From Candidatus Bathyarchaeia archaeon (GTDB lineage Archaea; Thermoproteota; Bathyarchaeia; 40CM-2-53-6): 64,000 bases of DNA. The stretch's first letter is position 1. The number at the start of each line of letters is the position of its first letter. This document shows, one piece after another, positions 1 to 64,000 of the stretch. A program made the translations under genes and the position numbers. The DNA is taken from positions 256,001 through 320,000 of the forward strand of contig JBEKFP010000002.1 of NCBI GenBank assembly GCA_050013255.1. Reading direction: 5' to 3'. The notes under the pieces were generated by a model. That model saw only the letters and a list, made by a program, of their open reading frames with translations, made no database searches and was not told the DNA's origin.

Positions 1-379
1 AATGTGGTCAATCCACACAAGTTGGTTCCAGCAGTTAGGACATTTAGTTGCCTCGTTCTCGAAGAGCACATTGGAGCAGCTCTAGAGATATTTTGCGAGG
101 TTTTCAATTCGTAGGGGAATGAGCTTGCCGCCCTCTTGCAACTCAAACCATAAGCTGCATCGTTCGCAACGTTTCAACGGGTAGCTATCTTGGCCGAGAA
201 GTTCCAAGTCACAAATCGGACACTTCAACTTCGTTCACCGTTCATGCCGTGAACCATGCAAGCAGATAACCAGAAGATGGAAATGCAATACAACAGTCGG
301 TGAACCCTGAAAGTAGACTCCCCGATAGCAGAGAGAAGAATGAATCTAAATCACGATTATCTTACGTCGAAAGTATTCC

Positions 380-470
380 TTCTCTTCGTAAATAGTTTCA
401 CACCTTCTACGTCACAAACATAACCGAATCCTGATTCCACTAGCTCCTGTGTTTTGACAGTCTTGGCTGT
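380..470 (-). pseudogene. Remnant of the 3' end of a tyrosine integrase gene
   Basis: Minus strand reads TAKTVKTQELVESGFGYVCDVEGVKLFTKR, nearly identical to the C-terminus of the integrase at 3097-3969 (VAKTVKEAQELVESGFDYVCDVEGFKVFRKRK); DNA aligns by eye. Confidence 0.85.
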
Positions 471-550
471 GTCGCAAAGTCTTAAGAACCCATGTGACGA
501 AGATTACAACTTGTTTTATTGCAAAACCTACCATCAGCTCTTGAGTAACT

Positions 551-1465
551 ATGCTACGCAGAAATCTGCTCGCTGGTGTCGTGTTTGCGTTAGTTCTGCT
601 AGTGCTAGTCGCGCACGATGTCTCTGGTCAGATGGGGGGAAGTGTCAGGATTACCCAGGTTGACGCGCCTACCACAGTTGCTGCCGGACAAACATTGACG
701 GTGACCACAACAATATCCTACTCCATAGCCCCCGGATTTTCAGGTCAAGGCTTAATGGTCATGGTTCTCGACCATACTGGAGCGATGGGTAATCCATACG
801 CCATAACCGCCAGTTCCTGTGAGGGATACACATACCCAGACCTGTCGATTTGTGCTATTAGTCCTTCAAACCCGAACGGTGATTTGACTGTAAGTTTCAC
901 GTTAACAGCCCCTAACACCCCAGCGCAATCCTTCAACCTCTGCGTATACGCTTACGTCACGAACGGGAATAGTTATCCACCACAAGTGGCTGCTTCTGAT
1001 TCCAAAGTTGTGAAAGTTGTAACCTCTGGTCAGGTGACGACATCTAGCCAAACATTTCCTACAACGCAGGCTTATGCAACGCCTACTGTTTCCTACACAT
1101 CCACCACTCCCACATCATACTCTAGTGTAGCTTCAGTGCTCTCCAAAGGTCAGAACTGGTTCACCTTCAACAATTACGTAGCCTACTTAGTGTTCTTGGT
1201 GGCAGCAGGCGCAGGTGTCGTTCTCTTCTTGATTTGGAATCGTGCCAAATCTGGCTCTAAGCCCAAGTCAAAGACAACCCCCGTTCGAAGAGTGGAGACT
1301 GCCCCTAAGACGACGATAAGTAAGGATGAACCCGTTAATCCGCCTTCTCCTGCGCAGGCTCCTGAAAGGACTAGAAGGGAGTCAGCAATGTTTTGTTCTC
1401 AATGTGGTGCTCAAATATCTCGTGACAGCAAATTCTGCAAAGAGTGCGGCTCCAAACAAACATAA
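551..1465 (+). CDS. Surface/membrane-anchored protein with Ser/Thr-rich linker, TM helix and C-terminal zinc ribbon
   Basis: Signal-peptide-like N-terminus, S/T-rich stretch, hydrophobic segment, C-terminal CSQC...CKEC. Confidence 0.8.
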   Translation: MLRRNLLAGVVFALVLLVLVAHDVSGQMGGSVRITQVDAPTTVAAGQTLTVTTTISYSIAPGFSGQGLMVMVLDHTGAMGNPYAITASSCEGYTYPDLSICAISPSNPNGDLTVSFTLTAPNTPAQSFNLCVYAYVTNGNSYPPQVAASDSKVVKVVTSGQVTTSSQTFPTTQAYATPTVSYTSTTPTSYSSVASVLSKGQNWFTFNNYVAYLVFLVAAGAGVVLFLIWNRAKSGSKPKSKTTPVRRVETAPKTTISKDEPVNPPSPAQAPERTRRESAMFCSQCGAQISRDSKFCKECGSKQT

Positions 1466-1483
1466 ATCTAATTCCATTGGCGA

Positions 1484-2341
1484 ATGCTCATGTCTCTACT
1501 CAGGAAGGTATCGTGGCTGTTCGTTCTAGCAATTGCTATCTCTGCAATCACCTTTCCGATAGTAAGGGCGCAAACAGCCGCCATTACGAATTCGCAGGCG
1601 ACTGACTGGTTCTCGGCCAATTGGATAACCCTCCTCGGTCTTCTCGGTCTTACAATTGGCGTCATAGGTGTGTTGTTAGCCATAGTTTTCTATTACAAAC
1701 CTAGGAAGGTCAAGAGGCCACGCTACGCACTCAGCAGCCTTAACCTCGTCAGTGACTTTGCGAGCAGACTCGACCCGTTGGAAATCAACTACGCTGGGGA
1801 GCGAGTGGAGAATATTACTGTAACTAAGGCGGCGTTCTGGAATGACGGCAGCGATACAATAAACGGTTCGGACGTACCTACAGCGGACCCGATTTCCTTT
1901 GGAATCAGTGACGCTTTCAAGATTCTCGATTCTAAGTTAGTCTATGCGAAGAATCCATCAAATAAGATTAACATTGCTCCTGTAGGTCAGTCAGCAGTTA
2001 ATATGAACTTTGAATATTTGGACAAGAACGACGGAGCGATTCTCCAAATCGTACACACAGGAAAATCGTCGGCCGACATCAAAATTGGTGGGACAATCAA
2101 AGGCGTTGGTAAACCAGAGGCTCAAGTTCCCGAAAAATGGGCGGAGAGATTTCTTTACATAGAGACTTTCTTTCTATTTTTGTCGACCGTCCTAATAGTC
2201 TCTAAAACTGCCTTCGAGGTTGGTGTCTATATGGTGTTTCTCATTACCGTAGCTCTCGCCGCTACAGCGTTTTTCTATCTCCCTCGGGCTAGCAAGACAC
2301 GACTTCCGAAAGGATTTGAAGAACGGTTGGAAGCGTTTTAA
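1484..2341 (+). CDS. Hypothetical membrane protein
   Basis: 285-aa ORF with N- and C-terminal hydrophobic helices, 18 nt downstream of the previous gene. Confidence 0.7.
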   Translation: MLMSLLRKVSWLFVLAIAISAITFPIVRAQTAAITNSQATDWFSANWITLLGLLGLTIGVIGVLLAIVFYYKPRKVKRPRYALSSLNLVSDFASRLDPLEINYAGERVENITVTKAAFWNDGSDTINGSDVPTADPISFGISDAFKILDSKLVYAKNPSNKINIAPVGQSAVNMNFEYLDKNDGAILQIVHTGKSSADIKIGGTIKGVGKPEAQVPEKWAERFLYIETFFLFLSTVLIVSKTAFEVGVYMVFLITVALAATAFFYLPRASKTRLPKGFEERLEAF

Positions 2342-2368
2342 GAAACATAAATCGGGAAAACTGTTTCC

Positions 2369-2460
2369 CTACTTCTTCCTCCTGAAGTAGGCTAACCCGT
2401 CCTTCTGAAGAATGAAGTCGAACCCTGCCTCAATCAACTCTGTTATTTCCTTCTGCCTGA
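2369..2460 (-). pseudogene. Second remnant of an integrase 3' end
   Basis: Minus strand reads KEITELIEAGFDFILQKDGLAYFRRKK*, same pattern as the integrase C-terminus (ELVESGFDYV...FRKRK*). Confidence 0.75.
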
Positions 2461-2550
2461 CACAACTTTCTGAATATACGTTCGTTCAGTTCGTAATACC
2501 TTAATTCGGAAATCCTTGCCAACGATGCATTCTCAAACAAAACTGATTCA

Positions 2551-3072
2551 TCATATTTTGCAGGCTGAACTCAGATAGAACAAGCAGAATGCGTAAAGCC
2601 ATAGAGCAGCCAAGTAAATCGACAAAATGCCCCCGAAGATGTGCAACGTCTTCAGACGAAAGAGATTGTGTGGCCGGCCTCCTACTACGGCATGTCGCCA
2701 CAAGAGCTTATGCGTTGGAGCATTTCTGTACTGACTGAAATAATGTTGGAGATGCATGTCCATTTGATTTTCGATTTCTTCCATTCTTATGAAACAAATC
2801 TCTGTTAGGCCGTCTGCCCTTATCACTATAACAGCCCACCCAAGCATTATGACGGTAGAGAGGAAAGCTAATACCGGCAAGAGCTTTACAAAATCCGTCC
2901 GTTGCAGTACAAACCCCAATGCAGCAAGAGAACCACCCAGAAAGAGTGCGGCCATGTTTGAGTTCATGGTGTCTAAATGGTGGGCAGTGGAAATGCAAGC
3001 ATCATATTCTGCTAGCAGTGCATTCCTTTCCTCCGCAGAAGTACCGTGTCTCTCCATGCTATCTCGCTCCAA
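2551..3072 (-). CDS. Hypothetical membrane protein (cargo)
   Basis: 173-aa ORF with three hydrophobic segments directly downstream of the integrase. Confidence 0.65.
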   Translation of the reverse strand: MERDSMERHGTSAEERNALLAEYDACISTAHHLDTMNSNMAALFLGGSLAALGFVLQRTDFVKLLPVLAFLSTVIMLGWAVIVIRADGLTEICFIRMEEIENQMDMHLQHYFSQYRNAPTHKLLWRHAVVGGRPHNLFRLKTLHIFGGILSIYLAALWLYAFCLFYLSSACKI

Positions 3073-3096
3073 TACCTGAACGACTGAGAGGATTAC

Positions 3097-3969
3097 CTAT
3101 TTTCTCTTCCTAAACACTTTGAATCCCTCTACGTCACAGACATAATCGAACCCTGATTCCACTAGTTCTTGTGCTTCTTTGACGGTCTTAGCTACCTTAG
3201 AAGTGAATTCATCGTCAGGGAAGCTGATTAGCCGAACGTATCGAAGCGTGTTACTAATTGACCGATGGCCGAGGATTTTTTGAACGTGTACTATGTCCCT
3301 TGTCTTATGATACTCCATAGTTCCTTTGAAGTGGCGTAGGCTTCGGAAACTGATTAGTTGAAGCTTCGGGTTCGCCAACTTCAATGCTAGTCTCTTTCGT
3401 TGTCTTTGGAATACTCTTGTGAAATCTTTCAGGCCATCAATGGGAGCTTTGGTCCCGTCATGGAAAATGTACTTCCTATCCTTCGGAAGCAAGTTCAAAC
3501 GGGCAATTAGATTATTGCTAATTCTTAGCTCTCGACTCCTAGAACCCTTCTCAGGTCGAATAACAATCGTGTTCCTATCGAGGTCTATGTGAATCCATTC
3601 CGCTAACCAACCTTCACCCGGTCTACAGCCTGTCTCCTTCAAGAGGAAACAGAATGTTCCAATCTCCCTACTTGGAAGCCCTGAAACTAGTGCGTCAACA
3701 TCTTCCTCTTTCGGAATATGGGGAAGTAAGTCTATCTTCTCATACTTCGGGCGGTCCCACTTAATTCCCTCATACCTGTAGAACCTGTCAACTTCCTCGG
3801 CGATTCTCTGCTTACCGCCCTCATTCCAATCGCAACTCGCCAAAAATCGTTTTACTGATTCAGGTTCTATGATGTTGCATCTACGGTCTAATCGTTTCAA
3901 GCTTCGAACAGCAAAATAGCAAGTGGATTCCCGATAGCCTTCCCTACGCATCCATAAGCCGAAGGACAC
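3097..3969 (-). CDS. Tyrosine recombinase/integrase, C-terminal (intC-type) fragment
   Basis: Catalytic motifs ETGCRPGE, RSLRH and LGHRSISNTLRY; frame stays open upstream through the tRNA 3' half to 4053. Confidence 0.9.
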   Translation of the reverse strand: MSFGLWMRREGYRESTCYFAVRSLKRLDRRCNIIEPESVKRFLASCDWNEGGKQRIAEEVDRFYRYEGIKWDRPKYEKIDLLPHIPKEEDVDALVSGLPSREIGTFCFLLKETGCRPGEGWLAEWIHIDLDRNTIVIRPEKGSRSRELRISNNLIARLNLLPKDRKYIFHDGTKAPIDGLKDFTRVFQRQRKRLALKLANPKLQLISFRSLRHFKGTMEYHKTRDIVHVQKILGHRSISNTLRYVRLISFPDDEFTSKVAKTVKEAQELVESGFDYVCDVEGFKVFRKRK

Positions 3970-3999
3970 TATCTCGTTAACATGTGCGGGGATTAGTTG

Positions 4000-4077
4000 T
4001 GGCGGGCGGGGAGGGATTCGAACCCCCGACCTCAGGCTCCGGAGGCCTGTGCCCTATCCAGGCTAGGCTACCCGCCC
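4000..4077 (-). tRNA. tRNA-Arg(CCG), CCA encoded, no intron
   Basis: Acceptor GGGCGGG/CCCGCCC, anticodon arm CAGGC-CT CCG GA-GCCTG, T-loop TTCGAAT, G-CCA end. Confidence 0.95.
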
Positions 4078-4101
4078 GTCAGAGGAGAGAGTAGGTTTTC
4101 A

Positions 4102-4109
4102 TGTATAAG
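4102..4109 (-). promoter_or_regulatory. Probable TATA box of tRNA-Arg
   Basis: CTTATACA on the minus strand ~25-30 nt upstream of the tRNA 5' end. Confidence 0.5.
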
Positions 4110-4201
4110 GGTGGACACAAGAATTTTCGAATAGCAGCGAACCAATTTTAAGGCGAACGATGCCATAGCCAATAGCTGAACCGCTTCCAAAAACCGGAAA
4201 A

Positions 4202-6154
4202 TTGGTCGCCTTGGGGAACATTCTCCAGCAATTTAGAGATGAGTGTAACAGCGCCCTTCGTGATGCGCTGGAGAAGTCTTTTCCGGAATGGGTCGTTAAG
4301 ATCCTGCGCCTTACGGTCCCTCCGTCCCTCGAATTTGGCGAGCTGACATCGTCAATTGCACACGAAATTGCTCGTCAAAAGCAGCTTCAACCACAACAAG
4401 TTGCCCAAGCAATTTGCGCCGCCTTACCGATAAGGAAAGGCACGCTTTTGGCAAATGTCGAAAGCGTTTCAGGATATGTGAACTTCAAAATAGATTACAA
4501 GATTGCCGCTCCTCAAATTCTCGCAAATGCACTCCGAGAGGACGTCCGCTTCGGCATTGAGAAATCAGAACATCCGATAAGGATGACGGTGGAACATACG
4601 AGCGCTAATCCGAGCGGCCCCCTAACAATGGGCCATGCTCGAAACGCCATACTTGGGGACGTGCTTGCACGCTTACTGAAGGCAAGAGGGCATTCAATCA
4701 AGAAAAGGTTCTACATTGACGACATGGGACGGCAAGTGTCGATTCTCGCATACGGCTACAGCCTCCTAAAGGAACCTGAACCTCAAGGTAAGGCGGACCA
4801 TTGGTTCGGACGCCTTTACGCTTGCACGAACTGCGCGGTTCAGGTCGAAGCCACGAAGTTGAAATTGAAGCAAATTGTGGACGATCCAAACCAGAGCGAA
4901 CAAAGAGTTGAGCTTCAACGGAACCTCGACGATTGGGTAGGGATCGCTGCGGAACTCGGAGCAACTGACGCAGAACTCTTAGCAAAGGTTGTAAACGCCG
5001 TGCGTGCAGAGCCAAACCCTGAGAAAGCCATTCAAGATATTGGGCGCAGATACGAGCAAAATGAGAAAGAAGCCGTTGCTTTAGTCAGAAAGGTTTCTGA
5101 ACTATGCCTGAACGGAATCAGGGCAACATTAGACGAGATGGATATTACATTTGATACTTGGGACTGGGAAGGGGAACTACTTTGGAACGGCTCCGTTGAC
5201 AAAACGCTTGCCAGGCTAGCTAAACTGCCCTTCGCAAAGAAGGAGGGCGCGTCAATTTCATTGGACGTTAACTCCATATTGGACGCCTATTCGCTACGCA
5301 AAGAATTCGGCCTGTCCGAGAATTATGAGGTCCCACCATTGACCCTCGTTCGCAGTGATGGCACAACCCTTTACCCAACGAGGGATATCGCATATTCAAT
5401 CGCAAAATCAGCCGATTCGGATAAGGTGATAAACGTAATCGCGTCGGAACAGAATTTACCCCAACTACAAATCCGCCTAGCACTCTACGCGCTCGGCGAA
5501 CAAAAGGCGGCACTTAATCAAATTCATTATGCGTACGGTTTGGTTGAGCTCCCAGGCGGGGTCAAATCGTCGAAAAGGAGAGCGCATTACGTAGCTCTTG
5601 ATGACGTGATCGAACAGGCCAGATCCCGAGTTGAGCAAACAATGGCACAGAGAAAAGAAGAACTTGGGGCGACCGAATCCCACAGGACAGCTCAGAATAT
5701 AGCGCTAGGCGCAATCAGGTTCACTCTGCTTAATGTTAACAGCATGAAGAACATGACATTCACTTGGGACCGGGTCCTCAGCCTAGAGCGCAACAGCGCC
5801 CCGTTCATCAACTATGCCTATACTAGGGCTGGGAGTATTCTTCGGAAACTAGGCGAATTCCCAAAAAATGCAGACTGTTCGCTTCTCACACATCCCCTTG
5901 AACTCCTGCTCATATTCAAAATCGGACAGATGACTGATGTCTTCTGCGAAGCTGCAGACCAGCTCAAACCGGAGGAATTGACTGGGTACGTGAATTCCAT
6001 GGCCGAAAAGTTCCATGAATATTACGAGAAGGTGGACGTAATCCACGCAGGCGCAGATGTTAAGAACGCAAGGGCTTGGCTAGTTAGAGCCATACAGGTT
6101 GTGCTCCGGAATTCTATGGAGTTACTCGGAATCAGCGAAAGTGAAAGGATGTAA
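4202..6154 (+). CDS. argS: Arginyl-tRNA synthetase
   Basis: EHTSANPSGPLTMGHARNA (HIGH region), RSDGTTLYPTRDIAY, C-terminal anticodon-binding domain ending ERM. Confidence 0.95.
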   Translation: MVALGNILQQFRDECNSALRDALEKSFPEWVVKILRLTVPPSLEFGELTSSIAHEIARQKQLQPQQVAQAICAALPIRKGTLLANVESVSGYVNFKIDYKIAAPQILANALREDVRFGIEKSEHPIRMTVEHTSANPSGPLTMGHARNAILGDVLARLLKARGHSIKKRFYIDDMGRQVSILAYGYSLLKEPEPQGKADHWFGRLYACTNCAVQVEATKLKLKQIVDDPNQSEQRVELQRNLDDWVGIAAELGATDAELLAKVVNAVRAEPNPEKAIQDIGRRYEQNEKEAVALVRKVSELCLNGIRATLDEMDITFDTWDWEGELLWNGSVDKTLARLAKLPFAKKEGASISLDVNSILDAYSLRKEFGLSENYEVPPLTLVRSDGTTLYPTRDIAYSIAKSADSDKVINVIASEQNLPQLQIRLALYALGEQKAALNQIHYAYGLVELPGGVKSSKRRAHYVALDDVIEQARSRVEQTMAQRKEELGATESHRTAQNIALGAIRFTLLNVNSMKNMTFTWDRVLSLERNSAPFINYAYTRAGSILRKLGEFPKNADCSLLTHPLELLLIFKIGQMTDVFCEAADQLKPEELTGYVNSMAEKFHEYYEKVDVIHAGADVKNARAWLVRAIQVVLRNSMELLGISESERM

Positions 6155-6159
6155 CAATC

Positions 6160-7458
6160 ATGAGCAAGAATTCTCCGAGAATCAGCTGGCAGGGGATAAG
6201 GGGCTACTTCACGCTCGATCTGAGCCTACGAAGCCTATATGATAAACTATTCTTGCTGCTCTTCGTTATCGACGTGATTCTGCGAGCCATATGGCTTGAC
6301 AAGCCAACGGGGTCCCTAATCTTCGATGAGTGGTATTACGTTAATGTTGCACGAGTCATCCTCAGGCTTCCCCAAAGCCTAGGAGCAAATTCGCAACCAC
6401 CATATGTCAATGTTCCTCCCGGCCTGGACCCGAACCATGAACATCCACCCCTGGCCAAACTGCTAATCGCATTCTCAATGTACTTGTTGGGGGACAATGG
6501 TTTCGGCTGGCGCATACCGAGTGTAATATTTGGTTCAATTGCGGTCCTCGTTTTCTACTTACTAATGAAGAAGCTTGCGACCTTCAAGATGGTTCCACTG
6601 GTCGCGACCTTCCTATTTTCCTTCGATAATATGATCTTCATTCAGAGCCGGATTGCAATCCTCGACATCTTCGCCTTGACATTCATGCTCCTGGGGCTCT
6701 ACTGGTACTTCTCGGGCCATTCCTACCTTAGCGCGATCGGTATGTCACTCAGTGCCTTAACTAAGATTACTGGCGTAGCAGGACTGCTCATAATTGTGAT
6801 TCTGCATGCCGTAAGATTCGCGACGGGCCGTACGAAGGGAAAGACGTGGAGCGACTTCTTTTCGTGGTTCGAAAAGTACTTTGCAGTTTTTCTAGTCTCG
6901 TTTCTAGTATTGCTCACAATAATGGACCGGTTGTGGGTGGGTTATTCCAACCCCATTGAACACATCCAATTTATTCTCAGTTACTCGACAAACCTTGTAT
7001 CCCAATGCCCCAACGGAATCATAAGTTGTCCATGGCAGTGGCTCCTGAATCAAATTCAGATTCCTTACCTCATAGTGAACGTCCAAGTTTCCTCAGCTAG
7101 CGGCACATCGAGTTACAAGGCCGTTTCATTCTTGGGTGCGATGAATCCTGCCATTCTATACCTGACCATACCTGCGATGCTGTATGCCACTTACAGTTAT
7201 TACCAGAAGAGGAGCGACCTAACTCTGCTTTCGATCGTCTGGTTCGCGGTCACATACTTGCCTTACTACCCCGCCGCCATAATCGATCAACGGGTGACCT
7301 ACCTCTTCTACTTCCTTGCTGCTGTACCGGCAATCTGCGCCGCCGTCGCCCACATGATTTTGGACCAAAACCCGCCGAAACTAGTTGTCGTCTTCTATCT
7401 CGGGGTAGTTCTGCTTGCTTTCTTCTTTATGTTCCCATTTAAGGTCATACCAACCTAA
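6160..7458 (+). CDS. PMT/GT39-family membrane glycosyltransferase (dolichyl-phosphate-mannose-protein mannosyltransferase-like)
   Basis: FDEWYY and EHPPLAK motifs, GWRIPS, multiple TM helices. Confidence 0.85.
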   Translation: MSKNSPRISWQGIRGYFTLDLSLRSLYDKLFLLLFVIDVILRAIWLDKPTGSLIFDEWYYVNVARVILRLPQSLGANSQPPYVNVPPGLDPNHEHPPLAKLLIAFSMYLLGDNGFGWRIPSVIFGSIAVLVFYLLMKKLATFKMVPLVATFLFSFDNMIFIQSRIAILDIFALTFMLLGLYWYFSGHSYLSAIGMSLSALTKITGVAGLLIIVILHAVRFATGRTKGKTWSDFFSWFEKYFAVFLVSFLVLLTIMDRLWVGYSNPIEHIQFILSYSTNLVSQCPNGIISCPWQWLLNQIQIPYLIVNVQVSSASGTSSYKAVSFLGAMNPAILYLTIPAMLYATYSYYQKRSDLTLLSIVWFAVTYLPYYPAAIIDQRVTYLFYFLAAVPAICAAVAHMILDQNPPKLVVVFYLGVVLLAFFFMFPFKVIPT

Positions 7459-7596
7459 AATCTAAAGGGGTCCTCGACGGGACTCCCCTGACCGAAATCA
7501 ACAAATACGAAGCTTGAAGCTTAGACCTACTTACACAAGGATTCCAACAGATAGCACTGCACAGGGAACTTTGGATAACTAGGAGGTGACTAACGC

Positions 7597-7932
7597 ATGG
7601 CACAAGAGAAGGCAGCTCCATCCCCCCCAAGGGAACAGCCAAGGGCTCGAGAGCCGATTCCACCGGACACGATCCTGATTGGAAAGAAACCCATAATGGC
7701 CTACGCAACCGCGGTCATGATGCACTTTCAGGCAGGCGCTCAAACTTTGACCGTTAAGGCCAGAGGGCGGGCAATCAGCACAGCGGTCGACGTCGTCGAA
7801 GTTGTACGCCGCAGATTCTTTGCAGGAAAACTTGCAGTCCAAGAGATAAGCATCGGAACTCAAGCGCTCGGAGAAGGTAGCGACATCAGAAACGTTTCAA
7901 CGATTGAAATCAAAGTGAAGAAGACAGGATGA
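7597..7932 (+). CDS. albA: DNA/RNA-binding protein Alba
   Basis: IGKKPIMAY, KARGRAISTAVDV, NVSTIEI; GGAGGTGA SD upstream. Confidence 0.95.
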   Translation: MAQEKAAPSPPREQPRAREPIPPDTILIGKKPIMAYATAVMMHFQAGAQTLTVKARGRAISTAVDVVEVVRRRFFAGKLAVQEISIGTQALGEGSDIRNVSTIEIKVKKTG

Positions 7933-8271
7933 CATGGGTCGCCAAATCGGAGCTTACATACTGAAGTGAAAATCCCAATTTCTTTTGCGGTTTTCGGTTT
8001 ACTATCGAATTCGTAAGGTAATTTGTTGAATACCAAACGAAATCGGTGGAATCAACAGAGGCAGCTTGCGATGTTCTCTGTTATCGCAGATTGATTAGAA
8101 CGCGCTTCTGTGCAACATCAGAATAGTGCGCACTCTTAGTTCCTGAACGATGATTATGAGAAACCTGTTTCGGTGACTCACCAATTCTTGACAGTTTTCT
8201 TGCATGAAATTTGAATAGCATTCGTTCGTGTACGCAGAACAAACACGAAGAATTGTTGTAAGCACAAATCG

Positions 8272-8943
8272 GTGAATGTTAGAATGAATCAAGGTTTTCT
8301 CAAGGACTGGGATAGGGACGAAAGAGAGCCTGTTTTTTCAAGAGTTGGTGACCGTTTCCATCATAAACCCGCTGTCAAGGAGCAAATCAGTTCGGCGCTC
8401 TACAGGCTGAATGTTCAGAAGAATAAGCTCGAAACAGCCGCCTCCCGCATGCAACAGCACGACAAGGACATTTTCGCCAAATGCATCAATTCGCAGATGG
8501 CACACGACAACGCTCGAGCGATGATGTATGCGAACGAGTGCGCAGAAGTGCGCAAGATGGCCAAGGTAACGGTGCAGTGCCAGATGGCGTTAGAGCAAGT
8601 CTACTTACGCCTCCAGACGATCGAAGAGTTTGGCGACGTTGCAAAAATGATGGCTCCCGTAGCGAGCGTGGTCCACTCAATAAAGAGCCAGATATCAGGA
8701 GTGATGCCTGAAGTAGGTTTTGAACTCGGCCAAATAGGCGAGGTTCTAAGCGGCGTGGTTGATGAGGCAGGCGAGGTCACTGGATCAAATTACGATGTGA
8801 ACGCGTCTAGTGAGGAGGCTCAAAGAATACTCGGCGAGGCTAATACCATCTCAGAGCAGCACATGAAGAACATATTTCCAGATCTACCGAGCAACGGATC
8901 CGTGTCGCGCCAGAAAGTTGGCGAAGCCGGAATTTCTCACTAG
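8272..8943 (+). CDS. cdvB: ESCRT-III/Snf7 family protein, CdvB paralogue (start may be ATG at 8284)
   Basis: Snf7 core YANECAEVRKMAK...LEQVYLRLQT; C-terminal FPDLP. Confidence 0.9.
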   Translation: MNVRMNQGFLKDWDRDEREPVFSRVGDRFHHKPAVKEQISSALYRLNVQKNKLETAASRMQQHDKDIFAKCINSQMAHDNARAMMYANECAEVRKMAKVTVQCQMALEQVYLRLQTIEEFGDVAKMMAPVASVVHSIKSQISGVMPEVGFELGQIGEVLSGVVDEAGEVTGSNYDVNASSEEAQRILGEANTISEQHMKNIFPDLPSNGSVSRQKVGEAGISH

Positions 8944-8957
8944 AGGATTAATTCGCC

Positions 8958-9641
8958 ATGACCCTCACCGTAGAACAAATTGGAAAGTACCTAGGGCAGG
9001 CGTTTGAGGATCCGATGGGACGGCCCTCAGGCAAGCTAGTAGGTCTTACGGCGGATATCAAAGATGAAGTACAAGCCGTCCAAGTAGCATTGAGTAGTGG
9101 GGAAGTTACAGAATATTCAATCAATTCGGTCAGAGTCATCAACGGACACCCAATCATACTAGAGGCATGGCGCATCGAGGCCGAGGATCTGAAAAAGGAA
9201 CACGACATCATCAAGAGAAGAAGGCAAGCGCTCGACCTGCTCCTAAAGGACGGAGACATTGACCAAACCGAGTACAATCAGCTGCGAAATAGCTACGAGG
9301 ACATAAACAAAGAGATCATTGGAAAACGCGAAAAGGTAGTCGAGACCCTAAAGGAAGAGATAGCAAAGCTTGAACAACAAATCAAAGACCTTCAAACAGC
9401 CTTAACGAACAACAAGATGTTGTACACAGCTGCTGAAATCGACGAGAGCACTTACCACTCAGTAACCGAATCTATTCGAGCGGGACTCGAAATTGCCCGA
9501 AAAGAACGAAAAGACCTTGACAACACGAGGGAGTCATTGCAGACAATCGATGGCTTAGAAGCCTCAATTACGACCACGGAAGCCTCGGCCCCGACAAAAA
9601 TTCCTGATGTAGTAGTAATCAAGATGCGAGAATCAACCTAA
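8958..9641 (+). CDS. cdvA: Cell division protein CdvA
   Basis: PRC-barrel-like N-terminus (LGQAFEDPMGRPSGKLVG), long coiled coil, short C-terminal beta peptide (VVVIKM); precedes cdvB-cdvC. Confidence 0.85.
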   Translation: MTLTVEQIGKYLGQAFEDPMGRPSGKLVGLTADIKDEVQAVQVALSSGEVTEYSINSVRVINGHPIILEAWRIEAEDLKKEHDIIKRRRQALDLLLKDGDIDQTEYNQLRNSYEDINKEIIGKREKVVETLKEEIAKLEQQIKDLQTALTNNKMLYTAAEIDESTYHSVTESIRAGLEIARKERKDLDNTRESLQTIDGLEASITTTEASAPTKIPDVVVIKMREST

Positions 9642-9653
9642 CCACGATAGGAT

Positions 9654-10436
9654 GTGGTTACCTTCTCCATCTTTAGGAAAGTTGAGGACAAGCTTCACCC
9701 CGTGCCACTAAAGGAACGCATTGAGCACGCATCTTTCAGACTCCGTGCGCAACTTGAAAAACTGGAGCACATGTACGCTCGTCTTCACCAACGTGACACT
9801 GACCTCTTTCAACGCTGCGTAGGCGCACAGGTCTCGAACGACCTGGGACATGCGAGGATCTACGCCAACGAATGCGCCGAAATAAGAAAAATCGCTCAAG
9901 TCGTCTTGGGCAGTCAACTTGCCCTGGAAAAGGTAATCCTCAGGCTCGAAACCGTCGAAGAATTCGGTACGATCATGTCGCAGATCGCCCCTGTCATGGG
10001 CATAGTTAAGGAAACAAAATCGAAAATTGCTGGCATCGTTCCCCAAGTCGCTAGCGAACTTGAAGAAGTCAACAACATGTTGGGGGACCTAACCTACGAA
10101 ACCGGCGAAGTCACGGCAAACACCCTCCCCATAGAAACAACGGACGGAGAGGCAAGAAAAGTGCTCGAGGAGACTGGGCTGATCGCAGAACAGAAGTTGC
10201 ATGAACACTTCCCAGACCTTCCAACCTTAGAAACCACTCAAGTTGCAGTCCCCGAACCCGCAATCTCAATCCCGGACATGGAGGCGGACATCGACGAGCA
10301 AGTCTACGAGTACGCAAGAAAACATGATGGCGAGATGAGTGTGGAGTCATGCGCGCAAGAGCTCCACGCCTCACCGGTCCAAGTGAAAACCGCCATTCAT
10401 AGACTACGGGAAAACGGAAAGGTCGTAATCGAATAA
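9654..10436 (+). CDS. cdvB: ESCRT-III protein CdvB with C-terminal winged-helix domain
   Basis: Snf7 core (YANECAEIRK), FPDLP motif, C-terminal wH (VYEYARKHDGEMSVESCAQEL). Confidence 0.9.
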   Translation: MVTFSIFRKVEDKLHPVPLKERIEHASFRLRAQLEKLEHMYARLHQRDTDLFQRCVGAQVSNDLGHARIYANECAEIRKIAQVVLGSQLALEKVILRLETVEEFGTIMSQIAPVMGIVKETKSKIAGIVPQVASELEEVNNMLGDLTYETGEVTANTLPIETTDGEARKVLEETGLIAEQKLHEHFPDLPTLETTQVAVPEPAISIPDMEADIDEQVYEYARKHDGEMSVESCAQELHASPVQVKTAIHRLRENGKVVIE

Positions 10437-10458
10437 TCAGGACTAGTGTGAGTGATTA

Positions 10459-11598
10459 TTGATGCAGCTTTCGGGTTCTGAACAACTCGAACAGATGGCA
10501 GCGAGATTCGCAAATGAAGCCGTTCAGTTTGATAAGCAAGGCGCAAAATCGAACGCAATCTCAAGGTACGAACGGACAGCTGAGATACTTCTGAAGCTCT
10601 GCACTCTCTACCCCGAAGCCCCCCAAACCCGCCTCTACATGCAACAGGTGGAAAATTGCAAACGCAGGGTTAAGGAGCTCAAGGATGAGAATGGGCACTT
10701 AGATGAGCGCCCTAGCCTAGCACAATCTACTAAGCTTCAGCAGCTCGTATTGGCAGAGAAACCAAACATCAAGTGGGGCGAGATAGCTAACCTCCACGAC
10801 GCCAAGAAAGCTATCGAAGAATCCATAGTCTTTCCAGTGAAGCGCCCAGACCTTTTCCCATTAGGTTGGCCCAGAGGAATATTGTTTTTCGGCCCACCGG
10901 GCTGCGGGAAAACTCTTCTTGCCGCCGCAATTGCGACCGAAATTGATGCAGTATTCTACAGCGTTGATGCCGCTTCGATCATGTCGAAGTGGCTTGGTGA
11001 ATCTGAAAAGAATGTTGCTGAACTCTTTGGTTCGGCTCACAAAGCATCTAAAGAAGGCCACCCCGTCATAATTTTCGTTGATGAAGTGGACTCGCTGGTT
11101 GGAATTCGTGGAGACGAAGTAGGTGGCGAGGTAAGAACCCGCAACCAATTTCTCAAGGAAATGGACAACATCTTGGATAAGAAACGCCAAAGCCATGTTT
11201 ACGTCATTGGAGCGACCAACAAGCCTTGGGCAATAGATGAGCCATTCATCCGTAGGTTCCAGAAGAGAATCTATGTTCCACTCCCGAACTCTGAATCTAG
11301 ACGAGAATTGTTCGGCATTTACGCGAAGGATCTTCGGCTGGACCATGACATAGACCGAGAGGTCCTAATTCAGAAGACGGAAGGCTACTCTGGGAGCGAT
11401 TTTCGGGACATATTCCAAGGGGCCCAAACGAGGGTTGTGCGTGAATTATTCGAGGGCAACACGCTGAAGGCTCAAGGTCAAGCGCGACCCATCACGATGG
11501 ATGATTTCAGAGAGATTTTGAGAAAACGGAAACCAAGCGTTTCACTCCAAATGTTGGGCCTTTACGATAAGTGGTTCGAAACATACAAAGCACTTTGA
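10459..11598 (+). CDS. cdvC: Vps4-like AAA ATPase CdvC
   Basis: N-terminal MIT domain, Walker A GPPGCGKT, SKWLGESEK, Walker B IFVDE, GATNKPW, RRFQKRIY. Confidence 0.95.
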   Translation: MMQLSGSEQLEQMAARFANEAVQFDKQGAKSNAISRYERTAEILLKLCTLYPEAPQTRLYMQQVENCKRRVKELKDENGHLDERPSLAQSTKLQQLVLAEKPNIKWGEIANLHDAKKAIEESIVFPVKRPDLFPLGWPRGILFFGPPGCGKTLLAAAIATEIDAVFYSVDAASIMSKWLGESEKNVAELFGSAHKASKEGHPVIIFVDEVDSLVGIRGDEVGGEVRTRNQFLKEMDNILDKKRQSHVYVIGATNKPWAIDEPFIRRFQKRIYVPLPNSESRRELFGIYAKDLRLDHDIDREVLIQKTEGYSGSDFRDIFQGAQTRVVRELFEGNTLKAQGQARPITMDDFREILRKRKPSVSLQMLGLYDKWFETYKAL

Positions 11599-11610
11599 GG
11601 TAAGAATGAA

Positions 11611-12129
11611 ATGATTGATGCAGTAGACTACAAGATCCTGGCGGAACTTGTCGAAAACGCGAAGTACTCCTTTGCAGAGATCGGGCGCAAACTGAGTCTT
11701 CATCCAAATGTCGTCGCCTACCGTGTAAACAAGTTGGAGAAGAACGGAGTAATCAAGGACTATACAGCAGACCTAGATCTGGAGAAACTTGGAGTAGCGG
11801 AACAAATCTTAGTTGGCGCCAGCTTCCCGAGAGACACCGAAAGGGATTCAATTATTGAGAAAATTGCGGCAATCCCCCAAACGGTGAAAGTGGTGAGCTC
11901 ACTGGGCGAACCTGAAGGGCTTGTTTTCTTGGTGGGTAAGAACAAGTCGGAAATCGAGAAGTTGATGACGAAACTGAGATCCCTCAATGTCAAGATCGAA
12001 TACACCGGATCAATAATCCGAACTCTTGAAGAAGGCAGGCTCGGCAATTTCCTGAAGATCTTGGCCAACGAACGCGAAACAGCAGCGAACCAAAGCGACG
12101 GGAATGGAACACTCACAAAGGGGGGATAG
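11611..12129 (+). CDS. Lrp/AsnC family transcriptional regulator
   Basis: DAVDYKILAELVENAKYSFAEIGRKL...LEKNGVIKDYT HTH. Confidence 0.9.
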   Translation: MIDAVDYKILAELVENAKYSFAEIGRKLSLHPNVVAYRVNKLEKNGVIKDYTADLDLEKLGVAEQILVGASFPRDTERDSIIEKIAAIPQTVKVVSSLGEPEGLVFLVGKNKSEIEKLMTKLRSLNVKIEYTGSIIRTLEEGRLGNFLKILANERETAANQSDGNGTLTKGG

Positions 12130-12134
12130 ATAGT

Positions 12135-12740
12135 ATGTTCAAAGAAAGAACTCCGTGGAGTAAGAAGCTCAAGGAAGCAATTCACCCAACTCCAATGAAG
12201 CAGCGCATCAGCGAATGCCTATTCAAACTAAAGATCCAGCAACGAAAACTCGAGAGAACCTCATACCATATGCAGGAACGCGACCAAGCACTCTATGGGA
12301 AATGCGTTTTGGCAGTTCAGGGGAAGAACACTGAACTCGCGTCAATCTACGCCAACGAATGCGCCGAACTCAGAAAGATGGCGAAAGTCATCTTACACAG
12401 TGAACTAGCACTTGAACAAGTTACATTAAGATTGGAAGCAGTGAACGAATTCGGCCAACTAGCCGCCACAATGATGCCGATTGCAGGCGTTGTAAGAACA
12501 CTGAAGTCGCAACTGGAAGGCGTGATGCCTGAGGTCTCATTAGAACTCTCCAGCGTAAACGAGACACTTGAAGAACTGAGCATGGAAGTTGGAGAAACTA
12601 GTGAGAACACTTTCGATATTTCGTCATCCAGTGGAGAGTCGCAGAAAATCCTTCAGGAAGCCAACCTCGTAGCCGAACAGAAGATGAAGGAGCGCTTCCC
12701 AGAGCTGCCACCCATTCCAACCAGTGAAGCTCGGATGTAA
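12135..12740 (+). CDS. cdvB: ESCRT-III/Snf7 family protein, third CdvB paralogue
   Basis: Snf7 core (YANECAELRKMAK), C-terminal MIM2-like FPELPPIP. Confidence 0.9.
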   Translation: MFKERTPWSKKLKEAIHPTPMKQRISECLFKLKIQQRKLERTSYHMQERDQALYGKCVLAVQGKNTELASIYANECAELRKMAKVILHSELALEQVTLRLEAVNEFGQLAATMMPIAGVVRTLKSQLEGVMPEVSLELSSVNETLEELSMEVGETSENTFDISSSSGESQKILQEANLVAEQKMKERFPELPPIPTSEARM

Positions 12741-12748
12741 CCGGGCTT

Positions 12749-12781
12749 CGTCCCCTTCCTTTTTCAATCCCCTCTCCTCTT
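12749..12781 (+). terminator. Pyrimidine-rich/oligo-T terminator after the cdv cluster
   Basis: TCCCCTTCCTTTTTC...CTCTCCTCT just after the stop codon. Confidence 0.45.
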
Positions 12782-12835
12782 ATCTGCACCATAACGAGGT
12801 GCAGTTGAACGGTCGTCATTAACAAGCTTCTGACA

Positions 12836-13225
12836 TTGAGGTCGTCTGAAAGAAGGCAACTCATCGATATCACGCCTCAAGTGATGAATTTCGTTGAAGA
12901 AGCTGGAATAAAGAATGGAACGTGCATCATCAGTGTACCTCATGCAACTGCCGCTATAGTCGCAAACGAACATGAAAGCGGCCTTATGCAGGACATGCTT
13001 GCCAAGGTCGAGGATGTGTTCCCAAGGTCTTGGAGCTATGGCCACAACGCTATCGACGATAATGCCGACGCCCACTTGGCTGCGGCATTTCTCGGGCATT
13101 CTCGAATGTTCCCAATCGTAGATGGCCGACTCATTAGGGGGACTTGGCAGAACGTCTTTGTGGTCGAACTCGATGGCCCGCGCACGAGACGTGAAGTATG
13201 GTTGCAAATCATAGGCGAGAGTTAA
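12836..13225 (+). CDS. YjbQ/UPF0047 family protein (true start probably ~9 codons upstream)
   Basis: PHATAA, NADAHL, GTWQNVFVVELDGPR motifs. Confidence 0.9.
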   Translation: MRSSERRQLIDITPQVMNFVEEAGIKNGTCIISVPHATAAIVANEHESGLMQDMLAKVEDVFPRSWSYGHNAIDDNADAHLAAAFLGHSRMFPIVDGRLIRGTWQNVFVVELDGPRTRREVWLQIIGES

Positions 13226-13320
13226 TGGCGCATATGGGGGCCTTGTATGTCGTACTCGACTCAAACGAAACCCTCGAATACATGAGGGTGAAGTTTTAGG
13301 CCTCGTAAAGCCTAATAGCG

Positions 13321-16129
<2,809 letters not shown>

Positions 16130-16136
16130 AACAGCC

Positions 16137-17558
16137 CTACTTTTTCTTTTCCTTTCCGTGGACTCCGGGCGTCGTCATCGCGAAGGGGTCCAATATTTCA
16201 TCGAGTTGATGAGCTGAAAGTAAGCCCTTTTCCAACACCACCTCGCGCAATGGGACCCCACGCGCCAGTGCTTCCTTTGCAACTTCAGCTGCTTTCTCAT
16301 AGCCAATGAACGGGTTGAGGGCTAACGCGACCCCCGCGCTTTTCTCAAGCAAAGCTGTACACCTTTCCTCATTCGCTTTAATACCCTTCACGAGCCGCTC
16401 ATTGAATACGCGTACGGCATTCGTTAGGATCATGAGTGACTGTGTTAGGTCGTATGCGATTACGGGCATCATCACGTCCAGTTCTAGCTGGCTCGCTTGG
16501 GCGGCCATCATAATGGTTACGTCTTTCCCAATGACTTCGAAGCAAACCATGTTTAGCATTTCAGCAATACTTGGGTTTATCTTACCTGGCATTATCGAGG
16601 ATCCAGGCTGTACAGCTGGTAGGACTATTTCTCCAATTCCGGTGGCTGGCCCAGAACTCATCAGGCGCAGATCATTAGCGACCTTCGTCAGATCAACGCT
16701 CAATGTGCGGAGGGCAGCCGAGAACGTTACGAAATCGGCCATAGATTGCATCAACGACGCATAGTTGCGTGCAACTCGGAACTTGAAACCCGTGTATTTG
16801 GATAGGTTCTCCACCGCAAGTTTCACGTACCTCGGGTCCGCGTTCAAGCCGGTACCAACGGCCGTCCCCCCCAAGTTGAGTTCCAGCAACTTGTCCCCAG
16901 CATGTTCTACGGTTTGGAGGTCATCTTCCGTAATTTTCGCCCAAGCTGCAAACTCTTGGCCTAGGCGAATTGCACCTGCGTCCTGCAAATGTGTACGGCC
17001 GGATTTCACTATGTGATCGAATTCCTTCGCCTTCTCATCAAAGCCCTGCTTCAGGGAGGCAAGGGCTTCAATGAGTGGCTTAGCCATCAATACGCTCGCT
17101 ACGCGAATGAAAGTTGGATAGGTGTCGTTAGTGGATTGGCCCATGTTAACGTGGTCGTGGGGGCTTACGAGCTTGTAGTCGCCCTTTCGGCCGCCAAGTA
17201 TTTCGATGGCTCTGTTCGCCAGGACTTCGTTCGCGTTCATGTTGTGGGAAGTCCCTGCACCAGCTTGAAAAACATCTACGACAAAATTGTCTTGAAGAGC
17301 ACCGTTAAGGATTTCATCAGCTGCGGAAACAATTGCCTGCCCCACTCTCTTATCCAAAAAACCCAGTGAGAGATTCGCATCGGCCGCAGCTTTCTTGACT
17401 AGAACCGTTGCCTTAATGAATTCTGGCAGCGGCCTTATACCACTGATTGGGAAGTTCTCAACAGCCCTTGCAGTCTCCGGGCCGTAGTAAGCTTGCAACG
17501 GCACCCGTACAGACCCAAGCGAGTCTCTCTCGACCCTCGCATCATCATTTCTCGACAT
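16137..17558 (-). CDS. aspA: Aspartate ammonia-lyase / class II fumarase family
   Basis: GAGTSHNMNANEV, QSTND, GRTHLQDA, GSSIMPGKINP; aspartase vs fumarase not resolvable by eye. Confidence 0.85.
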   Translation of the reverse strand: MSRNDDARVERDSLGSVRVPLQAYYGPETARAVENFPISGIRPLPEFIKATVLVKKAAADANLSLGFLDKRVGQAIVSAADEILNGALQDNFVVDVFQAGAGTSHNMNANEVLANRAIEILGGRKGDYKLVSPHDHVNMGQSTNDTYPTFIRVASVLMAKPLIEALASLKQGFDEKAKEFDHIVKSGRTHLQDAGAIRLGQEFAAWAKITEDDLQTVEHAGDKLLELNLGGTAVGTGLNADPRYVKLAVENLSKYTGFKFRVARNYASLMQSMADFVTFSAALRTLSVDLTKVANDLRLMSSGPATGIGEIVLPAVQPGSSIMPGKINPSIAEMLNMVCFEVIGKDVTIMMAAQASQLELDVMMPVIAYDLTQSLMILTNAVRVFNERLVKGIKANEERCTALLEKSAGVALALNPFIGYEKAAEVAKEALARGVPLREVVLEKGLLSAHQLDEILDPFAMTTPGVHGKEKKK

Positions 17559-17874
17559 GAAACGGACGCCAAGCGGACTCTACTGACGCGGCAATAAAGG
17601 CCTTAGGCCCAACATTTGGAATATAGCAAACCAACGGTTCAGGGCCAGTCCAGAAACGCTGACAAGTAGGAATAATAGGCCAAGGTGCAGCTGGGCGAGG
17701 CACTCAAGGCAACGCATCGCAAATTCGAGCAAACACTAAATATGGTAATGCAGCACACCGACTGTCTGTTGAGGCAATGGTACACTTGGAAAGTTCCGGT
17801 GTTTTCCTTCCAGAAGCTTAAACGAACTCCTTCACTAGTCGATATGCGGAATAATTCGCGGGAGCGATTGTGCC

Positions 17875-19320
17875 TTGAGTAAGGAAATTGGCATTACTGT
17901 GAAGAAGGCAGAGGACCTTTCGGAATGGTATACGCAGGTAGTGACCAAGGCTGAACTCGCTGACTATGCCCCCATGAAGGGGTTCATGGTTCTTCGCCCC
18001 TACGGGTACTCGATATGGGAGAAGATCAAAGAGTGGTTGGACCGGAAGCTCAAGGAAGCTGGTCACTCGAACGCTTACTTCCCACTTTTCATTCCGGAGA
18101 GCTACCTCAAGAAAGAGGCAGAGCATTTCAAGGGGTTCACCCCGGAGGTATTCTGGGTAACCGAAGCTGGAGAGAACAAGCTCTCAGAACGGCTCGCGGT
18201 TCGTCCCACATCTGAAACCATCGTCAATGACGCGTATTCAAGGTGGGTTCGAAGCTGGCGAGACCTGCCGCTGTTGATCAACCTCTGGAACTCGGTACTG
18301 AGGTCCGAAATCACCGCGACTCGACCCTTCATCAGGACCTCGGAATATCTGTGGCAGGAAGGCCACACCGTACACGCCACGAAGGAAGATGCCGACAAAG
18401 AGGTAATGATGATACTGGAATTCTATCGTCAACTCGTGGAGGATCAGATGGCGGCCCCGGTACTAACTGGCTACAAAAGCGAGAAAGAGAAATTCGTCGG
18501 GGCCCTCTACACGACAACTCTTGAAGCAATGATGCCGGATGGGAAAGCAATGCAGATGGGAACATCACACAATCTTGGACAGAATTTCTCCAAACCTTTT
18601 CAAATCAAATACCTGGGGCAGGATGAACAGACGCACTTCGCCTGGACAACTTCGTGGGGCGTTTCCTGGCGACTGATTGGCGCTATGATCATGCTTCACA
18701 GCGACGATAAGGGATTGGTCGTCCCGCCTCGAATCGCTCCGATTCAGGCTGTCATCGTTCCGATATACTACAAGACTGAGCGGAGCGAAGCCGTCGCGGA
18801 AAAGGTTCGAACCACCGCCGAGAAGTTATCTAAAGCCGGGCTAGCTGTGCATGTGGACTCCCGTGAGCAATACACCCCTGGGTGGAAGTTCAACGAATGG
18901 GAGCTCAAGGGGGTCCCCCTTCGGGTAGAAATCGGACCGAAAGACGTTGAAAAGAATCAAGTTACATTGGTTCGGCGTGACAACTCACAGAAACTCGCGG
19001 TCAAAGATGACGCCATTGTTGATGAAGTTCAGAGATGCCTGGACGAGATACAGAAGTCTCTGTACTCTAAAGCGAAATCAGCCCTCAACGATTCAATAAG
19101 CCAGGCAACCGACTATGGCCAATTCAAGAAGAACCTAAATGACCGCGGCGGGTTCGTAAGGGCCTGTTGGTGTGGGCGAAGTGAATGCGAGGAGGCCATA
19201 AAGAATGAAACAGGAGCAACTATTCGCACAATCCCTCTCACGGACGAAAAACTATTCTCAAGCTGCATATATTGTGCAAACACTGCGGCGAAGGTAACAT
19301 ACTTCGCCAAATCCTACTAG
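17875..19320 (+). CDS. proS: Prolyl-tRNA synthetase (archaeal/eukaryotic type)
   Basis: RPTSET, WQEGHT, GTSHNLGQNF, C-terminal Zn-binding domain ending FAKSY. Confidence 0.96.
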   Translation: MSKEIGITVKKAEDLSEWYTQVVTKAELADYAPMKGFMVLRPYGYSIWEKIKEWLDRKLKEAGHSNAYFPLFIPESYLKKEAEHFKGFTPEVFWVTEAGENKLSERLAVRPTSETIVNDAYSRWVRSWRDLPLLINLWNSVLRSEITATRPFIRTSEYLWQEGHTVHATKEDADKEVMMILEFYRQLVEDQMAAPVLTGYKSEKEKFVGALYTTTLEAMMPDGKAMQMGTSHNLGQNFSKPFQIKYLGQDEQTHFAWTTSWGVSWRLIGAMIMLHSDDKGLVVPPRIAPIQAVIVPIYYKTERSEAVAEKVRTTAEKLSKAGLAVHVDSREQYTPGWKFNEWELKGVPLRVEIGPKDVEKNQVTLVRRDNSQKLAVKDDAIVDEVQRCLDEIQKSLYSKAKSALNDSISQATDYGQFKKNLNDRGGFVRACWCGRSECEEAIKNETGATIRTIPLTDEKLFSSCIYCANTAAKVTYFAKSY

Positions 19321-19395
19321 CCGCTCTAATACGCGCCTAGAGCTCATAACAACGTTTAAGCGCCGCACAAGCGGGTTTACGGTGGCGGATAAGAT

Positions 19396-19671
19396 TTGAC
19401 GAAGAAGAGAAAGTCCCGCGGACGAAGCAAGGGAGGAAAAGGGCGGAGCGAGATGATCCAGTGCAACCACTGCGGTAGGCCAGTTCCAAGAGACAAGGCC
19501 AAACGTGACACTCAATGGATCTCGTTGGTGGACGCGTCGCTTGCACGTGAACTTCGCTCCAAGGGAACGTACATCGCACGTCAGCGCGTGGTCAAGTTCT
19601 ATTGTGTCTCCTGCGCGGTACACTTCGGACTTTCGAAGGTAAGATCTAGGGACGAAAGACACTTTTACTAA
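19396..19671 (+). CDS. rps26e: 30S ribosomal protein S26e
   Basis: KKRKSRGR, CNHCGRPVPRDKA, YCVSCAVH. Confidence 0.95.
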   Translation: MTKKRKSRGRSKGGKGRSEMIQCNHCGRPVPRDKAKRDTQWISLVDASLARELRSKGTYIARQRVVKFYCVSCAVHFGLSKVRSRDERHFY

Positions 19672-19748
19672 TTCGAGGAAGATGCTAGAATCAGCCGACG
19701 GTTATCCTATAAGGTGCTAGTACCGAAGTCAAGTCTTCAGAATCGAAT

Positions 19749-20042
19749 TTGTCGAACGCGGTGCGGCGTGTAATCTGGTGGGTCTTCGCCGGGAATAGGG
19801 GCGCCCCAAACCGCGCCCGTCTAGTCGTCTGCCTAAAGGAGAAGCCTATGAATGCGAACCAGCTGGCACAAAAGCTAGGGATGGATTACAAAACAATCCG
19901 CCACCACTTAGGAGCCTTAGCTAAGAATCGGCTTGTAATAGAAGCGGGGGAGGGCTACGGGGCTATGTATTTCATCTCACCCGAACTCGAACAGAACTAC
20001 GATGAGTTCCTTGGGATTTTGGAGAAAATCAGGCAACAATAA
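19749..20042 (+). CDS. ArsR-like winged-HTH protein
   Basis: WWVFAGNRGAPNRAR...NANQLAQKLGMDYKTIRHHL. Confidence 0.85.
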   Translation: MSNAVRRVIWWVFAGNRGAPNRARLVVCLKEKPMNANQLAQKLGMDYKTIRHHLGALAKNRLVIEAGEGYGAMYFISPELEQNYDEFLGILEKIRQQ

Positions 20043-20082
20043 TTGGAAGCCATCGATTCCTTCAGGTAGGCTTTGATTCGGG

Positions 20083-20358
20083 ATGATGTCGGGTCTCAAA
20101 GAGTATAGGCAAGGAACGTTCCATAAACGAGTAGCGTATGGCCTTAGGGACCGGAAGCTCATGCTCGTCGCAAGGGGAATTCTGAAGGGTTTCAAGGTTC
20201 GGTGCAGAACTGAGAACGCGGCCAACAACCTGGCTTACTCACTACGAATTAGGGCGACGCGAATCGGAGAGGAAGATTACGCCAGGTTCGGCATGAAGGT
20301 CAGGGTGGAGGGCAGCAAAGTCTTCGTCCTCGGAACCCCCAAACACAGGACACGCTAA
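20083..20358 (+). CDS. Hypothetical basic protein
   Basis: 91-aa ORF filling the gap, collinear with neighbours. Confidence 0.55.
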   Translation: MMSGLKEYRQGTFHKRVAYGLRDRKLMLVARGILKGFKVRCRTENAANNLAYSLRIRATRIGEEDYARFGMKVRVEGSKVFVLGTPKHRTR

Positions 20359-20428
20359 CCCTCCATGAAGTTTCGGCAGACATGAAAACTGTTAAATGCT
20401 TTCCGCGAGTTGCTTACTTTGACCCACA

Positions 20429-20728
20429 ATGAAGTTCATGATAGAATTCAATCCGCCTGTTGATTTCAAGAACGAATTCGAGAACCGTCCCGATATGCAG
20501 AAGAAGGTTGGAGCAGCAATGCAAGCCATCAAACCTGTCGCGGGCTGGTTCACATACCGCTACGGCTTCATAATAGTCGAAGCCAACACCACAGAGGAGC
20601 TTACCCGAAAAGTTGCGCCAATTCTCCATCTCTTCAAGGTAGACGCCAAGGTCTCACCCGCGATCCCACTAGAGGAGTTTCCAAAGCTCGTTGCAACCCT
20701 TGGGGAAGAAGCAAAGAAGTACGAGTAA
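20429..20728 (+). CDS. Small ferredoxin-like-fold hypothetical protein (DUF3303/GYD-like)
   Basis: MKFMIEF...GFIIVEA...KVSPAI pattern. Confidence 0.6.
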   Translation: MKFMIEFNPPVDFKNEFENRPDMQKKVGAAMQAIKPVAGWFTYRYGFIIVEANTTEELTRKVAPILHLFKVDAKVSPAIPLEEFPKLVATLGEEAKKYE

Positions 20729-20856
20729 CCCCTCGAACCGTCTGCTGGTCTCTTCGGGACAGCGTGAGCCGACCGCTGGCGTAGAGACGGCTGGCCATTG
20801 AACTTGACCGAAATTCATAAACCACTAACCACACCTCATGTTAGTTGGCGTGATTC

Positions 20857-21048
20857 TTGCCTGGCAATCTATGGTTGAGCGATTACGAGGCACGAGAGGA
20901 CACGTGCCCCTTCCTTCAGAAGGTTTGCTTAGAGTGCGAATTCGCCGAACGCCTCGCACTCACCGGCGTGCCCGTCGACTGCAAACGAGGCCACATTGAG
21001 AAAGTCAAATCGCTCTGGTACTATATGTTCAAGGGATACAAGCGATAA
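20857..21048 (+). CDS. Small Cys-containing hypothetical protein
   Basis: 63 aa with CPF...CLEC...CKRGH. Confidence 0.5.
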   Translation: MPGNLWLSDYEAREDTCPFLQKVCLECEFAERLALTGVPVDCKRGHIEKVKSLWYYMFKGYKR

Positions 21049-21375
21049 AAGCGACCGTCTTCGACATAGGAACGTAGGGCAACGGTACCTCTACGGTTGA
21101 AAGGCAACAAGCTTGCTTTCGGAACTTTTCGGTAGACGGTTGGTAAGGGTCTATCAAACCGAGGGTAGAGAGTAGTTTCGCTTCTGGGGACTAATCGGTC
21201 AAGAGTTGGGATGCCAGGGATTGAACCCATTCGGTAAGTTTGAAGCCTGCTATGGTCTGCGTATTAGTTTTTCGAAAGTTATCACTCAATCCCTGTGCGA
21301 ATCTTAGCTTAGGGTAGCGTTACCGAACGGAGAAAGGCATTTAAACACTAATTGGGTTTCTTTGGCTGAACCAAA

Positions 21376-21570
21376 ATGAGCAGTAAAGTGAAATCGTATC
21401 TTGCAATCCTGATGGGCATAGTAATCATCGTAATGGACATATTCTGGCTAGTCTACCCGGTCAGCGGCTTTTACAGCTACCAAGCATTGCCTTGGCTGGC
21501 CGCAGGCATCGTAATCCTAATCGCCAGCATAGTCTGGATAGTCCTCGACTTCAGCCTCATGGAAAAGTAG
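21376..21570 (+). CDS. Small two-TM membrane protein
   Basis: Two hydrophobic helices; TTTAAA TATA-like element ~30 nt upstream. Confidence 0.65.
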   Translation: MSSKVKSYLAILMGIVIIVMDIFWLVYPVSGFYSYQALPWLAAGIVILIASIVWIVLDFSLMEK

Positions 21571-21616
21571 CCGCCCGTCATCCTAGAAGGAAGCGCTGCC
21601 CCGAGCGGGCATCAAC

Positions 21617-23638
21617 TCAATCCACTGACGACTCGATTAGGTGCGCTTGGAAATCGCTCATCTGCCCCAAGAGCTGAAAACTCACCGGTCTGCCTTGCTC
21701 ATCCATTACCAGTGCCGCCTCGTAGGAACCGTTTCTTCTGTTGTCTTTTATCGTGTACACGCGTAAGACTTTGCTATTACCTTCTTTATTCTCGATGTCG
21801 TCCTTCCTTTCAGCACTCACCTTGGCTTCGATGATTTCGAACTCTGGGTCCACCTCGAATCTTATCATGTGAAATTCGGTCTTTTGTCTGACCTCAAGCG
21901 AGCTAATCCTATTGTTGATGGCAACATACGTTGAGACTAGAGGGCACCCAAGGGCGGTATCCTCTGCGACATTCTTTTCCAAATGAATCTCTGACTGTCC
22001 CGGCATTTTCACTGTTATCTCAATGGTTCGCATGTCTCTTCGTAGCATTTCCGCCCTTCCCTTCCCTTCTAACCGATCGCTTTGGAATATGAGTGATTCA
22101 CGCCCAGGTTGATCACCTAACTCTAATCGCATTGAGAAAAGGTCGAGACGTGGTGGGGCGTTTGTCATACTTCGCGAAAAAATCACCAGTCGACCATTCG
22201 CCTTCTTCTCGAAAATTAACCGTTCTTCTCCGATGATTGTGTTTGAGAGCCTCGTTTGATATCGTCCGGCAATGATACGCCGTCCTTCGCTCAGCAGAGG
22301 AGGCATACTCCCAAGCTTCTTCTCTGTCATTGGATAGGTCGTCACGAGTTCATCCAGCATGTTTTGGAGTTGCACTTGACTGGACCATCGACCTCGCACC
22401 ATGATTCCTAAGCGACGCGAGATGTTAGAGACGTCTTCCAAAGGGTTGCCTTCCAATAGAATTAAATCAGCTCTCTTGCCGACTTCTATCGTTCCGAATT
22501 CCTGTGTCGCGTTCAGGAACTGAGCAGCGTCGGCAGTGCCAGCCTTTATTGCTTCATAAGGTGTGAGTCCAGCCTGAACGAGGTTTCGGAGCTCGTTATG
22601 GATTGAAAATCCTTGAACCACGAACGGGTTCGGTGTATCCGTGCCTAGCAGAATATGAGCTCCTGCGTCATGCAGTGCCTTCGTAAGTTTCTGTCTTAGC
22701 CTGTCTCCTTTTCTTACTCTCTCAAAGTCTGACGCTGTCATTGTCTTCAGGCGGAAGTCTTTAGAAGGGTCCCAACTTGCAAGGTCCAGGGGTGAAGCGT
22801 ATTTCATCTCCGGTCGTTGAAGTACCTGACGAGCTTCCTGAATTGGGATGAAATTTTGGTACACTACTAGAGTCACGCAGTTCCAGGTTCCCGCTCGAAT
22901 CGTGTCCGTTACAACCTGTGAAATCTTGTCTTCGTCTATGTAATCAAGCGCTGCATATCGAGACTCGGGATCCAGTTTACTCTTGAATGGCGAGTCATCT
23001 GCTTCGGTGGCATCAAAATATCCTGTGAGGTGCTCGATTGAATTTTGCCCTGCTTTAAGGGCGTGATCTAATCCAACTTTTGTCGGTATGTGGCCAGCTA
23101 CGGGCATTCCATACTTCTTCGCAGCAGCTATGATTGCATCGTAAACCTCTACGGATAAACCGTTGTACACTTTGATGAAATCGTATCCAGCATTCTTCTC
23201 CCGCGCAACCTCTTCTTCAGCTTCCTTAGCGGTCTCGATTACTTTTGAATCGTTCCAGATAGGTGGTTTCCCATCGAGCAACGGTCCTGCCGTGTATATC
23301 GTTGGCCCTAGTAGTTGCCCTTGCGCGATCATGTCGCGCCAGACCAGCTGACGACTGGTCCCCCACATGTTCCGTATTGTCGTGACGCCGTTGGCGAGGA
23401 AGAGGAGTAGAGCACCTTCACTCCATTGATGGACATGCATATCCGCAAGTCCGGGCAGAAGGTATCGGTTCCTACCATCTATTCGATGCGCGCCATCGGG
23501 AATCCTGGTGCCCTCAGTTTCGCCAATACATGCGATACGCCCATCTGAAACTGTAACTGTTTGGTTCTTCAACACTCCATTCCGATTCATTGGGACTAAG
23601 TTTACGCCAACAAATGCGGTTCTTCTGACCTCAGGCAT
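21617..23638 (-). CDS. Amidohydrolase family protein with extra C-terminal domain
   Basis: LPGLADMHVH, GVTTIRNM, LGTDTP, GTIEVGKRADLILL. Confidence 0.9.
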   Translation of the reverse strand: MPEVRRTAFVGVNLVPMNRNGVLKNQTVTVSDGRIACIGETEGTRIPDGAHRIDGRNRYLLPGLADMHVHQWSEGALLLFLANGVTTIRNMWGTSRQLVWRDMIAQGQLLGPTIYTAGPLLDGKPPIWNDSKVIETAKEAEEEVAREKNAGYDFIKVYNGLSVEVYDAIIAAAKKYGMPVAGHIPTKVGLDHALKAGQNSIEHLTGYFDATEADDSPFKSKLDPESRYAALDYIDEDKISQVVTDTIRAGTWNCVTLVVYQNFIPIQEARQVLQRPEMKYASPLDLASWDPSKDFRLKTMTASDFERVRKGDRLRQKLTKALHDAGAHILLGTDTPNPFVVQGFSIHNELRNLVQAGLTPYEAIKAGTADAAQFLNATQEFGTIEVGKRADLILLEGNPLEDVSNISRRLGIMVRGRWSSQVQLQNMLDELVTTYPMTEKKLGSMPPLLSEGRRIIAGRYQTRLSNTIIGEERLIFEKKANGRLVIFSRSMTNAPPRLDLFSMRLELGDQPGRESLIFQSDRLEGKGRAEMLRRDMRTIEITVKMPGQSEIHLEKNVAEDTALGCPLVSTYVAINNRISSLEVRQKTEFHMIRFEVDPEFEIIEAKVSAERKDDIENKEGNSKVLRVYTIKDNRRNGSYEAALVMDEQGRPVSFQLLGQMSDFQAHLIESSVD

Positions 23639-23780
23639 CCGACATCATTCTAGAAGGAATGTTTTGCGTCCATTCTTAACGAATCTCCTAACGAACATAG
23701 TTGGATTAAGGTGCGCGGTTACCAACTAGAAGAAACGTTTACGCTGGATGGTTGGTGAGAGGCGAGCGAAGCGAGGAGGT

Positions 23781-23860
23781 TGGTATGCTGGTGCGGGCAG
23801 GCAAATTTGAACCGTCGTCGTTCGTAAAAGTGTGTGTGCGCACCAAAGGTAGCACACACA
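23781..23860. repeat. tRNA-end-like palindromic repeat, composite copy
   Basis: TGG-N5-TGGTGCG...AATTTGAACCGTCGT...GTGTGTGTGCGCACCA-N7-CACACACA; inverted homologue at 28183-28268. Confidence 0.8.
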
Positions 23861-24134
23861 TCGTTAACAGCGTAGTGGCATCTTCGTAGGAACGCGTCTT
23901 TGCTGTATGGTTGAACTCCTATTGTCCCAATCGACTAACTATGATCCTCATATCTTTACAGATCTCACAGTACTTGGTTGGACCATAGTAGGAAGTGGAG
24001 ATGGTAGCGAGATGACCGCAATCTAACGTCACAAGGCATTTCGCTCTACTCAGTTAGTCACCCTCCTTGACAGGATCACGTGTAGGTCCGTGACTCTTTT
24101 TTTGCTCCTCCTACAGATGCTGATTATGATTATC

Positions 24135-24479
24135 TTAACGCCAGTGAGGGTAAGTTACGTAGAATCCTCGTCCACTGGTCGGTGTGGACCATTCTACTTT
24201 GAGGCCTTTCTTCTGCGGAATGTAAACCACATCTCCCGCTTGAACTTCAGTAGTCTTTCCTCCTTCTTTTAGGATAAATGAACCTTCAGTGCAGTAGATG
24301 ACGGCACAATCGTTGTCGTAATCGAACTCAGTGGGTTCTGATTTCTTGATTTCAATTACCCCAGCAGTAAACGGCGCATTCTGCTTTCTGTCAACAACAT
24401 CGACGAGCTTCAGGTCCGTCGCGCCAGCCTCAAATTTCTCAGGCACTATCAAGGATTTCTTGACTTGAACGATTGACAT
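24135..24479 (-). CDS. Cupin, EutQ-like
   Basis: From ATG at 24479: MSIVQVK...FTAGVIEI...YCTEGSF...AGDVVYIP...YVTYPHWR; the longer ORF-track start runs into a repeat. Confidence 0.75.
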   Translation of the reverse strand: MSIVQVKKSLIVPEKFEAGATDLKLVDVVDRKQNAPFTAGVIEIKKSEPTEFDYDNDCAVIYCTEGSFILKEGGKTTEVQAGDVVYIPQKKGLKVEWSTPTSGRGFYVTYPHWR

Positions 24480-24582
24480 GGTAACCGCGAGTGAGGCCGC
24501 CTGCAGATTACTTAAAGCTTTACAACTCGTGGCCTGCCCTTCGACGACCTTTTCTGATTTTAAGAAGCCAAACTGGTAGTTT

Positions 24583-24617
24583 CGTGTGTGTGTGCGCGCA
24601 CCATTAGAACCACACAC
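24583..24617 (+). repeat. GTGTG-CGCACCA-CCACAC repeat copy
   Basis: CGTGTGTGTGTGCGCGCACCATTAGAACCACACAC. Confidence 0.85.
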
Positions 24618-24748
24618 TAGGAAAGACGCTTGATCATCGAACGGGCTTTCACATTAGTTCAAGCCCTAAAGGGGTCCTCAAAAAAGAGGATAGGTTTGTG
24701 AAGATCAGGGGTGGTTGCGCTGGTGTTATTCATGTTAGACGTTTCTGC

Positions 24749-24847
24749 TTAGCTGCATTGTTTGTGGTAGCTCTTCTTCATCAGGAAGCCTTTCTTAACC
24801 TCTTGCCCTGAAGGAATCTCCTTCCCACATTTGGCACAGTTTACCAT
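24749..24847 (-). CDS. 32-aa zinc-finger microprotein (below the ORF-track cutoff)
   Basis: MVNCAKCGKEIPSGQEVKKGFLMKKSYHKQCS*, CxxC...HxxC; GAGGT SD-like element upstream. Confidence 0.7.
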   Translation of the reverse strand: MVNCAKCGKEIPSGQEVKKGFLMKKSYHKQCS

Positions 24848-24964
24848 TACAATACCTCGGGGGTGCCGGTGCTGTCACACTGTATTAAATCGTTCCGGTA
24901 AGCTTGTCCTATCGAGAGTGAACCCCGACCACAAGTATCCGGACGATTCCAAATTTGTAATTCA

Positions 24965-25894
24965 TTATGAATTCGGTGTAGGTTTTCCGCTCCTTTTCTT
25001 GTGACGATACCAGTCGAGGTCTCTTTCATAAGTTGCGTTTGGAAGCATCCTCTTCCATAGATCAGAAATCTTAGCGTCCACTTGGCGGTAGTACTCGTCC
25101 CCTACCCAAAGAAGCTCACGTATTCCTTCCACATCGCAGTGAGGATTCCACGCCTTGTATGCCTTTAGTGTTTGATTGATTATCATGCCGCGTGCATTGT
25201 ATCGGTCCGTCATCAATTTCCTCACGCCTGCCTTTACCAGTCGACTAAGCCCCTCCTCAAGTTCAACCTCAGTCACATATGGTAGCATTGGTGCAATGAA
25301 GACCCATGTCTCCAACCCTGCCTCGTTGAGTTGCCTAACCGCCTCTATTCGCTCCTTGACCGGGGAAGCGTGTGGTTCGAAGATCCGTTGTGCTTCTTGA
25401 TTGAAGGTGGTTATCGTGAAACCTACGTCAACTCTGCTCTTCATGCGTGTGAGCAGGTCGATGTCACGTAGAACAAGAGTGTTTTTGGTTAGAATTGAGA
25501 TGGAGAACTGCGGGTAGTTGGATATGAGTTGGATTGCGCCTCGGGTCAGTTTGTATTTTGCTTCCACTTGCTGATAGGGGTCGCATACGCTGCTTATCCA
25601 AATGCTGCCACTTGGACGTCTTGGGAGTTCTTTAGCTAACACGTCAAGCAGGTTTACCTTCACGTCTACGAAGCTGCCCCAGGGGTCTTGCAGGTGACCG
25701 GAAAAGCGGCGCATGAAGTTGGCGTAGCAATAGACGCAGCCATGCAGGCAACCTGTGTACGGGTTGACCGTGTAATCGTAGCTTAGCCCGCTCTTTGAGA
25801 GAGCCGTCTTGCAGTGTTTCTCCGTGATCTTCGGTCCCGCAGGTTTCACTATTCTCTTCATCGGGTTCCATCTTTGCAACCGGGCGCTTTTCAA
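24965..25894 (-). CDS. Radical SAM protein, spore photoproduct lyase-like family (start probably ATG at 25861)
   Basis: NPYTGCLHGCVYCYA (CxxxCxxC), SSVCDPYQ, ILTK. Confidence 0.9.
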   Translation of the reverse strand: MKSARLQRWNPMKRIVKPAGPKITEKHCKTALSKSGLSYDYTVNPYTGCLHGCVYCYANFMRRFSGHLQDPWGSFVDVKVNLLDVLAKELPRRPSGSIWISSVCDPYQQVEAKYKLTRGAIQLISNYPQFSISILTKNTLVLRDIDLLTRMKSRVDVGFTITTFNQEAQRIFEPHASPVKERIEAVRQLNEAGLETWVFIAPMLPYVTEVELEEGLSRLVKAGVRKLMTDRYNARGMIINQTLKAYKAWNPHCDVEGIRELLWVGDEYYRQVDAKISDLWKRMLPNATYERDLDWYRHKKRSGKPTPNS

Positions 25895-26018
25895 CTAGTT
25901 CTTTCTCCCTATCTTCTCTCTTTTTTTGGTGCAAAACTTGCTGAGCAGTAATCTGAACCGTACTGACTTGGTTCTGTGAACTCGCACCCAATGGCGTTTT
26001 GGATGAACCCAGTAGCGT

Positions 26019-26081
26019 TGTGTGGTACTCATCGTGCGAGCGACTGAATTTGAACTCATGTTTTTTTTGCTACGCGCACCA
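26019..26081. repeat. Degenerate composite repeat copy
   Basis: TGTGTGGTACTCATCGTGCGAGC...AATTTGAAC...TTTT...CGCGCACCA. Confidence 0.6.
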
Positions 26082-26124
26082 TACGTAAGTCCAGACCAAT
26101 AATGATGGAGGGCATTAAGTTCAA

Positions 26125-26475
26125 TCAGACTTGAACTTCAATTACCAAGTTCGGAAGTTTTGTCTGCTTGATGAGAGCTAACCTACGTTCGATGGTCTTG
26201 ATCCTATGAAACATGGAGACCATCGTACGTTGAAAATTCTCGTATTCCGGTGTGCCTTCTTTCTTTTGCTCGCTGAACTCGTGGTCTGCAATTATCTCTC
26301 CAATTAGGAACTTGAATTGCTCGGTGGTTCCATCAAATTGGACATCCACGGTCACCGTGAAACTATGCTTCCAATTTCCATTGGCCGCTGAAATGTTGAC
26401 ATTGTTAAAGACTCGAACTTTCGAGGCACGTTGGTCCAAGATGAGTTTGAATAGATCTTCTAGACTTTGAGACAA
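26125..26475 (-). CDS. Hypothetical protein
   Basis: 116-aa ORF with globular composition. Confidence 0.55.
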   Translation of the reverse strand: MSQSLEDLFKLILDQRASKVRVFNNVNISAANGNWKHSFTVTVDVQFDGTTEQFKFLIGEIIADHEFSEQKKEGTPEYENFQRTMVSMFHRIKTIERRLALIKQTKLPNLVIEVQV

Positions 26476-26808
26476 CGTCCCGTCTATCCGAGAGGTTCGT
26501 TCAAGAACGTGTATCAGCTAACCCGTAAATCAACATCACGGTCAGCCTTTATGGTATGAAATTTGGAAATGCGGCAAGACTGAACTATGCTCAACTAGGA
26601 CACGGAATATCGAACCACGAAAACAGCCGCTAATCATGGTTTGAAGGATTCAGCGAAGAACTGGCGGATGACAAAACGTATGGAGTTTATTGTCTGCTGA
26701 GGGACCTACAGAAAAGCAATAGCTCGCAGCATGCGCGCCAATCATCAAGAAAATAGCTGCAGGCTATGCTTAAAGTAAGACTGAGAAGATAATGCCTGTC
26801 GATTTCAA

Positions 26809-27030
26809 TTGGAAGGTCAGAACACCGCTGTAGTGACCAACGTCATTCCGGTGGGCATACATCAGGACCAATTCTACGACATCCAATTCTACTACGAGAC
26901 GGACCCGAAGAAAACGCCGCAATCTTGTAGGCTTGGGCCAGAAGCCGTCCCATCGGGTATCCATCAGGGCATGCGAGTTCGCGTTAAGGCGATGCTAAGC
27001 ACAGTTCTTGGTCTTGAATTAATCACCTGA
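26809..27030 (+). CDS. Small hypothetical (OB-fold-like) protein
   Basis: 73-aa ORF, beta-rich pattern. Confidence 0.55.
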   Translation: MEGQNTAVVTNVIPVGIHQDQFYDIQFYYETDPKKTPQSCRLGPEAVPSGIHQGMRVRVKAMLSTVLGLELIT

Positions 27031-27130
27031 TGCCACTTCCCTTCGGCGGGCAAGTTGAAAAAACAGGCATACCTAAGGGTGTTGTTATGGTAGGCACAAG
27101 AGACGCCAATGTCTCCAAGCGGTTGGTTTT

Positions 27131-27159
27131 CGTGTGTGCGCACCACCTGACCCACACAC
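27131..27159 (+). repeat. GTGTG-CGCACCA-CCACAC repeat copy
   Basis: CGTGTGTGCGCACCACCTGACCCACACAC. Confidence 0.85.
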
Positions 27160-27220
27160 CACAGGACTGAGCGCCGGATTTTATCATGAGTTCAATCATG
27201 ATGGGTATTTGTGAATTGAC

Positions 27221-28126
27221 ATGCTTGACACTTTGAGGGGATTCTCAGGGTTCATTTCAATCGAAAGAGGATTCATGCTTTGTGCGATATCTATCGCAGC
27301 AACATTTCTATTAGCAGGGAAATTTGCCTGGCAAGAAGCAACTTACGTCGGTCTTCTAGTCTTTTGCGGGTGGAGCGCCGTAGATGCCATAAATAACGTA
27401 TGCGATGCTGACTTGGATACGAAATCCGACGCCTTTAGATCTCAGTACACAAAGAGCCTTGGAAGATCGGGATTAATGCTATGCCTCATCTTTTTTGCGC
27501 TTACCCTCGGTCTAGGTATAGCGACCCTTAGCCCCTTAGTTGTTACATTCATTTTGCTCGCTGGTGTCGCCGGGCTATTGTATTCTGTTCCTCCATTTAG
27601 GTTGAGGCAAACCATATACAAACCTGTAGTAAACTTCTTTGTCGGAGCCTTCCCAATTCTTATCGCGGCCGCCTTTGCCAGTCACTTTTCTGCAAATGCC
27701 TGGACCCTCGTGTTTCTCTTCGGGCTCGCGACCGCGGGCTATAGTTTATGGGGGGACTTAGCGGACTACGCTTCAGATCTAGATAGTGGGGGAAGAACTA
27801 TTCCGATTGTACTAGGCCTCAAGCGAGGGCTCTGTACTACCATCGTAAGTGGCTACTCTCTCTTTCCGCTCATGGCCCTCGTGGGAGTGATGTTTCAATT
27901 GAACATTCTCTACTACCTCGTACTATTTTCCCTAGCAGCCTACCTCTCCATTCGTGTAATTCTAAAGCGCTCACTGCTACTCTCTAGTCCCACAAATGAT
28001 GATGCAATAGAGCTCTTGGGCCAAACTTTGGCAAAAGTTTTCGTTATTATAGCAATAGTACAGACGACGAATCTCATGTTAAGTGCATTTCTGAAGTTAC
28101 AAGGATTTTCCTTCTGGGTGGTCTAA
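27221..28126 (+). CDS. UbiA family prenyltransferase
   Basis: NNVCDADLD, YSVPPFRLR, DLADYASD...RTIP; multi-TM. Confidence 0.88.
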   Translation: MLDTLRGFSGFISIERGFMLCAISIAATFLLAGKFAWQEATYVGLLVFCGWSAVDAINNVCDADLDTKSDAFRSQYTKSLGRSGLMLCLIFFALTLGLGIATLSPLVVTFILLAGVAGLLYSVPPFRLRQTIYKPVVNFFVGAFPILIAAAFASHFSANAWTLVFLFGLATAGYSLWGDLADYASDLDSGGRTIPIVLGLKRGLCTTIVSGYSLFPLMALVGVMFQLNILYYLVLFSLAAYLSIRVILKRSLLLSSPTNDDAIELLGQTLAKVFVIIAIVQTTNLMLSAFLKLQGFSFWVV

Positions 28127-28182
28127 GAAAAGAGTCAGCCAATGCAGTATACAGATGCAGTTTCTCTAACAGGCCTGTTCTT

Positions 28183-28268
28183 CGTGTGCGCGGGTCTAAT
28201 GGTGCGCACACACACACGAAAAACGACGGTTCAAATTACGATGCTCGCACCATTAGTGCCACACACAC
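28183..28268. repeat. tRNA-end-like palindromic repeat, composite copy
   Basis: CGTGTG...TGGTGCGCACACACACACG-AAAAACGACGGTTCAAATT...CTCGCACCATTAGTGCCACACACAC. Confidence 0.88.
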
Positions 28269-28358
28269 AGAAGCCAGCGAGATACCTATCATTAGATTCG
28301 AGAATCGTATCCGTTCCCTAATAGCCCGAGTAATTATGAAGCAAGGCGTGGGATTTGT

Positions 28359-29183
28359 ATGCAGGGGAAAACAGGCGGCAATAAGTCGGCAAGAGTATTT
28401 GCGCTCTTCTTAGTCATCTGCGCCGTTCCAATCTTAACGAGGCTTGTCGAGAACATTCCAATTACCGCAACACAATTGGCCTATTCCCTCCTCAACGGGG
28501 CTATACTAACAGTTTTTCTCGCTTGGCTAGTGCCCAAGATGCGTCTCAGACGCTGGTCACTGACTCTACTGGTCTGGTTGGAGCTCCTGGTCGTTGAGTT
28601 CCTCAACAACTACGTTGAAGCGTATTTCTTCACGACTCGGTACAGCAACCCCGCAGTTCTTGTGCAATCAGTGGCCTCCGCTCTCATTTCCTCCGTGATC
28701 AGCGCGACGGCCGCGGCTCTCTTGCTCGGCTATGGAATTTCAGGAATCACCGTTTCGTTGAAAGAGTACCTGTCGAAAAGGACGAGTAGCTCGTGGATTC
28801 TCCGAATAGCAGTAGGTTCCGTTGCATATTATCCAATCTACTTCTTCTTCGGCCTCTTGATAAGCCCATTCGTTCTGCCCTACTACAACGATCCTTCGTT
28901 TGGACTTCGGATACCCTCTTTCGCGGTGATGATTCCGGTGGAGCTTTTCAGAGGCTTCGTCTACACCCTCGTCCTCCTGCCTCTGCTAGCGACTGTGGTT
29001 GGAGGGAGAACTGCGAAATTCATTGCACTCGCTGCGATGCTCTACATTCCTGGTGGACTCATCACGCTACTGGGAAACCCAGGAATCCCAGCCCCGATCA
29101 TCCCATTCCACGGGGTAGAGATACTGGCTGACTCAATTGTCTACGGATTAGTCCTGTCTCGTATCCTAAGTCAGCCAAAGTGA
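28359..29183 (+). CDS. Multi-pass membrane protein
   Basis: 274 aa, ~8 hydrophobic helices. Confidence 0.75.
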   Translation: MQGKTGGNKSARVFALFLVICAVPILTRLVENIPITATQLAYSLLNGAILTVFLAWLVPKMRLRRWSLTLLVWLELLVVEFLNNYVEAYFFTTRYSNPAVLVQSVASALISSVISATAAALLLGYGISGITVSLKEYLSKRTSSSWILRIAVGSVAYYPIYFFFGLLISPFVLPYYNDPSFGLRIPSFAVMIPVELFRGFVYTLVLLPLLATVVGGRTAKFIALAAMLYIPGGLITLLGNPGIPAPIIPFHGVEILADSIVYGLVLSRILSQPK

Positions 29184-29229
29184 GCTCCTAGCCTCAAAGG
29201 TGGAAGGCTGATTTTCGTCGTGCTGTCTT

Positions 29230-29266
29230 CGTGTGTGTGGTATCAATGGTGCGCACACACACACAC
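29230..29266 (-). repeat. GTGTG-CGCACCA-CCACAC repeat copy
   Basis: CGTGTGTGTGGTATCAATGGTGCGCACACACACACAC (plus strand). Confidence 0.9.
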
Positions 29267-29288
29267 TGAAAACGAGTTCGACCGGGCG

Positions 29289-29735
29289 TCAGAAGATTTC
29301 TAACGTACTGTTCCAAGAACTAGTCTCGATCGTTGCAGTATTATTGAACCAAGACTGGTAGAAAATACTAAACGAATAATCACCGGAGGGTACGTTGTAG
29401 ATGATCGGCGAAATGCTCAGGTAGTATTCTCCGTCTTTAGTGAAATTAGCGGTGAGATTGCACTGTCGGTCCACTAACGGAACTCCGCGATCTCTTAGCG
29501 TCACATTCATTTTCATGGTAAAGGTTGCATTAGGCTGCTTTTCGCCTCTAAATGGACCGGGTCTGATAGAATAGCTAGGCAAAGATGTATTGTCGCATAG
29601 GCCTTGACTATAGTCTCTTACAGGAATGAAAGTTGCATTAACGAAGCTTGACGAGACATTCTCTGGAGAGACGGTGACGTCGAAGACGACTAGCTCAGAA
29701 GCTTTAATCGCCCACTGGAGATTGAGTGGCTTCAT
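29289..29735 (-). CDS. Hypothetical extracellular-type beta-rich protein, possibly N-terminally truncated
   Basis: Many NxS/T sequons but no signal peptide. Confidence 0.5.
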   Translation of the reverse strand: MKPLNLQWAIKASELVVFDVTVSPENVSSSFVNATFIPVRDYSQGLCDNTSLPSYSIRPGPFRGEKQPNATFTMKMNVTLRDRGVPLVDRQCNLTANFTKDGEYYLSISPIIYNVPSGDYSFSIFYQSWFNNTATIETSSWNSTLEIF

Positions 29736-29741
29736 CTTCTG

Positions 29742-30185
29742 CTAGTCGTTGATGCTCTTCGCGAGGTTCGCCGAACACTTCTTCAGGGTGGCTACTGCGG
29801 CGCTCTCCTCTTCTTCGGTGATTCCCCGCATCATTTCCTTGCGCATGGCCGCCCCTATGTCCGGGACAGTCTTCCACCGCGCAGAGCCCTTGGGAGTGAG
29901 CTTCAGGTAGTTAGCGCGACGGTCTTTCTCACTGGAGGTCCTGTCCAACCATCCCTTCCTGACGAGACCATCTACGACTATGGCCATGCTTCCAGATTCT
30001 ATGCCAAGGTCCTCCTGAAACGCCTTCTGGGAGATCCGCCCCGCTCCGTTGACCTGATAGAGGACGGACCAGGAGCTCCGAGTCAGACCGAATGGTTTGA
30101 GGAGCCTGCTAATCTTGACGGTCACGTCATGGTTTATCACTTTCACCCAGTGACCGAGATACCTGACCTGAGGACTGGCTTCCAT
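29742..30185 (-). CDS. MarR family regulator
   Basis: GLTRSSWSVL...LVRKGWLDR...DRRANYLKLT; divergent from the epimerase gene. Confidence 0.9.
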   Translation of the reverse strand: MEASPQVRYLGHWVKVINHDVTVKISRLLKPFGLTRSSWSVLYQVNGAGRISQKAFQEDLGIESGSMAIVVDGLVRKGWLDRTSSEKDRRANYLKLTPKGSARWKTVPDIGAAMRKEMMRGITEEEESAAVATLKKCSANLAKSIND

Positions 30186-30287
30186 GCAAGGCCGGTTGGT
30201 TTCTCGCCTCTATATCTAATTGCTTTACTCGAATTTACTTTATACAATGCATTTTATAGCCGCGCTAACTACCTCCTAGTCTAGAAA

Positions 30288-31139
30288 ATGAACGTCCTGG
30301 TAACGGGAGCAACTGGAAAAGTAGGCAGCAGATTAGTTCCGTCTCTGCTCAGCGGCGGTCATTCCGTACGAATACTTGTGCGAAGAACCGATGACGAAAC
30401 CGTAAGGAAGCTCAAAGCCAAAGGGGCAGAGACTTTCATCGGCGATATCATGCAGCCTGAGAGCTTGCAAGAAGCCCTTGACGGAGTCGATGCGATCGTG
30501 CACCTTGCAGCTTTCTTTCGCAGTCAAGATGCAGAAAAGATCAAAAGTGTCAATGAAATCGGCACGAAAAATATAGCCGAAGCGGCTTCGCAAATTAACA
30601 CAGGGATTCGTTTTGTTTTTTCAAGCACAAGTAATGTTTACAACAATGAGACCGCGCCTGGCCTAGAAAGTGATCTCGTTAGTCCAGCGGCTGCCTATCC
30701 CGCGAGCAAGGTAGCTTCGGAAAAACTCTTGCTTGGCATGCACGCGGCGAAACAACTTGACGTTTGCATCCTGCGCTTCGTTTTCGTATATGGCGCCGGG
30801 GATCCGCATCTACCAGAATCGATTCCGTTTTTTGAGCGGTTGAGCCTGCATCCGGCATATAGGTTGCATCTTGTACACCATTTGGATATAGCACAAGCCG
30901 TGAAGCTGGCAATGAGCGTTTCTGCCATGGGCGGTGAGATATACAACGTCGCCGATGACTCGCCGATTACTCTACAAGAGGTCATCCAACTGATGGGTCA
31001 AACCGCGAAGCTTGCAAATCCAGCGACTCCTTTGACAAACGCGTGGAGCGGCCTCGTTAGCGCTGGAAAAATTCGAAGTCTCGGATTTCGTCCGTTGGTT
31101 CCTTCTTATTACGCAGCGAGCGACCTGAATATACTGTAG
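30288..31139 (+). CDS. NAD-dependent epimerase/dehydratase (extended SDR)
   Basis: VTGATGKVG, HLAA, YPASK. Confidence 0.9.
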   Translation: MNVLVTGATGKVGSRLVPSLLSGGHSVRILVRRTDDETVRKLKAKGAETFIGDIMQPESLQEALDGVDAIVHLAAFFRSQDAEKIKSVNEIGTKNIAEAASQINTGIRFVFSSTSNVYNNETAPGLESDLVSPAAAYPASKVASEKLLLGMHAAKQLDVCILRFVFVYGAGDPHLPESIPFFERLSLHPAYRLHLVHHLDIAQAVKLAMSVSAMGGEIYNVADDSPITLQEVIQLMGQTAKLANPATPLTNAWSGLVSAGKIRSLGFRPLVPSYYAASDLNIL

Positions 31140-31236
31140 TCGTCAAAATATCTCTTGCGCGATAGGGTTGCCATGCACGCGAAGTTCGAAGGAGGTCGTC
31201 AGCATCCTAGCAGAAGGTGAAAGTGGCATGTGAAGT

Positions 31237-31316
31237 CGTGTGTGTGGTATCAATGGTGCGAGCACCAGAAATTGAACTGAGGCATCTTTGTGTGTGGTAT
31301 TAATGGTGCGGCCGCC
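31237..31316 (-). repeat. Two tandem repeat copies joined to tRNA-like 3' ends
   Basis: GTGTGTGTGGTATCAATGGTGCGAGC...TTGAAC and TGTGTGTGGTATTAATGGTGCGGCCGCC; the last 13 nt are identical to the tRNA-Gly 3' end (48558-48570). Confidence 0.85.
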
Positions 31317-31649
31317 AAGAACCATGATTCAAACGTGGTTCCCACGGTTCGGCCTAGGTCACAAATCTCAGAAGATCGTAGAATAGTAACTGCAAACATT
31401 TTTGCTTTGTTGTGGGCTCGAAATCTCATTAAAATCACGGGCATCTCAACGGCGTAGTGATCAAGACCTGAAAGAGCGGAATCTACGTTCTCATTTCTCA
31501 AACGATTTGGCTATATGCTATCTGCGAATGCCTTGAAGACCTTCTAGACAGGCCTAAACGAAAATCAAAGTGCGGAATCCGCACGTGCCTTTCTATTAGC
31601 CGCGGCAACATTCATTGAAAGTTTCCGAAAAGTGAAATGACTATAATCC

Positions 31650-32567
31650 TTACGTGTCTCTTTCCAATTCGTCCAGAAAATCGTCGAACTGAGCCTTCGC
31701 CACGCAGGAGACCCTGTCAGCTCCACCGTAATAAGTCAAAAGATCACCATCGCGAATAACTGCTCCTTCTGGGAACACAACATTTGGGACCAGACCGCGT
31801 TTTTCAAACTCCATTTCGGGTTCAAGGATGGGCTTCCTAGTCCGCGCTAGAATCTTGGCGGGTTCGTCCAAATCAAGCAGAAGTGCCCCTACACGGTAGA
31901 TTCGCTGCACATCCACGCCATGATAAATCACGAGCCATCCGCGATCCGTTTTGATGGGTGGAGGGCCGACACCAACTTTCCATTCTTCCCAACGATATTT
32001 GGGTCCAATAATTTCAAAATCATCAAAGTGGGCTACATATTCGCGCCAGAACTTTTGGGAATCAATGACCGTATCAAGATTGTCGAAGTAAGCAATCTGA
32101 ATCTTCGAATTAAGTCGGTGCAGCATTGCAATTTTTCCATTCACTCTCTCGGGGAAGAGGACGCAGTCCTTGTCATCTCGGTCCGGCCCAACCAGCCCGT
32201 GCTTCTCAAAATGTGTAAAGTCTTTCGTTGACGCCAACGCAATGCGCGGCCCTCGACGCGAAAAGGCGGTGTACGTAACATAGTACGTCCCGTCGAGGGG
32301 GGTCAAACGTGGATCCTCGCATCCGAACTCCTCCCAATCCGCAGAGCCTTCAAGAACCGGGTGAGCAGAACGAAACGATATGTCTGTTCCGTTCTGTGAC
32401 TGTGCATAGCCCAAACGGGAGACCCTGTTAGCGTCCACAGCTCGGTAGAGTAGATGAATCGTGTTCCCTGCAGCGACTGCTGCTGGGTTGAATGTCCCAT
32501 CATCTTCCCAATCCACACCGGTCCTCGGTCTAATGATAGGATTCGCCTCACTCCTCGTAAGCTTCAG
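31650..32567 (-). CDS. GH130 family glycosidase/phosphorylase (probable CTG start)
   Basis: NPII, FNPAAV, LLYRA, EDPR, YTA, DKD, YHG, NVVFP, YYGGAD; frame open to 32567 behind an AGGTGA SD. Confidence 0.88.
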   Translation of the reverse strand: MKLTRSEANPIIRPRTGVDWEDDGTFNPAAVAAGNTIHLLYRAVDANRVSRLGYAQSQNGTDISFRSAHPVLEGSADWEEFGCEDPRLTPLDGTYYVTYTAFSRRGPRIALASTKDFTHFEKHGLVGPDRDDKDCVLFPERVNGKIAMLHRLNSKIQIAYFDNLDTVIDSQKFWREYVAHFDDFEIIGPKYRWEEWKVGVGPPPIKTDRGWLVIYHGVDVQRIYRVGALLLDLDEPAKILARTRKPILEPEMEFEKRGLVPNVVFPEGAVIRDGDLLTYYGGADRVSCVAKAQFDDFLDELERDT

Positions 32568-32715
32568 TAAGTTCTTTCACCTAGCATTGCCTCCCTGGAA
32601 TCAATACCAGCTAATTGACATTTGGTTCTAGACCTACCCCCGAATTTGCTGACCTGACTGTTCAGGACTGTTTGGCGCCGGCCGCAGAAACGCGCATTTC
32701 AATTTTCGTCCCCAC

Positions 32716-32870
32716 TATGCCCTGATGCCATTAGGCTTCGTAAATGTAAGTCGCTTGAGTGCGTCGACGACTTCATGCGTGTGTTTTGTGATGTCGACGT
32801 TCGTGAAGACTCGAGCGATTTGGCCTTCTTTGTCAATAATGAATGTCATTCTCTGCGCGTGTGAGCACAT
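32716..32870 (-). pseudogene. C-terminal fragment of a BCP/AhpC peroxiredoxin
   Basis: AQRMTFIIDKEGQIARVFTNVDITKHTHEVVDALK; N-terminal catalytic half absent. Confidence 0.7.
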
Positions 32871-33013
32871 GGGATGGAAATATCAGAAAAGTTGGCTAGA
32901 GCATGGACAAGGGATCAAGCTGTTCTAATCAGAGCTTTCGAAATATGTTCACAGCTCCTACGAGGAGTTGGACCCAGTGATGAAAGAGAGAAAGATTCAG
33001 ACGAGAGTTGCAG

Positions 33014-34108
33014 TTACATGGTGCTAGTTTCCACTTCATGTCGCTCAAACGCATGTGTCGTCAAACTTTGCGCCAAGAGTTTCTGGAATAATTTGATGTA
33101 TTTCTCAGCTATCTTCTCAGCCGTATTCTTCCTGGCGTACTCTTCCGCTGCTTGGATAGTTTTCATCAACATGTTACCGCTTTCCATGACCTCAATTAAG
33201 CATGCCTCGAATTCATCAGCTGTTCTGTACTTCAGGATCTCCTTATGGAAGTTCTTAAAGAACGGTGAGTCCAACGCTATGATTGGGCAGTCTGAACCAA
33301 GGCATTGATGGGCTGTGCTCGAAACGACTGCTTTCGTCTCAACCTGTCTATTGAGAATAAGGGCGTCGGAGGCGTGCAAGTAGTCGTAGAGCCGCCCTAT
33401 GTTCGGAGCTTCGTTCCTGATATCCACCTGAATGTTGCTGGCCACTATCCGATTTGGTGCATGGATGCTGACCACCAGGAGTAGGATGGGGTAGCGTATT
33501 CCCAACGTTGAGATGCTCTGCAGCAACTCAAGATCTTTCCCGACGTGTTGACCGAATACCAGCAAAATTTTACAATTCAGTGGCAGAGCCAGTTTTAGTC
33601 TCGCTTCCGCTTTATTCCCTTTTGCAATAGGGTGACATGGGAAGGGTATGACGTGGATTTTCTCTTCTGGGAAGGCCTCGCGAAGAAACTTCCTGTATCT
33701 CTGGTCGAAGCAGACTATAGAATCCCATTGAAACTGGTAGAATGAAGGGTCGGAGGGAAGTTCAGCCTCATGTATTATGTTCACGGTTCTAGCATTCTTT
33801 CTAATGTGGTGAAAGATCTTCCTCAAATCGTCTCTTGGAAGCATACCTAGGTTCTGTACAACGAAAATATCATGATCAGAATTCAGTATTGATCGAGGAT
33901 CAAGATATCCACCGACTCGGAAACACCTGGTGACGTAGCTCTCATCCTCTCCCACGAATGTGGTTCCATGAAAATCTGATTGAAGATAGGAATAGAGCCG
34001 GAGATCATGCCCTTTTCTAACCCATTCTCTGCCTATCAGCTCTGCGTGAACCGAGGAACCTGCATCAAGGTTCCAAGCGCCCATCATACCAATCTTCAAA
34101 CGTAACAT
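33014..34108 (-). CDS. GT-B fold glycosyltransferase (GT4-like)
   Basis: IHVIPFP, ARLKL, YLHASDALIL, CPIIA; adjacent to GH130. Confidence 0.8.
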   Translation of the reverse strand: MLRLKIGMMGAWNLDAGSSVHAELIGREWVRKGHDLRLYSYLQSDFHGTTFVGEDESYVTRCFRVGGYLDPRSILNSDHDIFVVQNLGMLPRDDLRKIFHHIRKNARTVNIIHEAELPSDPSFYQFQWDSIVCFDQRYRKFLREAFPEEKIHVIPFPCHPIAKGNKAEARLKLALPLNCKILLVFGQHVGKDLELLQSISTLGIRYPILLLVVSIHAPNRIVASNIQVDIRNEAPNIGRLYDYLHASDALILNRQVETKAVVSSTAHQCLGSDCPIIALDSPFFKNFHKEILKYRTADEFEACLIEVMESGNMLMKTIQAAEEYARKNTAEKIAEKYIKLFQKLLAQSLTTHAFERHEVETSTM

Positions 34109-34586
34109 CTACTAGGCATACATTCAATTCAGGAACCCCGGTACCACAATGTCTGGACGTTGATGGAGTTTCTAAAAGGTTTCTAGGTTCCTGCGTTATG
34201 AAATAGTATGAACGAGAAAGATAAACACTCTGAGGTGATGACCTTGCTCCACCCACGCTCTACCAACAAGTTCAGCATGAATAGAAACCCCGGAGGTCTG
34301 ATTCCACGCATGGGAAGGTATTCTGTTTCACGAACATTTACACAGTGATGCTTCTGCAAGTCGGACGGTTGTCAGGGCATAGTCTTCTACGCTTTCCCCA
34401 TGCTGTGCAGTCAATACCTGCGGCCTGTAATCAAATTGGTTCATGCGGGCATTGAGAGCTATCTACGTCCTCTATGTAGTGTCTGCCACATTTTGGGCAT
34501 TTAACCTGTCGTAATGTTTCCGTGTTGTGTCAGATGAGAGATGAAGGTCCGAATACTTTTCGCTTGTGGTTGTAGAAGAACATTTG

Positions 34587-34631
34587 CGTGTGCGCACCAC
34601 CGGATCGATGGGGATGTGGTTTGTTGGTGCG
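34587..34631. repeat. Two degenerate half-copies of the repeat
   Basis: CGTGTGCGCACCA and TGTGG-N5-TGGTGCG. Confidence 0.55.
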
Positions 34632-34639
34632 GGGAGTGA

Positions 34640-34964
34640 GAAATTCTCCGAGCTTCCGTCACGATTTGGGTTCTCAGTTGAATACACAGACTCGGTTGCC
34701 AACTTGCGGTATTATGAACCCGATTTCGTTGCTGTCTTGGAAAATGGTGAGCATTACCTCATTGAGACAAAAGGGCGTGAGGACCCGGACGTACCCCACA
34801 AGGATCGGGCAGCTAAACTTTGGTGCGAGTACGCAACCGACCTAGCTCAAATACGGTGGCAATATCTGAAGGTCCCTCAGCAAGACTTCAAGCGATTGGA
34901 GCCCAACGAGTTTTCGGACCTGAGCGTGTTCAAGTACGAGCAACAAACCTTACCCGCTGACTAA
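34640..34964 (+). pseudogene. C-terminal nuclease-domain fragment of a type III restriction (Res-like) enzyme
   Basis: FSVEY...YEPDFV...LIETKGRED...KDRAAKLWC (PD-(D/E)xK); helicase part absent; begins at the repeat. Confidence 0.7.
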
Positions 34965-35058
34965 TAGTATTTGGGAAGCTCCAACGGCAGACGAATCACA
35001 CGTCATAGGATACCCAGCCAACTCCTAAAACAAGCTCTTCATGTACGGGTGTGGTTAG

Positions 35059-35742
35059 GTGAGGTTGGTCACAATGGATAACATTAGGGTTACAGTCGGC
35101 GGACTCATGAGCGTAGACGGTAAGATAGCGCCCGCTGACAGAGTTGGAAGGAAGTTCTCAAGATTTATGACGGGGCGGCATCAAAGGATGTTACACACTA
35201 TCAGATCCAAGGTGGACGCGATCGTGGTAGGTGTCAATACTGTCATAACCGATAATCCTTCGCTGACTGTCAGGGAGGTGAAAGGGAAAAACCCTCTCAG
35301 AGTTGTACTCGACAGCAACGCTAGAACGCCATTGGAATCAAAGATTCTTGGTAGGGAAGCCTCAACCGTAATCGCAGTCACGAAGCATGCCCCTGAAGGC
35401 AGGGTCGAGCTTCTGCGAAGGAAGGTGGAAGTTCTCGTGTTGGGCGGCTCCCAACGCGTTGACTTGAAGGAATTGTTGGGTGAACTAAAGAAGCGCGGTA
35501 TACATTCAGTTCTAGTTGAAGGTGGAGGAGAAGCCCGCTGGGGCTTTTTCAAGGAGGGACTCGTGGACGAACTCTTCGTCTGGGTCGTACCTTACATCTG
35601 GGGAGGAAGAGATGCACCAACGCTTGTCGATGGTGAAGGTTTCCTTCAAGAAGCGGACGCAATACCGTTAAAACTCAAGAGCACCAAAGTAGTCGATAAG
35701 ACATTAATTCTCTCGTTCCGTGTAAATGGTAATCACGTCTGA
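35059..35742 (+). CDS. RibD C-terminal-type pyrimidine reductase (archaeal Rib7/ArfC-like)
   Basis: MSVDGKI, DAIVVGVNT, DNPSLT, LVEGGG, LVDEL. Confidence 0.88.
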   Translation: MRLVTMDNIRVTVGGLMSVDGKIAPADRVGRKFSRFMTGRHQRMLHTIRSKVDAIVVGVNTVITDNPSLTVREVKGKNPLRVVLDSNARTPLESKILGREASTVIAVTKHAPEGRVELLRRKVEVLVLGGSQRVDLKELLGELKKRGIHSVLVEGGGEARWGFFKEGLVDELFVWVVPYIWGGRDAPTLVDGEGFLQEADAIPLKLKSTKVVDKTLILSFRVNGNHV

Positions 35743-35951
35743 GTCATTTTCTTGAGCAACGAACTTTCAGTAGGGCCTCTCTTGTCTCGATACATCATGT
35801 AAGTCTTGATGAGCATATCCAGGAAATCATTTATCGAAATATCATTGTTGGTATCACCCGCAAATAGGTCTCTGGCTTTTTTTAGTTGGGTGAGCCTTTC
35901 AGTTTCGAAGGTTACAGTTACGGTTTCATCTGTTACCCTTGACAAACACAT
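35733..35951 (-). CDS. Small ribbon-helix-helix-like protein
   Basis: TVTVTF strand followed by two helices (ISINDFLDMLI). Confidence 0.55.
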   Translation of the reverse strand: MCLSRVTDETVTVTFETERLTQLKKARDLFAGDTNNDISINDFLDMLIKTYMMYRDKRGPTESSLLKKMTQT

Positions 35952-35955
35952 CCAC

Positions 35956-37119
35956 CTACGGCATATTCAACGAACCTAAAATGGACTCAAGCTTCTCCAT
36001 TTTTCCGCCACTTAAAGCAATCAACTTGCGTAATTCCTCTAATGCCTTTCCTTCGTCAACTGTCTGACAGGCCATTTCAAACCCATCTCTTATATCCTTC
36101 ACGTCATCGGCCGCGTAGATTATCGAGGCGGCATTCAAGAGGATGAGGTCTCTGCGCGCGCTTCTGTCTGAACCAGATAGTACCCCGACCGTGACTGCCG
36201 CATTCTCGACGTGACTGAGACGAGCAAGGACATCTTCAATCCTTCCTCGCTTTACGCCAACATCTTCTGGAAGAATCGTGTAAGTGTTTATGGAACCATC
36301 AGATTTCAATTCCGATACAACAGAATTGCCAAGGTTAGAAAATTCATCTATCATTACGTCCTCTGTCTTTCCATGTCCCAAGACCACCAAAGCTCTTTCG
36401 TAACCACAATTGCGTAGAACTGTAGCAACCTTCTCTGTGAAGGGCTTGCTCACGCCCCTGACTTGGCGTCTTATTGAAAACGGATTGAGGGCGGTCGCTA
36501 TCATCAGCCTAAGCGAATACAGCAAGGGCATCGCAGCGGACACAGATTCTTTGTGTCCCAATTCTATGAGTGGACCCATCCATGGATAGACGCCTTCAGA
36601 GGCCCACACTGCGACCCTGATTTTCTCTACACAGCTCTCGACAACATCACGAGGCACGTTCACGTTTATCCCCAAGCAGTCAGCTAAATCGGTTGATCCA
36701 GTCTTTGACGAGAAAGCTCTTGCACCACTCTTGAGGGCGTACGAACCAGCGGCAGCGGCAGCTATCACCGCCGGAGTTGTTACGTTTATGGTCGGCGCAG
36801 TATCACCGCCAGTTCCACCTGCTGTCACTAAGGGTTTGTCCACATTGAACCGGAACCTGAACTTCTTTGTCGCTTCCATGGCCGCAGCCATTGATGCAAG
36901 TTCGTCTATGGTCGGTTCTTTGATGGTCAACCCGCCGAAGAACGCAACCAACAATTCAGTAATGTCGGGCGATCGATCAGTCAATCCGTCCAGAATGGTT
37001 TTTGTGACAAATTCCGTCTCGTCGGGCTTAAGGTCTTCACGTCTTGACAGTTTGTCGAAGACCTCGCGCAATCTATTCTTCAGGTTCGGTTCCGTCGGTG
37101 TTCCAACAGAGTTCTGCAT
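35956..37119 (-). CDS. Anthranilate phosphoribosyltransferase-like protein (divergent TrpD homologue)
   Basis: GGTGGD, TINVT, SSKTGSTD, LNP, DEFS, LLNAA; KSGAR replaces the usual KHGNR. Confidence 0.8.
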   Translation of the reverse strand: MQNSVGTPTEPNLKNRLREVFDKLSRREDLKPDETEFVTKTILDGLTDRSPDITELLVAFFGGLTIKEPTIDELASMAAAMEATKKFRFRFNVDKPLVTAGGTGGDTAPTINVTTPAVIAAAAAGSYALKSGARAFSSKTGSTDLADCLGINVNVPRDVVESCVEKIRVAVWASEGVYPWMGPLIELGHKESVSAAMPLLYSLRLMIATALNPFSIRRQVRGVSKPFTEKVATVLRNCGYERALVVLGHGKTEDVMIDEFSNLGNSVVSELKSDGSINTYTILPEDVGVKRGRIEDVLARLSHVENAAVTVGVLSGSDRSARRDLILLNAASIIYAADDVKDIRDGFEMACQTVDEGKALEELRKLIALSGGKMEKLESILGSLNMP

Positions 37120-37137
37120 TGCTTAACCTCAACCGAC

Positions 37138-37677
37138 TCAAAGAGCTGCGCCGGTAATCTGAGCCCGAAGGATTCCTCGAAGAATGGCATAAGAAATCAA
37201 CGTGGACGGCACCAATTGAAGTGTAATGTAGATCGGCAATGCAACTAGGTAGAAGGTGAAAGGCAATCCGAGAGCCACGACAATCACAACGTAGGTCATC
37301 GGGATGTCCACGAGGGCGCAAGTGAGACTCAAAAGCAAGAGCCTTGTATGAAGCTTCATCCTCGGATGGAGCTTGGAAAGGACTACAGAAACAGTACCCA
37401 CCACAACCGCGAATACTAAATTAACGAAAGGCCATAGCCACGAAAGCGGATTTGCGGCCGTGATCAATCCGAGAAAAGCTTGAACCTCCGTGGTGATGAT
37501 AGCTCCGAGAGGCCCGAATATGGTCGCGGAGACTAGCAACCACGTGTATGTGTTTATGTATCCAAGGGGTGTGGCATTTCCTCCCGTAATGGCAGAGTCA
37601 GCTCTTTCGGCGAACGAGGCTATGACCCCTGCGACCACCCCCAAAACCATCGCAATCATTGCATCTCTCATTCGCAT
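37138..37677 (-). CDS. ECF transporter S-component-like membrane protein
   Basis: Hydrophobic 179 aa with ATIFGPLGAII motif. Confidence 0.7.
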   Translation of the reverse strand: MRMRDAMIAMVLGVVAGVIASFAERADSAITGGNATPLGYINTYTWLLVSATIFGPLGAIITTEVQAFLGLITAANPLSWLWPFVNLVFAVVVGTVSVVLSKLHPRMKLHTRLLLLSLTCALVDIPMTYVVIVVALGLPFTFYLVALPIYITLQLVPSTLISYAILRGILRAQITGAAL

Positions 37678-37751
37678 GCGAGTTCCTCCATTGAACTAAA
37701 CAATCATGTGAAAGACATTTACGTTATTTAGTAGGATTCCCTTTCTAAATA

Positions 37752-38312
37752 TTGAGCGCTTCAGCAAGGTTCCCTTGGATCCTGTCATACTTCCTGTTTG
37801 GCTTTTGGCCGGCGCTCCTAACTTCCGCGCTCGCTTCAGTGCTGATCAGTTTCGGCATGACAGGGATCGCCGGAGCTGGGATCAAGTTTGTTGCGACGAT
37901 GCCCCAGTTCCTTGCCTTCGCGTTGTTCGCCATGGCCTTACGTTATACGAGTTCAATTTCCTTTAGACGACTTCTGTTCTTCATACCTGTCGCCGGAGTG
38001 GCCATTGTGGTAAGGGTTCTTCTCTCCATAAGCGCAGGCACGTACATATTTGGGCCCTTGTTCTTCAACACTTCTCCTGATCTCATGCTGCAGGTTTTTC
38101 CGCCATGGCTCTATGTTTTGCTGAACATACCGCAAGCGGCTTTCAGCGATATGAGCGTACTGGCGGAGGCTCGGATCAAGATCCCGGCCGTAGTTAGACT
38201 GGCACATCAGCTTAGAGACTATGGCTTCGAATTTGAGCGTGTTCCTCTTACGGTTGACGATGCAGCCCTACAGATATCCCGAAACATGAAGAGGCAGGGA
38301 ACAGATGGCTGA
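37752..38312 (+). pseudogene. Chimeric relic: ECF S-component fragment joined to an EcfA C-terminal tail
   Basis: FLFGFWPA...GAGIKFVAT TM part, then FSDMSVLAEARIKIPAVVRLA...PLTVDDA. Confidence 0.55.
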
Positions 38313-38520
38313 TGTTGCAGTAGAAACCGAAAATTTGTCGTATGCCTATCCTAATGGGACCACAGGGCTTCGTGATGTCACTGTGATTCTGGAAAGAGGC
38401 AAGCTCATCTCGATCATGGGGCCTAACTGCTCCGGGAAGAGTACTTTCGCGAAGCAGCTCAACGGCTTGCTTAGGCCGACGAAAGGCTTGGTGAGAGTCT
38501 GCGGAATGGACAAGAGGTAC
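38305..38520 (+). pseudogene. N-terminal fragment of an ECF ATPase (EcfA)
   Basis: NLSYAYP, GPNCSGKST, LNGLLRPTKG, then similarity is lost. Confidence 0.75.
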
Positions 38521-38559
38521 GTCGTGTGCGTACATGACTCGAAGGTCCGGTCCGCTTGG

Positions 38560-38734
38560 ATTGAGTTCAACGACTATAGAGCCAATTCTCACGGGCTATC
38601 AGATTTACCACAACTATATTCGACCGCACGAAGCACTAGAGGGCAAAACACCCGCAGAAGTTGCAGGAATTCAAATCAGAGGAAAAGACAGATGGATGAC
38701 CATAATTCAGAACGCAAAAAGTAGATCAGTCTAA
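38560..38734 (+). mobile_element. IS6-like DDE transposase C-terminal fragment
   Basis: ILTGYQIYHNYIRPHEALEGKTPAEVAGI...WMTIIQNA. Confidence 0.75.
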
Positions 38735-38988
38735 TTCGAGTTCTCTGTTTTCCGAGAAATACTCCAGAATCGCTGATTATCCGTTCTCCGTAGATACTTC
38801 CACCAGAATAGCAGTTGTATTGTAAGAACGAAAAACGTAAGACCAGTAGTTAACGCTATGACTTCAAAGAAATTAGCTACGAAAGTTTGCATGTGACGTG
38901 AAGCAGTATAGAAAACAGCGGCATTAATGAAAATAACGGTAGACAAAACTCGTAAGAATAGGTGTTCTTTGCTCGTTAATCCTTTCAA
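38731..38988 (-). CDS. Small two-TM hypothetical protein
   Basis: Two hydrophobic helices. Confidence 0.5.
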   Translation of the reverse strand: MKGLTSKEHLFLRVLSTVIFINAAVFYTASRHMQTFVANFFEVIALTTGLTFFVLTIQLLFWWKYLRRTDNQRFWSISRKTENSN

Positions 38989-39000
38989 CTTTCTTCCCTC

Positions 39001-39216
39001 CTAACGCACATTGAGTACGCCGTATCTCCAGAGGACGAACCAAATGTTAATGAGGAGCGGCACCAGCGTAACAACAATGACCAAGAACGTCAGTACGCCA
39101 TAGCCGAATCTCCTTGTCTTCACGTGGTTTATTGATATCAGGTAAAATATGATTGCGTCGGTAAGAGCAATAATGATGATTGCACGAAGGGTTAAGTCAT
39201 AAAGTAACGAAAGCAT
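39001..39216 (-). CDS. Small two-TM hypothetical protein
   Basis: GGAGGTGA SD upstream; two hydrophobic helices. Confidence 0.65.
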   Translation of the reverse strand: MLSLLYDLTLRAIIIIALTDAIIFYLISINHVKTRRFGYGVLTFLVIVVTLVPLLINIWFVLWRYGVLNVR

Positions 39217-39574
39217 TTAACTCACCTCCTCTCGTTTCGGCTTTGATGGATTCGATTGACGAGGCTTGACAACTTTCTTCCCTCGTTAGGCTAAGTAAGG
39301 AGCCACGCTCATACAGGTTCCCCTAGTTTTCACGAATCGAAACATGGTTCCGTGTGCAAAGGGCTAGAAACGGTAAGATCGAATCCCACCAAACGAAAGT
39401 AAACAGCCCAAAGCACCAAACGACAACGACGCGTTACCCTCTATGGTCGTTATTATCAGTCTAAGTTACGATTGGTAAATTCCTCCCAAGGCTTTACTAC
39501 GAATCAGGGAACCCCTCTGAAACGGCTCAAAATCAGGAGAGCACGTTCAAAATAAGGCTGTTAAACCCATGATA

Positions 39575-39605
39575 TGGTGGGGCCGGTGGGATATGAACCC
39601 ACGAC
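39575..39605 (-). other. Isolated tRNA 3'-half fragment (att-site-like)
   Basis: GTC-GTGGG-TTCATAT-CCCAC-CGGCCCC-A-CCA: T-arm, acceptor 3' strand and CCA, with no 5' half. Confidence 0.75.
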
Positions 39606-39862
39606 AAGGAGTTATCGAAAAAAGCCGGGGACAAGAAAGTTTTCTTCACGGTCACCGTCAACATTGCCTCACGCAAAATACAGAACTTGCAGGAGTACTG
39701 AACAGTCATTCGAAGCCTGTGCAGTACGTGGCTCATTTGTGATGTTTGCGCTTTGCGTTTTCGTGTTTGAGCTTGTGCGTAGTTAGATCGTGGAACTGAA
39801 CGGTTCTGTTGCATACTGGACAAGTTATTTTGGACATATCTTGTCAAAGGATGAGGAGATAT

Positions 39863-40090
39863 TTACGAACTTGCATTTTGGATGATTGTTAGCCATCTGT
39901 CTTTCTTTGCCTCAAATCTGAATCACTGCGGCTTCTGCTGGCGTTTGTCCTTCTAGTGCCATGTGCGGTCTTACGTAATCGTGGTTGGTTTGCATGCTTT
40001 TCAGAATCGATGTATCCATCTTCTTTAAGTTACGAGTAACTTTCTCTCGGTCGCGGATTTCTCCTCATTCGTTCCATCTTGGTATTGTGA
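39863..40090 (-). mobile_element. Second IS6-like transposase C-terminal relic (frameshifts, stop)
   Basis: NTKMER/EIRDREKVTRNLKKMDTSIL...HDYVRPHMALEGQTPAEAA. Confidence 0.75.
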
Positions 40091-40225
40091 TGTCGCTCTA
40101 GTTGGCTTCAGGTCGCTTAACCCGTCCAGTTCGAATAGATCTTTAGCTTCCCGGATCGCCCATTCAAAATGACGCCAACTCACATTTATCCCGAAATGTG
40201 GAGTCATCGAACTTCCGCATGAAAA

Positions 40226-41071
40226 CTAGGTGGCAATAAGGTGCGAGAGGATTCCTGTGATTGGAGTCTTTTCCGCCCCTTCCAGGATGGTGAGCCTGCC
40301 TGTCTTCCTCCTAAGCGAGAGTTGGATTTGTCCCCTGAAACCCCTCACTCTGGCATCGCGAACCTCAACTCGGTCGCCCTCGGAGATTGTTCCTATCTGA
40401 TTGTTCCATACAGAGAGAGGGATTTCTCCGGTACCGTCGGAGAGCGTAACGGAGCAGACCAAGAGGGGGACCCCGTCCCTCGAGGTCACAGCTCTCACTT
40501 CTGATTTCTTGACCACAACCGCCTTGAAAGATACGCTCTTCAACCCTAACCTCATATCTCTAATGCTCCTCTCACCCTTCGCATCAAGTTTTTTTGCTTC
40601 GCGTTCTTGAATGGCATCAATGTAGCGTGAAAATCGTTCCGGCGGATTCCTCAACATTTCAACCGAATCATTAGGGATGTCCGCTTGCGCCAACCACTTG
40701 CCCTCAACTGAGAACATGTACGTTGAAGAAGCTGCACCGTGTTGACGCGTTTGAATAGAAACCTTTCCACACCGGGAGTTACCGCGGTTTCGTGCAACTA
40801 GAATCGAGGCACGAAGAAGATTGGGCTTTAGATTATGCTTCTTTGTGATCTGAAGTAGATAGATAAAGTCTCTGTCCAGACCGCGAATCCCTGTTAGGTT
40901 CCTTAGCGCAGTTAAGATATTTCGACTCTCAATCAATATGACGCCATGAGTAATAAAGCGACCCCCAATAATTGGGGCTGATTCTCTGTCCTCCTTCAGA
41001 GATCTGCTTGTCTCAAGAGCACCACGTCTGCAGTCATTCTTCGCGCGCGCAAGGCACGCTCGCTTACTCAA
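40226..41071 (-). CDS. Protein with C-terminal single-stranded DNA-binding OB fold (start probably further downstream)
   Basis: IRDMRLG...TLSDGTGEIPLSVWNNQ...EGDRVEV...FRGQIQL. Confidence 0.8.
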   Translation of the reverse strand: MSKRACLARAKNDCRRGALETSRSLKEDRESAPIIGGRFITHGVILIESRNILTALRNLTGIRGLDRDFIYLLQITKKHNLKPNLLRASILVARNRGNSRCGKVSIQTRQHGAASSTYMFSVEGKWLAQADIPNDSVEMLRNPPERFSRYIDAIQEREAKKLDAKGERSIRDMRLGLKSVSFKAVVVKKSEVRAVTSRDGVPLLVCSVTLSDGTGEIPLSVWNNQIGTISEGDRVEVRDARVRGFRGQIQLSLRRKTGRLTILEGAEKTPITGILSHLIAT

Positions 41072-41399
41072 TGAGATACACGGTCTCAGCGCCTAATCGC
41101 AGGGCATGCGAATTTTGGCTACGCAACATCAAACTGGGGCGCCTCCCAGTTTCGAGGGTACACTACTGCCAGCGAATGCCTGGGCGTACAGAAGACGGAT
41201 CCGTTGGCCTGGGAAGGGAAAGGAAGACTCCTCATGGTCTTCCAAAACCTCCACGCCATCTCCGACTCCTTCGACATCTGCAAATTCAACGCGTAGCTGT
41301 TCAGAAGAGGCGTACGAGCAGGGCGTATGGTTGTGATTCTAAAACGGGCAGGAGAAAAAGGGGAGTGTGGACCCTGGTTAACCAGAGTCCTAGTTCTAG

Positions 41400-41495
41400 G
41401 GCTCACCAGACTAAGGAAGGAGCTTGTCGGCGTTCCTAATCCAGTGACGTCGTCGTATCCTGGCGTTGTCGCTAGGCTGAGTGTCTGGTCCATTG
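41400..41495 (-). pseudogene. Extreme C-terminal fragment of an S53 (sedolisin) peptidase
   Basis: TTPGYDDVTGLGTP motif in isolation. Confidence 0.55.
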
Positions 41496-42046
41496 TTCGC
41501 AGCCGATAGTATCGTAATCCGGTCTCATTTCTTCAAGCATCCTCCTTAGTGGTCAGGTACCCCACAACCTCAACTTATCTTTAATTTGTTTGGGTGTCAT
41601 CATTTTTTGAGTCACCTTTCTTCTCAAAAGAATCTCCAACCCACCGCCCAACCGCCATACAAAATGTGTTGTCCTCGGTTTCGATGTGTTGGTGTGGGCC
41701 TTCATATTCTTTGCAGCTTGCGACCTGAACATACTTACGCTGCTTCGCTGCACTCAATGTGCTAGTTCCTCCCGAATCTGCGCTACAACCAAGAAAGATA
41801 ACTTGAACAACCTTCTGATTCGAAGTAACTCTTCGGCCTCTTCTGGTTTTCTGGTCAGTCTGTACATTGCATATAGAACAGAACTAACTACGCTGTCTTG
41901 GAAGTAAAGGTTCTTCGATGAGCTGACAGTTAACAGCCGAAAAAGCTGAGAGACATCAGCTATCAAGTTAACGTTACCCTCCGCCCGTTATCGCGAGCGT
42001 CGCCGCGAGCCTTCGAATCATAATCTGGAACCTAGCTAGGATCGAG

Positions 42047-42340
42047 ATGGGCGCTAGACTGAATCGGAGTGCTAACGATCTATTCGCATTCTATCTTACG
42101 CATCTGAATGGTGAGGAAGCGACAATTCTGCCTGCCATGTGGAAGCATTTCACAGATGATCAGCTCACTGCAATGCGCAGTAACGTTGAGACAAACATGT
42201 CGATGGAGCGATATGCTGAATGGATGAGTTGGATGTTCCCATCGCGCAACATTAACGAACTGACTGGCATGTTCATGGGATTGAAGAAGGCACCGGCACC
42301 TGTTCGCGAAAATATGTCCCGTATAGCAGAAAAAGGCTCT
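42047..42340 (+). pseudogene. Hemerythrin-domain protein fragment
   Basis: YLTHLNGEEATILPAMWKHFTDDQL; both ends appear missing. Confidence 0.55.
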
Positions 42341-42347
42341 GTTGCAT

Positions 42348-42731
42348 CTATGGGACACGCCCTTTCCCGTTTTTCGCGTTGCTTTTCGGGACATCCTCGG
42401 CTGAAATACGCTCTAAGAGAATCCGCTTTATTTTGTCTTCATCAAGTTCAATCTCGACCCGTTCAATCTTTATTTTCTGAACTTTCCCACTCAACTTCTT
42501 GAATAGCAATTTAGCCGCGAGTTCCGCGGCGAAAGGGGTTGCAATTTCGATTGCTAACTTCACGGTCTCAGGATATGCAAATCCTTCACGAATGATGATT
42601 TCCTCGTATGTTAGGACACAATCCTTGGCAATTTCCTTGGTCATCCCCATGGTAGTTTGTTGTGTTGCGAATAGATCGCATACGAGTAGGAATCCATGCA
42701 GTGCTTCTAACTCAACCTTAATCTTCAACAA
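42348..42731 (-). CDS. Hypothetical protein
   Basis: 127-aa ORF overlapping the upstream gene's stop. Confidence 0.5.
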   Translation of the reverse strand: MLKIKVELEALHGFLLVCDLFATQQTTMGMTKEIAKDCVLTYEEIIIREGFAYPETVKLAIEIATPFAAELAAKLLFKKLSGKVQKIKIERVEIELDEDKIKRILLERISAEDVPKSNAKNGKGRVP

Positions 42732-43030
42732 TCTGCAACAGAGCCCTGCAGATTCTTCCTAAGTCTGCTTCGAGTTAGTGGCGGCGTCTGGTTTCTTGCT
42801 TCCTTGATCTCCGTCTTGATTCTTTCCCGCGTTAGTCCCGCTGACCTAGCGCTCCTGAAAATTTTTTGTCTCAACTCTTTGCAGGAATCTCTCAGTGCAA
42901 GATAGCGCAGTGATTTTTCGCCGTTGCCATTCTTAATTTCTTCGAACAGGTCGTCACACGCGTTTTCCCGTTCAGCCAAGTCATGGATTCTGTTGTGGAA
43001 CTCATGAAAACCTGTCGTCATCACAATCAC
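42725..43030 (-). CDS. Hypothetical helical protein
   Basis: 101-aa ORF; TTTAAA ~25 nt upstream. Confidence 0.5.
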   Translation of the reverse strand: MIVMTTGFHEFHNRIHDLAERENACDDLFEEIKNGNGEKSLRYLALRDSCKELRQKIFRSARSAGLTRERIKTEIKEARNQTPPLTRSRLRKNLQGSVADC

Positions 43031-43482
43031 AGCCTCATTGGGCTGGTCGGTTTAAAGTGCTTAGGCCAACTAGAATCGCATAAACAGGTGAATCATTGTT
43101 TCAGGTTGCCGTGAAAGCTGCTATCAGGTGTGAACTTTGCATCACCCCTTTTTTTCCTTCTCAGCCTTCCCCCCTCAACCACTCAATATTGATGACGCAT
43201 ACAAGATAGTCAAGCAAAAGGTCCATCTCTGGGGAACCGCAAGTAGTTGGTGGGCGCGTAAGAATGGAGAGAGTTGTTCCTGGGTGTCCAGGCTGCGGTG
43301 GAAAAATGATTTTCTATTCCAGTGACGCTTATTCGGAACATTACATCTGTCCGGCTTGCGACCGGTTTCTGGGGATTCCAAGACCGATTGACTTCTTCCG
43401 TAAGTGAGTCCCGCCATCATTGGATCTAAAGGTCTTGCACCGCAGGCCGGACATGATTCCCGTAACGTCATGCCTTTGTGCA

Positions 43483-43508
43483 TGTGGTTCCCTTGGTGCG
43501 CACACACG
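43483..43508 (-). repeat. GTGTG-CGCACCA-CCACA repeat copy
   Basis: TGTGGTTCCCTTGGTGCGCACACACG (plus strand). Confidence 0.7.
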
Positions 43509-44142
43509 GGTTTCCCAATCTTTGCTACAATACTGGGAAAAGTGGCGCTCCTAGAACACGACTAGGATCGGTCTTAGGTAAAGCCCATGTAAAGCGACAT
43601 TCAGAGATCATTGTTCTTGTTCTCAGCAAGATAATGATAAGGTGATTCCTTCCTGAATCGCTCATAGTGCACTCTCACATTATCGACAAATCGGCCAAAA
43701 TCCATTCTATACGAAGATCCGTCGAACGGTGCCCGCGAATAGTCAATCGACTCAATCTTCCTAGATTCCCACGCTTCCATATCATGGACATGGCAATACG
43801 TTAAGTAGCTCGGTCCGCAACGGTGGCGTGTGAACACCTCATGGCGAACAAAGCAGGCCCACAAAGTAACTGCGGAGAATGTGGCAAAGACTTAGTCCAT
43901 AGGCCCGTCCGTAACTGGGGCACATGTGAAGCATGCGAAGTTATGTTCTGTAAGAACTGCCTTCAAGTATTCCACAACTTGAATTGTGAGAGTTTACGAA
44001 TAACGCCACACTAACGGTGCTGGTACATCGCCGTCGGAGGACTCACATGCATGTCAAACTTATCCTAGGAAGACTTAGCTTTGATGTGATCACACCGTCG
44101 TCATTCAACGTTCTTAATGGTAAGCAAATGGACGGCCATGAT

Positions 44143-44274
44143 TTACGGTGTAGTTGCTTCTCGCTGGCCATTCCTCAGCTCGCTTAATAGTTCGTCATCG
44201 GTCAACGGGCTCTTTCGTTCAATGACGTCAATCACAGACAGCTGTAATGGTCGTGGTCCGTACACTTTTTCCAA
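44143..44274 (-). pseudogene. Small wHTH-like gene downstream of cdc48, apparently 3'-truncated
   Basis: MEKVYGPRPLQLSVIDVIERKSPLTDDELLSELRNGQREATTP*; stops before the expected recognition helix and wing. Confidence 0.5.
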
Positions 44275-44290
44275 CGAGCGGTCACTTGGC

Positions 44291-46471
44291 CTAGGCTATC
44301 GGCGAACGTGCTGCGGCTCTTTCTCTTCTAAGCCTCTTCGAGAATTTCTGGTACCATGCGTCGTCTTCGGGGGCTATGCTAGGACCAACTCGTTCCATCG
44401 CTTCATCAAAATCCCGCCTTGAGACCTCTGAGGCATCTACGTCTTCTCGTAAAGCGTTCATGGCCGCTTCTCTGCAGATTGCTTCAATGTCTGCACCTGA
44501 ATAGCCTTGTGCTTTCCTTGCGAGTTCATCCAATGACACGTCTTTAGAGAGGGGCATTGAGCCTGCGTGAATTCCGAATATCTCCTTGAGTGACTCGAAG
44601 TCTGGCGAGGGAACGTAGATCAGTCTATCGAATCTTCCCGGCCTCATCACTGCTGGATCTAGCATGTCCGGCCGATTGGTGGCTGCGATTACGAGAACGT
44701 TCTGCAATGTTTCTATGCCGTCGATTTCAGTCAGGAGCTGACTTATCACCCGTTGGCTGGCTCCAGAATCAGCGTATCCCAATCCGCGTCTCGGCACTAT
44801 GGCATCCAATTCATCGAAGAATATTATTGCAGGAGCTGCGGTTCTTCCTTTTCGAAAGACTTCGCGGATAGCCTTCTCTGACTCTCCAACCCACTTGGAG
44901 AATATTTCTGGACCTTTTATTGAAATGAAATTGGCCTCGCTTTCTGTTGCTACCGCTCGTGCTAGGAGCGTCTTACCGGAACCAGGTGGTCCGTAGAGCA
45001 GGATTCCACGCGGCGGATTGATTCCCATTCTCTTGAATACTTCAGGCTTCTTAATCGGCCATTCAACAGATTCCATAAGTTCCTGTTTGACTTGCTTCAA
45101 ACCACCGACCTGTGTCCATTGTACCTGCGGGACTTCGACGTAGACTTCGCGCATTGCTGTAGGCGTGATCTCTCGGTATGCTGACGTGAAGTCCTCCATC
45201 TTGACAACCATTTTTTCGAGGATTTCGGGCGCAATGCGTTCCTTCTCCAAGTTGGTTTCTGGTATGTACCGTCGGAGCGCCTTCATCGCCGCTTCTCGAC
45301 ATAGCGAGGCAATGTCGGCTCCAGTGTATCCATGTGTCACGTCTGCAAGTCGCTTCAGATCCATGTTTTCACCGAGCGGCATATTCCTCGTATGAATCTG
45401 GAGCGCTTCATATCTTCCCGCTTTGTCTGGAACTCCGATCTCGATTTCGCGGTCGAATCTCCCGGGTCGACGCAGTGCTGGGTCGATTGCGTTCGGCCGG
45501 TTGGTTGCACCGATTACTATTACGTTGCCGCGAGATCCCATTCCATCCATCAAAGACAGGAGCTGTGCGACGACTCGACGTTCTACTTCGCCCGTTACTT
45601 CTTCACGTTTTGGTGCGATCGCATCCATTTCGTCAATGAAGATTATGCTAGGCGATGTCTCCTGTGCTTTTTGGAATATCTCCCGTAATCTCGCTTCTGA
45701 TTCCCCATAGAACTTTGACATTATCTCCGGTCCGGAGATCACGTAGAAGTTTGCGTCAGACTCGTTAGCAAGAACTTTTGCGAGAAGTGTCTTGCCGCAA
45801 CCTGGAAATCCATACAGAAATACTCCTCTAGGTGGCTCGATACCAAGTCGCTGGAAAAGTTCCGGATGTCTGAGAGGCAGTTCTACCATCTCACGTATTC
45901 TTTGTATCTCTTCGTGTAGACCGCCTATGTCTTCGTACGTTACTATCGAGATCCCTTTCTTCTCGGGCGTCGGCTCACTCAATACTTGGACATGAGCTGT
46001 CTCTGTAATCTTCACTGGGCCATGCGGACGTGTTCTCGTGACTATCAACGGAACGGCGCTTCCGAAGATCGAAAGAAGAGTCATCTCTCCTTCAACAAAC
46101 GGCATGTCCATAAATCGTCTTTTCACGAAACGCACAAATTCCTCGTCCACACTCAGGCGTACATCTGTTGGCGCGAACACGATCGCTTCGGCCTCTTTCA
46201 CGTCTGCCTTTCTAACGTTGACGTACTCGTTTAGAGCAACACCCGCATTCCTTCGAATAAGGCCGTCCATCCTTACAATTTCTTGTCCTTGATCTTCAGC
46301 GTACGCGGGCCATGCTACAGCTACAGTCATCTTTTTCCCATGAATTTCAACAAAATCTCCCGCAGTGATTCCGAGCTTCTGCATCGTGTCGTTGTCAATG
46401 CGGACCTTGCCGTGCCCAACATCTCGCTGCCTGGCGTCAGCAACCTTCAAAGAGATTTCTCTACTACTCAT
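44291..46471 (-). CDS. cdc48: CDC48/VCP family AAA ATPase
   Basis: N-domain plus two AAA modules (GFPGCGKT, GPPGSGKT; RPGRFDR twice). Confidence 0.96.
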   Translation of the reverse strand: MSSREISLKVADARQRDVGHGKVRIDNDTMQKLGITAGDFVEIHGKKMTVAVAWPAYAEDQGQEIVRMDGLIRRNAGVALNEYVNVRKADVKEAEAIVFAPTDVRLSVDEEFVRFVKRRFMDMPFVEGEMTLLSIFGSAVPLIVTRTRPHGPVKITETAHVQVLSEPTPEKKGISIVTYEDIGGLHEEIQRIREMVELPLRHPELFQRLGIEPPRGVFLYGFPGCGKTLLAKVLANESDANFYVISGPEIMSKFYGESEARLREIFQKAQETSPSIIFIDEMDAIAPKREEVTGEVERRVVAQLLSLMDGMGSRGNVIVIGATNRPNAIDPALRRPGRFDREIEIGVPDKAGRYEALQIHTRNMPLGENMDLKRLADVTHGYTGADIASLCREAAMKALRRYIPETNLEKERIAPEILEKMVVKMEDFTSAYREITPTAMREVYVEVPQVQWTQVGGLKQVKQELMESVEWPIKKPEVFKRMGINPPRGILLYGPPGSGKTLLARAVATESEANFISIKGPEIFSKWVGESEKAIREVFRKGRTAAPAIIFFDELDAIVPRRGLGYADSGASQRVISQLLTEIDGIETLQNVLVIAATNRPDMLDPAVMRPGRFDRLIYVPSPDFESLKEIFGIHAGSMPLSKDVSLDELARKAQGYSGADIEAICREAAMNALREDVDASEVSRRDFDEAMERVGPSIAPEDDAWYQKFSKRLRRERAAARSPIA

Positions 46472-46483
46472 TCTCTCATTCTC

Positions 46484-46750
46484 TCAGAATACATTAGGAT
46501 TCGTGCCGACCAGACCGAATCTCCAGTCTCGTTTCCAGACCTTCTCTGCCACAGGAAAGGGGAGCACGGCATTGTAGAAGTCAAAACTGTGAAAGCCAGG
46601 TATCGGACGAATACCCTTAACGAGGATGCGGAATAGCTCTCTTGCGGCATGGGCATCGACTGTGAAAATCATGCCCGTTTTACCGCCAGACGTCTTCCAT
46701 AGTTGCGCTAACAAGCCTTCGCGTGCTGGTTCCCTCGATATCAAAGCCAT
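46484..46750 (-). CDS. Hypothetical protein upstream of cdc48
   Basis: 88-aa ORF ending 12 nt before the cdc48 start. Confidence 0.5.
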   Translation of the reverse strand: MALISREPAREGLLAQLWKTSGGKTGMIFTVDAHAARELFRILVKGIRPIPGFHSFDFYNAVLPFPVAEKVWKRDWRFGLVGTNPNVF

Positions 46751-46885
46751 AGTGATATCTCACGTTGGCTATTCGCGACGATTAATCCTATGGATCGTAT
46801 TTGTGAGGGCTTCAACTTCTGAAGTGCAGACTCGAATATCTGTTTGGAGGGTTTTCGCCCCCTGAAGATGGTTGCGTGTCAACAA

Positions 46886-48166
46886 CTACGAAACCCGCCG
46901 GTTTTTCATAAATGCGTAGCTTCGGCGGTGCGAATATCGGAAGTTTGAACGGGGAGGGTGCCTTGAGTACTGATGGGATCTTCTTTCGAACGCGCGTCGA
47001 GTTTCATCGCTGGATCTGCTCGATCCCTCTCTCCTAGCGGTGAATGCGTCCGGGCCAGAGCTGAAGTTAAGTCGCTCAATCCGGTCGTCTGCCATCGATT
47101 GTATTGTCCGAAAGTCGACATTTTGCTCCGTGGATACTATCGTCACTGCGGTTCCTGTCTTGCCAGCTCGTCCGGTTCGACCAATCCTGTGAAAGTAAGT
47201 ATACGGATTCTGAGGAACGTCATAGTTGATGATGTGTGTAACTCCGTCAACATCTAAGCCTCTTCCGGCCAGGTCAGTGGCAACTAGGATACGACTCTGA
47301 CCGCTTCGAAATGCGTTCATTGCTCTATCGCGTTGATGTTGGGTGAGGTCACCGTTTAGTGCTATGGCATCTTGATTTCTTCTCCCGAGTGATTGGTTCA
47401 GCCAGAATGTGCTGCGTTTGGTTCGACAGAAAACTATGGCACGTTGTACTTCTTTGTCCTGCAGGATTCTTAGGAGCGCATCAAGTTTTCTTTCTTGGTC
47501 CACTTGGTAGTAGTATTGGCTGATCTCCTTGACATTGAGGTCCTCCGGTTCGATCAGGACTTCGCGAGGGTTCTTCATATGCCTACGGGCAAGTTTCAGT
47601 ACTTCCTTGGGCATCGTAGCGGAGAAGAACGCGATTTGACGTTTACTCCTAGTCTTAGTTAGAATATGCTCAACGTCATCAATGAAACCCATGTCCAGCA
47701 TTCTGTCAGCCTCATCCAGAACAACGCACTGGACTTTTTCAAGGTGAAGGGATCCACGTTCTATATGGTCGATGACTCGTCCTGGTGTTCCAACTATGAT
47801 CTGCGGGCAATCTCTCAAGGCGCGTATTTGCAGATTAATTGATTGGCCACCATAGATTGCAAGAGCGTGCTTGCGAGTGAATCTGCCATACGAGTTGATA
47901 TCGCTGGCTACTTGCACTGCAAGCTCGCGTGTCGGAACGAGCACCAGCGCCTGAATGTTCAGGTTCTTTTCGTCAACGATCTCCAGGAGCGGTAGGCCGA
48001 AGGCAGCGGTCTTTCCAGTTCCAGTATGCGCTTGACCAATGACATCGCTTCCGTGCCGCAGAAGCGGAATAGTTGCTTCTTGGATCGGAAACTGTTTCTC
48101 GAATCCAAGTGCCTTGATAGCGTCCAATATTTCTGGGCTTAAGCCCAGTTTCTCGAAATTACTCAT
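46886..48166 (-). CDS. DEAD-box RNA helicase
   Basis: Q motif, AHTGTGKT, PTRELA, DEAD, SAT, HRIGRTGR; GGAG SD. Confidence 0.95.
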   Translation of the reverse strand: MSNFEKLGLSPEILDAIKALGFEKQFPIQEATIPLLRHGSDVIGQAHTGTGKTAAFGLPLLEIVDEKNLNIQALVLVPTRELAVQVASDINSYGRFTRKHALAIYGGQSINLQIRALRDCPQIIVGTPGRVIDHIERGSLHLEKVQCVVLDEADRMLDMGFIDDVEHILTKTRSKRQIAFFSATMPKEVLKLARRHMKNPREVLIEPEDLNVKEISQYYYQVDQERKLDALLRILQDKEVQRAIVFCRTKRSTFWLNQSLGRRNQDAIALNGDLTQHQRDRAMNAFRSGQSRILVATDLAGRGLDVDGVTHIINYDVPQNPYTYFHRIGRTGRAGKTGTAVTIVSTEQNVDFRTIQSMADDRIERLNFSSGPDAFTARREGSSRSSDETRRAFERRSHQYSRHPPRSNFRYSHRRSYAFMKNRRVS

Positions 48167-48557
48167 TGATTATCTCCTTATCCTCCATTCATGTCGCAGG
48201 TCTGAAATGAAGGCCGAAAACTGATTCCATCTCGGTCTTTGACCCATTGTGGGAACGAGACTTCGGTTGTTTCCTCGGACTTCCGCGACTTCGGTCAGTT
48301 GCAACAAGAAGAAGAACATGCGGGCAATTGTTGTAAATGACTCGCGTCTCTCGTTCTCGACAACTAACTTTGTGTGTTCTTGCCGTCGTTCTATATAAGG
48401 ATAGAAAGGCAAGTTTCGTGAGTAATCTTGGTTAGAAGATGAAATCGTCTATCTTCTCAGTAACAGGGAATAGTACATCAGTTAACAGAATAATGTTCCA
48501 CGTCACACTGTCCTTTTCGTTTTCAAGTATTTATCCATGGGATTCTCGTCTGAGAAG

Positions 48558-48710
48558 TGGTGCGGCCGCCGGGATTCGGACCCGGGTTTCCTCGTTGCTG
48601 CGATTGCAACTTTGAGGCTTGGGAAGCCCCCGTCATAGACCAGGCTATCCCTCCAACCTTTCCAGGTTGGGAACTGGACCACGGCCTAATGGAGCAATCC
48701 GTGCTCACGC
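48558..48710 (-). tRNA. tRNA-Gly(CCC) with three non-canonical introns (3/4: 48686-48707; 15/16: 48645-48673; 45/46: 48588-48611)
   Basis: Removing three BHB-type segments gives GCGGCCGTGGTCCAGCCTGGTCTATGACGGGGGCTTCCCAAGCCTCAAACCCGGGTCCGAATCCCGGCGGCCGCACCA, a complete cloverleaf. Confidence 0.9.
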
Positions 48711-48760
48711 ACTCAAAGTCCAGCCACGACGACCGCAAATCCGGAAAGCATCGAGCTCAC

Positions 48761-48768
48761 AATAAAAA
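48761..48768 (-). promoter_or_regulatory. Probable TATA box of tRNA-Gly
   Basis: TTTTTATT ~25 nt upstream of 48736, implying a ~26-nt 5' leader. Confidence 0.45.
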
Positions 48769-48968
48769 TCTCCCGACTCACGTGGAACAAAACATCATGG
48801 AAACCCATCCCATAAGGCGCCTCAGATATCTTTGAGATTCTAGAACCGGGACCCTATCCGTTGGCATGCGGGGAAGTGGCAGAAGCGTTTCAATCGGGCG
48901 CGGCCTAACTACTCGTGGGAACGCTATGGTCACGCGTTGAAACAGTTAGGCTTGGGAAAGGGTGCGGC

Positions 48969-51186
48969 CTAGGCTTCCATGAAGTCTTCTGCCTTCTGCG
49001 GTTCGGGGGGTAGGCCTTTACGTTCGCGAATGCCGGTGATGATTTGGTTTAGTAGGGAATTCGGGACGGGTGCCCAACGGGAAAACTCCAATCCCCAGAA
49101 TGCCCGCCCTTGGGAAGCGCCGCGCATGACCTCTGAGAGGTCGAAGGTTTCCGCTGTTGGGAGTTCCCCAACCACGTAGACTAGGTGGCCGCGTTGGTCG
49201 ACTGAGAGGATTTTCCCGCGTTTCTGTGAGATTACACTCGTCGCGGCTCCTAGTAGTTCTGGTGGTACCTTCACCGTGATTTTTTGGACTGGTTCCAGTA
49301 GAACTGGGTTTGCGCTGAGGAATGCCACGAAGAACGCCCTTCTGCTCATTGGCATGATTTGGGCCGGTCCTCTGTGCACTGGGTCTTCGTGAAGTGAGAC
49401 ATCCGTGACCTTTACCCTGACCCCTCGAATCTGCTCATACGCGAGGGGGCCTTCTTTTATTCCCCAGCGGTAACCTGCAATAACCATTTCCTTGACCTCT
49501 TGGACGTATTGGGCCCCTTTCGTCACTTCCAAAAGCATGTTGCTTCCCTCGTCAACGCTCCACACCCCACGGGCTTCGTCAGCAGGCCATCCTTCTTCTC
49601 GAAGTACCTTGGCCATTTCATGTTTGTCCTGGTATTCCCCAATCTTGCCCTCCTTGATCATGTCGACGATTTTGTCGGGCAGGGGTTCAACTTCCAGGTA
49701 GATCTTGTTGTGCTTGTTAGGTGACTTGCCTTCCACAGGCCCGGCGGTGCCTCTGATGCTTTCGCGGTAAATCACGATTGGTTTGGAGGTTACTATTTCC
49801 AACCCGGTTTTCGTTATTAGCGTGTTCGCTATTTCCAAGTGCAGCGTGCCCATTCCGGCTATGAGGTACTCGCCGGTTTCTTCGTTGATCTTCGTCACGA
49901 GGTTCGGGTCTTCGAGGGTCAACCTTCGCAGTACTTCCACGAGTTTAGGAAGGTCCCTGCTGTATTTCGGTTCGACGGCCATCGTAACGACGGGTTCGGT
50001 GACATAGTGGACGGCTTCGAAGGGCGCGATGTCCTTTATCGTTGATAGTGTCTCGCCGGCCTTCGCAGCATCTAAGCCTAGAAGGGCGGGTATATTGCCT
50101 GCGCTTAATGTGCCCACGATTTCTCGGTATGGCCCCATGAAGATGCATACCTGCTGAACTCTCTGGTCAACTCTTGCTCCGAGTAAGTGGAATGTTGACG
50201 CTTCATGGATTGTTCCTGAGAATAGCCTGCCGCTGGCGACGACCCCAGCTTGCGGGTCAACAACAATGTTCGTGATCGCCATAACTACTGGGCCGTTGTC
50301 GTCGCAGTTCATCATGGCTTGGCCGACTTCGCTGTTTATGTCCCCCTTCCAAATCTTCGGAATCCGATACTTCTGTGCTACATGTGGCGGGGGCAGATGC
50401 TCCACTGCCATGTTGAGGATGGCTTCGTCAAGCGATGCTCGCTCTTTTAGTTCGCTTACCTTTTCGTTCAGGTAGGCGTCGACGACATCGGAGAATTTGA
50501 CATTCTTCTCCTTCGCGATTTCCGCGTTGAATCCCCATCGGTCCTTGGCGGAACCCATGGCCACAGTGTTCGATGCGAAGCTTACCTTCCATTTCTCACG
50601 GTACTCAGGTTCAGCGTAGAGCTCGATTAGGCGGTTGAACTCGGTGATTATGCGCCCGACTCTCTCTTGAATCTGCTCGGGCGACAACCTCAATTCTTTG
50701 ATGAGGCGGTCAATCTTGTTAATGTACAGCACAGGCCGCACACGTTCCTCAAGCGCCTGCCTCGTCACCGTCTCCGTCTGAACCATAATCTCCTCAACAG
50801 AATCCACAACTACAACCGCACCGTCAATCGCCCTAAGCGAGCGTGTGACTCTTCCAGAAAAGTCAACGTGGCCTGGTGTGTCGATTAGGTTAATGACGTA
50901 CGGTATCCCATTCCTTTCGTGTAACAGGCTTATGTTCGCAGCCTTAATGGTCATCTGGCGCTTTTGCTCTTCCTCCATGTAATCTAGGGCTAGCGCTGTC
51001 CCAGCCATGCCTGGTGACAGAAGACCAGCAGCTGCAAGGAGGGAGTCGCTCATCGTCGTTTTGCCGTGGTCGACGTGGGCAATGATTCCCATATCTTCCG
51101 GACGCAGAACTAGGCTACGTCATTCGGATTTGTTCCTTGTTAGCTATGATCCTCTGTATTTCCGTCGTAGATTTGTAACGGGGCAT
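48969..51186 (-). CDS. fusA: Translation elongation factor EF-2, join(51123..51186, 48969..51094), 729 aa after removing a 28-nt intron
   Basis: AHVDHGKT, DTPGH, NKID, diphthamide loop HEDPVHRG; exon 1 MPRYKSTTEIQRIIANKEQIR joins N-MGIIAH. Confidence 0.93.
51095..51122 (-). other. Putative BHB-type (tRNA-endonuclease-spliced) mRNA intron in EF-2
   Basis: UCCG/CGGA central helix, AA|U and AG|A bulges, 7-bp GACGUAG/CUGCGUC stem; contains in-frame UAG. Confidence 0.85.
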
Positions 51187-51323
51187 TTTTTCTCAACTCT
51201 GCTCCGAAATCGAGAAGGCAACATGACTCAATATCATTAAAGCATTATGCTTGGTTCTGCCCAGTTTTCGGGGCACCCTTTTGCCCATCCAGTAACGGAG
51301 CACGGCTTACGTTTCTGGCGCTG

Positions 51324-51665
51324 TTAGTTTTCCCTTGGTGTGTCGAGCTGGAGTGTCTTCCAATCATTGATGAAGTTGTAGGCCAAGTAGATCATTGAAA
51401 GCATGAAGAGGGTTCCAAGAACGTCGTCGATAGGGGTATTCGACGGGAGGAAATCTATCGCAATTAATGCTTGTGTGGAAAAATACAGGAGCAATAAGAT
51501 CGCTACTAGGCGAGCACGCTTCATAGTTTTGGCAAGAAGACCGCTCTTGAAGTAGTTCACGCCATAGGCTGCCATTCCAAGAACCAGGATCGAGAGGCCA
51601 ACATTCACTGACGAGAAGAGCAAGCCGACAGGGTCATGCATTTTCCGGTTCCTCCTCTTTGGCAA
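51324..51665 (-). CDS. Three-TM hypothetical membrane protein
   Basis: Three hydrophobic helices; GAGGAGG precedes an internal ATG (~51641). Confidence 0.65.
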   Translation of the reverse strand: MPKRRNRKMHDPVGLLFSSVNVGLSILVLGMAAYGVNYFKSGLLAKTMKRARLVAILLLLYFSTQALIAIDFLPSNTPIDDVLGTLFMLSMIYLAYNFINDWKTLQLDTPREN

Positions 51666-52382
51666 GCTCTCTCTTCACTACTCTCTCAAGTGTAGCCAAA
51701 ACTATCTCGCCTAACGTCCCTTTGATAACCCGCTTCCAGATTCGCAACTCACGCTCTGAATCGGGAGAAGTCAAAATTAAGCTGAGACAAGAATGAGATT
51801 GTGATACTACTAAACCTTACTTTGACTCAACTCGCCTTGCTCTTCATTTCGTTTTCTAGATTCGAACTAGAATGGTCTATGCTGACAGGAGGGTAATATT
51901 GAGAGAGTGCTCGGCCTACTTATGCCTCAATTCTCGATTCCGGTTGAGTGCCTTCGAGTAGGGTTACCTTCTCGACCTTCCATCTACGCCAAAAGGGATT
52001 CGTTCGAAGTTCATGAAGTATAGCTTCGCGCAACGCTTTCTCTTGGTCGTTGTCTTCTGGTTTGATGAGTGTTATGATTGCAATCTCGCTCGTGATGTAC
52101 CGCCCTAGTTTGTACCGGTTTCCAGAGAATATATGGCTTTGGCTGAACGGAGATTACTTACCATTTTTTTTACCAATTTCTTACCAATTTTAGGTATGAT
52201 CGTCCAGTTGTTCCTTCCCCTAACCCGCATTTCTTGACTGCCAACCCTGGCTAGATTTTGACAGCTAAGTATCGAGGGGAGGCCCGCGGATTGTGTTTCG
52301 CGTTCCAAACAGTTTTGTCTTACTGTGTTGAGCATGGTTAATTTTGTGGGTCATGTTTTCCCAATAGGTGAGGCGTTGGCCT

Positions 52383-53426
52383 TTGGGTTTCAACCTTTCC
52401 CCGCTCGTTGTTAAGCGGCAGCTGAGGTTGGATGACCTGAAGGGTCGGAGTCTCGCCGTTGACGCCAACAATATGCTCTACCAATTCCTTGCGCTGATTC
52501 GTATGCGGGATGGGAGGCCGTTCACTGACTCGAAGGGACACGTTACCTCGCACTTGGTTGGTTTGCTTCTTCGCACCACTCGTCTGATGGCGGATTATGG
52601 GATACGGCCAGTGTTTGTTTTCGACGGCAAGCCACCCGCGCTGAAGATGCGAACTCTGGAGGCGAGGCGTCAGTATAGGGAGAAGGCGCGGAAGGAGTGG
52701 GAGGTTGCAGTGCAATCCGGCGACTTCTCATCAGCCTGGTCAAAAGCAACAAGAATGAACTCGTTGACCCAACCAATGCAAGAGGATACTAGGAAAATGC
52801 TGGGCCTTCTCGGCGTTCCTTACGTTCAAGCGCCGGAAGAAGGTGAAGCCCAAGCAGCTCACATGGCGGGGAGGCGGGATGTTTGGGCGGCCAACAGCAG
52901 GGACTATGATTCCGTCCTCTTTGGCTCACCGCGACTTGTACGCTACGTGACGATATCTGGGCAGGAATTCTTGCCGAGCAAAGGAATCGGCCGCCCACTT
53001 ATCCCAGAATTAATCGAACTTCAACAGCTCTTGACGGCGCTTGGAATAAGCCGAGAGCAACTGATTGACCTAGCCATCCTAGTGGGAACAGACTTCAATC
53101 AAGGAATTCATGGGGTCGGACCCAAGACAGCCTTGAAACTCATCAAGGAACACGTAAAACTGGAGGAGTTGCCGGAGCGATTCAAGAGTCAGCTACCGGA
53201 TAACATTCAGGAGTTACGCACAATCTTCCTCAAACCCACCGTAACTAAAGATTACGAGATTCGATTCAAGGGACTGGACGAGAGAGGTCTTCGAAAGTTT
53301 CTCTGCGAAGAACGGGGGTTTTCGACGGGCAGAGTCGACCTTGCAATTGTCCGGATGCAGGAATTTTACGCCCGAGACCGATCAACTCTCCAAAGCTGGC
53401 TAGGCGGCGATCGAGGAGGGAATTAG
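52383..53426 (+). CDS. fen: Flap endonuclease FEN-1
   Basis: TTG start (MGFNL), VDANN, YQFL, FDGKPP, EGEAQAA, GTDFN, C-terminal PIP-box-like STLQSWL. Confidence 0.95.
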   Translation: MGFNLSPLVVKRQLRLDDLKGRSLAVDANNMLYQFLALIRMRDGRPFTDSKGHVTSHLVGLLLRTTRLMADYGIRPVFVFDGKPPALKMRTLEARRQYREKARKEWEVAVQSGDFSSAWSKATRMNSLTQPMQEDTRKMLGLLGVPYVQAPEEGEAQAAHMAGRRDVWAANSRDYDSVLFGSPRLVRYVTISGQEFLPSKGIGRPLIPELIELQQLLTALGISREQLIDLAILVGTDFNQGIHGVGPKTALKLIKEHVKLEELPERFKSQLPDNIQELRTIFLKPTVTKDYEIRFKGLDERGLRKFLCEERGFSTGRVDLAIVRMQEFYARDRSTLQSWLGGDRGGN

Positions 53427-55025
53427 TTGGGGACGGAGACTTCCTTCAATCAGTTTACGGAGGTCTGCAAAGCGTTGGAGTCGACGACGAAGAGGACCGA
53501 GAAGGTGCTTTACTTAGTCAAGTTCCTAAAATCTCTAAGCCGCGAAGAATTGGCGCCAGCCGTGTCTTTCATCGTAGGCCGGCCCTTTCAGGAGTCCGAT
53601 GAACGAGTACTCGATATCGGAGGACGAACGCTTTGGAAAATCAACCGCGGAAGCGGCCAGGCCGCCCTGGTTCCGAAAGCTGTGACGATACTCGAAGTTT
53701 ACAGAACCTTCGAGAAGGTGGCGACCGCAACTGGGCCGGGTTCGCGGCAAAAAAAAGAGATGCTAATTGGCACGATGTTAAGCCGGCTTCCTAACACAGA
53801 CGCCGAGTATTTGATGCGAATCATATTCGGAGAGATGCGCATAGGCGCCGTTGAGGGCGTTGTCTTGGACGCTATAGCGCAAGCCGCATCCACTAACCCT
53901 GACCAAGTTCGAAGGGCGAACATGCTCATGGGCAACATAGCCCAGGTTGCAGAATTGGCGCTCACAAAAGGCCCTGAAGCAATCGACAAAGTTGGCGTCA
54001 CCCTGTTCGTTCCCATCAAACCCATGCTAGCCGAAATGGCGGAAGGTATCGACGAAGTCTTCAAAGAACACGGACGCACTAGCGCCTTTGAATTCAAGTA
54101 TGACGGCGCCCGCGTACAAATCCACCGCAAAGCAGACGCGATTCGAATTTTCAGCAGAAGGCTAACCGACGTCACAGGGAGCCTGCCGGACATAGTCGAG
54201 CTTGCAAGGGAACGAGTTCGCAGCCAGGAGTTCCTCATTGAAGGTGAAGTTGTTGCAATCGGCCAGAACCAGAAGCCCCTCCCCTTTCAGGATTTAATGC
54301 GGCGGTTCAGACGCGTACACGAAGTTGACGTGATGCTGGAGGAAATCCCGTTGAAACTCTTCCTATTCGACGTCATCTATCTTGACGGAAACCTCATGAT
54401 CGATACCCCTTACGAGAAGAGGTGGGACATACTCCGAGGCATAGTCGATGAGGAACTACTCGCAACAAGGATTGTTACCGAAGACTTGGGTGAGGCCGAG
54501 AAGCTTATGCGAGCTTCAATTGAGGCTGGCCATGAGGGCCTGATGGCGAAGGACCTCAAGAGCAACTACACGCCTGGGGTCAGGGGTAAAAAGTGGTTCA
54601 AGATCAAATCTGCCGAAACGCTAGATGTTGTCATTGTGGCTGCGGATTGGGGTTCGGGGCGGAGGCGGGGCTGGTTGAGTAATTACCATCTCGCCGTTCG
54701 GGACGAGGCGTCGGGAGAGTTTCTAGTGGTCGGCAAGACCTTCAAAGGCCTCACCGACGAAGAATTCGTTGACATTACGAAGAGATTGCAAGCGTTGAAG
54801 ACTCGGGAAACAGACTACACGGTGCATGTCAAGCCGTCGATTGTCGTTGAAGTGGCCTTCAACGAGATTCAACGAAGCCCACACTACAAATCCGGCTTCG
54901 CACTTCGCTTTGCCAGAATCCAACGTTTCAGGGAAGATAAACGGGTTGGGGATGCGGATTCGCTTCAGAGGCTATCGAAGCTCTACCAGGACCAGTTCAG
55001 GTTCAAAGCTACCGCCGACTTCTGA
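53427..55025 (+). CDS. lig: ATP-dependent DNA ligase
   Basis: EFKYDGAR, EGEVV, FDVIY, EGLMAK, WFKIK, ALRFARI. Confidence 0.95.
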   Translation: MGTETSFNQFTEVCKALESTTKRTEKVLYLVKFLKSLSREELAPAVSFIVGRPFQESDERVLDIGGRTLWKINRGSGQAALVPKAVTILEVYRTFEKVATATGPGSRQKKEMLIGTMLSRLPNTDAEYLMRIIFGEMRIGAVEGVVLDAIAQAASTNPDQVRRANMLMGNIAQVAELALTKGPEAIDKVGVTLFVPIKPMLAEMAEGIDEVFKEHGRTSAFEFKYDGARVQIHRKADAIRIFSRRLTDVTGSLPDIVELARERVRSQEFLIEGEVVAIGQNQKPLPFQDLMRRFRRVHEVDVMLEEIPLKLFLFDVIYLDGNLMIDTPYEKRWDILRGIVDEELLATRIVTEDLGEAEKLMRASIEAGHEGLMAKDLKSNYTPGVRGKKWFKIKSAETLDVVIVAADWGSGRRRGWLSNYHLAVRDEASGEFLVVGKTFKGLTDEEFVDITKRLQALKTRETDYTVHVKPSIVVEVAFNEIQRSPHYKSGFALRFARIQRFREDKRVGDADSLQRLSKLYQDQFRFKATADF

Positions 55026-55098
55026 GGTGTCCCACACCTTACCTTTGGGTGTGGTACAACTAGGGTGTGTTACCCATGAAGATTAGGTGTGAAACAGA

Positions 55099-55782
55099 TT
55101 GAAGGTTGCAGCGTTATTCAGTGGCGGTAAAGACAGCGCATTCGCGCTCTGGTGCACTCAAATGCAAGGCTGGGATGTGGAAAGCCTCGTCACCGTCCTC
55201 CCCGAATCCCAAGAATCCTGGATGTTCCACTTCCCAGGCCTAAAATGGACCAAACTTCAAGCCGAAGCGATCGGCCTACCCCAAACAGTCATCACGACCA
55301 AAGGAGAAAAAGAACAGGAACTGAGCGACCTAACTGCCGGCCTTGACAAACTCAAGAAATCCCTCGGCATTGACACCGTGGTTTCAGGCGCCGTGGCGAG
55401 CGAGTATCAGCGAACTCGAATCGACAACGTGTGCGAGAAACTCGGCCTGAAGAGCATCGCACCACTATGGCATAAGAACCAAGAGCAACTTGTCCGAGAA
55501 CAAATAGAATCCGGGTTTCAGATCATAATAACCGCGTGCAACGCACTCGGACTTGAGGAAAAGTGGTTGGGGAAGAAACTTGAAGCCTCAGACTTAGCCG
55601 AGTTGGTCGCGCTCAGGAAAAAATACGGCCTGAACGTTGCCTTCGAGGGCGGAGAAGCAGAAACCTTCGTCCTAGCCGGACCAATGTTCAAAACGCCTCT
55701 AAACGTCGTTCGGTCCACGGCGCATTGGCGTGGCGACTCGGGCTACTTGGAATTAGAGGAAGTTCAATTGGGTTCGCGGTGA
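55099..55782 (+). CDS. Diphthine--ammonia ligase (Dph6-like)
   Basis: PP-loop SGGKDS, SWMFH, SEYQRTR, FEGGEAET. Confidence 0.9.
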   Translation: MKVAALFSGGKDSAFALWCTQMQGWDVESLVTVLPESQESWMFHFPGLKWTKLQAEAIGLPQTVITTKGEKEQELSDLTAGLDKLKKSLGIDTVVSGAVASEYQRTRIDNVCEKLGLKSIAPLWHKNQEQLVREQIESGFQIIITACNALGLEEKWLGKKLEASDLAELVALRKKYGLNVAFEGGEAETFVLAGPMFKTPLNVVRSTAHWRGDSGYLELEEVQLGSR

Positions 55783-55788
55783 AGGTTC

Positions 55789-57099
55789 TCAGTCATGAAC
55801 GAGCTGCGTTGCAAGCTCACGTGTCTTAGCAACGATTTCCTCCACATCAATCGATTTTACCTGTCTATTCTCCATGAGAACATGGCCGTCCACAATCGTG
55901 GTGTCAACGTTTGCGGCGGAGGCTGAGTACACTAGGTCCGAGACAATGGTTTCCTGCCCGTAGACTGGGTTCATGTTAGGCGCCTTTGCATCGACTAGAA
56001 TGATGTCTGCTCTCTTTCCTATTTCTAGGCTGCCGATTTCGCGTTCCACTCCCATGGCCTTCGCCCCTTGAATCGTGGCTAAGTCAAGCACGGTCTGTGC
56101 GTTCAGAACCGTAGGGTCCCACCTGTGCGCCTTATGCAGCAGGGCGCAAACCTTCATCGTTTCAAACATATCCAACGTATTGTTGCTCGCTGCTCCATCA
56201 GTCCCCAATCCGACGGGGACGCCGGCCTCAAACATCTCTGGCAACGGGGCGACTCCGCCGCTTGCGAGTTTCATATTTGAGACAGGGCAGTGCGCAACCC
56301 CGACGCCCGCCTTTGCGAGTAAGCCTACTTCGCGTTTTGTCAGCCAAGCGCAGTGAGCCGCGAGCATCTTCTTAGACAAAGCACCAATCTTGTCCAAGTA
56401 TTCAACGACGCGCATCCCGTGCTGTTGCTGTGAGTCTGCTTGCTCCTTCCGGGTCTCAGCTACGTGGACGTGGTCGATTACGTCGTTTTTCTCCGCAAAT
56501 TCCTTCGCCCATAGCAGAGTCTCAGCGGAGCATGTGTATGGTGAGTGTGGGCCGAGGGCGAAGCTTATTCGCGGGTTTCCGAGGCCTTTGATGTAATCGA
56601 AGAACTTCCTAGTTTTCTCCTGTTCCATTCGCGCTTTCGCGGGATCCATTAGGTCAATGATGCCGTAGGAGAGGAAGCCTCGCAGGCCCGATTTAGCCAC
56701 GGCTCTGGCGACATCGTCCATGTGGAAGTACATGTCCACGAAACTTGTTGTTCCGGATAGGATCATCTCCGCCGAGCCCAATAGGGCACCGTAGTAGCAG
56801 GCTTCGCCAGTCAGCTTAGCTTCGAGGGGCCAAATCTTCTTCTGCAACCAATCCTGGAGCAGCATGTCATCCGCGTACCCCCGAAACATGGTCATCGAAA
56901 GATGGGTATGCGTGTTAATTAGGCCGGGAAGGGCGATTCCCCCACGCCCATCTATTTCAGAATCAGCTGGGCTTTTGAGGTTCTTCCCCATCTGCTTGAT
57001 CTCTCCGTCCTGGATGAAAATGGATGCGTCCCGCAACACCTCGCGTTTCTCATCCTGCGTCACAATCCAGTCGCAGTTCTTGATCAGGAGCGATGGCAT
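55789..57099 (-). CDS. mtaD: 5'-methylthioadenosine/S-adenosylhomocysteine deaminase-type amidohydrolase
   Basis: PGLINTHTH, RGYADD, PHSPYT, HVAET, SNMKLASG, GTDGAASNN; near ahcY. Confidence 0.85.
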   Translation of the reverse strand: MPSLLIKNCDWIVTQDEKREVLRDASIFIQDGEIKQMGKNLKSPADSEIDGRGGIALPGLINTHTHLSMTMFRGYADDMLLQDWLQKKIWPLEAKLTGEACYYGALLGSAEMILSGTTSFVDMYFHMDDVARAVAKSGLRGFLSYGIIDLMDPAKARMEQEKTRKFFDYIKGLGNPRISFALGPHSPYTCSAETLLWAKEFAEKNDVIDHVHVAETRKEQADSQQQHGMRVVEYLDKIGALSKKMLAAHCAWLTKREVGLLAKAGVGVAHCPVSNMKLASGGVAPLPEMFEAGVPVGLGTDGAASNNTLDMFETMKVCALLHKAHRWDPTVLNAQTVLDLATIQGAKAMGVEREIGSLEIGKRADIILVDAKAPNMNPVYGQETIVSDLVYSASAANVDTTIVDGHVLMENRQVKSIDVEEIVAKTRELATQLVHD

Positions 57100-57146
57100 A
57101 GGCCGTACGGCTGTAGGATTGAGTCGGTCGAGTTAAAAGCCACGCG

Positions 57147-58037
57147 TTAAACGAGCGAAGCTACTGCAAAGCCACATGCCATTAGGGTGATTGTTGAGAG
57201 AATGAAAAGGACGTTTGACCCCAGCGCTGGGACTAAGTCGCGTGTCCGGTTGTAGTTTTCCAAAGTAAGTCGGCCAGCTTTGTACGCTATGGGTAAGCTC
57301 AAGAGCGAAACAAGTACTGGAAATGGCGCGGCACCGACGGCGACAGCAAGTATGATTGAAGCGTAAGTTGCTGCTTGGCCTGTTACGTATAGCCAAGCCG
57401 AGCCTCGTTTTCCCAACAGTATTACAATATGCCGCCTACCCCCAACTCTATCGACTTCTGCGTCCGGGAACTCGTTGAGGAACAGGAGCAACGCGACGAG
57501 AATTGTGATTGGGATCAGTATGGCGATGCCTACGGCGTCGATTAAACCGGTCTGCGTAACGTAAACTCCTAAACCCATGAGCCCGAAACCGGAGCCAGCG
57601 ACAACTTCGCTCACGGCGGGGACGCGAGAAAGAATTGGCGTGTAGAAGACGATTATAATCGCTCCGTAGACAATTAGGGGGAGAAGCACGTTGAATAACC
57701 GTACCAAGAAGTAGACTCCAATCAGGGCAGCACAGATTATGGTGAACAGGCACACCGTAAGTGCTTCCGAGGGTTTCATCATGCCCTTGACGAGTATGTC
57801 GACCCCGCCGCTGAACGGTGTCTTGGGAGTTTTCGCGTCGATTTTGGAGCGGTAGTCGAAGTAATTGTTGAAAGCGTTCACAGACGCGTGCGTCAGCAGA
57901 GCTCCTACCATGACGAGGGCAGCGTCAATCGGAAGGATGCTTCGGTGCGAATAGAAGGCGGCCGCTAGGCCGGCGAGCACGATGACGATGGTTAATGGGA
58001 GGAAGTTTGCTCGAGTTATTGAAACTAGGTTGCCCAA
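57147..58037 (-). CDS. UbiA/MenA family prenyltransferase
   Basis: NNYFDY...D, TPFSGG, NEFPDAEVD. Confidence 0.88.
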   Translation of the reverse strand: MGNLVSITRANFLPLTIVIVLAGLAAAFYSHRSILPIDAALVMVGALLTHASVNAFNNYFDYRSKIDAKTPKTPFSGGVDILVKGMMKPSEALTVCLFTIICAALIGVYFLVRLFNVLLPLIVYGAIIIVFYTPILSRVPAVSEVVAGSGFGLMGLGVYVTQTGLIDAVGIAILIPITILVALLLFLNEFPDAEVDRVGGRRHIVILLGKRGSAWLYVTGQAATYASIILAVAVGAAPFPVLVSLLSLPIAYKAGRLTLENYNRTRDLVPALGSNVLFILSTITLMACGFAVASLV

Positions 58038-58128
58038 AGGCTGTCTTCCAGCTCGCTACACCCGGAGGCAATCTTAACTGTTTTAACTTACGCGGCTACA
58101 TTCCACGGCCGGAAGGAACGTTTAGCTC

Positions 58129-59370
58129 ATGAGCAAAGTCAAAGATCCATTGTTGGCCCCTCAGGGCCAGTTGAAAATTGAATGGGCACGTACGCATATG
58201 CCCGTTCTCGAGCGGATCCGCACGCGGTTTGAGAAGGAAAAGCCGTTTCGCGGGTTGTCCATCGCGATGTGTATGCACCTAGAAATGAAAACCGCAGTGC
58301 TTGGCCAGACCATGGCTGCTGGTGGAGCTTCGGTCGCAATCACTGGGAGCAACCCACTCTCAACACAAGACGATGTTGCCGCAGCCCTAGCGAACTCAGG
58401 TGTTAACGTGTACGCGTGGCATGGAGTAACGGCCGACGAGCACCGCGAAAACCTGCTTAGAGTTCTCAACCACAAGCCGCACTTGATAATCGATGATGGG
58501 GCCGAGCTTTCCGTGGCAGTTCACACTAACAAGAAGGAGCTGTTCGGGCACGTGATTGGAGCTTGTGAGGAAACCACTACGGGTGTTCACCGGTACAACG
58601 CGTTGGAGAGGGATGGGTTACTCAGGTATCCCGTGATTGCGGTGAACGACGCTTTCACAAAGTACCTGTTCGACAGCCAATACGGAACTGGCCAGTCCGC
58701 TCTGGAAGGAGTGATGCGGGCGACGAACATGCTGATCGCCGGAAAAACCTTGGTCGTTGGTGGCTACGGTTGGGTGGGACGCGGGATCGCCTTGAGGGCG
58801 AAAGGCCTCGGCGCAAAAGTCGTTGTCACTGAAGTTGACCCCGTTAGGGCTTTGGAGGCGGCGATGGAAGGCTACCAAGTAATGCCAATGGACGATGCCG
58901 CTAAGATCGGGGACATATTCATCACAGCTACCGGCGTCAAATCAATCATAACCAAACGACACTTCGACAAAATGAAAGACGGCGCAATCATGGCGAACTC
59001 AGGGCACTATGATGTCGAAATCGAAGTGAAGGAACTCCGCGACACTGCAACCTCAGTACGTCCCGCGAGGCAGCACGTGGAAGAATTCAAAATGAAGGAC
59101 GGTAAGCGGCTCTACCTATTAGCCGAGGGACGCTTGGTGAACCTGGCTGCGGCAGACGGTCACCCAGCCGAAGTCATGGATATGAGCTTCGCAGACCAAG
59201 CACTAGCCGCAGAGCATCTAGTCAAGAACAAGGGCAAGCTGCAACCAAAAGTCTACAGAATGCCACTCGAAATCGACAAAGAAGTCGCCAGAATTTGGCT
59301 TGAAAGCCACGGCCTAAAGATCGACAACCTCACCGGAGAACAAACGAAGTACCTCTCGTCATGGGAGTAA
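58129..59370 (+). CDS. ahcY: Adenosylhomocysteinase
   Basis: [37 protein letters not shown]. Confidence 0.96.
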
Positions 59371-59372
59371 AC

Positions 59373-59657
59373 TCAACCGAGTATCTTCCTAACGACGTGT
59401 TTCGTCGGAGCATTCAGCATGCGCGCTAGGGACATCAATCGGTCGCTACGTGCGACGATTGTGACGACGGGCGCGCTAAACATATAGTACAACTTCAGAA
59501 AATTCAACGCAAAATCAGACCTTATCTTGCTAATCCGGCGGAAGTCTCTCTGAGCCCATAGTTCAGTCCTCAAGCGCATTTGCGCGTAACCTTCCGCTCG
59601 TGAATTCATCTCGCGCAGCCAACTAACACGCGCCCGCCGACCTTCGTTCAAGGGCAA
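59373..59657 (-). CDS. Small hypothetical protein (C-terminus resembles CFI-box-CTERM tails)
   Basis: RD...FLKLYYMFSAPV...LAR pattern; collinear with xpf. Confidence 0.4.
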   Translation of the reverse strand: MPLNEGRRARVSWLREMNSRAEGYAQMRLRTELWAQRDFRRISKIRSDFALNFLKLYYMFSAPVVTIVARSDRLMSLARMLNAPTKHVVRKILG

Positions 59658-59681
59658 ACCCTCCGCGTCCTCATGCAGGCT

Positions 59682-60356
59682 TCAAGCAAGTTTTGCTTGC
59701 TTCGTCGAGCTTTGGCCATATCCTGCGTCTAGCAATTCCTGAATCTTCGCCGCTCGGGCGTACCCAATTCCGCCCTTGAGCGCCAATTCTGATCGGGATG
59801 CACGGAAGACATTGCGAACTGAGCCGAATGATTCGAGCAGCTTCTCCCCCATCTTCGGGCCAATTGTTGGTAAACTCCCGAGGAGGGATAATTGCCAGTC
59901 TTTGGTCGTCTCCATCCTGGGTTTCTGGACAATCAAAGGCAAGGCTCCAGCCTTTCCACGGAACCTTCTCACAAGTACCTCCAAAAGGTCGGCGGTTTGT
60001 TCTCGGTCCAATGTGAAGAGGATTTTGAAATCGAAATTCATCGCCAGAGTCAGCAATGTGCCCCAATAGACTCTAGGGTTTTGAAGATCCGCCAACACCT
60101 CCTGAATATCCCCCTCCACGACAAGCAAGTAGTCTTTGTAGGAGCGGGAGATGCGTTGGGCCTGTTCGAACAGCCTGCCTCTGTATAGGGAGGCTATGAA
60201 GTCGTGCACCGTCTTCCTCTCAACCGCATAGGAAGAAACTATGTAATCCCCTATATCGAGGGCTTTCATCTGAACGTACAGGCCTCTCTTCCGCAAGATC
60301 TCCGGGATTCCCGACGCGGCTTCCCGGCTGTCTACTACGATCCTAGCGAATGGCAT
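59682..60356 (-). CDS. xpf: ERCC4/XPF nuclease, short (crenarchaeal-type) form
   Basis: VDSRE, GDY, VERK, GRLFEQ, HhH LPTIGPK. Confidence 0.9.
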   Translation of the reverse strand: MPFARIVVDSREAASGIPEILRKRGLYVQMKALDIGDYIVSSYAVERKTVHDFIASLYRGRLFEQAQRISRSYKDYLLVVEGDIQEVLADLQNPRVYWGTLLTLAMNFDFKILFTLDREQTADLLEVLVRRFRGKAGALPLIVQKPRMETTKDWQLSLLGSLPTIGPKMGEKLLESFGSVRNVFRASRSELALKGGIGYARAAKIQELLDAGYGQSSTKQAKLA

Positions 60357-60389
60357 CTTTGACCCAACCTGTAGAGAATGGGTTGGGGC

Positions 60390-61166
60390 TTAGAAAAGTC
60401 GTGGTATTTGGATGGGGATTACTATGTTCGGCAACGGGACTTTGAAGTATACGTACAGGGCCAAGCCTACGCCCATGAATGTTGCGAGAATAACGAGGTA
60501 ATCCGCTGCCCGCATTTTCAGTGTCACAATAGGGGTTCTTTTTTCAGTCGCACCGAAAGCCCGAGACTCCAAAGCCTCGGCCAGCTCTACGCTTCTCCTG
60601 ATGGCGGAGATTATGAGGGGAATCAGGATTGGGACGTAGTTTCGAATGCGTTTCATGAAATTCCCCTTGTCAAGTTCCAGCCCCCTAGAACGCTGAGCAT
60701 CAACAACGGTTTGGGCGTCCACCGCCATAGTAGGCACTAGTCGCACGGCGGTTGTGAAAGTGAATGAAATTGAGTAGGGCACGTGTATCTGTTCAAGCGC
60801 GAGCCCTAAGTCGTCAGCAGATGTTGTCATGAAGAAGAAGGAGAAAGCGGACATTATCGCGAGGAATCGAATTGCGAAGGCCAACGCAGTTACTATTGGC
60901 GTTAAGAAAATCACGTTCATCACGAATATGAAGACGAACAAGTATAGCCCGCCTCGCAGCGAGCGAAGCCAACGTTTTCCACTCTTGGCCAGAAGAATAC
61001 CTGGGACTTGTGCGAAGAAAATCACTAGTAGCGCAATGATGTTTGTGAACATTAGGGCCGCACCGAAGAAGCCGAGTGTCAGGATGAATTTGGCTCTGGG
61101 GTCAAGCCTGTGAATGGGGCTGTCCATTCTCGTGAACTTGAATCCTTCCACGAACCTCAAAGACAA
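60390..61166 (-). CDS. ecfT: ECF transporter T component
   Basis: SPIHRLDPR, AQRSRG, ALESRAF. Confidence 0.92.
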   Translation of the reverse strand: MSLRFVEGFKFTRMDSPIHRLDPRAKFILTLGFFGAALMFTNIIALLVIFFAQVPGILLAKSGKRWLRSLRGGLYLFVFIFVMNVIFLTPIVTALAFAIRFLAIMSAFSFFFMTTSADDLGLALEQIHVPYSISFTFTTAVRLVPTMAVDAQTVVDAQRSRGLELDKGNFMKRIRNYVPILIPLIISAIRRSVELAEALESRAFGATEKRTPIVTLKMRAADYLVILATFMGVGLALYVYFKVPLPNIVIPIQIPRLF

Positions 61167-61173
61167 CCTGCTT

Positions 61174-62022
61174 TCACCGCCTCTGGGCTGGCGCCCGCGT
61201 CTCCAGTTTTCCCTTCAATTTCCCTGAGAGAAACCCTCTGGCAGAATACGCGTCTATAATGTTAGGTGGAGGGTTGAGGTCCTTTAGGTTCTTCATCAGG
61301 GAGGCAATTTGCGGCAAAACTAGGGATGCTTGCTGGACCACTTGTTCGTTCGTTAGGATTTGGGTCGCCGGTCCGTCCGCAATGATTTTTCCTCGAGATA
61401 GCAGAACTACTCGGGGTTTGCATTCCGCCACAAACTCAACATCATGTGTCACTATGACCACGGTCTTTCCTTGGGATATGATTTGAACGATGAAGTTGCG
61501 CAGGTGGTCCTTCTGTAAGTAATCTTGGCCAATGGTCGGTTCATCCATCACCACATGCTTCGGGTCCCAGGCAAGTACCGCGGCTAGGGCAACGCGTTTC
61601 CGTTCTCCGCCGCTAAGAACAAAGGGCGAGGACTTTTCGTACCGGTTCAGGTCCAGGGTGGTGAGTAGGCTGGTAACTCTCTTCTGGATAGTGTCTTCCT
61701 TAAAGCCGAAGTTCCTAAGTGAGAAGGCCAATTCCTCGGCCACGGTCTCAGCGAACAATTGGTGGTCGGGGTTTTGAAATATGAGGCCCACGTCCCTTGA
61801 AAGCTGCGCAACCGATTTCTCCCGTGTGTTAACTCCGTCAACGAGCACGGCTCCTTCCGTGGGTTTTAGGAGGCCGTTGAACATCTTGACCAGCGTTGTC
61901 TTTCCCGCACCGTTCTCTCCCATTATCGCAACGAATTCGCCATCTTTGATCTGTAGGTTGACGTTCTGAAGAACTTCCGATCCGGTCGTGTAGTGGAAGC
62001 TGACGTTTTCGGTTGAAATCAT
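61174..62022 (-). CDS. ecfA: ECF transporter ATPase
   Basis: GENGAGKT, FQNPDHQ, LSGGE, DEPT. Confidence 0.92.
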   Translation of the reverse strand: MISTENVSFHYTTGSEVLQNVNLQIKDGEFVAIMGENGAGKTTLVKMFNGLLKPTEGAVLVDGVNTREKSVAQLSRDVGLIFQNPDHQLFAETVAEELAFSLRNFGFKEDTIQKRVTSLLTTLDLNRYEKSSPFVLSGGERKRVALAAVLAWDPKHVVMDEPTIGQDYLQKDHLRNFIVQIISQGKTVVIVTHDVEFVAECKPRVVLLSRGKIIADGPATQILTNEQVVQQASLVLPQIASLMKNLKDLNPPPNIIDAYSARGFLSGKLKGKLETRAPAQRR

Positions 62023-62858
62023 TGGGGTAAAAGCCTCTTTAATTCGACGGTTGCTTCCTCAACCGTGATTGGGTTGTTTACGCCAAACCCGTCCTTTCGC
62101 AGAAGATGGAAAAGCATGGTGACCTTCGGAAGGCCAATTCCGATCAGTCGTGCCTCGTCATTGTAGACTTCCCGAGGTGTTCCGTCCAACGCTATTTTTC
62201 CATTATCCATCACGACGACTCTGTTCGCGTACCTTGACACTACATCAAGCCTGTGCTCGACAAGTAGGGTGGTCAGTTGGAGTTCGCGGCTGAGTTTGGC
62301 TATGATTTCGACGATCTCTTCTGCCGATTTAGGGTCAAGGAAGGAAGTGGGCTCGTCCAGGACAAGCACGCTGGGGCGCATGGCAAGGACGCCTGCGATG
62401 GCGGCGCGTTGTTGTTGGCCTCCTGAAAGTTCGTACGGGGCCTTGTTGCGTAGGTCAAAGATGCCTGTCGCTTTCATCGCCCAATTGACTCTTTCAATAG
62501 CCTCTTCTTTGGCTACGCCTAGGTTCTCCAACCCGAATGCGACGTCCCTCTCAACTGAGAGCGAGAAGAGTTGGTTCTCAGGGTTTTGGAAGACGAACCC
62601 CACGTGAGTTGCCAACTCCGCCGTAGACCGCCCATCAACATTTAGTCCGTCGACTAGCAGGTCGCCCCTCAACTCGCCGGAGTAGAAATTCGGGATTAAT
62701 CCGTTCAGGCATCTGCAGAGCGTTGTTTTGCCGCAGCCGCTTGGGCCTGTGAGGATTACGAAGTCGCCTTTCTCAATTGATAAGTTGACATCTTCCATCG
62801 ACGGCTTTTCGGCGCCCGCATAGGTGAATGAGAGCTTCTTGGCTTCGATTGCCGGCAA
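62019..62858 (-). CDS. ecfA: ECF transporter ATPase
   Basis: GPSGCGKT, FQNPENQ, LSGGQ, DEPT. Confidence 0.92.
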   Translation of the reverse strand: MPAIEAKKLSFTYAGAEKPSMEDVNLSIEKGDFVILTGPSGCGKTTLCRCLNGLIPNFYSGELRGDLLVDGLNVDGRSTAELATHVGFVFQNPENQLFSLSVERDVAFGLENLGVAKEEAIERVNWAMKATGIFDLRNKAPYELSGGQQQRAAIAGVLAMRPSVLVLDEPTSFLDPKSAEEIVEIIAKLSRELQLTTLLVEHRLDVVSRYANRVVVMDNGKIALDGTPREVYNDEARLIGIGLPKVTMLFHLLRKDGFGVNNPITVEEATVELKRLLPQ

Positions 62859-62883
62859 CGGAATAGGCCCCTACTCTTTCATC

Positions 62884-63942
62884 TCATTTTTGCGTAATTA
62901 CGCTTGTTTGGGATGAAGCCTGCGCATTACCGAGTGTCGTCGTATTAGGTTTTGGGGGACGCGAGAAAAATTCCCGAACCAAAGCTAATGAAATTCTCAG
63001 CGCGTCATTCACGTTACCTTTCACGTTCGCGCCCGCTGCCGTCGCATGCCCTCCGCCCATCCCGTTCATGCGCATGCCCAGAGGGTTTGCTAAGTCCGTT
63101 CCGATATGCATCCCTGTTTCAAATGTGAATTCCTTGGTTGCACGGAAACTGACCGTCAAATCGTCGTTCCTCTTTCCAGCAACTATCGCCAGGTGAGCTC
63201 CCAGCGCAATGAGGGCCCGTGCGGCTGAGGCATGGTAAGATCCGACTTCCGATAGCGCCACTACCCATTTGCCCGCGCGTTCCATTCTCACTCTCTGTGC
63301 TGACTTGATGCGGGCGATTCTCTCGGATTCACCCATTGTTGCCCGCGTAACCTCCCTCGCTTTCTCAGGGTCCGCTCCTAAACGAACCAAGGCATATGCG
63401 GATTCGAATGTTCGGCGCGTGGCAATCGACAAATGTCCAGTCTCCACCAGCAACCCGGCCAGAAGCGCCTGGCAAACGGCCCGGTTAGGCAAAAGGTGTG
63501 ATTGCTTATACATGTCGAGGATCATTTCGCACGTTGAAGTTGCTTTATCATCGCAAATGACGAATGTTGCTGTTTTTGTGTTCTCGGGGTGGGGTGCGTG
63601 GTGGTCTATCATTACCAAGGGTTTGCCGGATTGAAGAACTGGCTCCTGGAGTTCGCCGAGCTGCCGAAGAGTGTTCGTGTCAACTGTAACGGTAAGGTCC
63701 ACGCTTGACATATCGGGGTGCTCGGTTACCTCAAGTGGAACGGTCTGGAGGATTTGTTTCGATAGTTTGCTCACGCCGGCGGGAGAAGCGAAAGTAATCC
63801 TAACTTTCCTGTTAAGGCGCCTAGCGAGAATCGCGAATGCGTACGCCGAGCAAACGGCGTCGGGATCGGAGTTCTGATGGCCGATTATTAGAACTGATTT
63901 TGCCTTCCGAATCAGTTTGATTAGGCGGGGATATCCTCGCAA
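62884..63942 (-). CDS. DHH/DHHA1 family phosphoesterase
   Basis: HQNSDPDA, IDHH, GGGHATAAG. Confidence 0.9.
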   Translation of the reverse strand: MRGYPRLIKLIRKAKSVLIIGHQNSDPDAVCSAYAFAILARRLNRKVRITFASPAGVSKLSKQILQTVPLEVTEHPDMSSVDLTVTVDTNTLRQLGELQEPVLQSGKPLVMIDHHAPHPENTKTATFVICDDKATSTCEMILDMYKQSHLLPNRAVCQALLAGLLVETGHLSIATRRTFESAYALVRLGADPEKAREVTRATMGESERIARIKSAQRVRMERAGKWVVALSEVGSYHASAARALIALGAHLAIVAGKRNDDLTVSFRATKEFTFETGMHIGTDLANPLGMRMNGMGGGHATAAGANVKGNVNDALRISLALVREFFSRPPKPNTTTLGNAQASSQTSVITQK

Positions 63943-64000
63943 AGGTTAAGCTCCCTAGCTTTCGCGTCCGCTGCGGAGAACGCCATGTTGGTGGCCTCGT
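63921..64000 (-). CDS. 3' end of a gene running off the window (DUF3194-like)
   Basis: EATNMAFSAADAKARELNLCEDIPA*, overlapping the DHH start. Confidence 0.45.
   Translation of the reverse strand, partial: EATNMAFSAADAKARELNLCEDIPA

Follow-up and report, generated by a model that had tools for sequence, protein, structure and literature searches.

The DNA analyzed here, referred to as the window, is a 64,000-nucleotide stretch of a Candidatus Bathyarchaeia archaeon contig in which short repeats separate small groups of ordinary genes. The original prediction described these repeats as copies of a CGCACCA core between inverted GTGTG and CACAC arms, and the core is indeed present at all 13 positions that it cited (in one of them with one mismatch). 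Searching for the core followed by six nucleotides and CCACACAC, with up to two mismatches, gave 10 matches in the window compared to 0.09 expected, all confined to 23839-43500. The variable part next to CGCACCA is seven nucleotides long instead of the proposed five to six, and each site thus has a 14-bp core (CGCACCA plus seven), with an element tip (CACAC) after it and, before it, either a second tip or a landing pad resembling a tRNA. A left GTGTG arm occurs at about half of the sites and a pad takes its place at the rest. In other genomes, the core offset is 14 in 180 of 216 scored sites.

The array begins with an apparently empty pad on the minus strand (S1, 23782-23813; leader 23796-23813, 14-bp core 23782-23795). 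It lies 43 bp inside an element tip, and the flank beyond it matches the flank behind the occupied sites C1:721329 and C3:226062. A plus-strand tip-core-tip junction (S2, 23830-23861; core 23839-23852) leads into a unit with an EutQ-like cupin (23853-24596), whose two flanking direct cores do not match. Beyond the core of another plus-strand tip-core-tip junction (S3, 24597-24610) is a unit with a small zinc-finger ORF and a radical SAM gene (24611-26024; radical SAM 24965-25894, minus strand). Two sites then stand back to back at 26025-26088, the first a minus-strand pad and core (S4, 26025-26056) and the second a degenerate plus-strand core (S5, 26075-26088). The next junction (S6, 27132-27160, plus strand; core 27139-27152) precedes a plus-strand unit for a UbiA-family prenyltransferase (27153-28192; gene 27221-28126), which lies between inward-facing, non-matching cores; these three cargo assignments are from Pfam. 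At 28193-28259, a 39-bp tip and pad separate a minus-strand core (S7, 28193-28206) from a plus-strand one (S8, 28246-28259). The following plus-strand unit (28260-29239), also between inward-facing cores, has a membrane-protein gene (28359-29183) that matched no Pfam family.

A single unit in the window retains a perfect duplication starting with CGCA at a tRNA-like end. This enzyme-less element of 1993 bp (29254-31246) has CACAC/GTGTG tips and encodes a 148-aa ORF, a MarR protein and an SDR. The distal copy of its 14-bp target duplication is the core of S9 (29240-29253, minus strand), and the proximal copy (31247-31260) adjoins the pad of S10 (31247-31278, minus strand). Alternatively, 28207-31296 could form a single element whose duplication matches at 11/14 positions, but both cores are near the consensus, which makes the match uninformative. 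Further along, S11 (31297-31316, minus strand) is a core and tip joined to an att-like 13-bp repeat (31304-31316), and S12 (34586-34606, plus strand) is a tip-core junction without a far-side tip, whose end recurs with other cores in three relatives (G013, G017 and G020). S13 (34618-34631, minus strand) is a degenerate core that was assigned to no class and may be a chance match. The last junction is S15 (43480-43508, minus strand; core 43487-43500).

A decayed, tRNA-Gly-integrated island of the tyrosine-integrase type occupies 31311-48557, with a direct repeat of 13 bp from the tRNA end at each border (31304-31316 and 48558-48570). It carries GH130, a glycosyltransferase-like ORF, RibD, a TrpD-like protein, ABC-transporter fragments, an extra CDC48 and a DEAD helicase. 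GH130 and the glycosyltransferase had been read as one bracketed module; the glycosyltransferase assignment is weakly supported (Pfam E 0.067), and the GH130 block proved to lie between outward-facing sites within a different element. The tRNA-Gly(CCC) gene itself (48558-48710, minus strand) has multiple introns, was overlooked by ARAGORN and Rfam, and is the natural target; the pads mimic its end. Its orthologs in four relatives (G006, G011, G015 and G021) are filled at core+14, being followed directly by 7 nt and then a CACAC tip. Islands of tRNA-targeting tyrosine integrases have att cores at the tRNA 3' end, and 31311-48557 resembles them in its 13-14-bp direct repeat, its lack of inverted ends and the integrase that relatives have beside the tRNA. 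That integrase lies within ~500 bp of the tRNA-side end in G002, G003, G017 and G019 and is absent next to tRNA-Gly in the island here. Another tRNA-Gly is filled in G004 and empty in G000. We also considered whether the end at 31311 could be the tip of a casposon. This was rejected because 13-14 bp of it are those of the tRNA end, it lacks an inverted partner, and an integrase follows its partner end. Anchoring by ProRS, EF-2 and the amidohydrolase revealed no whole-island empty site, as gene order is not conserved in the relatives and the amidohydrolase has no close match there.

We next consider the family as a whole. A first matrix scan of the genome gave 86 hits compared to 1-5 in base-shuffled genomes, and a refined scan placed 93 sites in 23 clusters, or ~90 per genome. 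The pattern was present in 22 of 22 relatives within the genus (Bathyarchaeia), with 0-1 hits for reversed-pattern controls. The proposals of the original prediction that the sites derive from a tRNA 3' end and sit in accessory DNA were borne out. Adjacent sites form direct (19), inward (17) and outward (12) pairs. Tabulated by position, 41 pads are conserved at -17 to -9 and at -3/-2 and variable in between; T occupies -9 in 34 of them, where tRNA genes have C. A tRNA-like pad lies 28-51 bp inside a tip in 13 of 40 pads. The table also contains a TCAAAT leader motif ~8 bp upstream of the duplication, the distance at which the Aciduliprofundum boonei casposase reads TCAAATC (PMC6614799). The Methanosarcina mazei casposase requires CGCA, leader bp 12-17 and the 4 bp preceding CGCA, and yields 14-bp duplications (PMC6977970).

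The distribution of identical cores is polar. In this genome, cores are identical in 12 of 37 pad-to-tip pairs, 1 of 31 tip-to-pad pairs and 4.2% of comparisons between clusters (Fisher p 0.004, for pairs that are not independent); in other genomes the counts are 9/71 and 1/63 over a background of 1.6%. Such pad-to-tip polarity is how target duplications behave. By comparison, inward-facing pairs share their variable bases in only 9 of 150 cases here and 7 of 268 elsewhere. Three identical cores occur in a row at C1:1352968-1357163, and also in G014 and G019. The core is most likely a target duplication and not a crossover spacer, with the inverted arms being transposon tips of neighboring elements, and inward-facing pairs probably arise by composite transposition.

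As had been predicted, the sites delimit mobile modules of one to three genes, and gene content at the sites differs between genomes. Copies of the cupin, UbiA and SDR units, 82-99% identical, are found in other species next to different cores and often in the opposite orientation, and homology between species stops at the tips. The cupin unit has a 95% copy in G004, in reverse orientation between cores matching at 13/14 positions; the zinc-finger/radical SAM unit has a 97% copy in G014; the UbiA unit has an 82% copy in G021, where it lies between direct cores; and the membrane-protein unit has 79-84% copies in G011 and G021. Positions 30047-31246 of the MarR/SDR unit have a 99% copy in G019 that ends at the tip and adjoins a different core. 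Contigs from four sequencing runs reproduce 26167-31347 mostly or wholly, unbroken and without differences (two span it entirely and two start at ~26855), showing that the mixed site orientation is not an assembly artifact. Neither circles nor inversions of window units nor empty sites at strain level appeared in them, and they argue against frequent shuffling in those samples, though contigs drop rare variants. Site-to-site joints in the contigs, considered as signs of excision or inversion, have sides of only 21-40 nt and most plausibly stem from other copies of the repeat.

No cas1 gene lies in the window. The two Cas1 genes of the genome, both outside it and 2.6-3.6 kb from sites, are casposases, each within an element that has such tips and matching cores. 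The Cas1 of C1 aligns to the M. mazei casposase (PDB 6OPM) across residues 4-402, as a casposase-type protein with a C-terminal extension, at E 4e-74 compared to 6e-24 for the best CRISPR Cas1; no Cas2 was found. Similar cas1 elements occur in G002, G004 and G014, and perfect duplications flank tip-bounded cas1 in four genomes. Terminal inverted repeats are ~25 bp on the C1 cas1 element and only ~9-10-bp tips on window units. The dominant tips end in GTGTG or GGCGG, and GGGG...CCCC ends are a minority class; the same pad and register are also used by a 5.2-kb element that lacks Cas1 and has canonical GGGGATAT ends. No family B DNA polymerase was found in the ten large ORFs of the two cas1 elements: PF00136 matched only on C2, away from them, and PF03175 matched nothing. 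The presence of cas1 is a weak predictor of site number, since many sites occur in genomes without detectable cas1. No casposase was found in G016 and G018 (96-98% complete, 31-36 sites), and G011, G034 and G036 have only fragments.

Comparing these sequences, we consider it about 85% probable that the repeats are junctions made by a family 2 casposase, a solo Cas1, acting in trans. The enzyme would read a TCAAAT-type leader and CGCA at a tRNA 3' end, as other casposases do in vitro and as the motif match suggests here. It would insert DNA with short inverted tips and duplicate 14 bp, a catalytic step to which the duplications in the sequence point. Most units lack cas1 and hold just one to three ordinary genes, and a pad inside a tip could let each insertion bring a new target. 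Any outer tip pair could mobilize everything between it as a composite, so that inner junctions travel along in either orientation. Elsewhere in the genome there are composites whose outer duplications are perfect, and in the window such moves would explain the non-matching inward or outward pairs at UbiA, the membrane gene and GH130. Judging from the relatives, the array would have started on tRNA-Gly(CCC), where the core and tip of S11 probably sat, and was probably displaced by 17 kb by an unrelated tyrosine-integrase element. Several points count against a casposase: window units other than MarR/SDR need the composite step; the tips end in 3'-G where characterized casposases use 3'-C (with a G-run start), meaning that tip recognition would have to differ; the window has no cas1, and site-rich G016 and G018 show no casposase; and the contigs of the four runs gave no sign of mobility of the window units.

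The closest known systems are the family 2 casposons of M. mazei, MetMaz-C1 and MetMaz1FA1A3-C2, of which a mini-casposon engineered to lack cas1 can be moved in trans in vivo (PMC4779613, PMC6977970, PMC10359463). They share with our sites the 14-bp duplication starting with CGCA at a tRNA 3' end, the upstream leader motif, terminal inverted repeats, insertion in either orientation and the reuse of one target in tandem. They number one or two elements, whereas ~90 junctions of mixed orientation occur per genome here, most units are natural, 0.6-5 kb long and devoid of cas1, the cas1 elements have no detected PolB, tips end in 3'-G, and many element ends bear their own pad. AciBoo-C1 of A. boonei matches in the register of TCAAAT(C), the tRNA 3' target and the GGGG...CCCC ends of a minority of elements (PMC5137440, PMC6614799). 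However, it targets tRNA-Pro where the target here is tRNA-Gly-like, and its enzyme needs C at -3/-4 (PMC6614799), which the dominant tips lack. CRISPR leader-repeat-spacer arrays share the Cas1 chemistry and leader-proximal insertion that generates repeat-insert-repeat runs, but here tip-bounded genes replace spacers, no Cas2 was found, and repeats vary between arrays.

Casposons have been described as rare and large, with an invariable DNA polymerase (PMC6452270). In contrast, dozens of small cargo units per genome, with no polymerase and mostly no cas1, appear to be driven by casposase-type target chemistry throughout one genus of archaea from soil and peat. Our literature searches found no paper joining casposon and Bathyarchaeia or casposase and Bathyarchaeota, and, judged by title or abstract, none of the listed papers on non-autonomous casposons dealt with natural ones. 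If our reading is right, casposases are agents of ordinary gene transfer, the leader-repeat-insert-repeat arrays are natural material for testing the origin of CRISPR arrays, and the pad is a short, portable site for specific insertion of multi-kilobase cargo. We tentatively raise a broader possibility of a lineage-wide, Cas1-driven exchange network in which enzyme-less units bear tRNA-mimic pads, arrays grow and form composites as casposases pass, and useful genes cross Bathyarchaeial species. Such a network would resemble integrons while relying on the chemistry of CRISPR adaptation, and would offer a living model for the transition from casposons to CRISPR.

The same chemistry could also serve the host, with pads kept by selection to collect and exchange useful genes. 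Cargo is metabolic and regulatory, units are shared across species at 95-99% identity, there are ~90 sites per genome, and only the read-out positions of pads are kept, such as T at -9 (34/41). Pads would also serve selfish spread, however, cargo is often fragmentary, no integron-like promoter or fixed orientation was seen, and Cas1 sits within mobile elements at no fixed locus and is missing in several near-complete genomes. We regard this extension of the casposase model as doubtful.

It is improbable that another transposase or target selector uses the tips and pads while cas1 elements merely share its hotspots. The 3'-G tips are unlike known casposon ends, and many-site genomes without cas1 exist, but four genomes have cas1 bounded by such tips and perfect duplications, casposase biochemistry gives the same duplication length and pad register, and the large ORFs of the C1 element revealed no transposase of another family.

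The original prediction favored tyrosine recombination, with modules excised, inverted or captured at Xer- or integrase-type sites. Both pdif (Xer) modules and integron cassettes pair small cargo and short bounding sites with exchange between genomes and an enzyme supplied in trans, which our units share. Additionally, symmetric sites resemble arm-spacer-arm structures, single genes are bracketed by inverted pairs, the genome encodes three tyrosine integrases, and the site at 31304 overlaps the att-like repeat. The reading nonetheless fails for the family and is very improbable, being largely refuted by duplication polarity. Those systems recombine conservatively, whereas here transposition would duplicate the target. 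Symmetry exists at only about half of the sites, a pad replacing the left arm at the others, and no arm/spacer register gave matching centers in inverted partners. Orientation is neither uniform, as in integron arrays, nor alternating, as in dif modules, and direct pairs are as common as inverted ones. One module has different cores in different species, the core changing with the genome instead of traveling with the cassette, and the 41-pad table contains no integron core (GTTRRRY). The three integrases, all at tRNA ends and 20-58 kb from sites, reach 52-78 bits where the XerA cut-off is 220, and the nearest, 20 kb away, is also below the IntI cut-off. No tyrosine integrase was found in site-bearing G018, G006, G007, G012 and G020, some of which are incomplete genomes. 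An integrase accounts for no more than the left half of S11 (31297-31316), where the tRNA-Gly island, a separate element, abuts the family. Repeats that do not move, for instance binding sites of regulators or elements of the REP type, would fit the high copy number, intergenic location and partial palindromy. Interspecies homology that ends at tips and cores duplicated with polarity speak against them, and the comparison of tRNA ends filled or empty at one register already refutes them.

The window offers testable points in its 3'-G tips, its two tip classes on one pad, its apparently empty pad and the competition of two enzyme systems for a single tRNA end. Its own tyrosine integrase (3097-3969, minus strand) belongs to a separate element at tRNA-Arg and is not the cognate enzyme; the nearest site is 20 kb away, and it has its own 30-bp att repeat at a distance of 9.4 kb.

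The repeat sites reported in the original prediction are present where it placed them. The core, followed by six bases and CCACACAC, matches 10 times in the window against 0.09 expected by chance, always within 23.8-43.5 kb. A matrix scan of the 2.46-Mb, three-contig genome gave 86 matches, compared with 1-5 in shuffles, and a refined scan gave 93 sites in 23 clusters. Many or several copies occur in 22 of 22 genus relatives and in two genomes from other families. Most or all of 26167-31347 is reproduced unbroken in contigs from four runs, and these contigs gave no sign of movement inside the populations sampled.

A site is built of three parts. Its 14-bp centre consists of CGCACCA and seven variable bases, and CACACAC continues most sites on its far side, with a tip offset of 14 in 180 of 216 scored sites from other genomes. 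On the near side, 44 sites carry GTGTGTG and 41 carry a tRNA-like pad, the landing site. The palindrome seen earlier is thus a pair of opposed element tips with a core between them. In the pads, positions -17 to -9 (a T-loop motif) and -3/-2 (GC) are conserved, with the intervening ones varying, and 13 of 40 pads sit 28-51 bp inside a tip. Among the 80 GTDB matches listed for the exact pad pattern, most are from Bathyarchaeia. Full arrays also lie on contigs labelled Methylomirabilota and Nitrospiraceae (L232 and L199); the L232 genes are archaeal in appearance. Mis-binning is the likely explanation for these labels, and transfer may be an alternative.

Insertion at a pad would give the order pad-core-element-core. 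In this genome, the variable bases are identical in 12 of 37 pad-to-tip pairs and 1 of 31 tip-to-pad pairs, compared with 9 of 150 inverted pairs and 4.2% of between-cluster pairs. The corresponding values at 111 loci of other genomes are 9 of 71, 1 of 63, 7 of 268 and 1.6%. The p-values for this polarity (0.004 and 0.019) are only indicative, because pairs from one cluster are not independent. The predicted element border, core+14, is set by two cases. One is a 5.2-kb element that lacks Cas1 and has canonical GGGGATAT ends: it begins at core+14 behind a pad, with a 13/14 duplication. The other is the orthologous tRNA-Gly(CCC), after which four relatives have seven bases and then a CACAC tip, and most others have no tip at that position.

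The conserved pad positions are those that known casposases need. The A. boonei enzyme recognises TCAAATC 8 bp upstream of the duplication (PMC6614799), while that of M. mazei makes 14-bp duplications beginning CGCA and requires bases 12-17 of the leader and the four bases preceding CGCA (PMC6977970). Two solo cas1 genes are present in the genome, and no Cas2 was found in it. The Cas1 protein of contig C1 is closest to casposase 6OPM (E 4e-74, vs 6e-24 for the best CRISPR Cas1). Both genes lie within elements bearing such tips and matching direct cores, as do the cas1 elements of three relatives (G002, G004 and G014). Judged from sequence, the sites form a real family, most likely of casposase-type junctions that flank non-autonomous cargo units. 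These units resemble casposons in their mode of working and differ in polymerase, a cas1 of their own and the end base: the tips finish in 3'-G, which sets them apart from the casposon ends characterised so far. The genome's two cas1 elements yielded no PolB, and no casposase was detectable in G016 and G018, despite their 31-36 sites. Tandem casposons and an engineered mini-casposon are already published (PMC4779613, PMC10359463). We found no earlier paper on natural Cas1-less stacks carrying their own pads, with literature coverage thin for subscription journals. The 5.2-kb element (L151, C1:716105-721311) has 45-bp canonical GGGG-type inverted ends and the same kind of pad. Ends like these occur close to a divergent casposase group in G017 (~42% identity), which suggests two casposase clades sharing the pads.

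Tyrosine recombinases, originally proposed as the enzymes of these sites, do not explain the family: the genome has three, but they lie 20-58 kb from any site and all score below the XerA and IntI cut-offs. The integrase located in the window (3097-4077) lies beside a tRNA-Arg and has its own att repeat there, 30 bp long, with the copy 9.4 kb away, a little beyond the window's left edge.

Copies of the window's units occur in other genomes beside different cores or in different orientations, so the core does not belong to the module. In G004 the cupin unit has a 95% identical copy, reversed between 13/14 matching cores; the UbiA unit is 82% identical in G021, with direct cores there and inward-facing ones here. 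The MarR/SDR unit (29254-31246), behind pad S10 (31247-31278), shows a perfect duplication, and its right part has a 99% copy in G019 that ends at the tip and adjoins another core. G014 has a 97% identical copy of the radical SAM unit, and G011 one of the GH130 block at 95-97%; EF-2 and ProRS proteins of the compared genomes are 77-97% identical. Site S1 (23782-23813) looks like an empty pad, because its flank matches that behind occupied sites elsewhere. The accessory region reaches left of S1, where an amidohydrolase gene (21617-23638) finds no counterpart at E 1e-60 among the 22 genus relatives. Right behind tip-core junction S12 (34586-34606), 34640-34964 looks, judged by eye, like the C-terminal part of a restriction-type nuclease. 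A block of RibD-like, TrpD-like and membrane genes (35021-37689) has no clear flanking sites in the window; in G017 it is 95% identical, between two direct cores.

Adjacent sites are direct in 19 cases, inward in 17 and outward in 12. Most elements of this genome with matching outer duplications hold inner sites whose cores are unrelated, and several of them hold such sites in both orientations. From these inner sites and the pads inside tips, we infer composite transposition, in which any outer tip pair could move and rejoin one end of an inner unit, yielding inward and outward pairs. This is the weakest part of the model, and most window units need it.

A mixed case is the site at 31304-31316, a repeat of the final 13 bases of the tRNA-Gly (48558-48570). 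Both borders of the intervening 17 kb recur in relatives, and a tyrosine integrase follows the tRNA-side border in G002, G003, G017 and G019. The stretch 31311-48557 is, by these borders, a second, decayed element of tyrosine-integrase type at tRNA-Gly, which probably displaced the site array from the tRNA; G007 has the same arrangement across 3 kb. Integrase-less relatives of this island carry varied cargo (nine genes in G014; a 555-aa ORF, phospholipase D-like by eye, in G004), so this tRNA also serves a second family of non-autonomous cargo. The island's extra CDC48 and DEAD-box helicase genes (44291-48166) are mobile, being up to 95-97% identical in other species, vs 76% for the genome's other CDC48 copy. 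A 103-bp inverted repeat of another kind than the sites (38607-38709 and 39883-39985, 71%) has parts that are found again at other places in the genome and in relatives. The tRNA-Gly(CCC) gene (48558-48710) has several non-canonical introns, and neither ARAGORN nor Rfam detected it. Another att-like copy of its end lies at C2:243062, 13 kb left of the window.

Follow-up and report, generated by a model that had tools for sequence, protein, structure and literature searches.

A probable tRNA-type intron in the EF-2 gene of a Bathyarchaeia archaeon and its relatives

The EF-2 gene of the archaeon studied here is interrupted, 21 codons in and 64 nt from the start codon, by a 28-nt insert which is very probably a spliced tRNA-type (bulge-helix-bulge, BHB) intron in an essential gene. 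EndA-dependent mRNA splicing, which is rated rare in the literature searched, would then be needed by an essential and highly expressed GTPase. The intron is kept across the whole order within Bathyarchaeia and recurs in other classes. The gene lies in the window, that is, the whole stretch of 64,000 nt that was analysed (G000:C2:256001-320000), within a 2.46-Mb assembly of three contigs with an estimated contamination of 8.55%. A public protein with 92% identity carries the name Candidatus Bathyarchaeia archaeon, and a MAG named as Bathyarchaeota is similar to f17, another family in this class.

The split gene and the fold around the break

A 707-aa open reading frame (51092..48969, minus strand), which starts with MGIIAHVDHGKT, was identified as EF-2 through its Pfam domains, namely GTP_EFTU, domain 2 and EFG domains III, IV and C. 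The GTP_EFTU profile was entered only at position 6, thus the N-terminus is missing from this frame. Upstream, the unspliced frame reads M-T-stop after MPRYKSTTEIQRIIANKEQIR, giving a 23-aa ORF (51115..51186) which is closed by an in-frame UAG (51117-51115) inside the insert; besides bringing this UAG, the 28 nt shift the frame. Deletion of 51122-51095 joins ATCCGAA to ATATGGG, and the joined RNA (AUC CGA AAU AUG GGA) encodes I-R-N-M-G, with the strand before the P-loop intact. The spliced EF-2 would have 21+1+707 = 729 aa (...KEQIR-N-MGIIAHVDHGKT), with NMGIIAHVDHGK as the predicted exon-exon junction peptide. The minus-strand coordinates, the frame break and the 28-nt deletion leading to 729 aa, as proposed earlier in a sequence-only reading, were exact to the base (Table 1). 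EF-2 is a single-copy gene in the genome and no intact second fusA, of which the same reading had warned, was found; the other match has only 32% identity over the first 139 residues and is therefore a different GTPase.

Table 1. Positions of the EF-2 exons, the putative intron with its structural elements, and other BHB introns of the genome
Feature	Position	Strand	Details and basis
EF-2 exon 1	51123..51186	(-)	ATG at 51186, 21 full codons (MPRYKSTTEIQRIIANKEQIR) and the first base of the split Asn codon (A at 51123)
Putative BHB intron, 28 nt (UGACGUAGCCUAGUUCUGCGUCCGGAAG), phase 1	51095..51122	(-)	Sequence, fold, relatives; skipped by RNA contigs
EF-2 exon 2	48969..51094	(-)	AU finishes the Asn codon, then 707 codons (MGIIAHVDHGKT...) and stop
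Central 4-bp helix, 5' strand UCCG (exon 1)	51125..51128	(-)	Paired in 44/44 at all four positions
5' bulge AAU, predicted cut between 51123 and 51122	51122..51124	(-)	Fold; cut position as for cbf5 (PMC2738675)
Intron stem-loop	51101..51121	(-)	GACGUAG 51121-51115, loop CCUAGUU 51114-51108, CUGCGUC 51107-51101
Central helix, 3' strand CGGA (intron)	51097..51100	(-)	Fold; kept in relatives
3' bulge AGA, predicted cut between 51095 and 51094	51094..51096	(-)	Fold; loose end of RNA contigs directly after 51094
tRNA-Gly(CCC), three BHB introns	48558..48736	(-)	Gene missed by ARAGORN and Rfam
tRNA-Gly(CCC) introns	48728-48681, 48673-48645, 48611-48588	(-)	48, 29 and 24 nt
cbf5 intron, 19 nt	C2:595047-595065		At G|AT of the catalytic Asp codon
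B12-binding mutase gene intron, 18 nt	C2:407640-407657		Strict BHB; Asp codon, cobalamin-binding motif

The minimum-free-energy fold recovered the UCCG/CGGA helix, the AAU bulge and the 7-bp GACGUAG/CUGCGUC stem, and the AGA bulge was closed solely by a weak exon helix. This outer helix on the exon side consists of A-U, a mismatch, A-U, a variable position and C-G, so the motif is relaxed and not canonical, a form that has likewise been described for cbf5 (PMC2738675). The helix on the intron side is strong, with 7 bp, 89.6% of cells paired and all pairs co-varying. Fold and relatives thus agreed with the geometry put forward at the outset (a 4-bp helix, two 3-nt bulges, a 7-bp stem and a weak outer helix), and with both cuts placed behind the second bulge nucleotide, as suggested there, the frame is restored exactly. 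The single-sequence fold has a z-score of -1.45, therefore thermodynamics alone is not above chance and the fold alone was not used as evidence; its significance arises from comparison, as the structure is maintained, through compensatory changes, at 44 distinct homologous sites.

Two other classes of insertion were rejected. A group I or II self-splicing intron was dismissed since 28 nt is far too short and no Rfam match was obtained at the EF-2 intron with either gathering or relaxed thresholds, and an intein since the insert contains a stop codon and its length is not divisible by 3.

Conservation of the insert and of the exons

After sampling of 150 genomes of the class, 44 distinct BHB regions were gathered. 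Among 40 relatives belonging to its genus, family and order, nearly all EF-2 loci have the same break, and the insert stands at the same codon in 44 distinct relatives, with lengths of 25-54 nt and loops unrelated in sequence. The lengths are spread over the three modulo-3 classes (16/13/13), as expected of untranslated sequence. Cutting after the second bulge nucleotide restored [IVL]-R-x-[MIV]-G-I-I-A-H in every parsed intron-bearing locus. RNAalifold, run unguided, found the central helix, the bulge and the stem, with both-sided changes in 8 of 11 pairs; in the central helix C-G is replaced by G-C or U-A, and in the intron stem all seven pairs have both-sided changes among the relatives. 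Paired cells amounted to 93.4%, compared with 81.9% in shuffles, and none of 500 shuffles reached the observed pairing or covariation score, a statistic which overstates independence as the sequences are related. When the 3' partner was slid, pairing fell to 25-50%.

The EF-2 gene is continuous through IRN-G in five genomes inside the order (G037, G167, G124, G147 and G089), and intron-less, exactly co-linear genes were found in 33 further genomes representing 19 other families within the class and in more distant archaea, where distant EF-2 and EF-G genes from a search of genome contigs served as outgroups. All 20 same-genus genomes with a recovered EF-2 N-terminal region have the intron. The fusA alignment that had been called for thus gave both presence and absence of the intron and compensatory changes in the stem.

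The genome is metagenome-assembled, and with 8.55% estimated contamination an assembly error may be suspected, or else a pseudogene in a lineage relying on a different factor. The insert, however, was met at this very codon in over 50 independent assemblies, which contradicts the assembly error that the sequence-only reading had considered; in addition, the gene is the sole EF-2 gene and both of its exons are conserved as coding sequence. An artefact or a decaying copy therefore has next to no probability.

The same comparison bears on translational bypassing or frameshifting across the 28 nt in the style of phage T4 gene 60. A stop codon and a hairpin close after the break do look superficially like a take-off site, but the gap varies from 25 to 54 nt, and what is conserved is the 4-bp helix with two 3-nt bulges instead of matched take-off and landing codons. 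A CGA tRNA landing on CGG would be out of frame, and the insert is already absent from RNA contigs (see below). We give this mechanism a negligible chance, and splicing is the reading followed here.

Exon 1 has the properties of a coding sequence. Its frame is stop-free in 39 distinct relatives, 38 of which have ATG, TTG or GTG at the aligned start, and its entropy by codon position is 0.56/0.41/1.17, the third position being about twice the first and second. The peptide it encodes has its homologue in the N-terminus of intron-less EF-2. Judged by this pattern of substitution, exon 1 is under coding selection. This matters for the proposal that no splicing occurs, with exon 1 being a separate 23-codon uORF and the 707-aa EF-2 being translated from AUG 51092, perhaps by termination and re-initiation. 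It is true that in this genus an AUG is present at 51092, 22 nt past the UAG, and of the public-assembly proteins P0051 starts at the Met of 51092 and P0068 matches the exon-2 part only. In most other intron-bearing families, however, the codon matching 51092 is AUU, AUC or AUA and no in-frame start is nearby, therefore exon 2 lacks its own start codon in those families. The homology and coding evolution of the exon-1 peptide, the Pfam G-domain profile that is cut at its start when exon 1 is left out, and the exon-exon junction found in RNA contigs also stand against a short EF-2, which we consider very unlikely in comparison with a spliced one.

An in-frame stop lies inside the intron in each of the 43 intron-bearing relatives that were tallied; it is the third codon in 37 loci and the fifth or sixth in the other six, and this early stop is kept across loci as UAG, UAA or UGA. 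The position of the stop suggests selection for early termination on unspliced RNA, which is graded as suggestive only because the lineages are related. Unspliced RNA would yield only a 23-aa peptide owing to the in-frame stop within three codons, and the stop might thus act as a safeguard against translation of unspliced RNA.

RNA contigs and the splicing machinery

Assembled contigs of one public peat metatranscriptome (run X1), which shares words with the EF-2 gene, were compared over 48969-51300. Exon 2 was covered by these contigs, and the match of two of them ended at 51094, past which they continued with TTCGGATCTGGTCCTTGTTAGCT as unaligned loose ends of 21-23 nt. TTCGGATCTGGTCCTTGTTAGCT is the reverse complement of AGCTAACAAGGACCAGATCCGAA, the exon-1 3' end of the same-genus type, which has two synonymous differences from the window and encodes ...ANKDQIR, the GCTAAC codons in it being those of this genus. 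The genomic, unspliced continuation past 51094 would read CTTCCGGACGC...; since the loose ends are the exon-1 end and not CTTCCGGACGC, the RNA contigs join the exons at the predicted junction. The junction ATCCGAA|ATATGGG, for which RNA data were to be searched, was thus met as joined exons in two same-genus contigs. This evidence is direct but thin: two contigs, one run and a same-genus relative. No X1 contig carrying the intron was seen, and no co-linear X1 contig was found on exon 1 (51153-51230), which means only that unspliced contigs were not observed.

These contigs could also be DNA or RNA of an unsampled intron-less strain, in which case splicing would be inferred from structure only. 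Intron-less alleles do exist in the same family and order (the five genomes named above), and RNA libraries can contain DNA. The loose end, on the other hand, has ...ANKDQIR with the GCTAAC codons, and the same-genus genomes are intron-bearing without exception (20/20), whereas intron-less relatives read ...VSNK... or ...IQNK...; nor was there a co-linear X1 contig on exon 1. Such a strain is a very improbable source of the two contigs, and joined exons of a spliced mRNA are preferred.

For proteins, the 72-aa spliced N-terminus was used as the query against a set of 5.8 billion proteins. Only fragments of intron-less relatives and exon-2-only calls were obtained from this set, which adds nothing to the RNA evidence. 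One of the fragments, P0008, belongs to the G037 type; its source is an ENA assembly (record ERZ27245621), which may be of DNA or of RNA.

The enzymes named in the sequence-only reading, EndA and RtcB, are both encoded in the genome. Two EndA-domain proteins are present. The one of 190 aa contains ...IYEHGPGIDHAPF..., with Tyr and His at positions which we take to be catalytic, and its best matches are the crenarchaeal EndA chains 3p1z_B, 2cv8_A, 3ajv_B and 2zyz_B. We presume these structures (3p1z_B, 2cv8, 3ajv_B, 2zyz_B) to represent catalytic subunits of (alpha-beta)2 enzymes. The 187-aa paralogue is without the corresponding His, and EndA is probably a two-subunit enzyme here. RtcB seems to be interrupted by an insert of intein size, all in a single open frame.

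In the proposed mechanism, the exon bases UCCG can pair with CGGA of the intron, beside the 7-bp intron hairpin, leaving one 3-nt bulge per strand with 4 bp between the two. The two-subunit EndA would cut after the second nucleotide of each bulge, RtcB would ligate the EF-2 exons, and the excised intron would probably be circularised.

Related systems, further introns and spread

Protein-gene introns of this type have precedents in archaea. The BHB motifs of tRNA introns were reportedly treated by Marck and Grosjean in 2003, and the BHB intron of cbf5 pre-mRNA is said to have been reported by Watanabe in 2002 and Yoshinari in 2006. The cbf5 intron occurs in Desulfurococcales and Sulfolobales and is cut after the second bulge nucleotide (PMC2738675, Yokobori 2009). 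The EF-2 intron would work like it; in both systems the intron has a patchy presence among relatives, and the hetero-oligomeric EndA of the cbf5 hosts (PMC2738675) has its counterpart in the predicted two-subunit EndA here. They differ in the host gene, which here is the essential translation GTPase EF-2, in the lineage, here Bathyarchaeia and other uncultured Thermoproteota, and in the place of the intron 64 nt from the start codon with an early in-frame stop; cleavage of the EF-2 intron is a prediction. A second published archaeal mRNA that is processed by the tRNA-splicing endonuclease at a BHB is HVO_1309 of Haloferax volcanii, which is cleaved by EndA and was found spliced in RNA-seq (PMC7714728; review PMC10485636), but this host is a euryarchaeon with a homodimeric EndA, and the gene is unrelated to EF-2. 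A 2023 review names two archaeal mRNAs that EndA splices, cbf5 and HVO_1309, and expects more (PMC10485636). In the literature searched, no order-wide comparative record like that of EF-2 was found for an archaeal mRNA BHB. A published EF-2 BHB intron was likewise not found in the full-text literature, a search which most subscription journals lay outside, so that an earlier report is possible.

The (alpha-beta)2 and epsilon2 forms of EndA, and non-canonical or multiple tRNA introns, are known from Thermoproteales and other archaea (PMC5829648, PMC12397907). With the Thermoproteales-type tRNA introns the EF-2 intron shares its motif, size range and predicted enzymes. Unlike theirs, its substrate is an mRNA, for which the reading frame, stop codons and competing ribosomes come into play. 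The distance of 64 nt from the start codon allows a test of splicing against coupled translation.

A small intron is also removed from HAC1/XBP1 mRNA, where the Ire1 endonuclease together with tRNA ligase or RtcB changes the reading frame. As in the case proposed here, a protein endonuclease cuts and a ligase seals a small mRNA intron, which can be regulatory; the endonuclease and the RNA motif are other ones, however, the system is eukaryotic, and stress control of EF-2 is not part of the likeness. A role of RtcB in splicing of the HAC1/XBP1 type has been described (PMC8718801).

There is also a consequence for annotation. Gene callers start EF-2 at Met-23, and a shortened protein is therefore recorded. 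As EF-2 often serves as a phylogenetic marker, alignments are affected by such truncated calls.

Other BHB introns exist in the same genome. The three introns of tRNA-Gly(CCC), a gene which adjoins the EF-2 region 2.4 kb from the EF-2 intron, each have a 4-bp helix between 3-nt bulges and a cut after the second bulge nucleotide, and the three-intron parse was the only solution among BHB-like triple cuts. This confirms what had been said of a nearby tRNA-Gly with three introns of the same geometry, and it shows that this splicing geometry is in use at this locus. Among protein genes, cbf5 is interrupted at the site and in the phase published for Crenarchaeota (PMC2738675), and the gene of a B12-binding mutase has a strict BHB intron (Table 1). 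The introns of EF-2, cbf5 and the B12 mutase are all in phase 1 and all have an in-frame stop within three codons. Since cbf5 and the B12 mutase are interrupted in the same genome, BHB introns in protein genes may be routine in lineages with multi-intron tRNAs.

A genome-wide scan for BHB-like motifs whose removal merges open frames recovered the EF-2 intron, with 845 type A motifs against 898 in random placements and 476 type B motifs against 423. The scan was not discriminating, so no intron count is given for this genome. The expectation that more introns are hidden in it was thus borne out by cbf5 and the B12 mutase, but the motif scan proposed for finding them did not serve.

The spread of the intron had been understated. 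The earlier claim of splicing in this lineage holds for the genome studied, but the intron is order-wide and present in other classes: when 200 further genomes of the phylum were scanned for EF-2 interruption, the same site was found interrupted in three families of other classes, namely f40 (6/6 genomes), f45 (3/3) and f51 (2/2). Near-complete genomes of one or few contigs in f34, f42, f48, f50 and f53 were unflagged and had long open frames, as judged by frames alone. A second EF-2 site, AH|VDHGKT, is occupied in phase 0 by introns of 30-33 nt in f57 and in one genus of f46.

It is conceivable, although we think it unlikely, that tRNA-type introns in uncultured Thermoproteota have repeatedly entered the EF-2 gene at the codons just ahead of and within the P-loop, that the early stops are under selection, and that EF-2 synthesis depends on, and is possibly tuned by, the activity of EndA and RtcB. 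If this were true, a checkpoint would link production of the translation factor to tRNA supply through the shared EndA and RtcB, which also mature the heavily interrupted tRNAs of these organisms. Near the EF-2 P-loop at least two intron sites were observed, R|N with phase-1 introns and AH|VD with phase-0 introns, besides an intein after GK. In the relatives G001 and G153 the EF-2 gene is interrupted twice, by the BHB intron and, 12 codons away, by an intein that follows the P-loop Lys.

Protein-gene introns of the studied genome

Besides the EF-2 gene, whose 28-nt bulge-helix-bulge (BHB) intron carries an in-frame UAG, two protein-coding genes of the studied genome (G000) were interrupted by BHB introns, and the three introns were compared. 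Each of the three introns examined was in phase 1, lay within or beside a codon belonging to a catalytic or ligand-binding motif, and had a stop codon at most three codons from the 5' cut. The cbf5 intron split the catalytic Asp codon (G/AT, slash marking the cut) of GGTL-D-PKVTG and contained an in-frame UAA; its position is that of the published cbf5 site of Crenarchaeota, and in the literature retrieved, by searching directed at other points, a cbf5 intron was unreported for Bathyarchaeia. The intron of the B12-binding mutase gene was a strict hBHBh' motif with GCCCG/CGGGC as outer helix, which lay within the Asp codon of KPGL-D-GHDRG, the interrupted codon being followed at once by an in-frame UAA. 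Within the window, neither ARAGORN nor Rfam recovered the tRNA-Gly(CCC) gene, which is interrupted by three BHB introns.

Introns and the RtcB gene in G000 (C1 and C2, contigs)
Feature	Size	Location	Strand
EF-2 intron	28 nt	window 51095-51122	minus
cbf5 intron (L179)	19 nt	C2:595047-595065, outside window	minus
B12-binding mutase intron	18 nt	C2:407640-407657, outside window	plus
tRNA-Gly(CCC) gene		window 48558-48736	minus
tRNA-Gly(CCC) intron 1	48 nt	window 48728-48681	minus
tRNA-Gly(CCC) intron 2	29 nt	window 48673-48645	minus
tRNA-Gly(CCC) intron 3	24 nt	window 48611-48588	minus
RtcB profile matches, two pieces within a 1039-aa open frame (L114, L115)		C1:110968-113778	minus

EF-2 intron sites across the phylum

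The EF-2 site that holds the BHB intron in G000, just upstream of the P-loop motif (R/N, site A), was also occupied outside Bathyarchaeia, in families f40, f45 and f51 of other classes (11 loci, L180-L189 and L199). The central helix of these introns was UCCG/CGGA or UUCG/CGAA, and an early stop (UGA, UAA or UAG) was present in all loci but one (10/11), the exception being L185 of genome G203, in which the first in-frame stop was downstream of the intron. A second BHB intron site, AH/VDHGKT, inside the P-loop motif itself, was observed in other lineages of the phylum (L190 in G284, L191 in G211, L192 in G190), with phase 0 introns of 30-33 nt whose second or third codon was an in-frame stop.

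Inteins in EF-2 and a possible intein in RtcB

In some relatives, EF-2 contained an intein of ~570-640 aa directly after the P-loop Lys (AHVDHGK/C...), with ...HN/T read in L017 and L030. The intein loci included L017, L176 (G001:C20:32300-32800), L177 (G089) and L178 (G153:C7:4200-4700). Intein and BHB intron occurred together, 12 codons apart, in G001, of the same genus as G000, and in G153, and G089 had the intein without the BHB intron. For the RtcB ligase gene of G000, a putative intein is suggested, since the RtcB profile matched two pieces ~1.4 kb apart within a single open frame.
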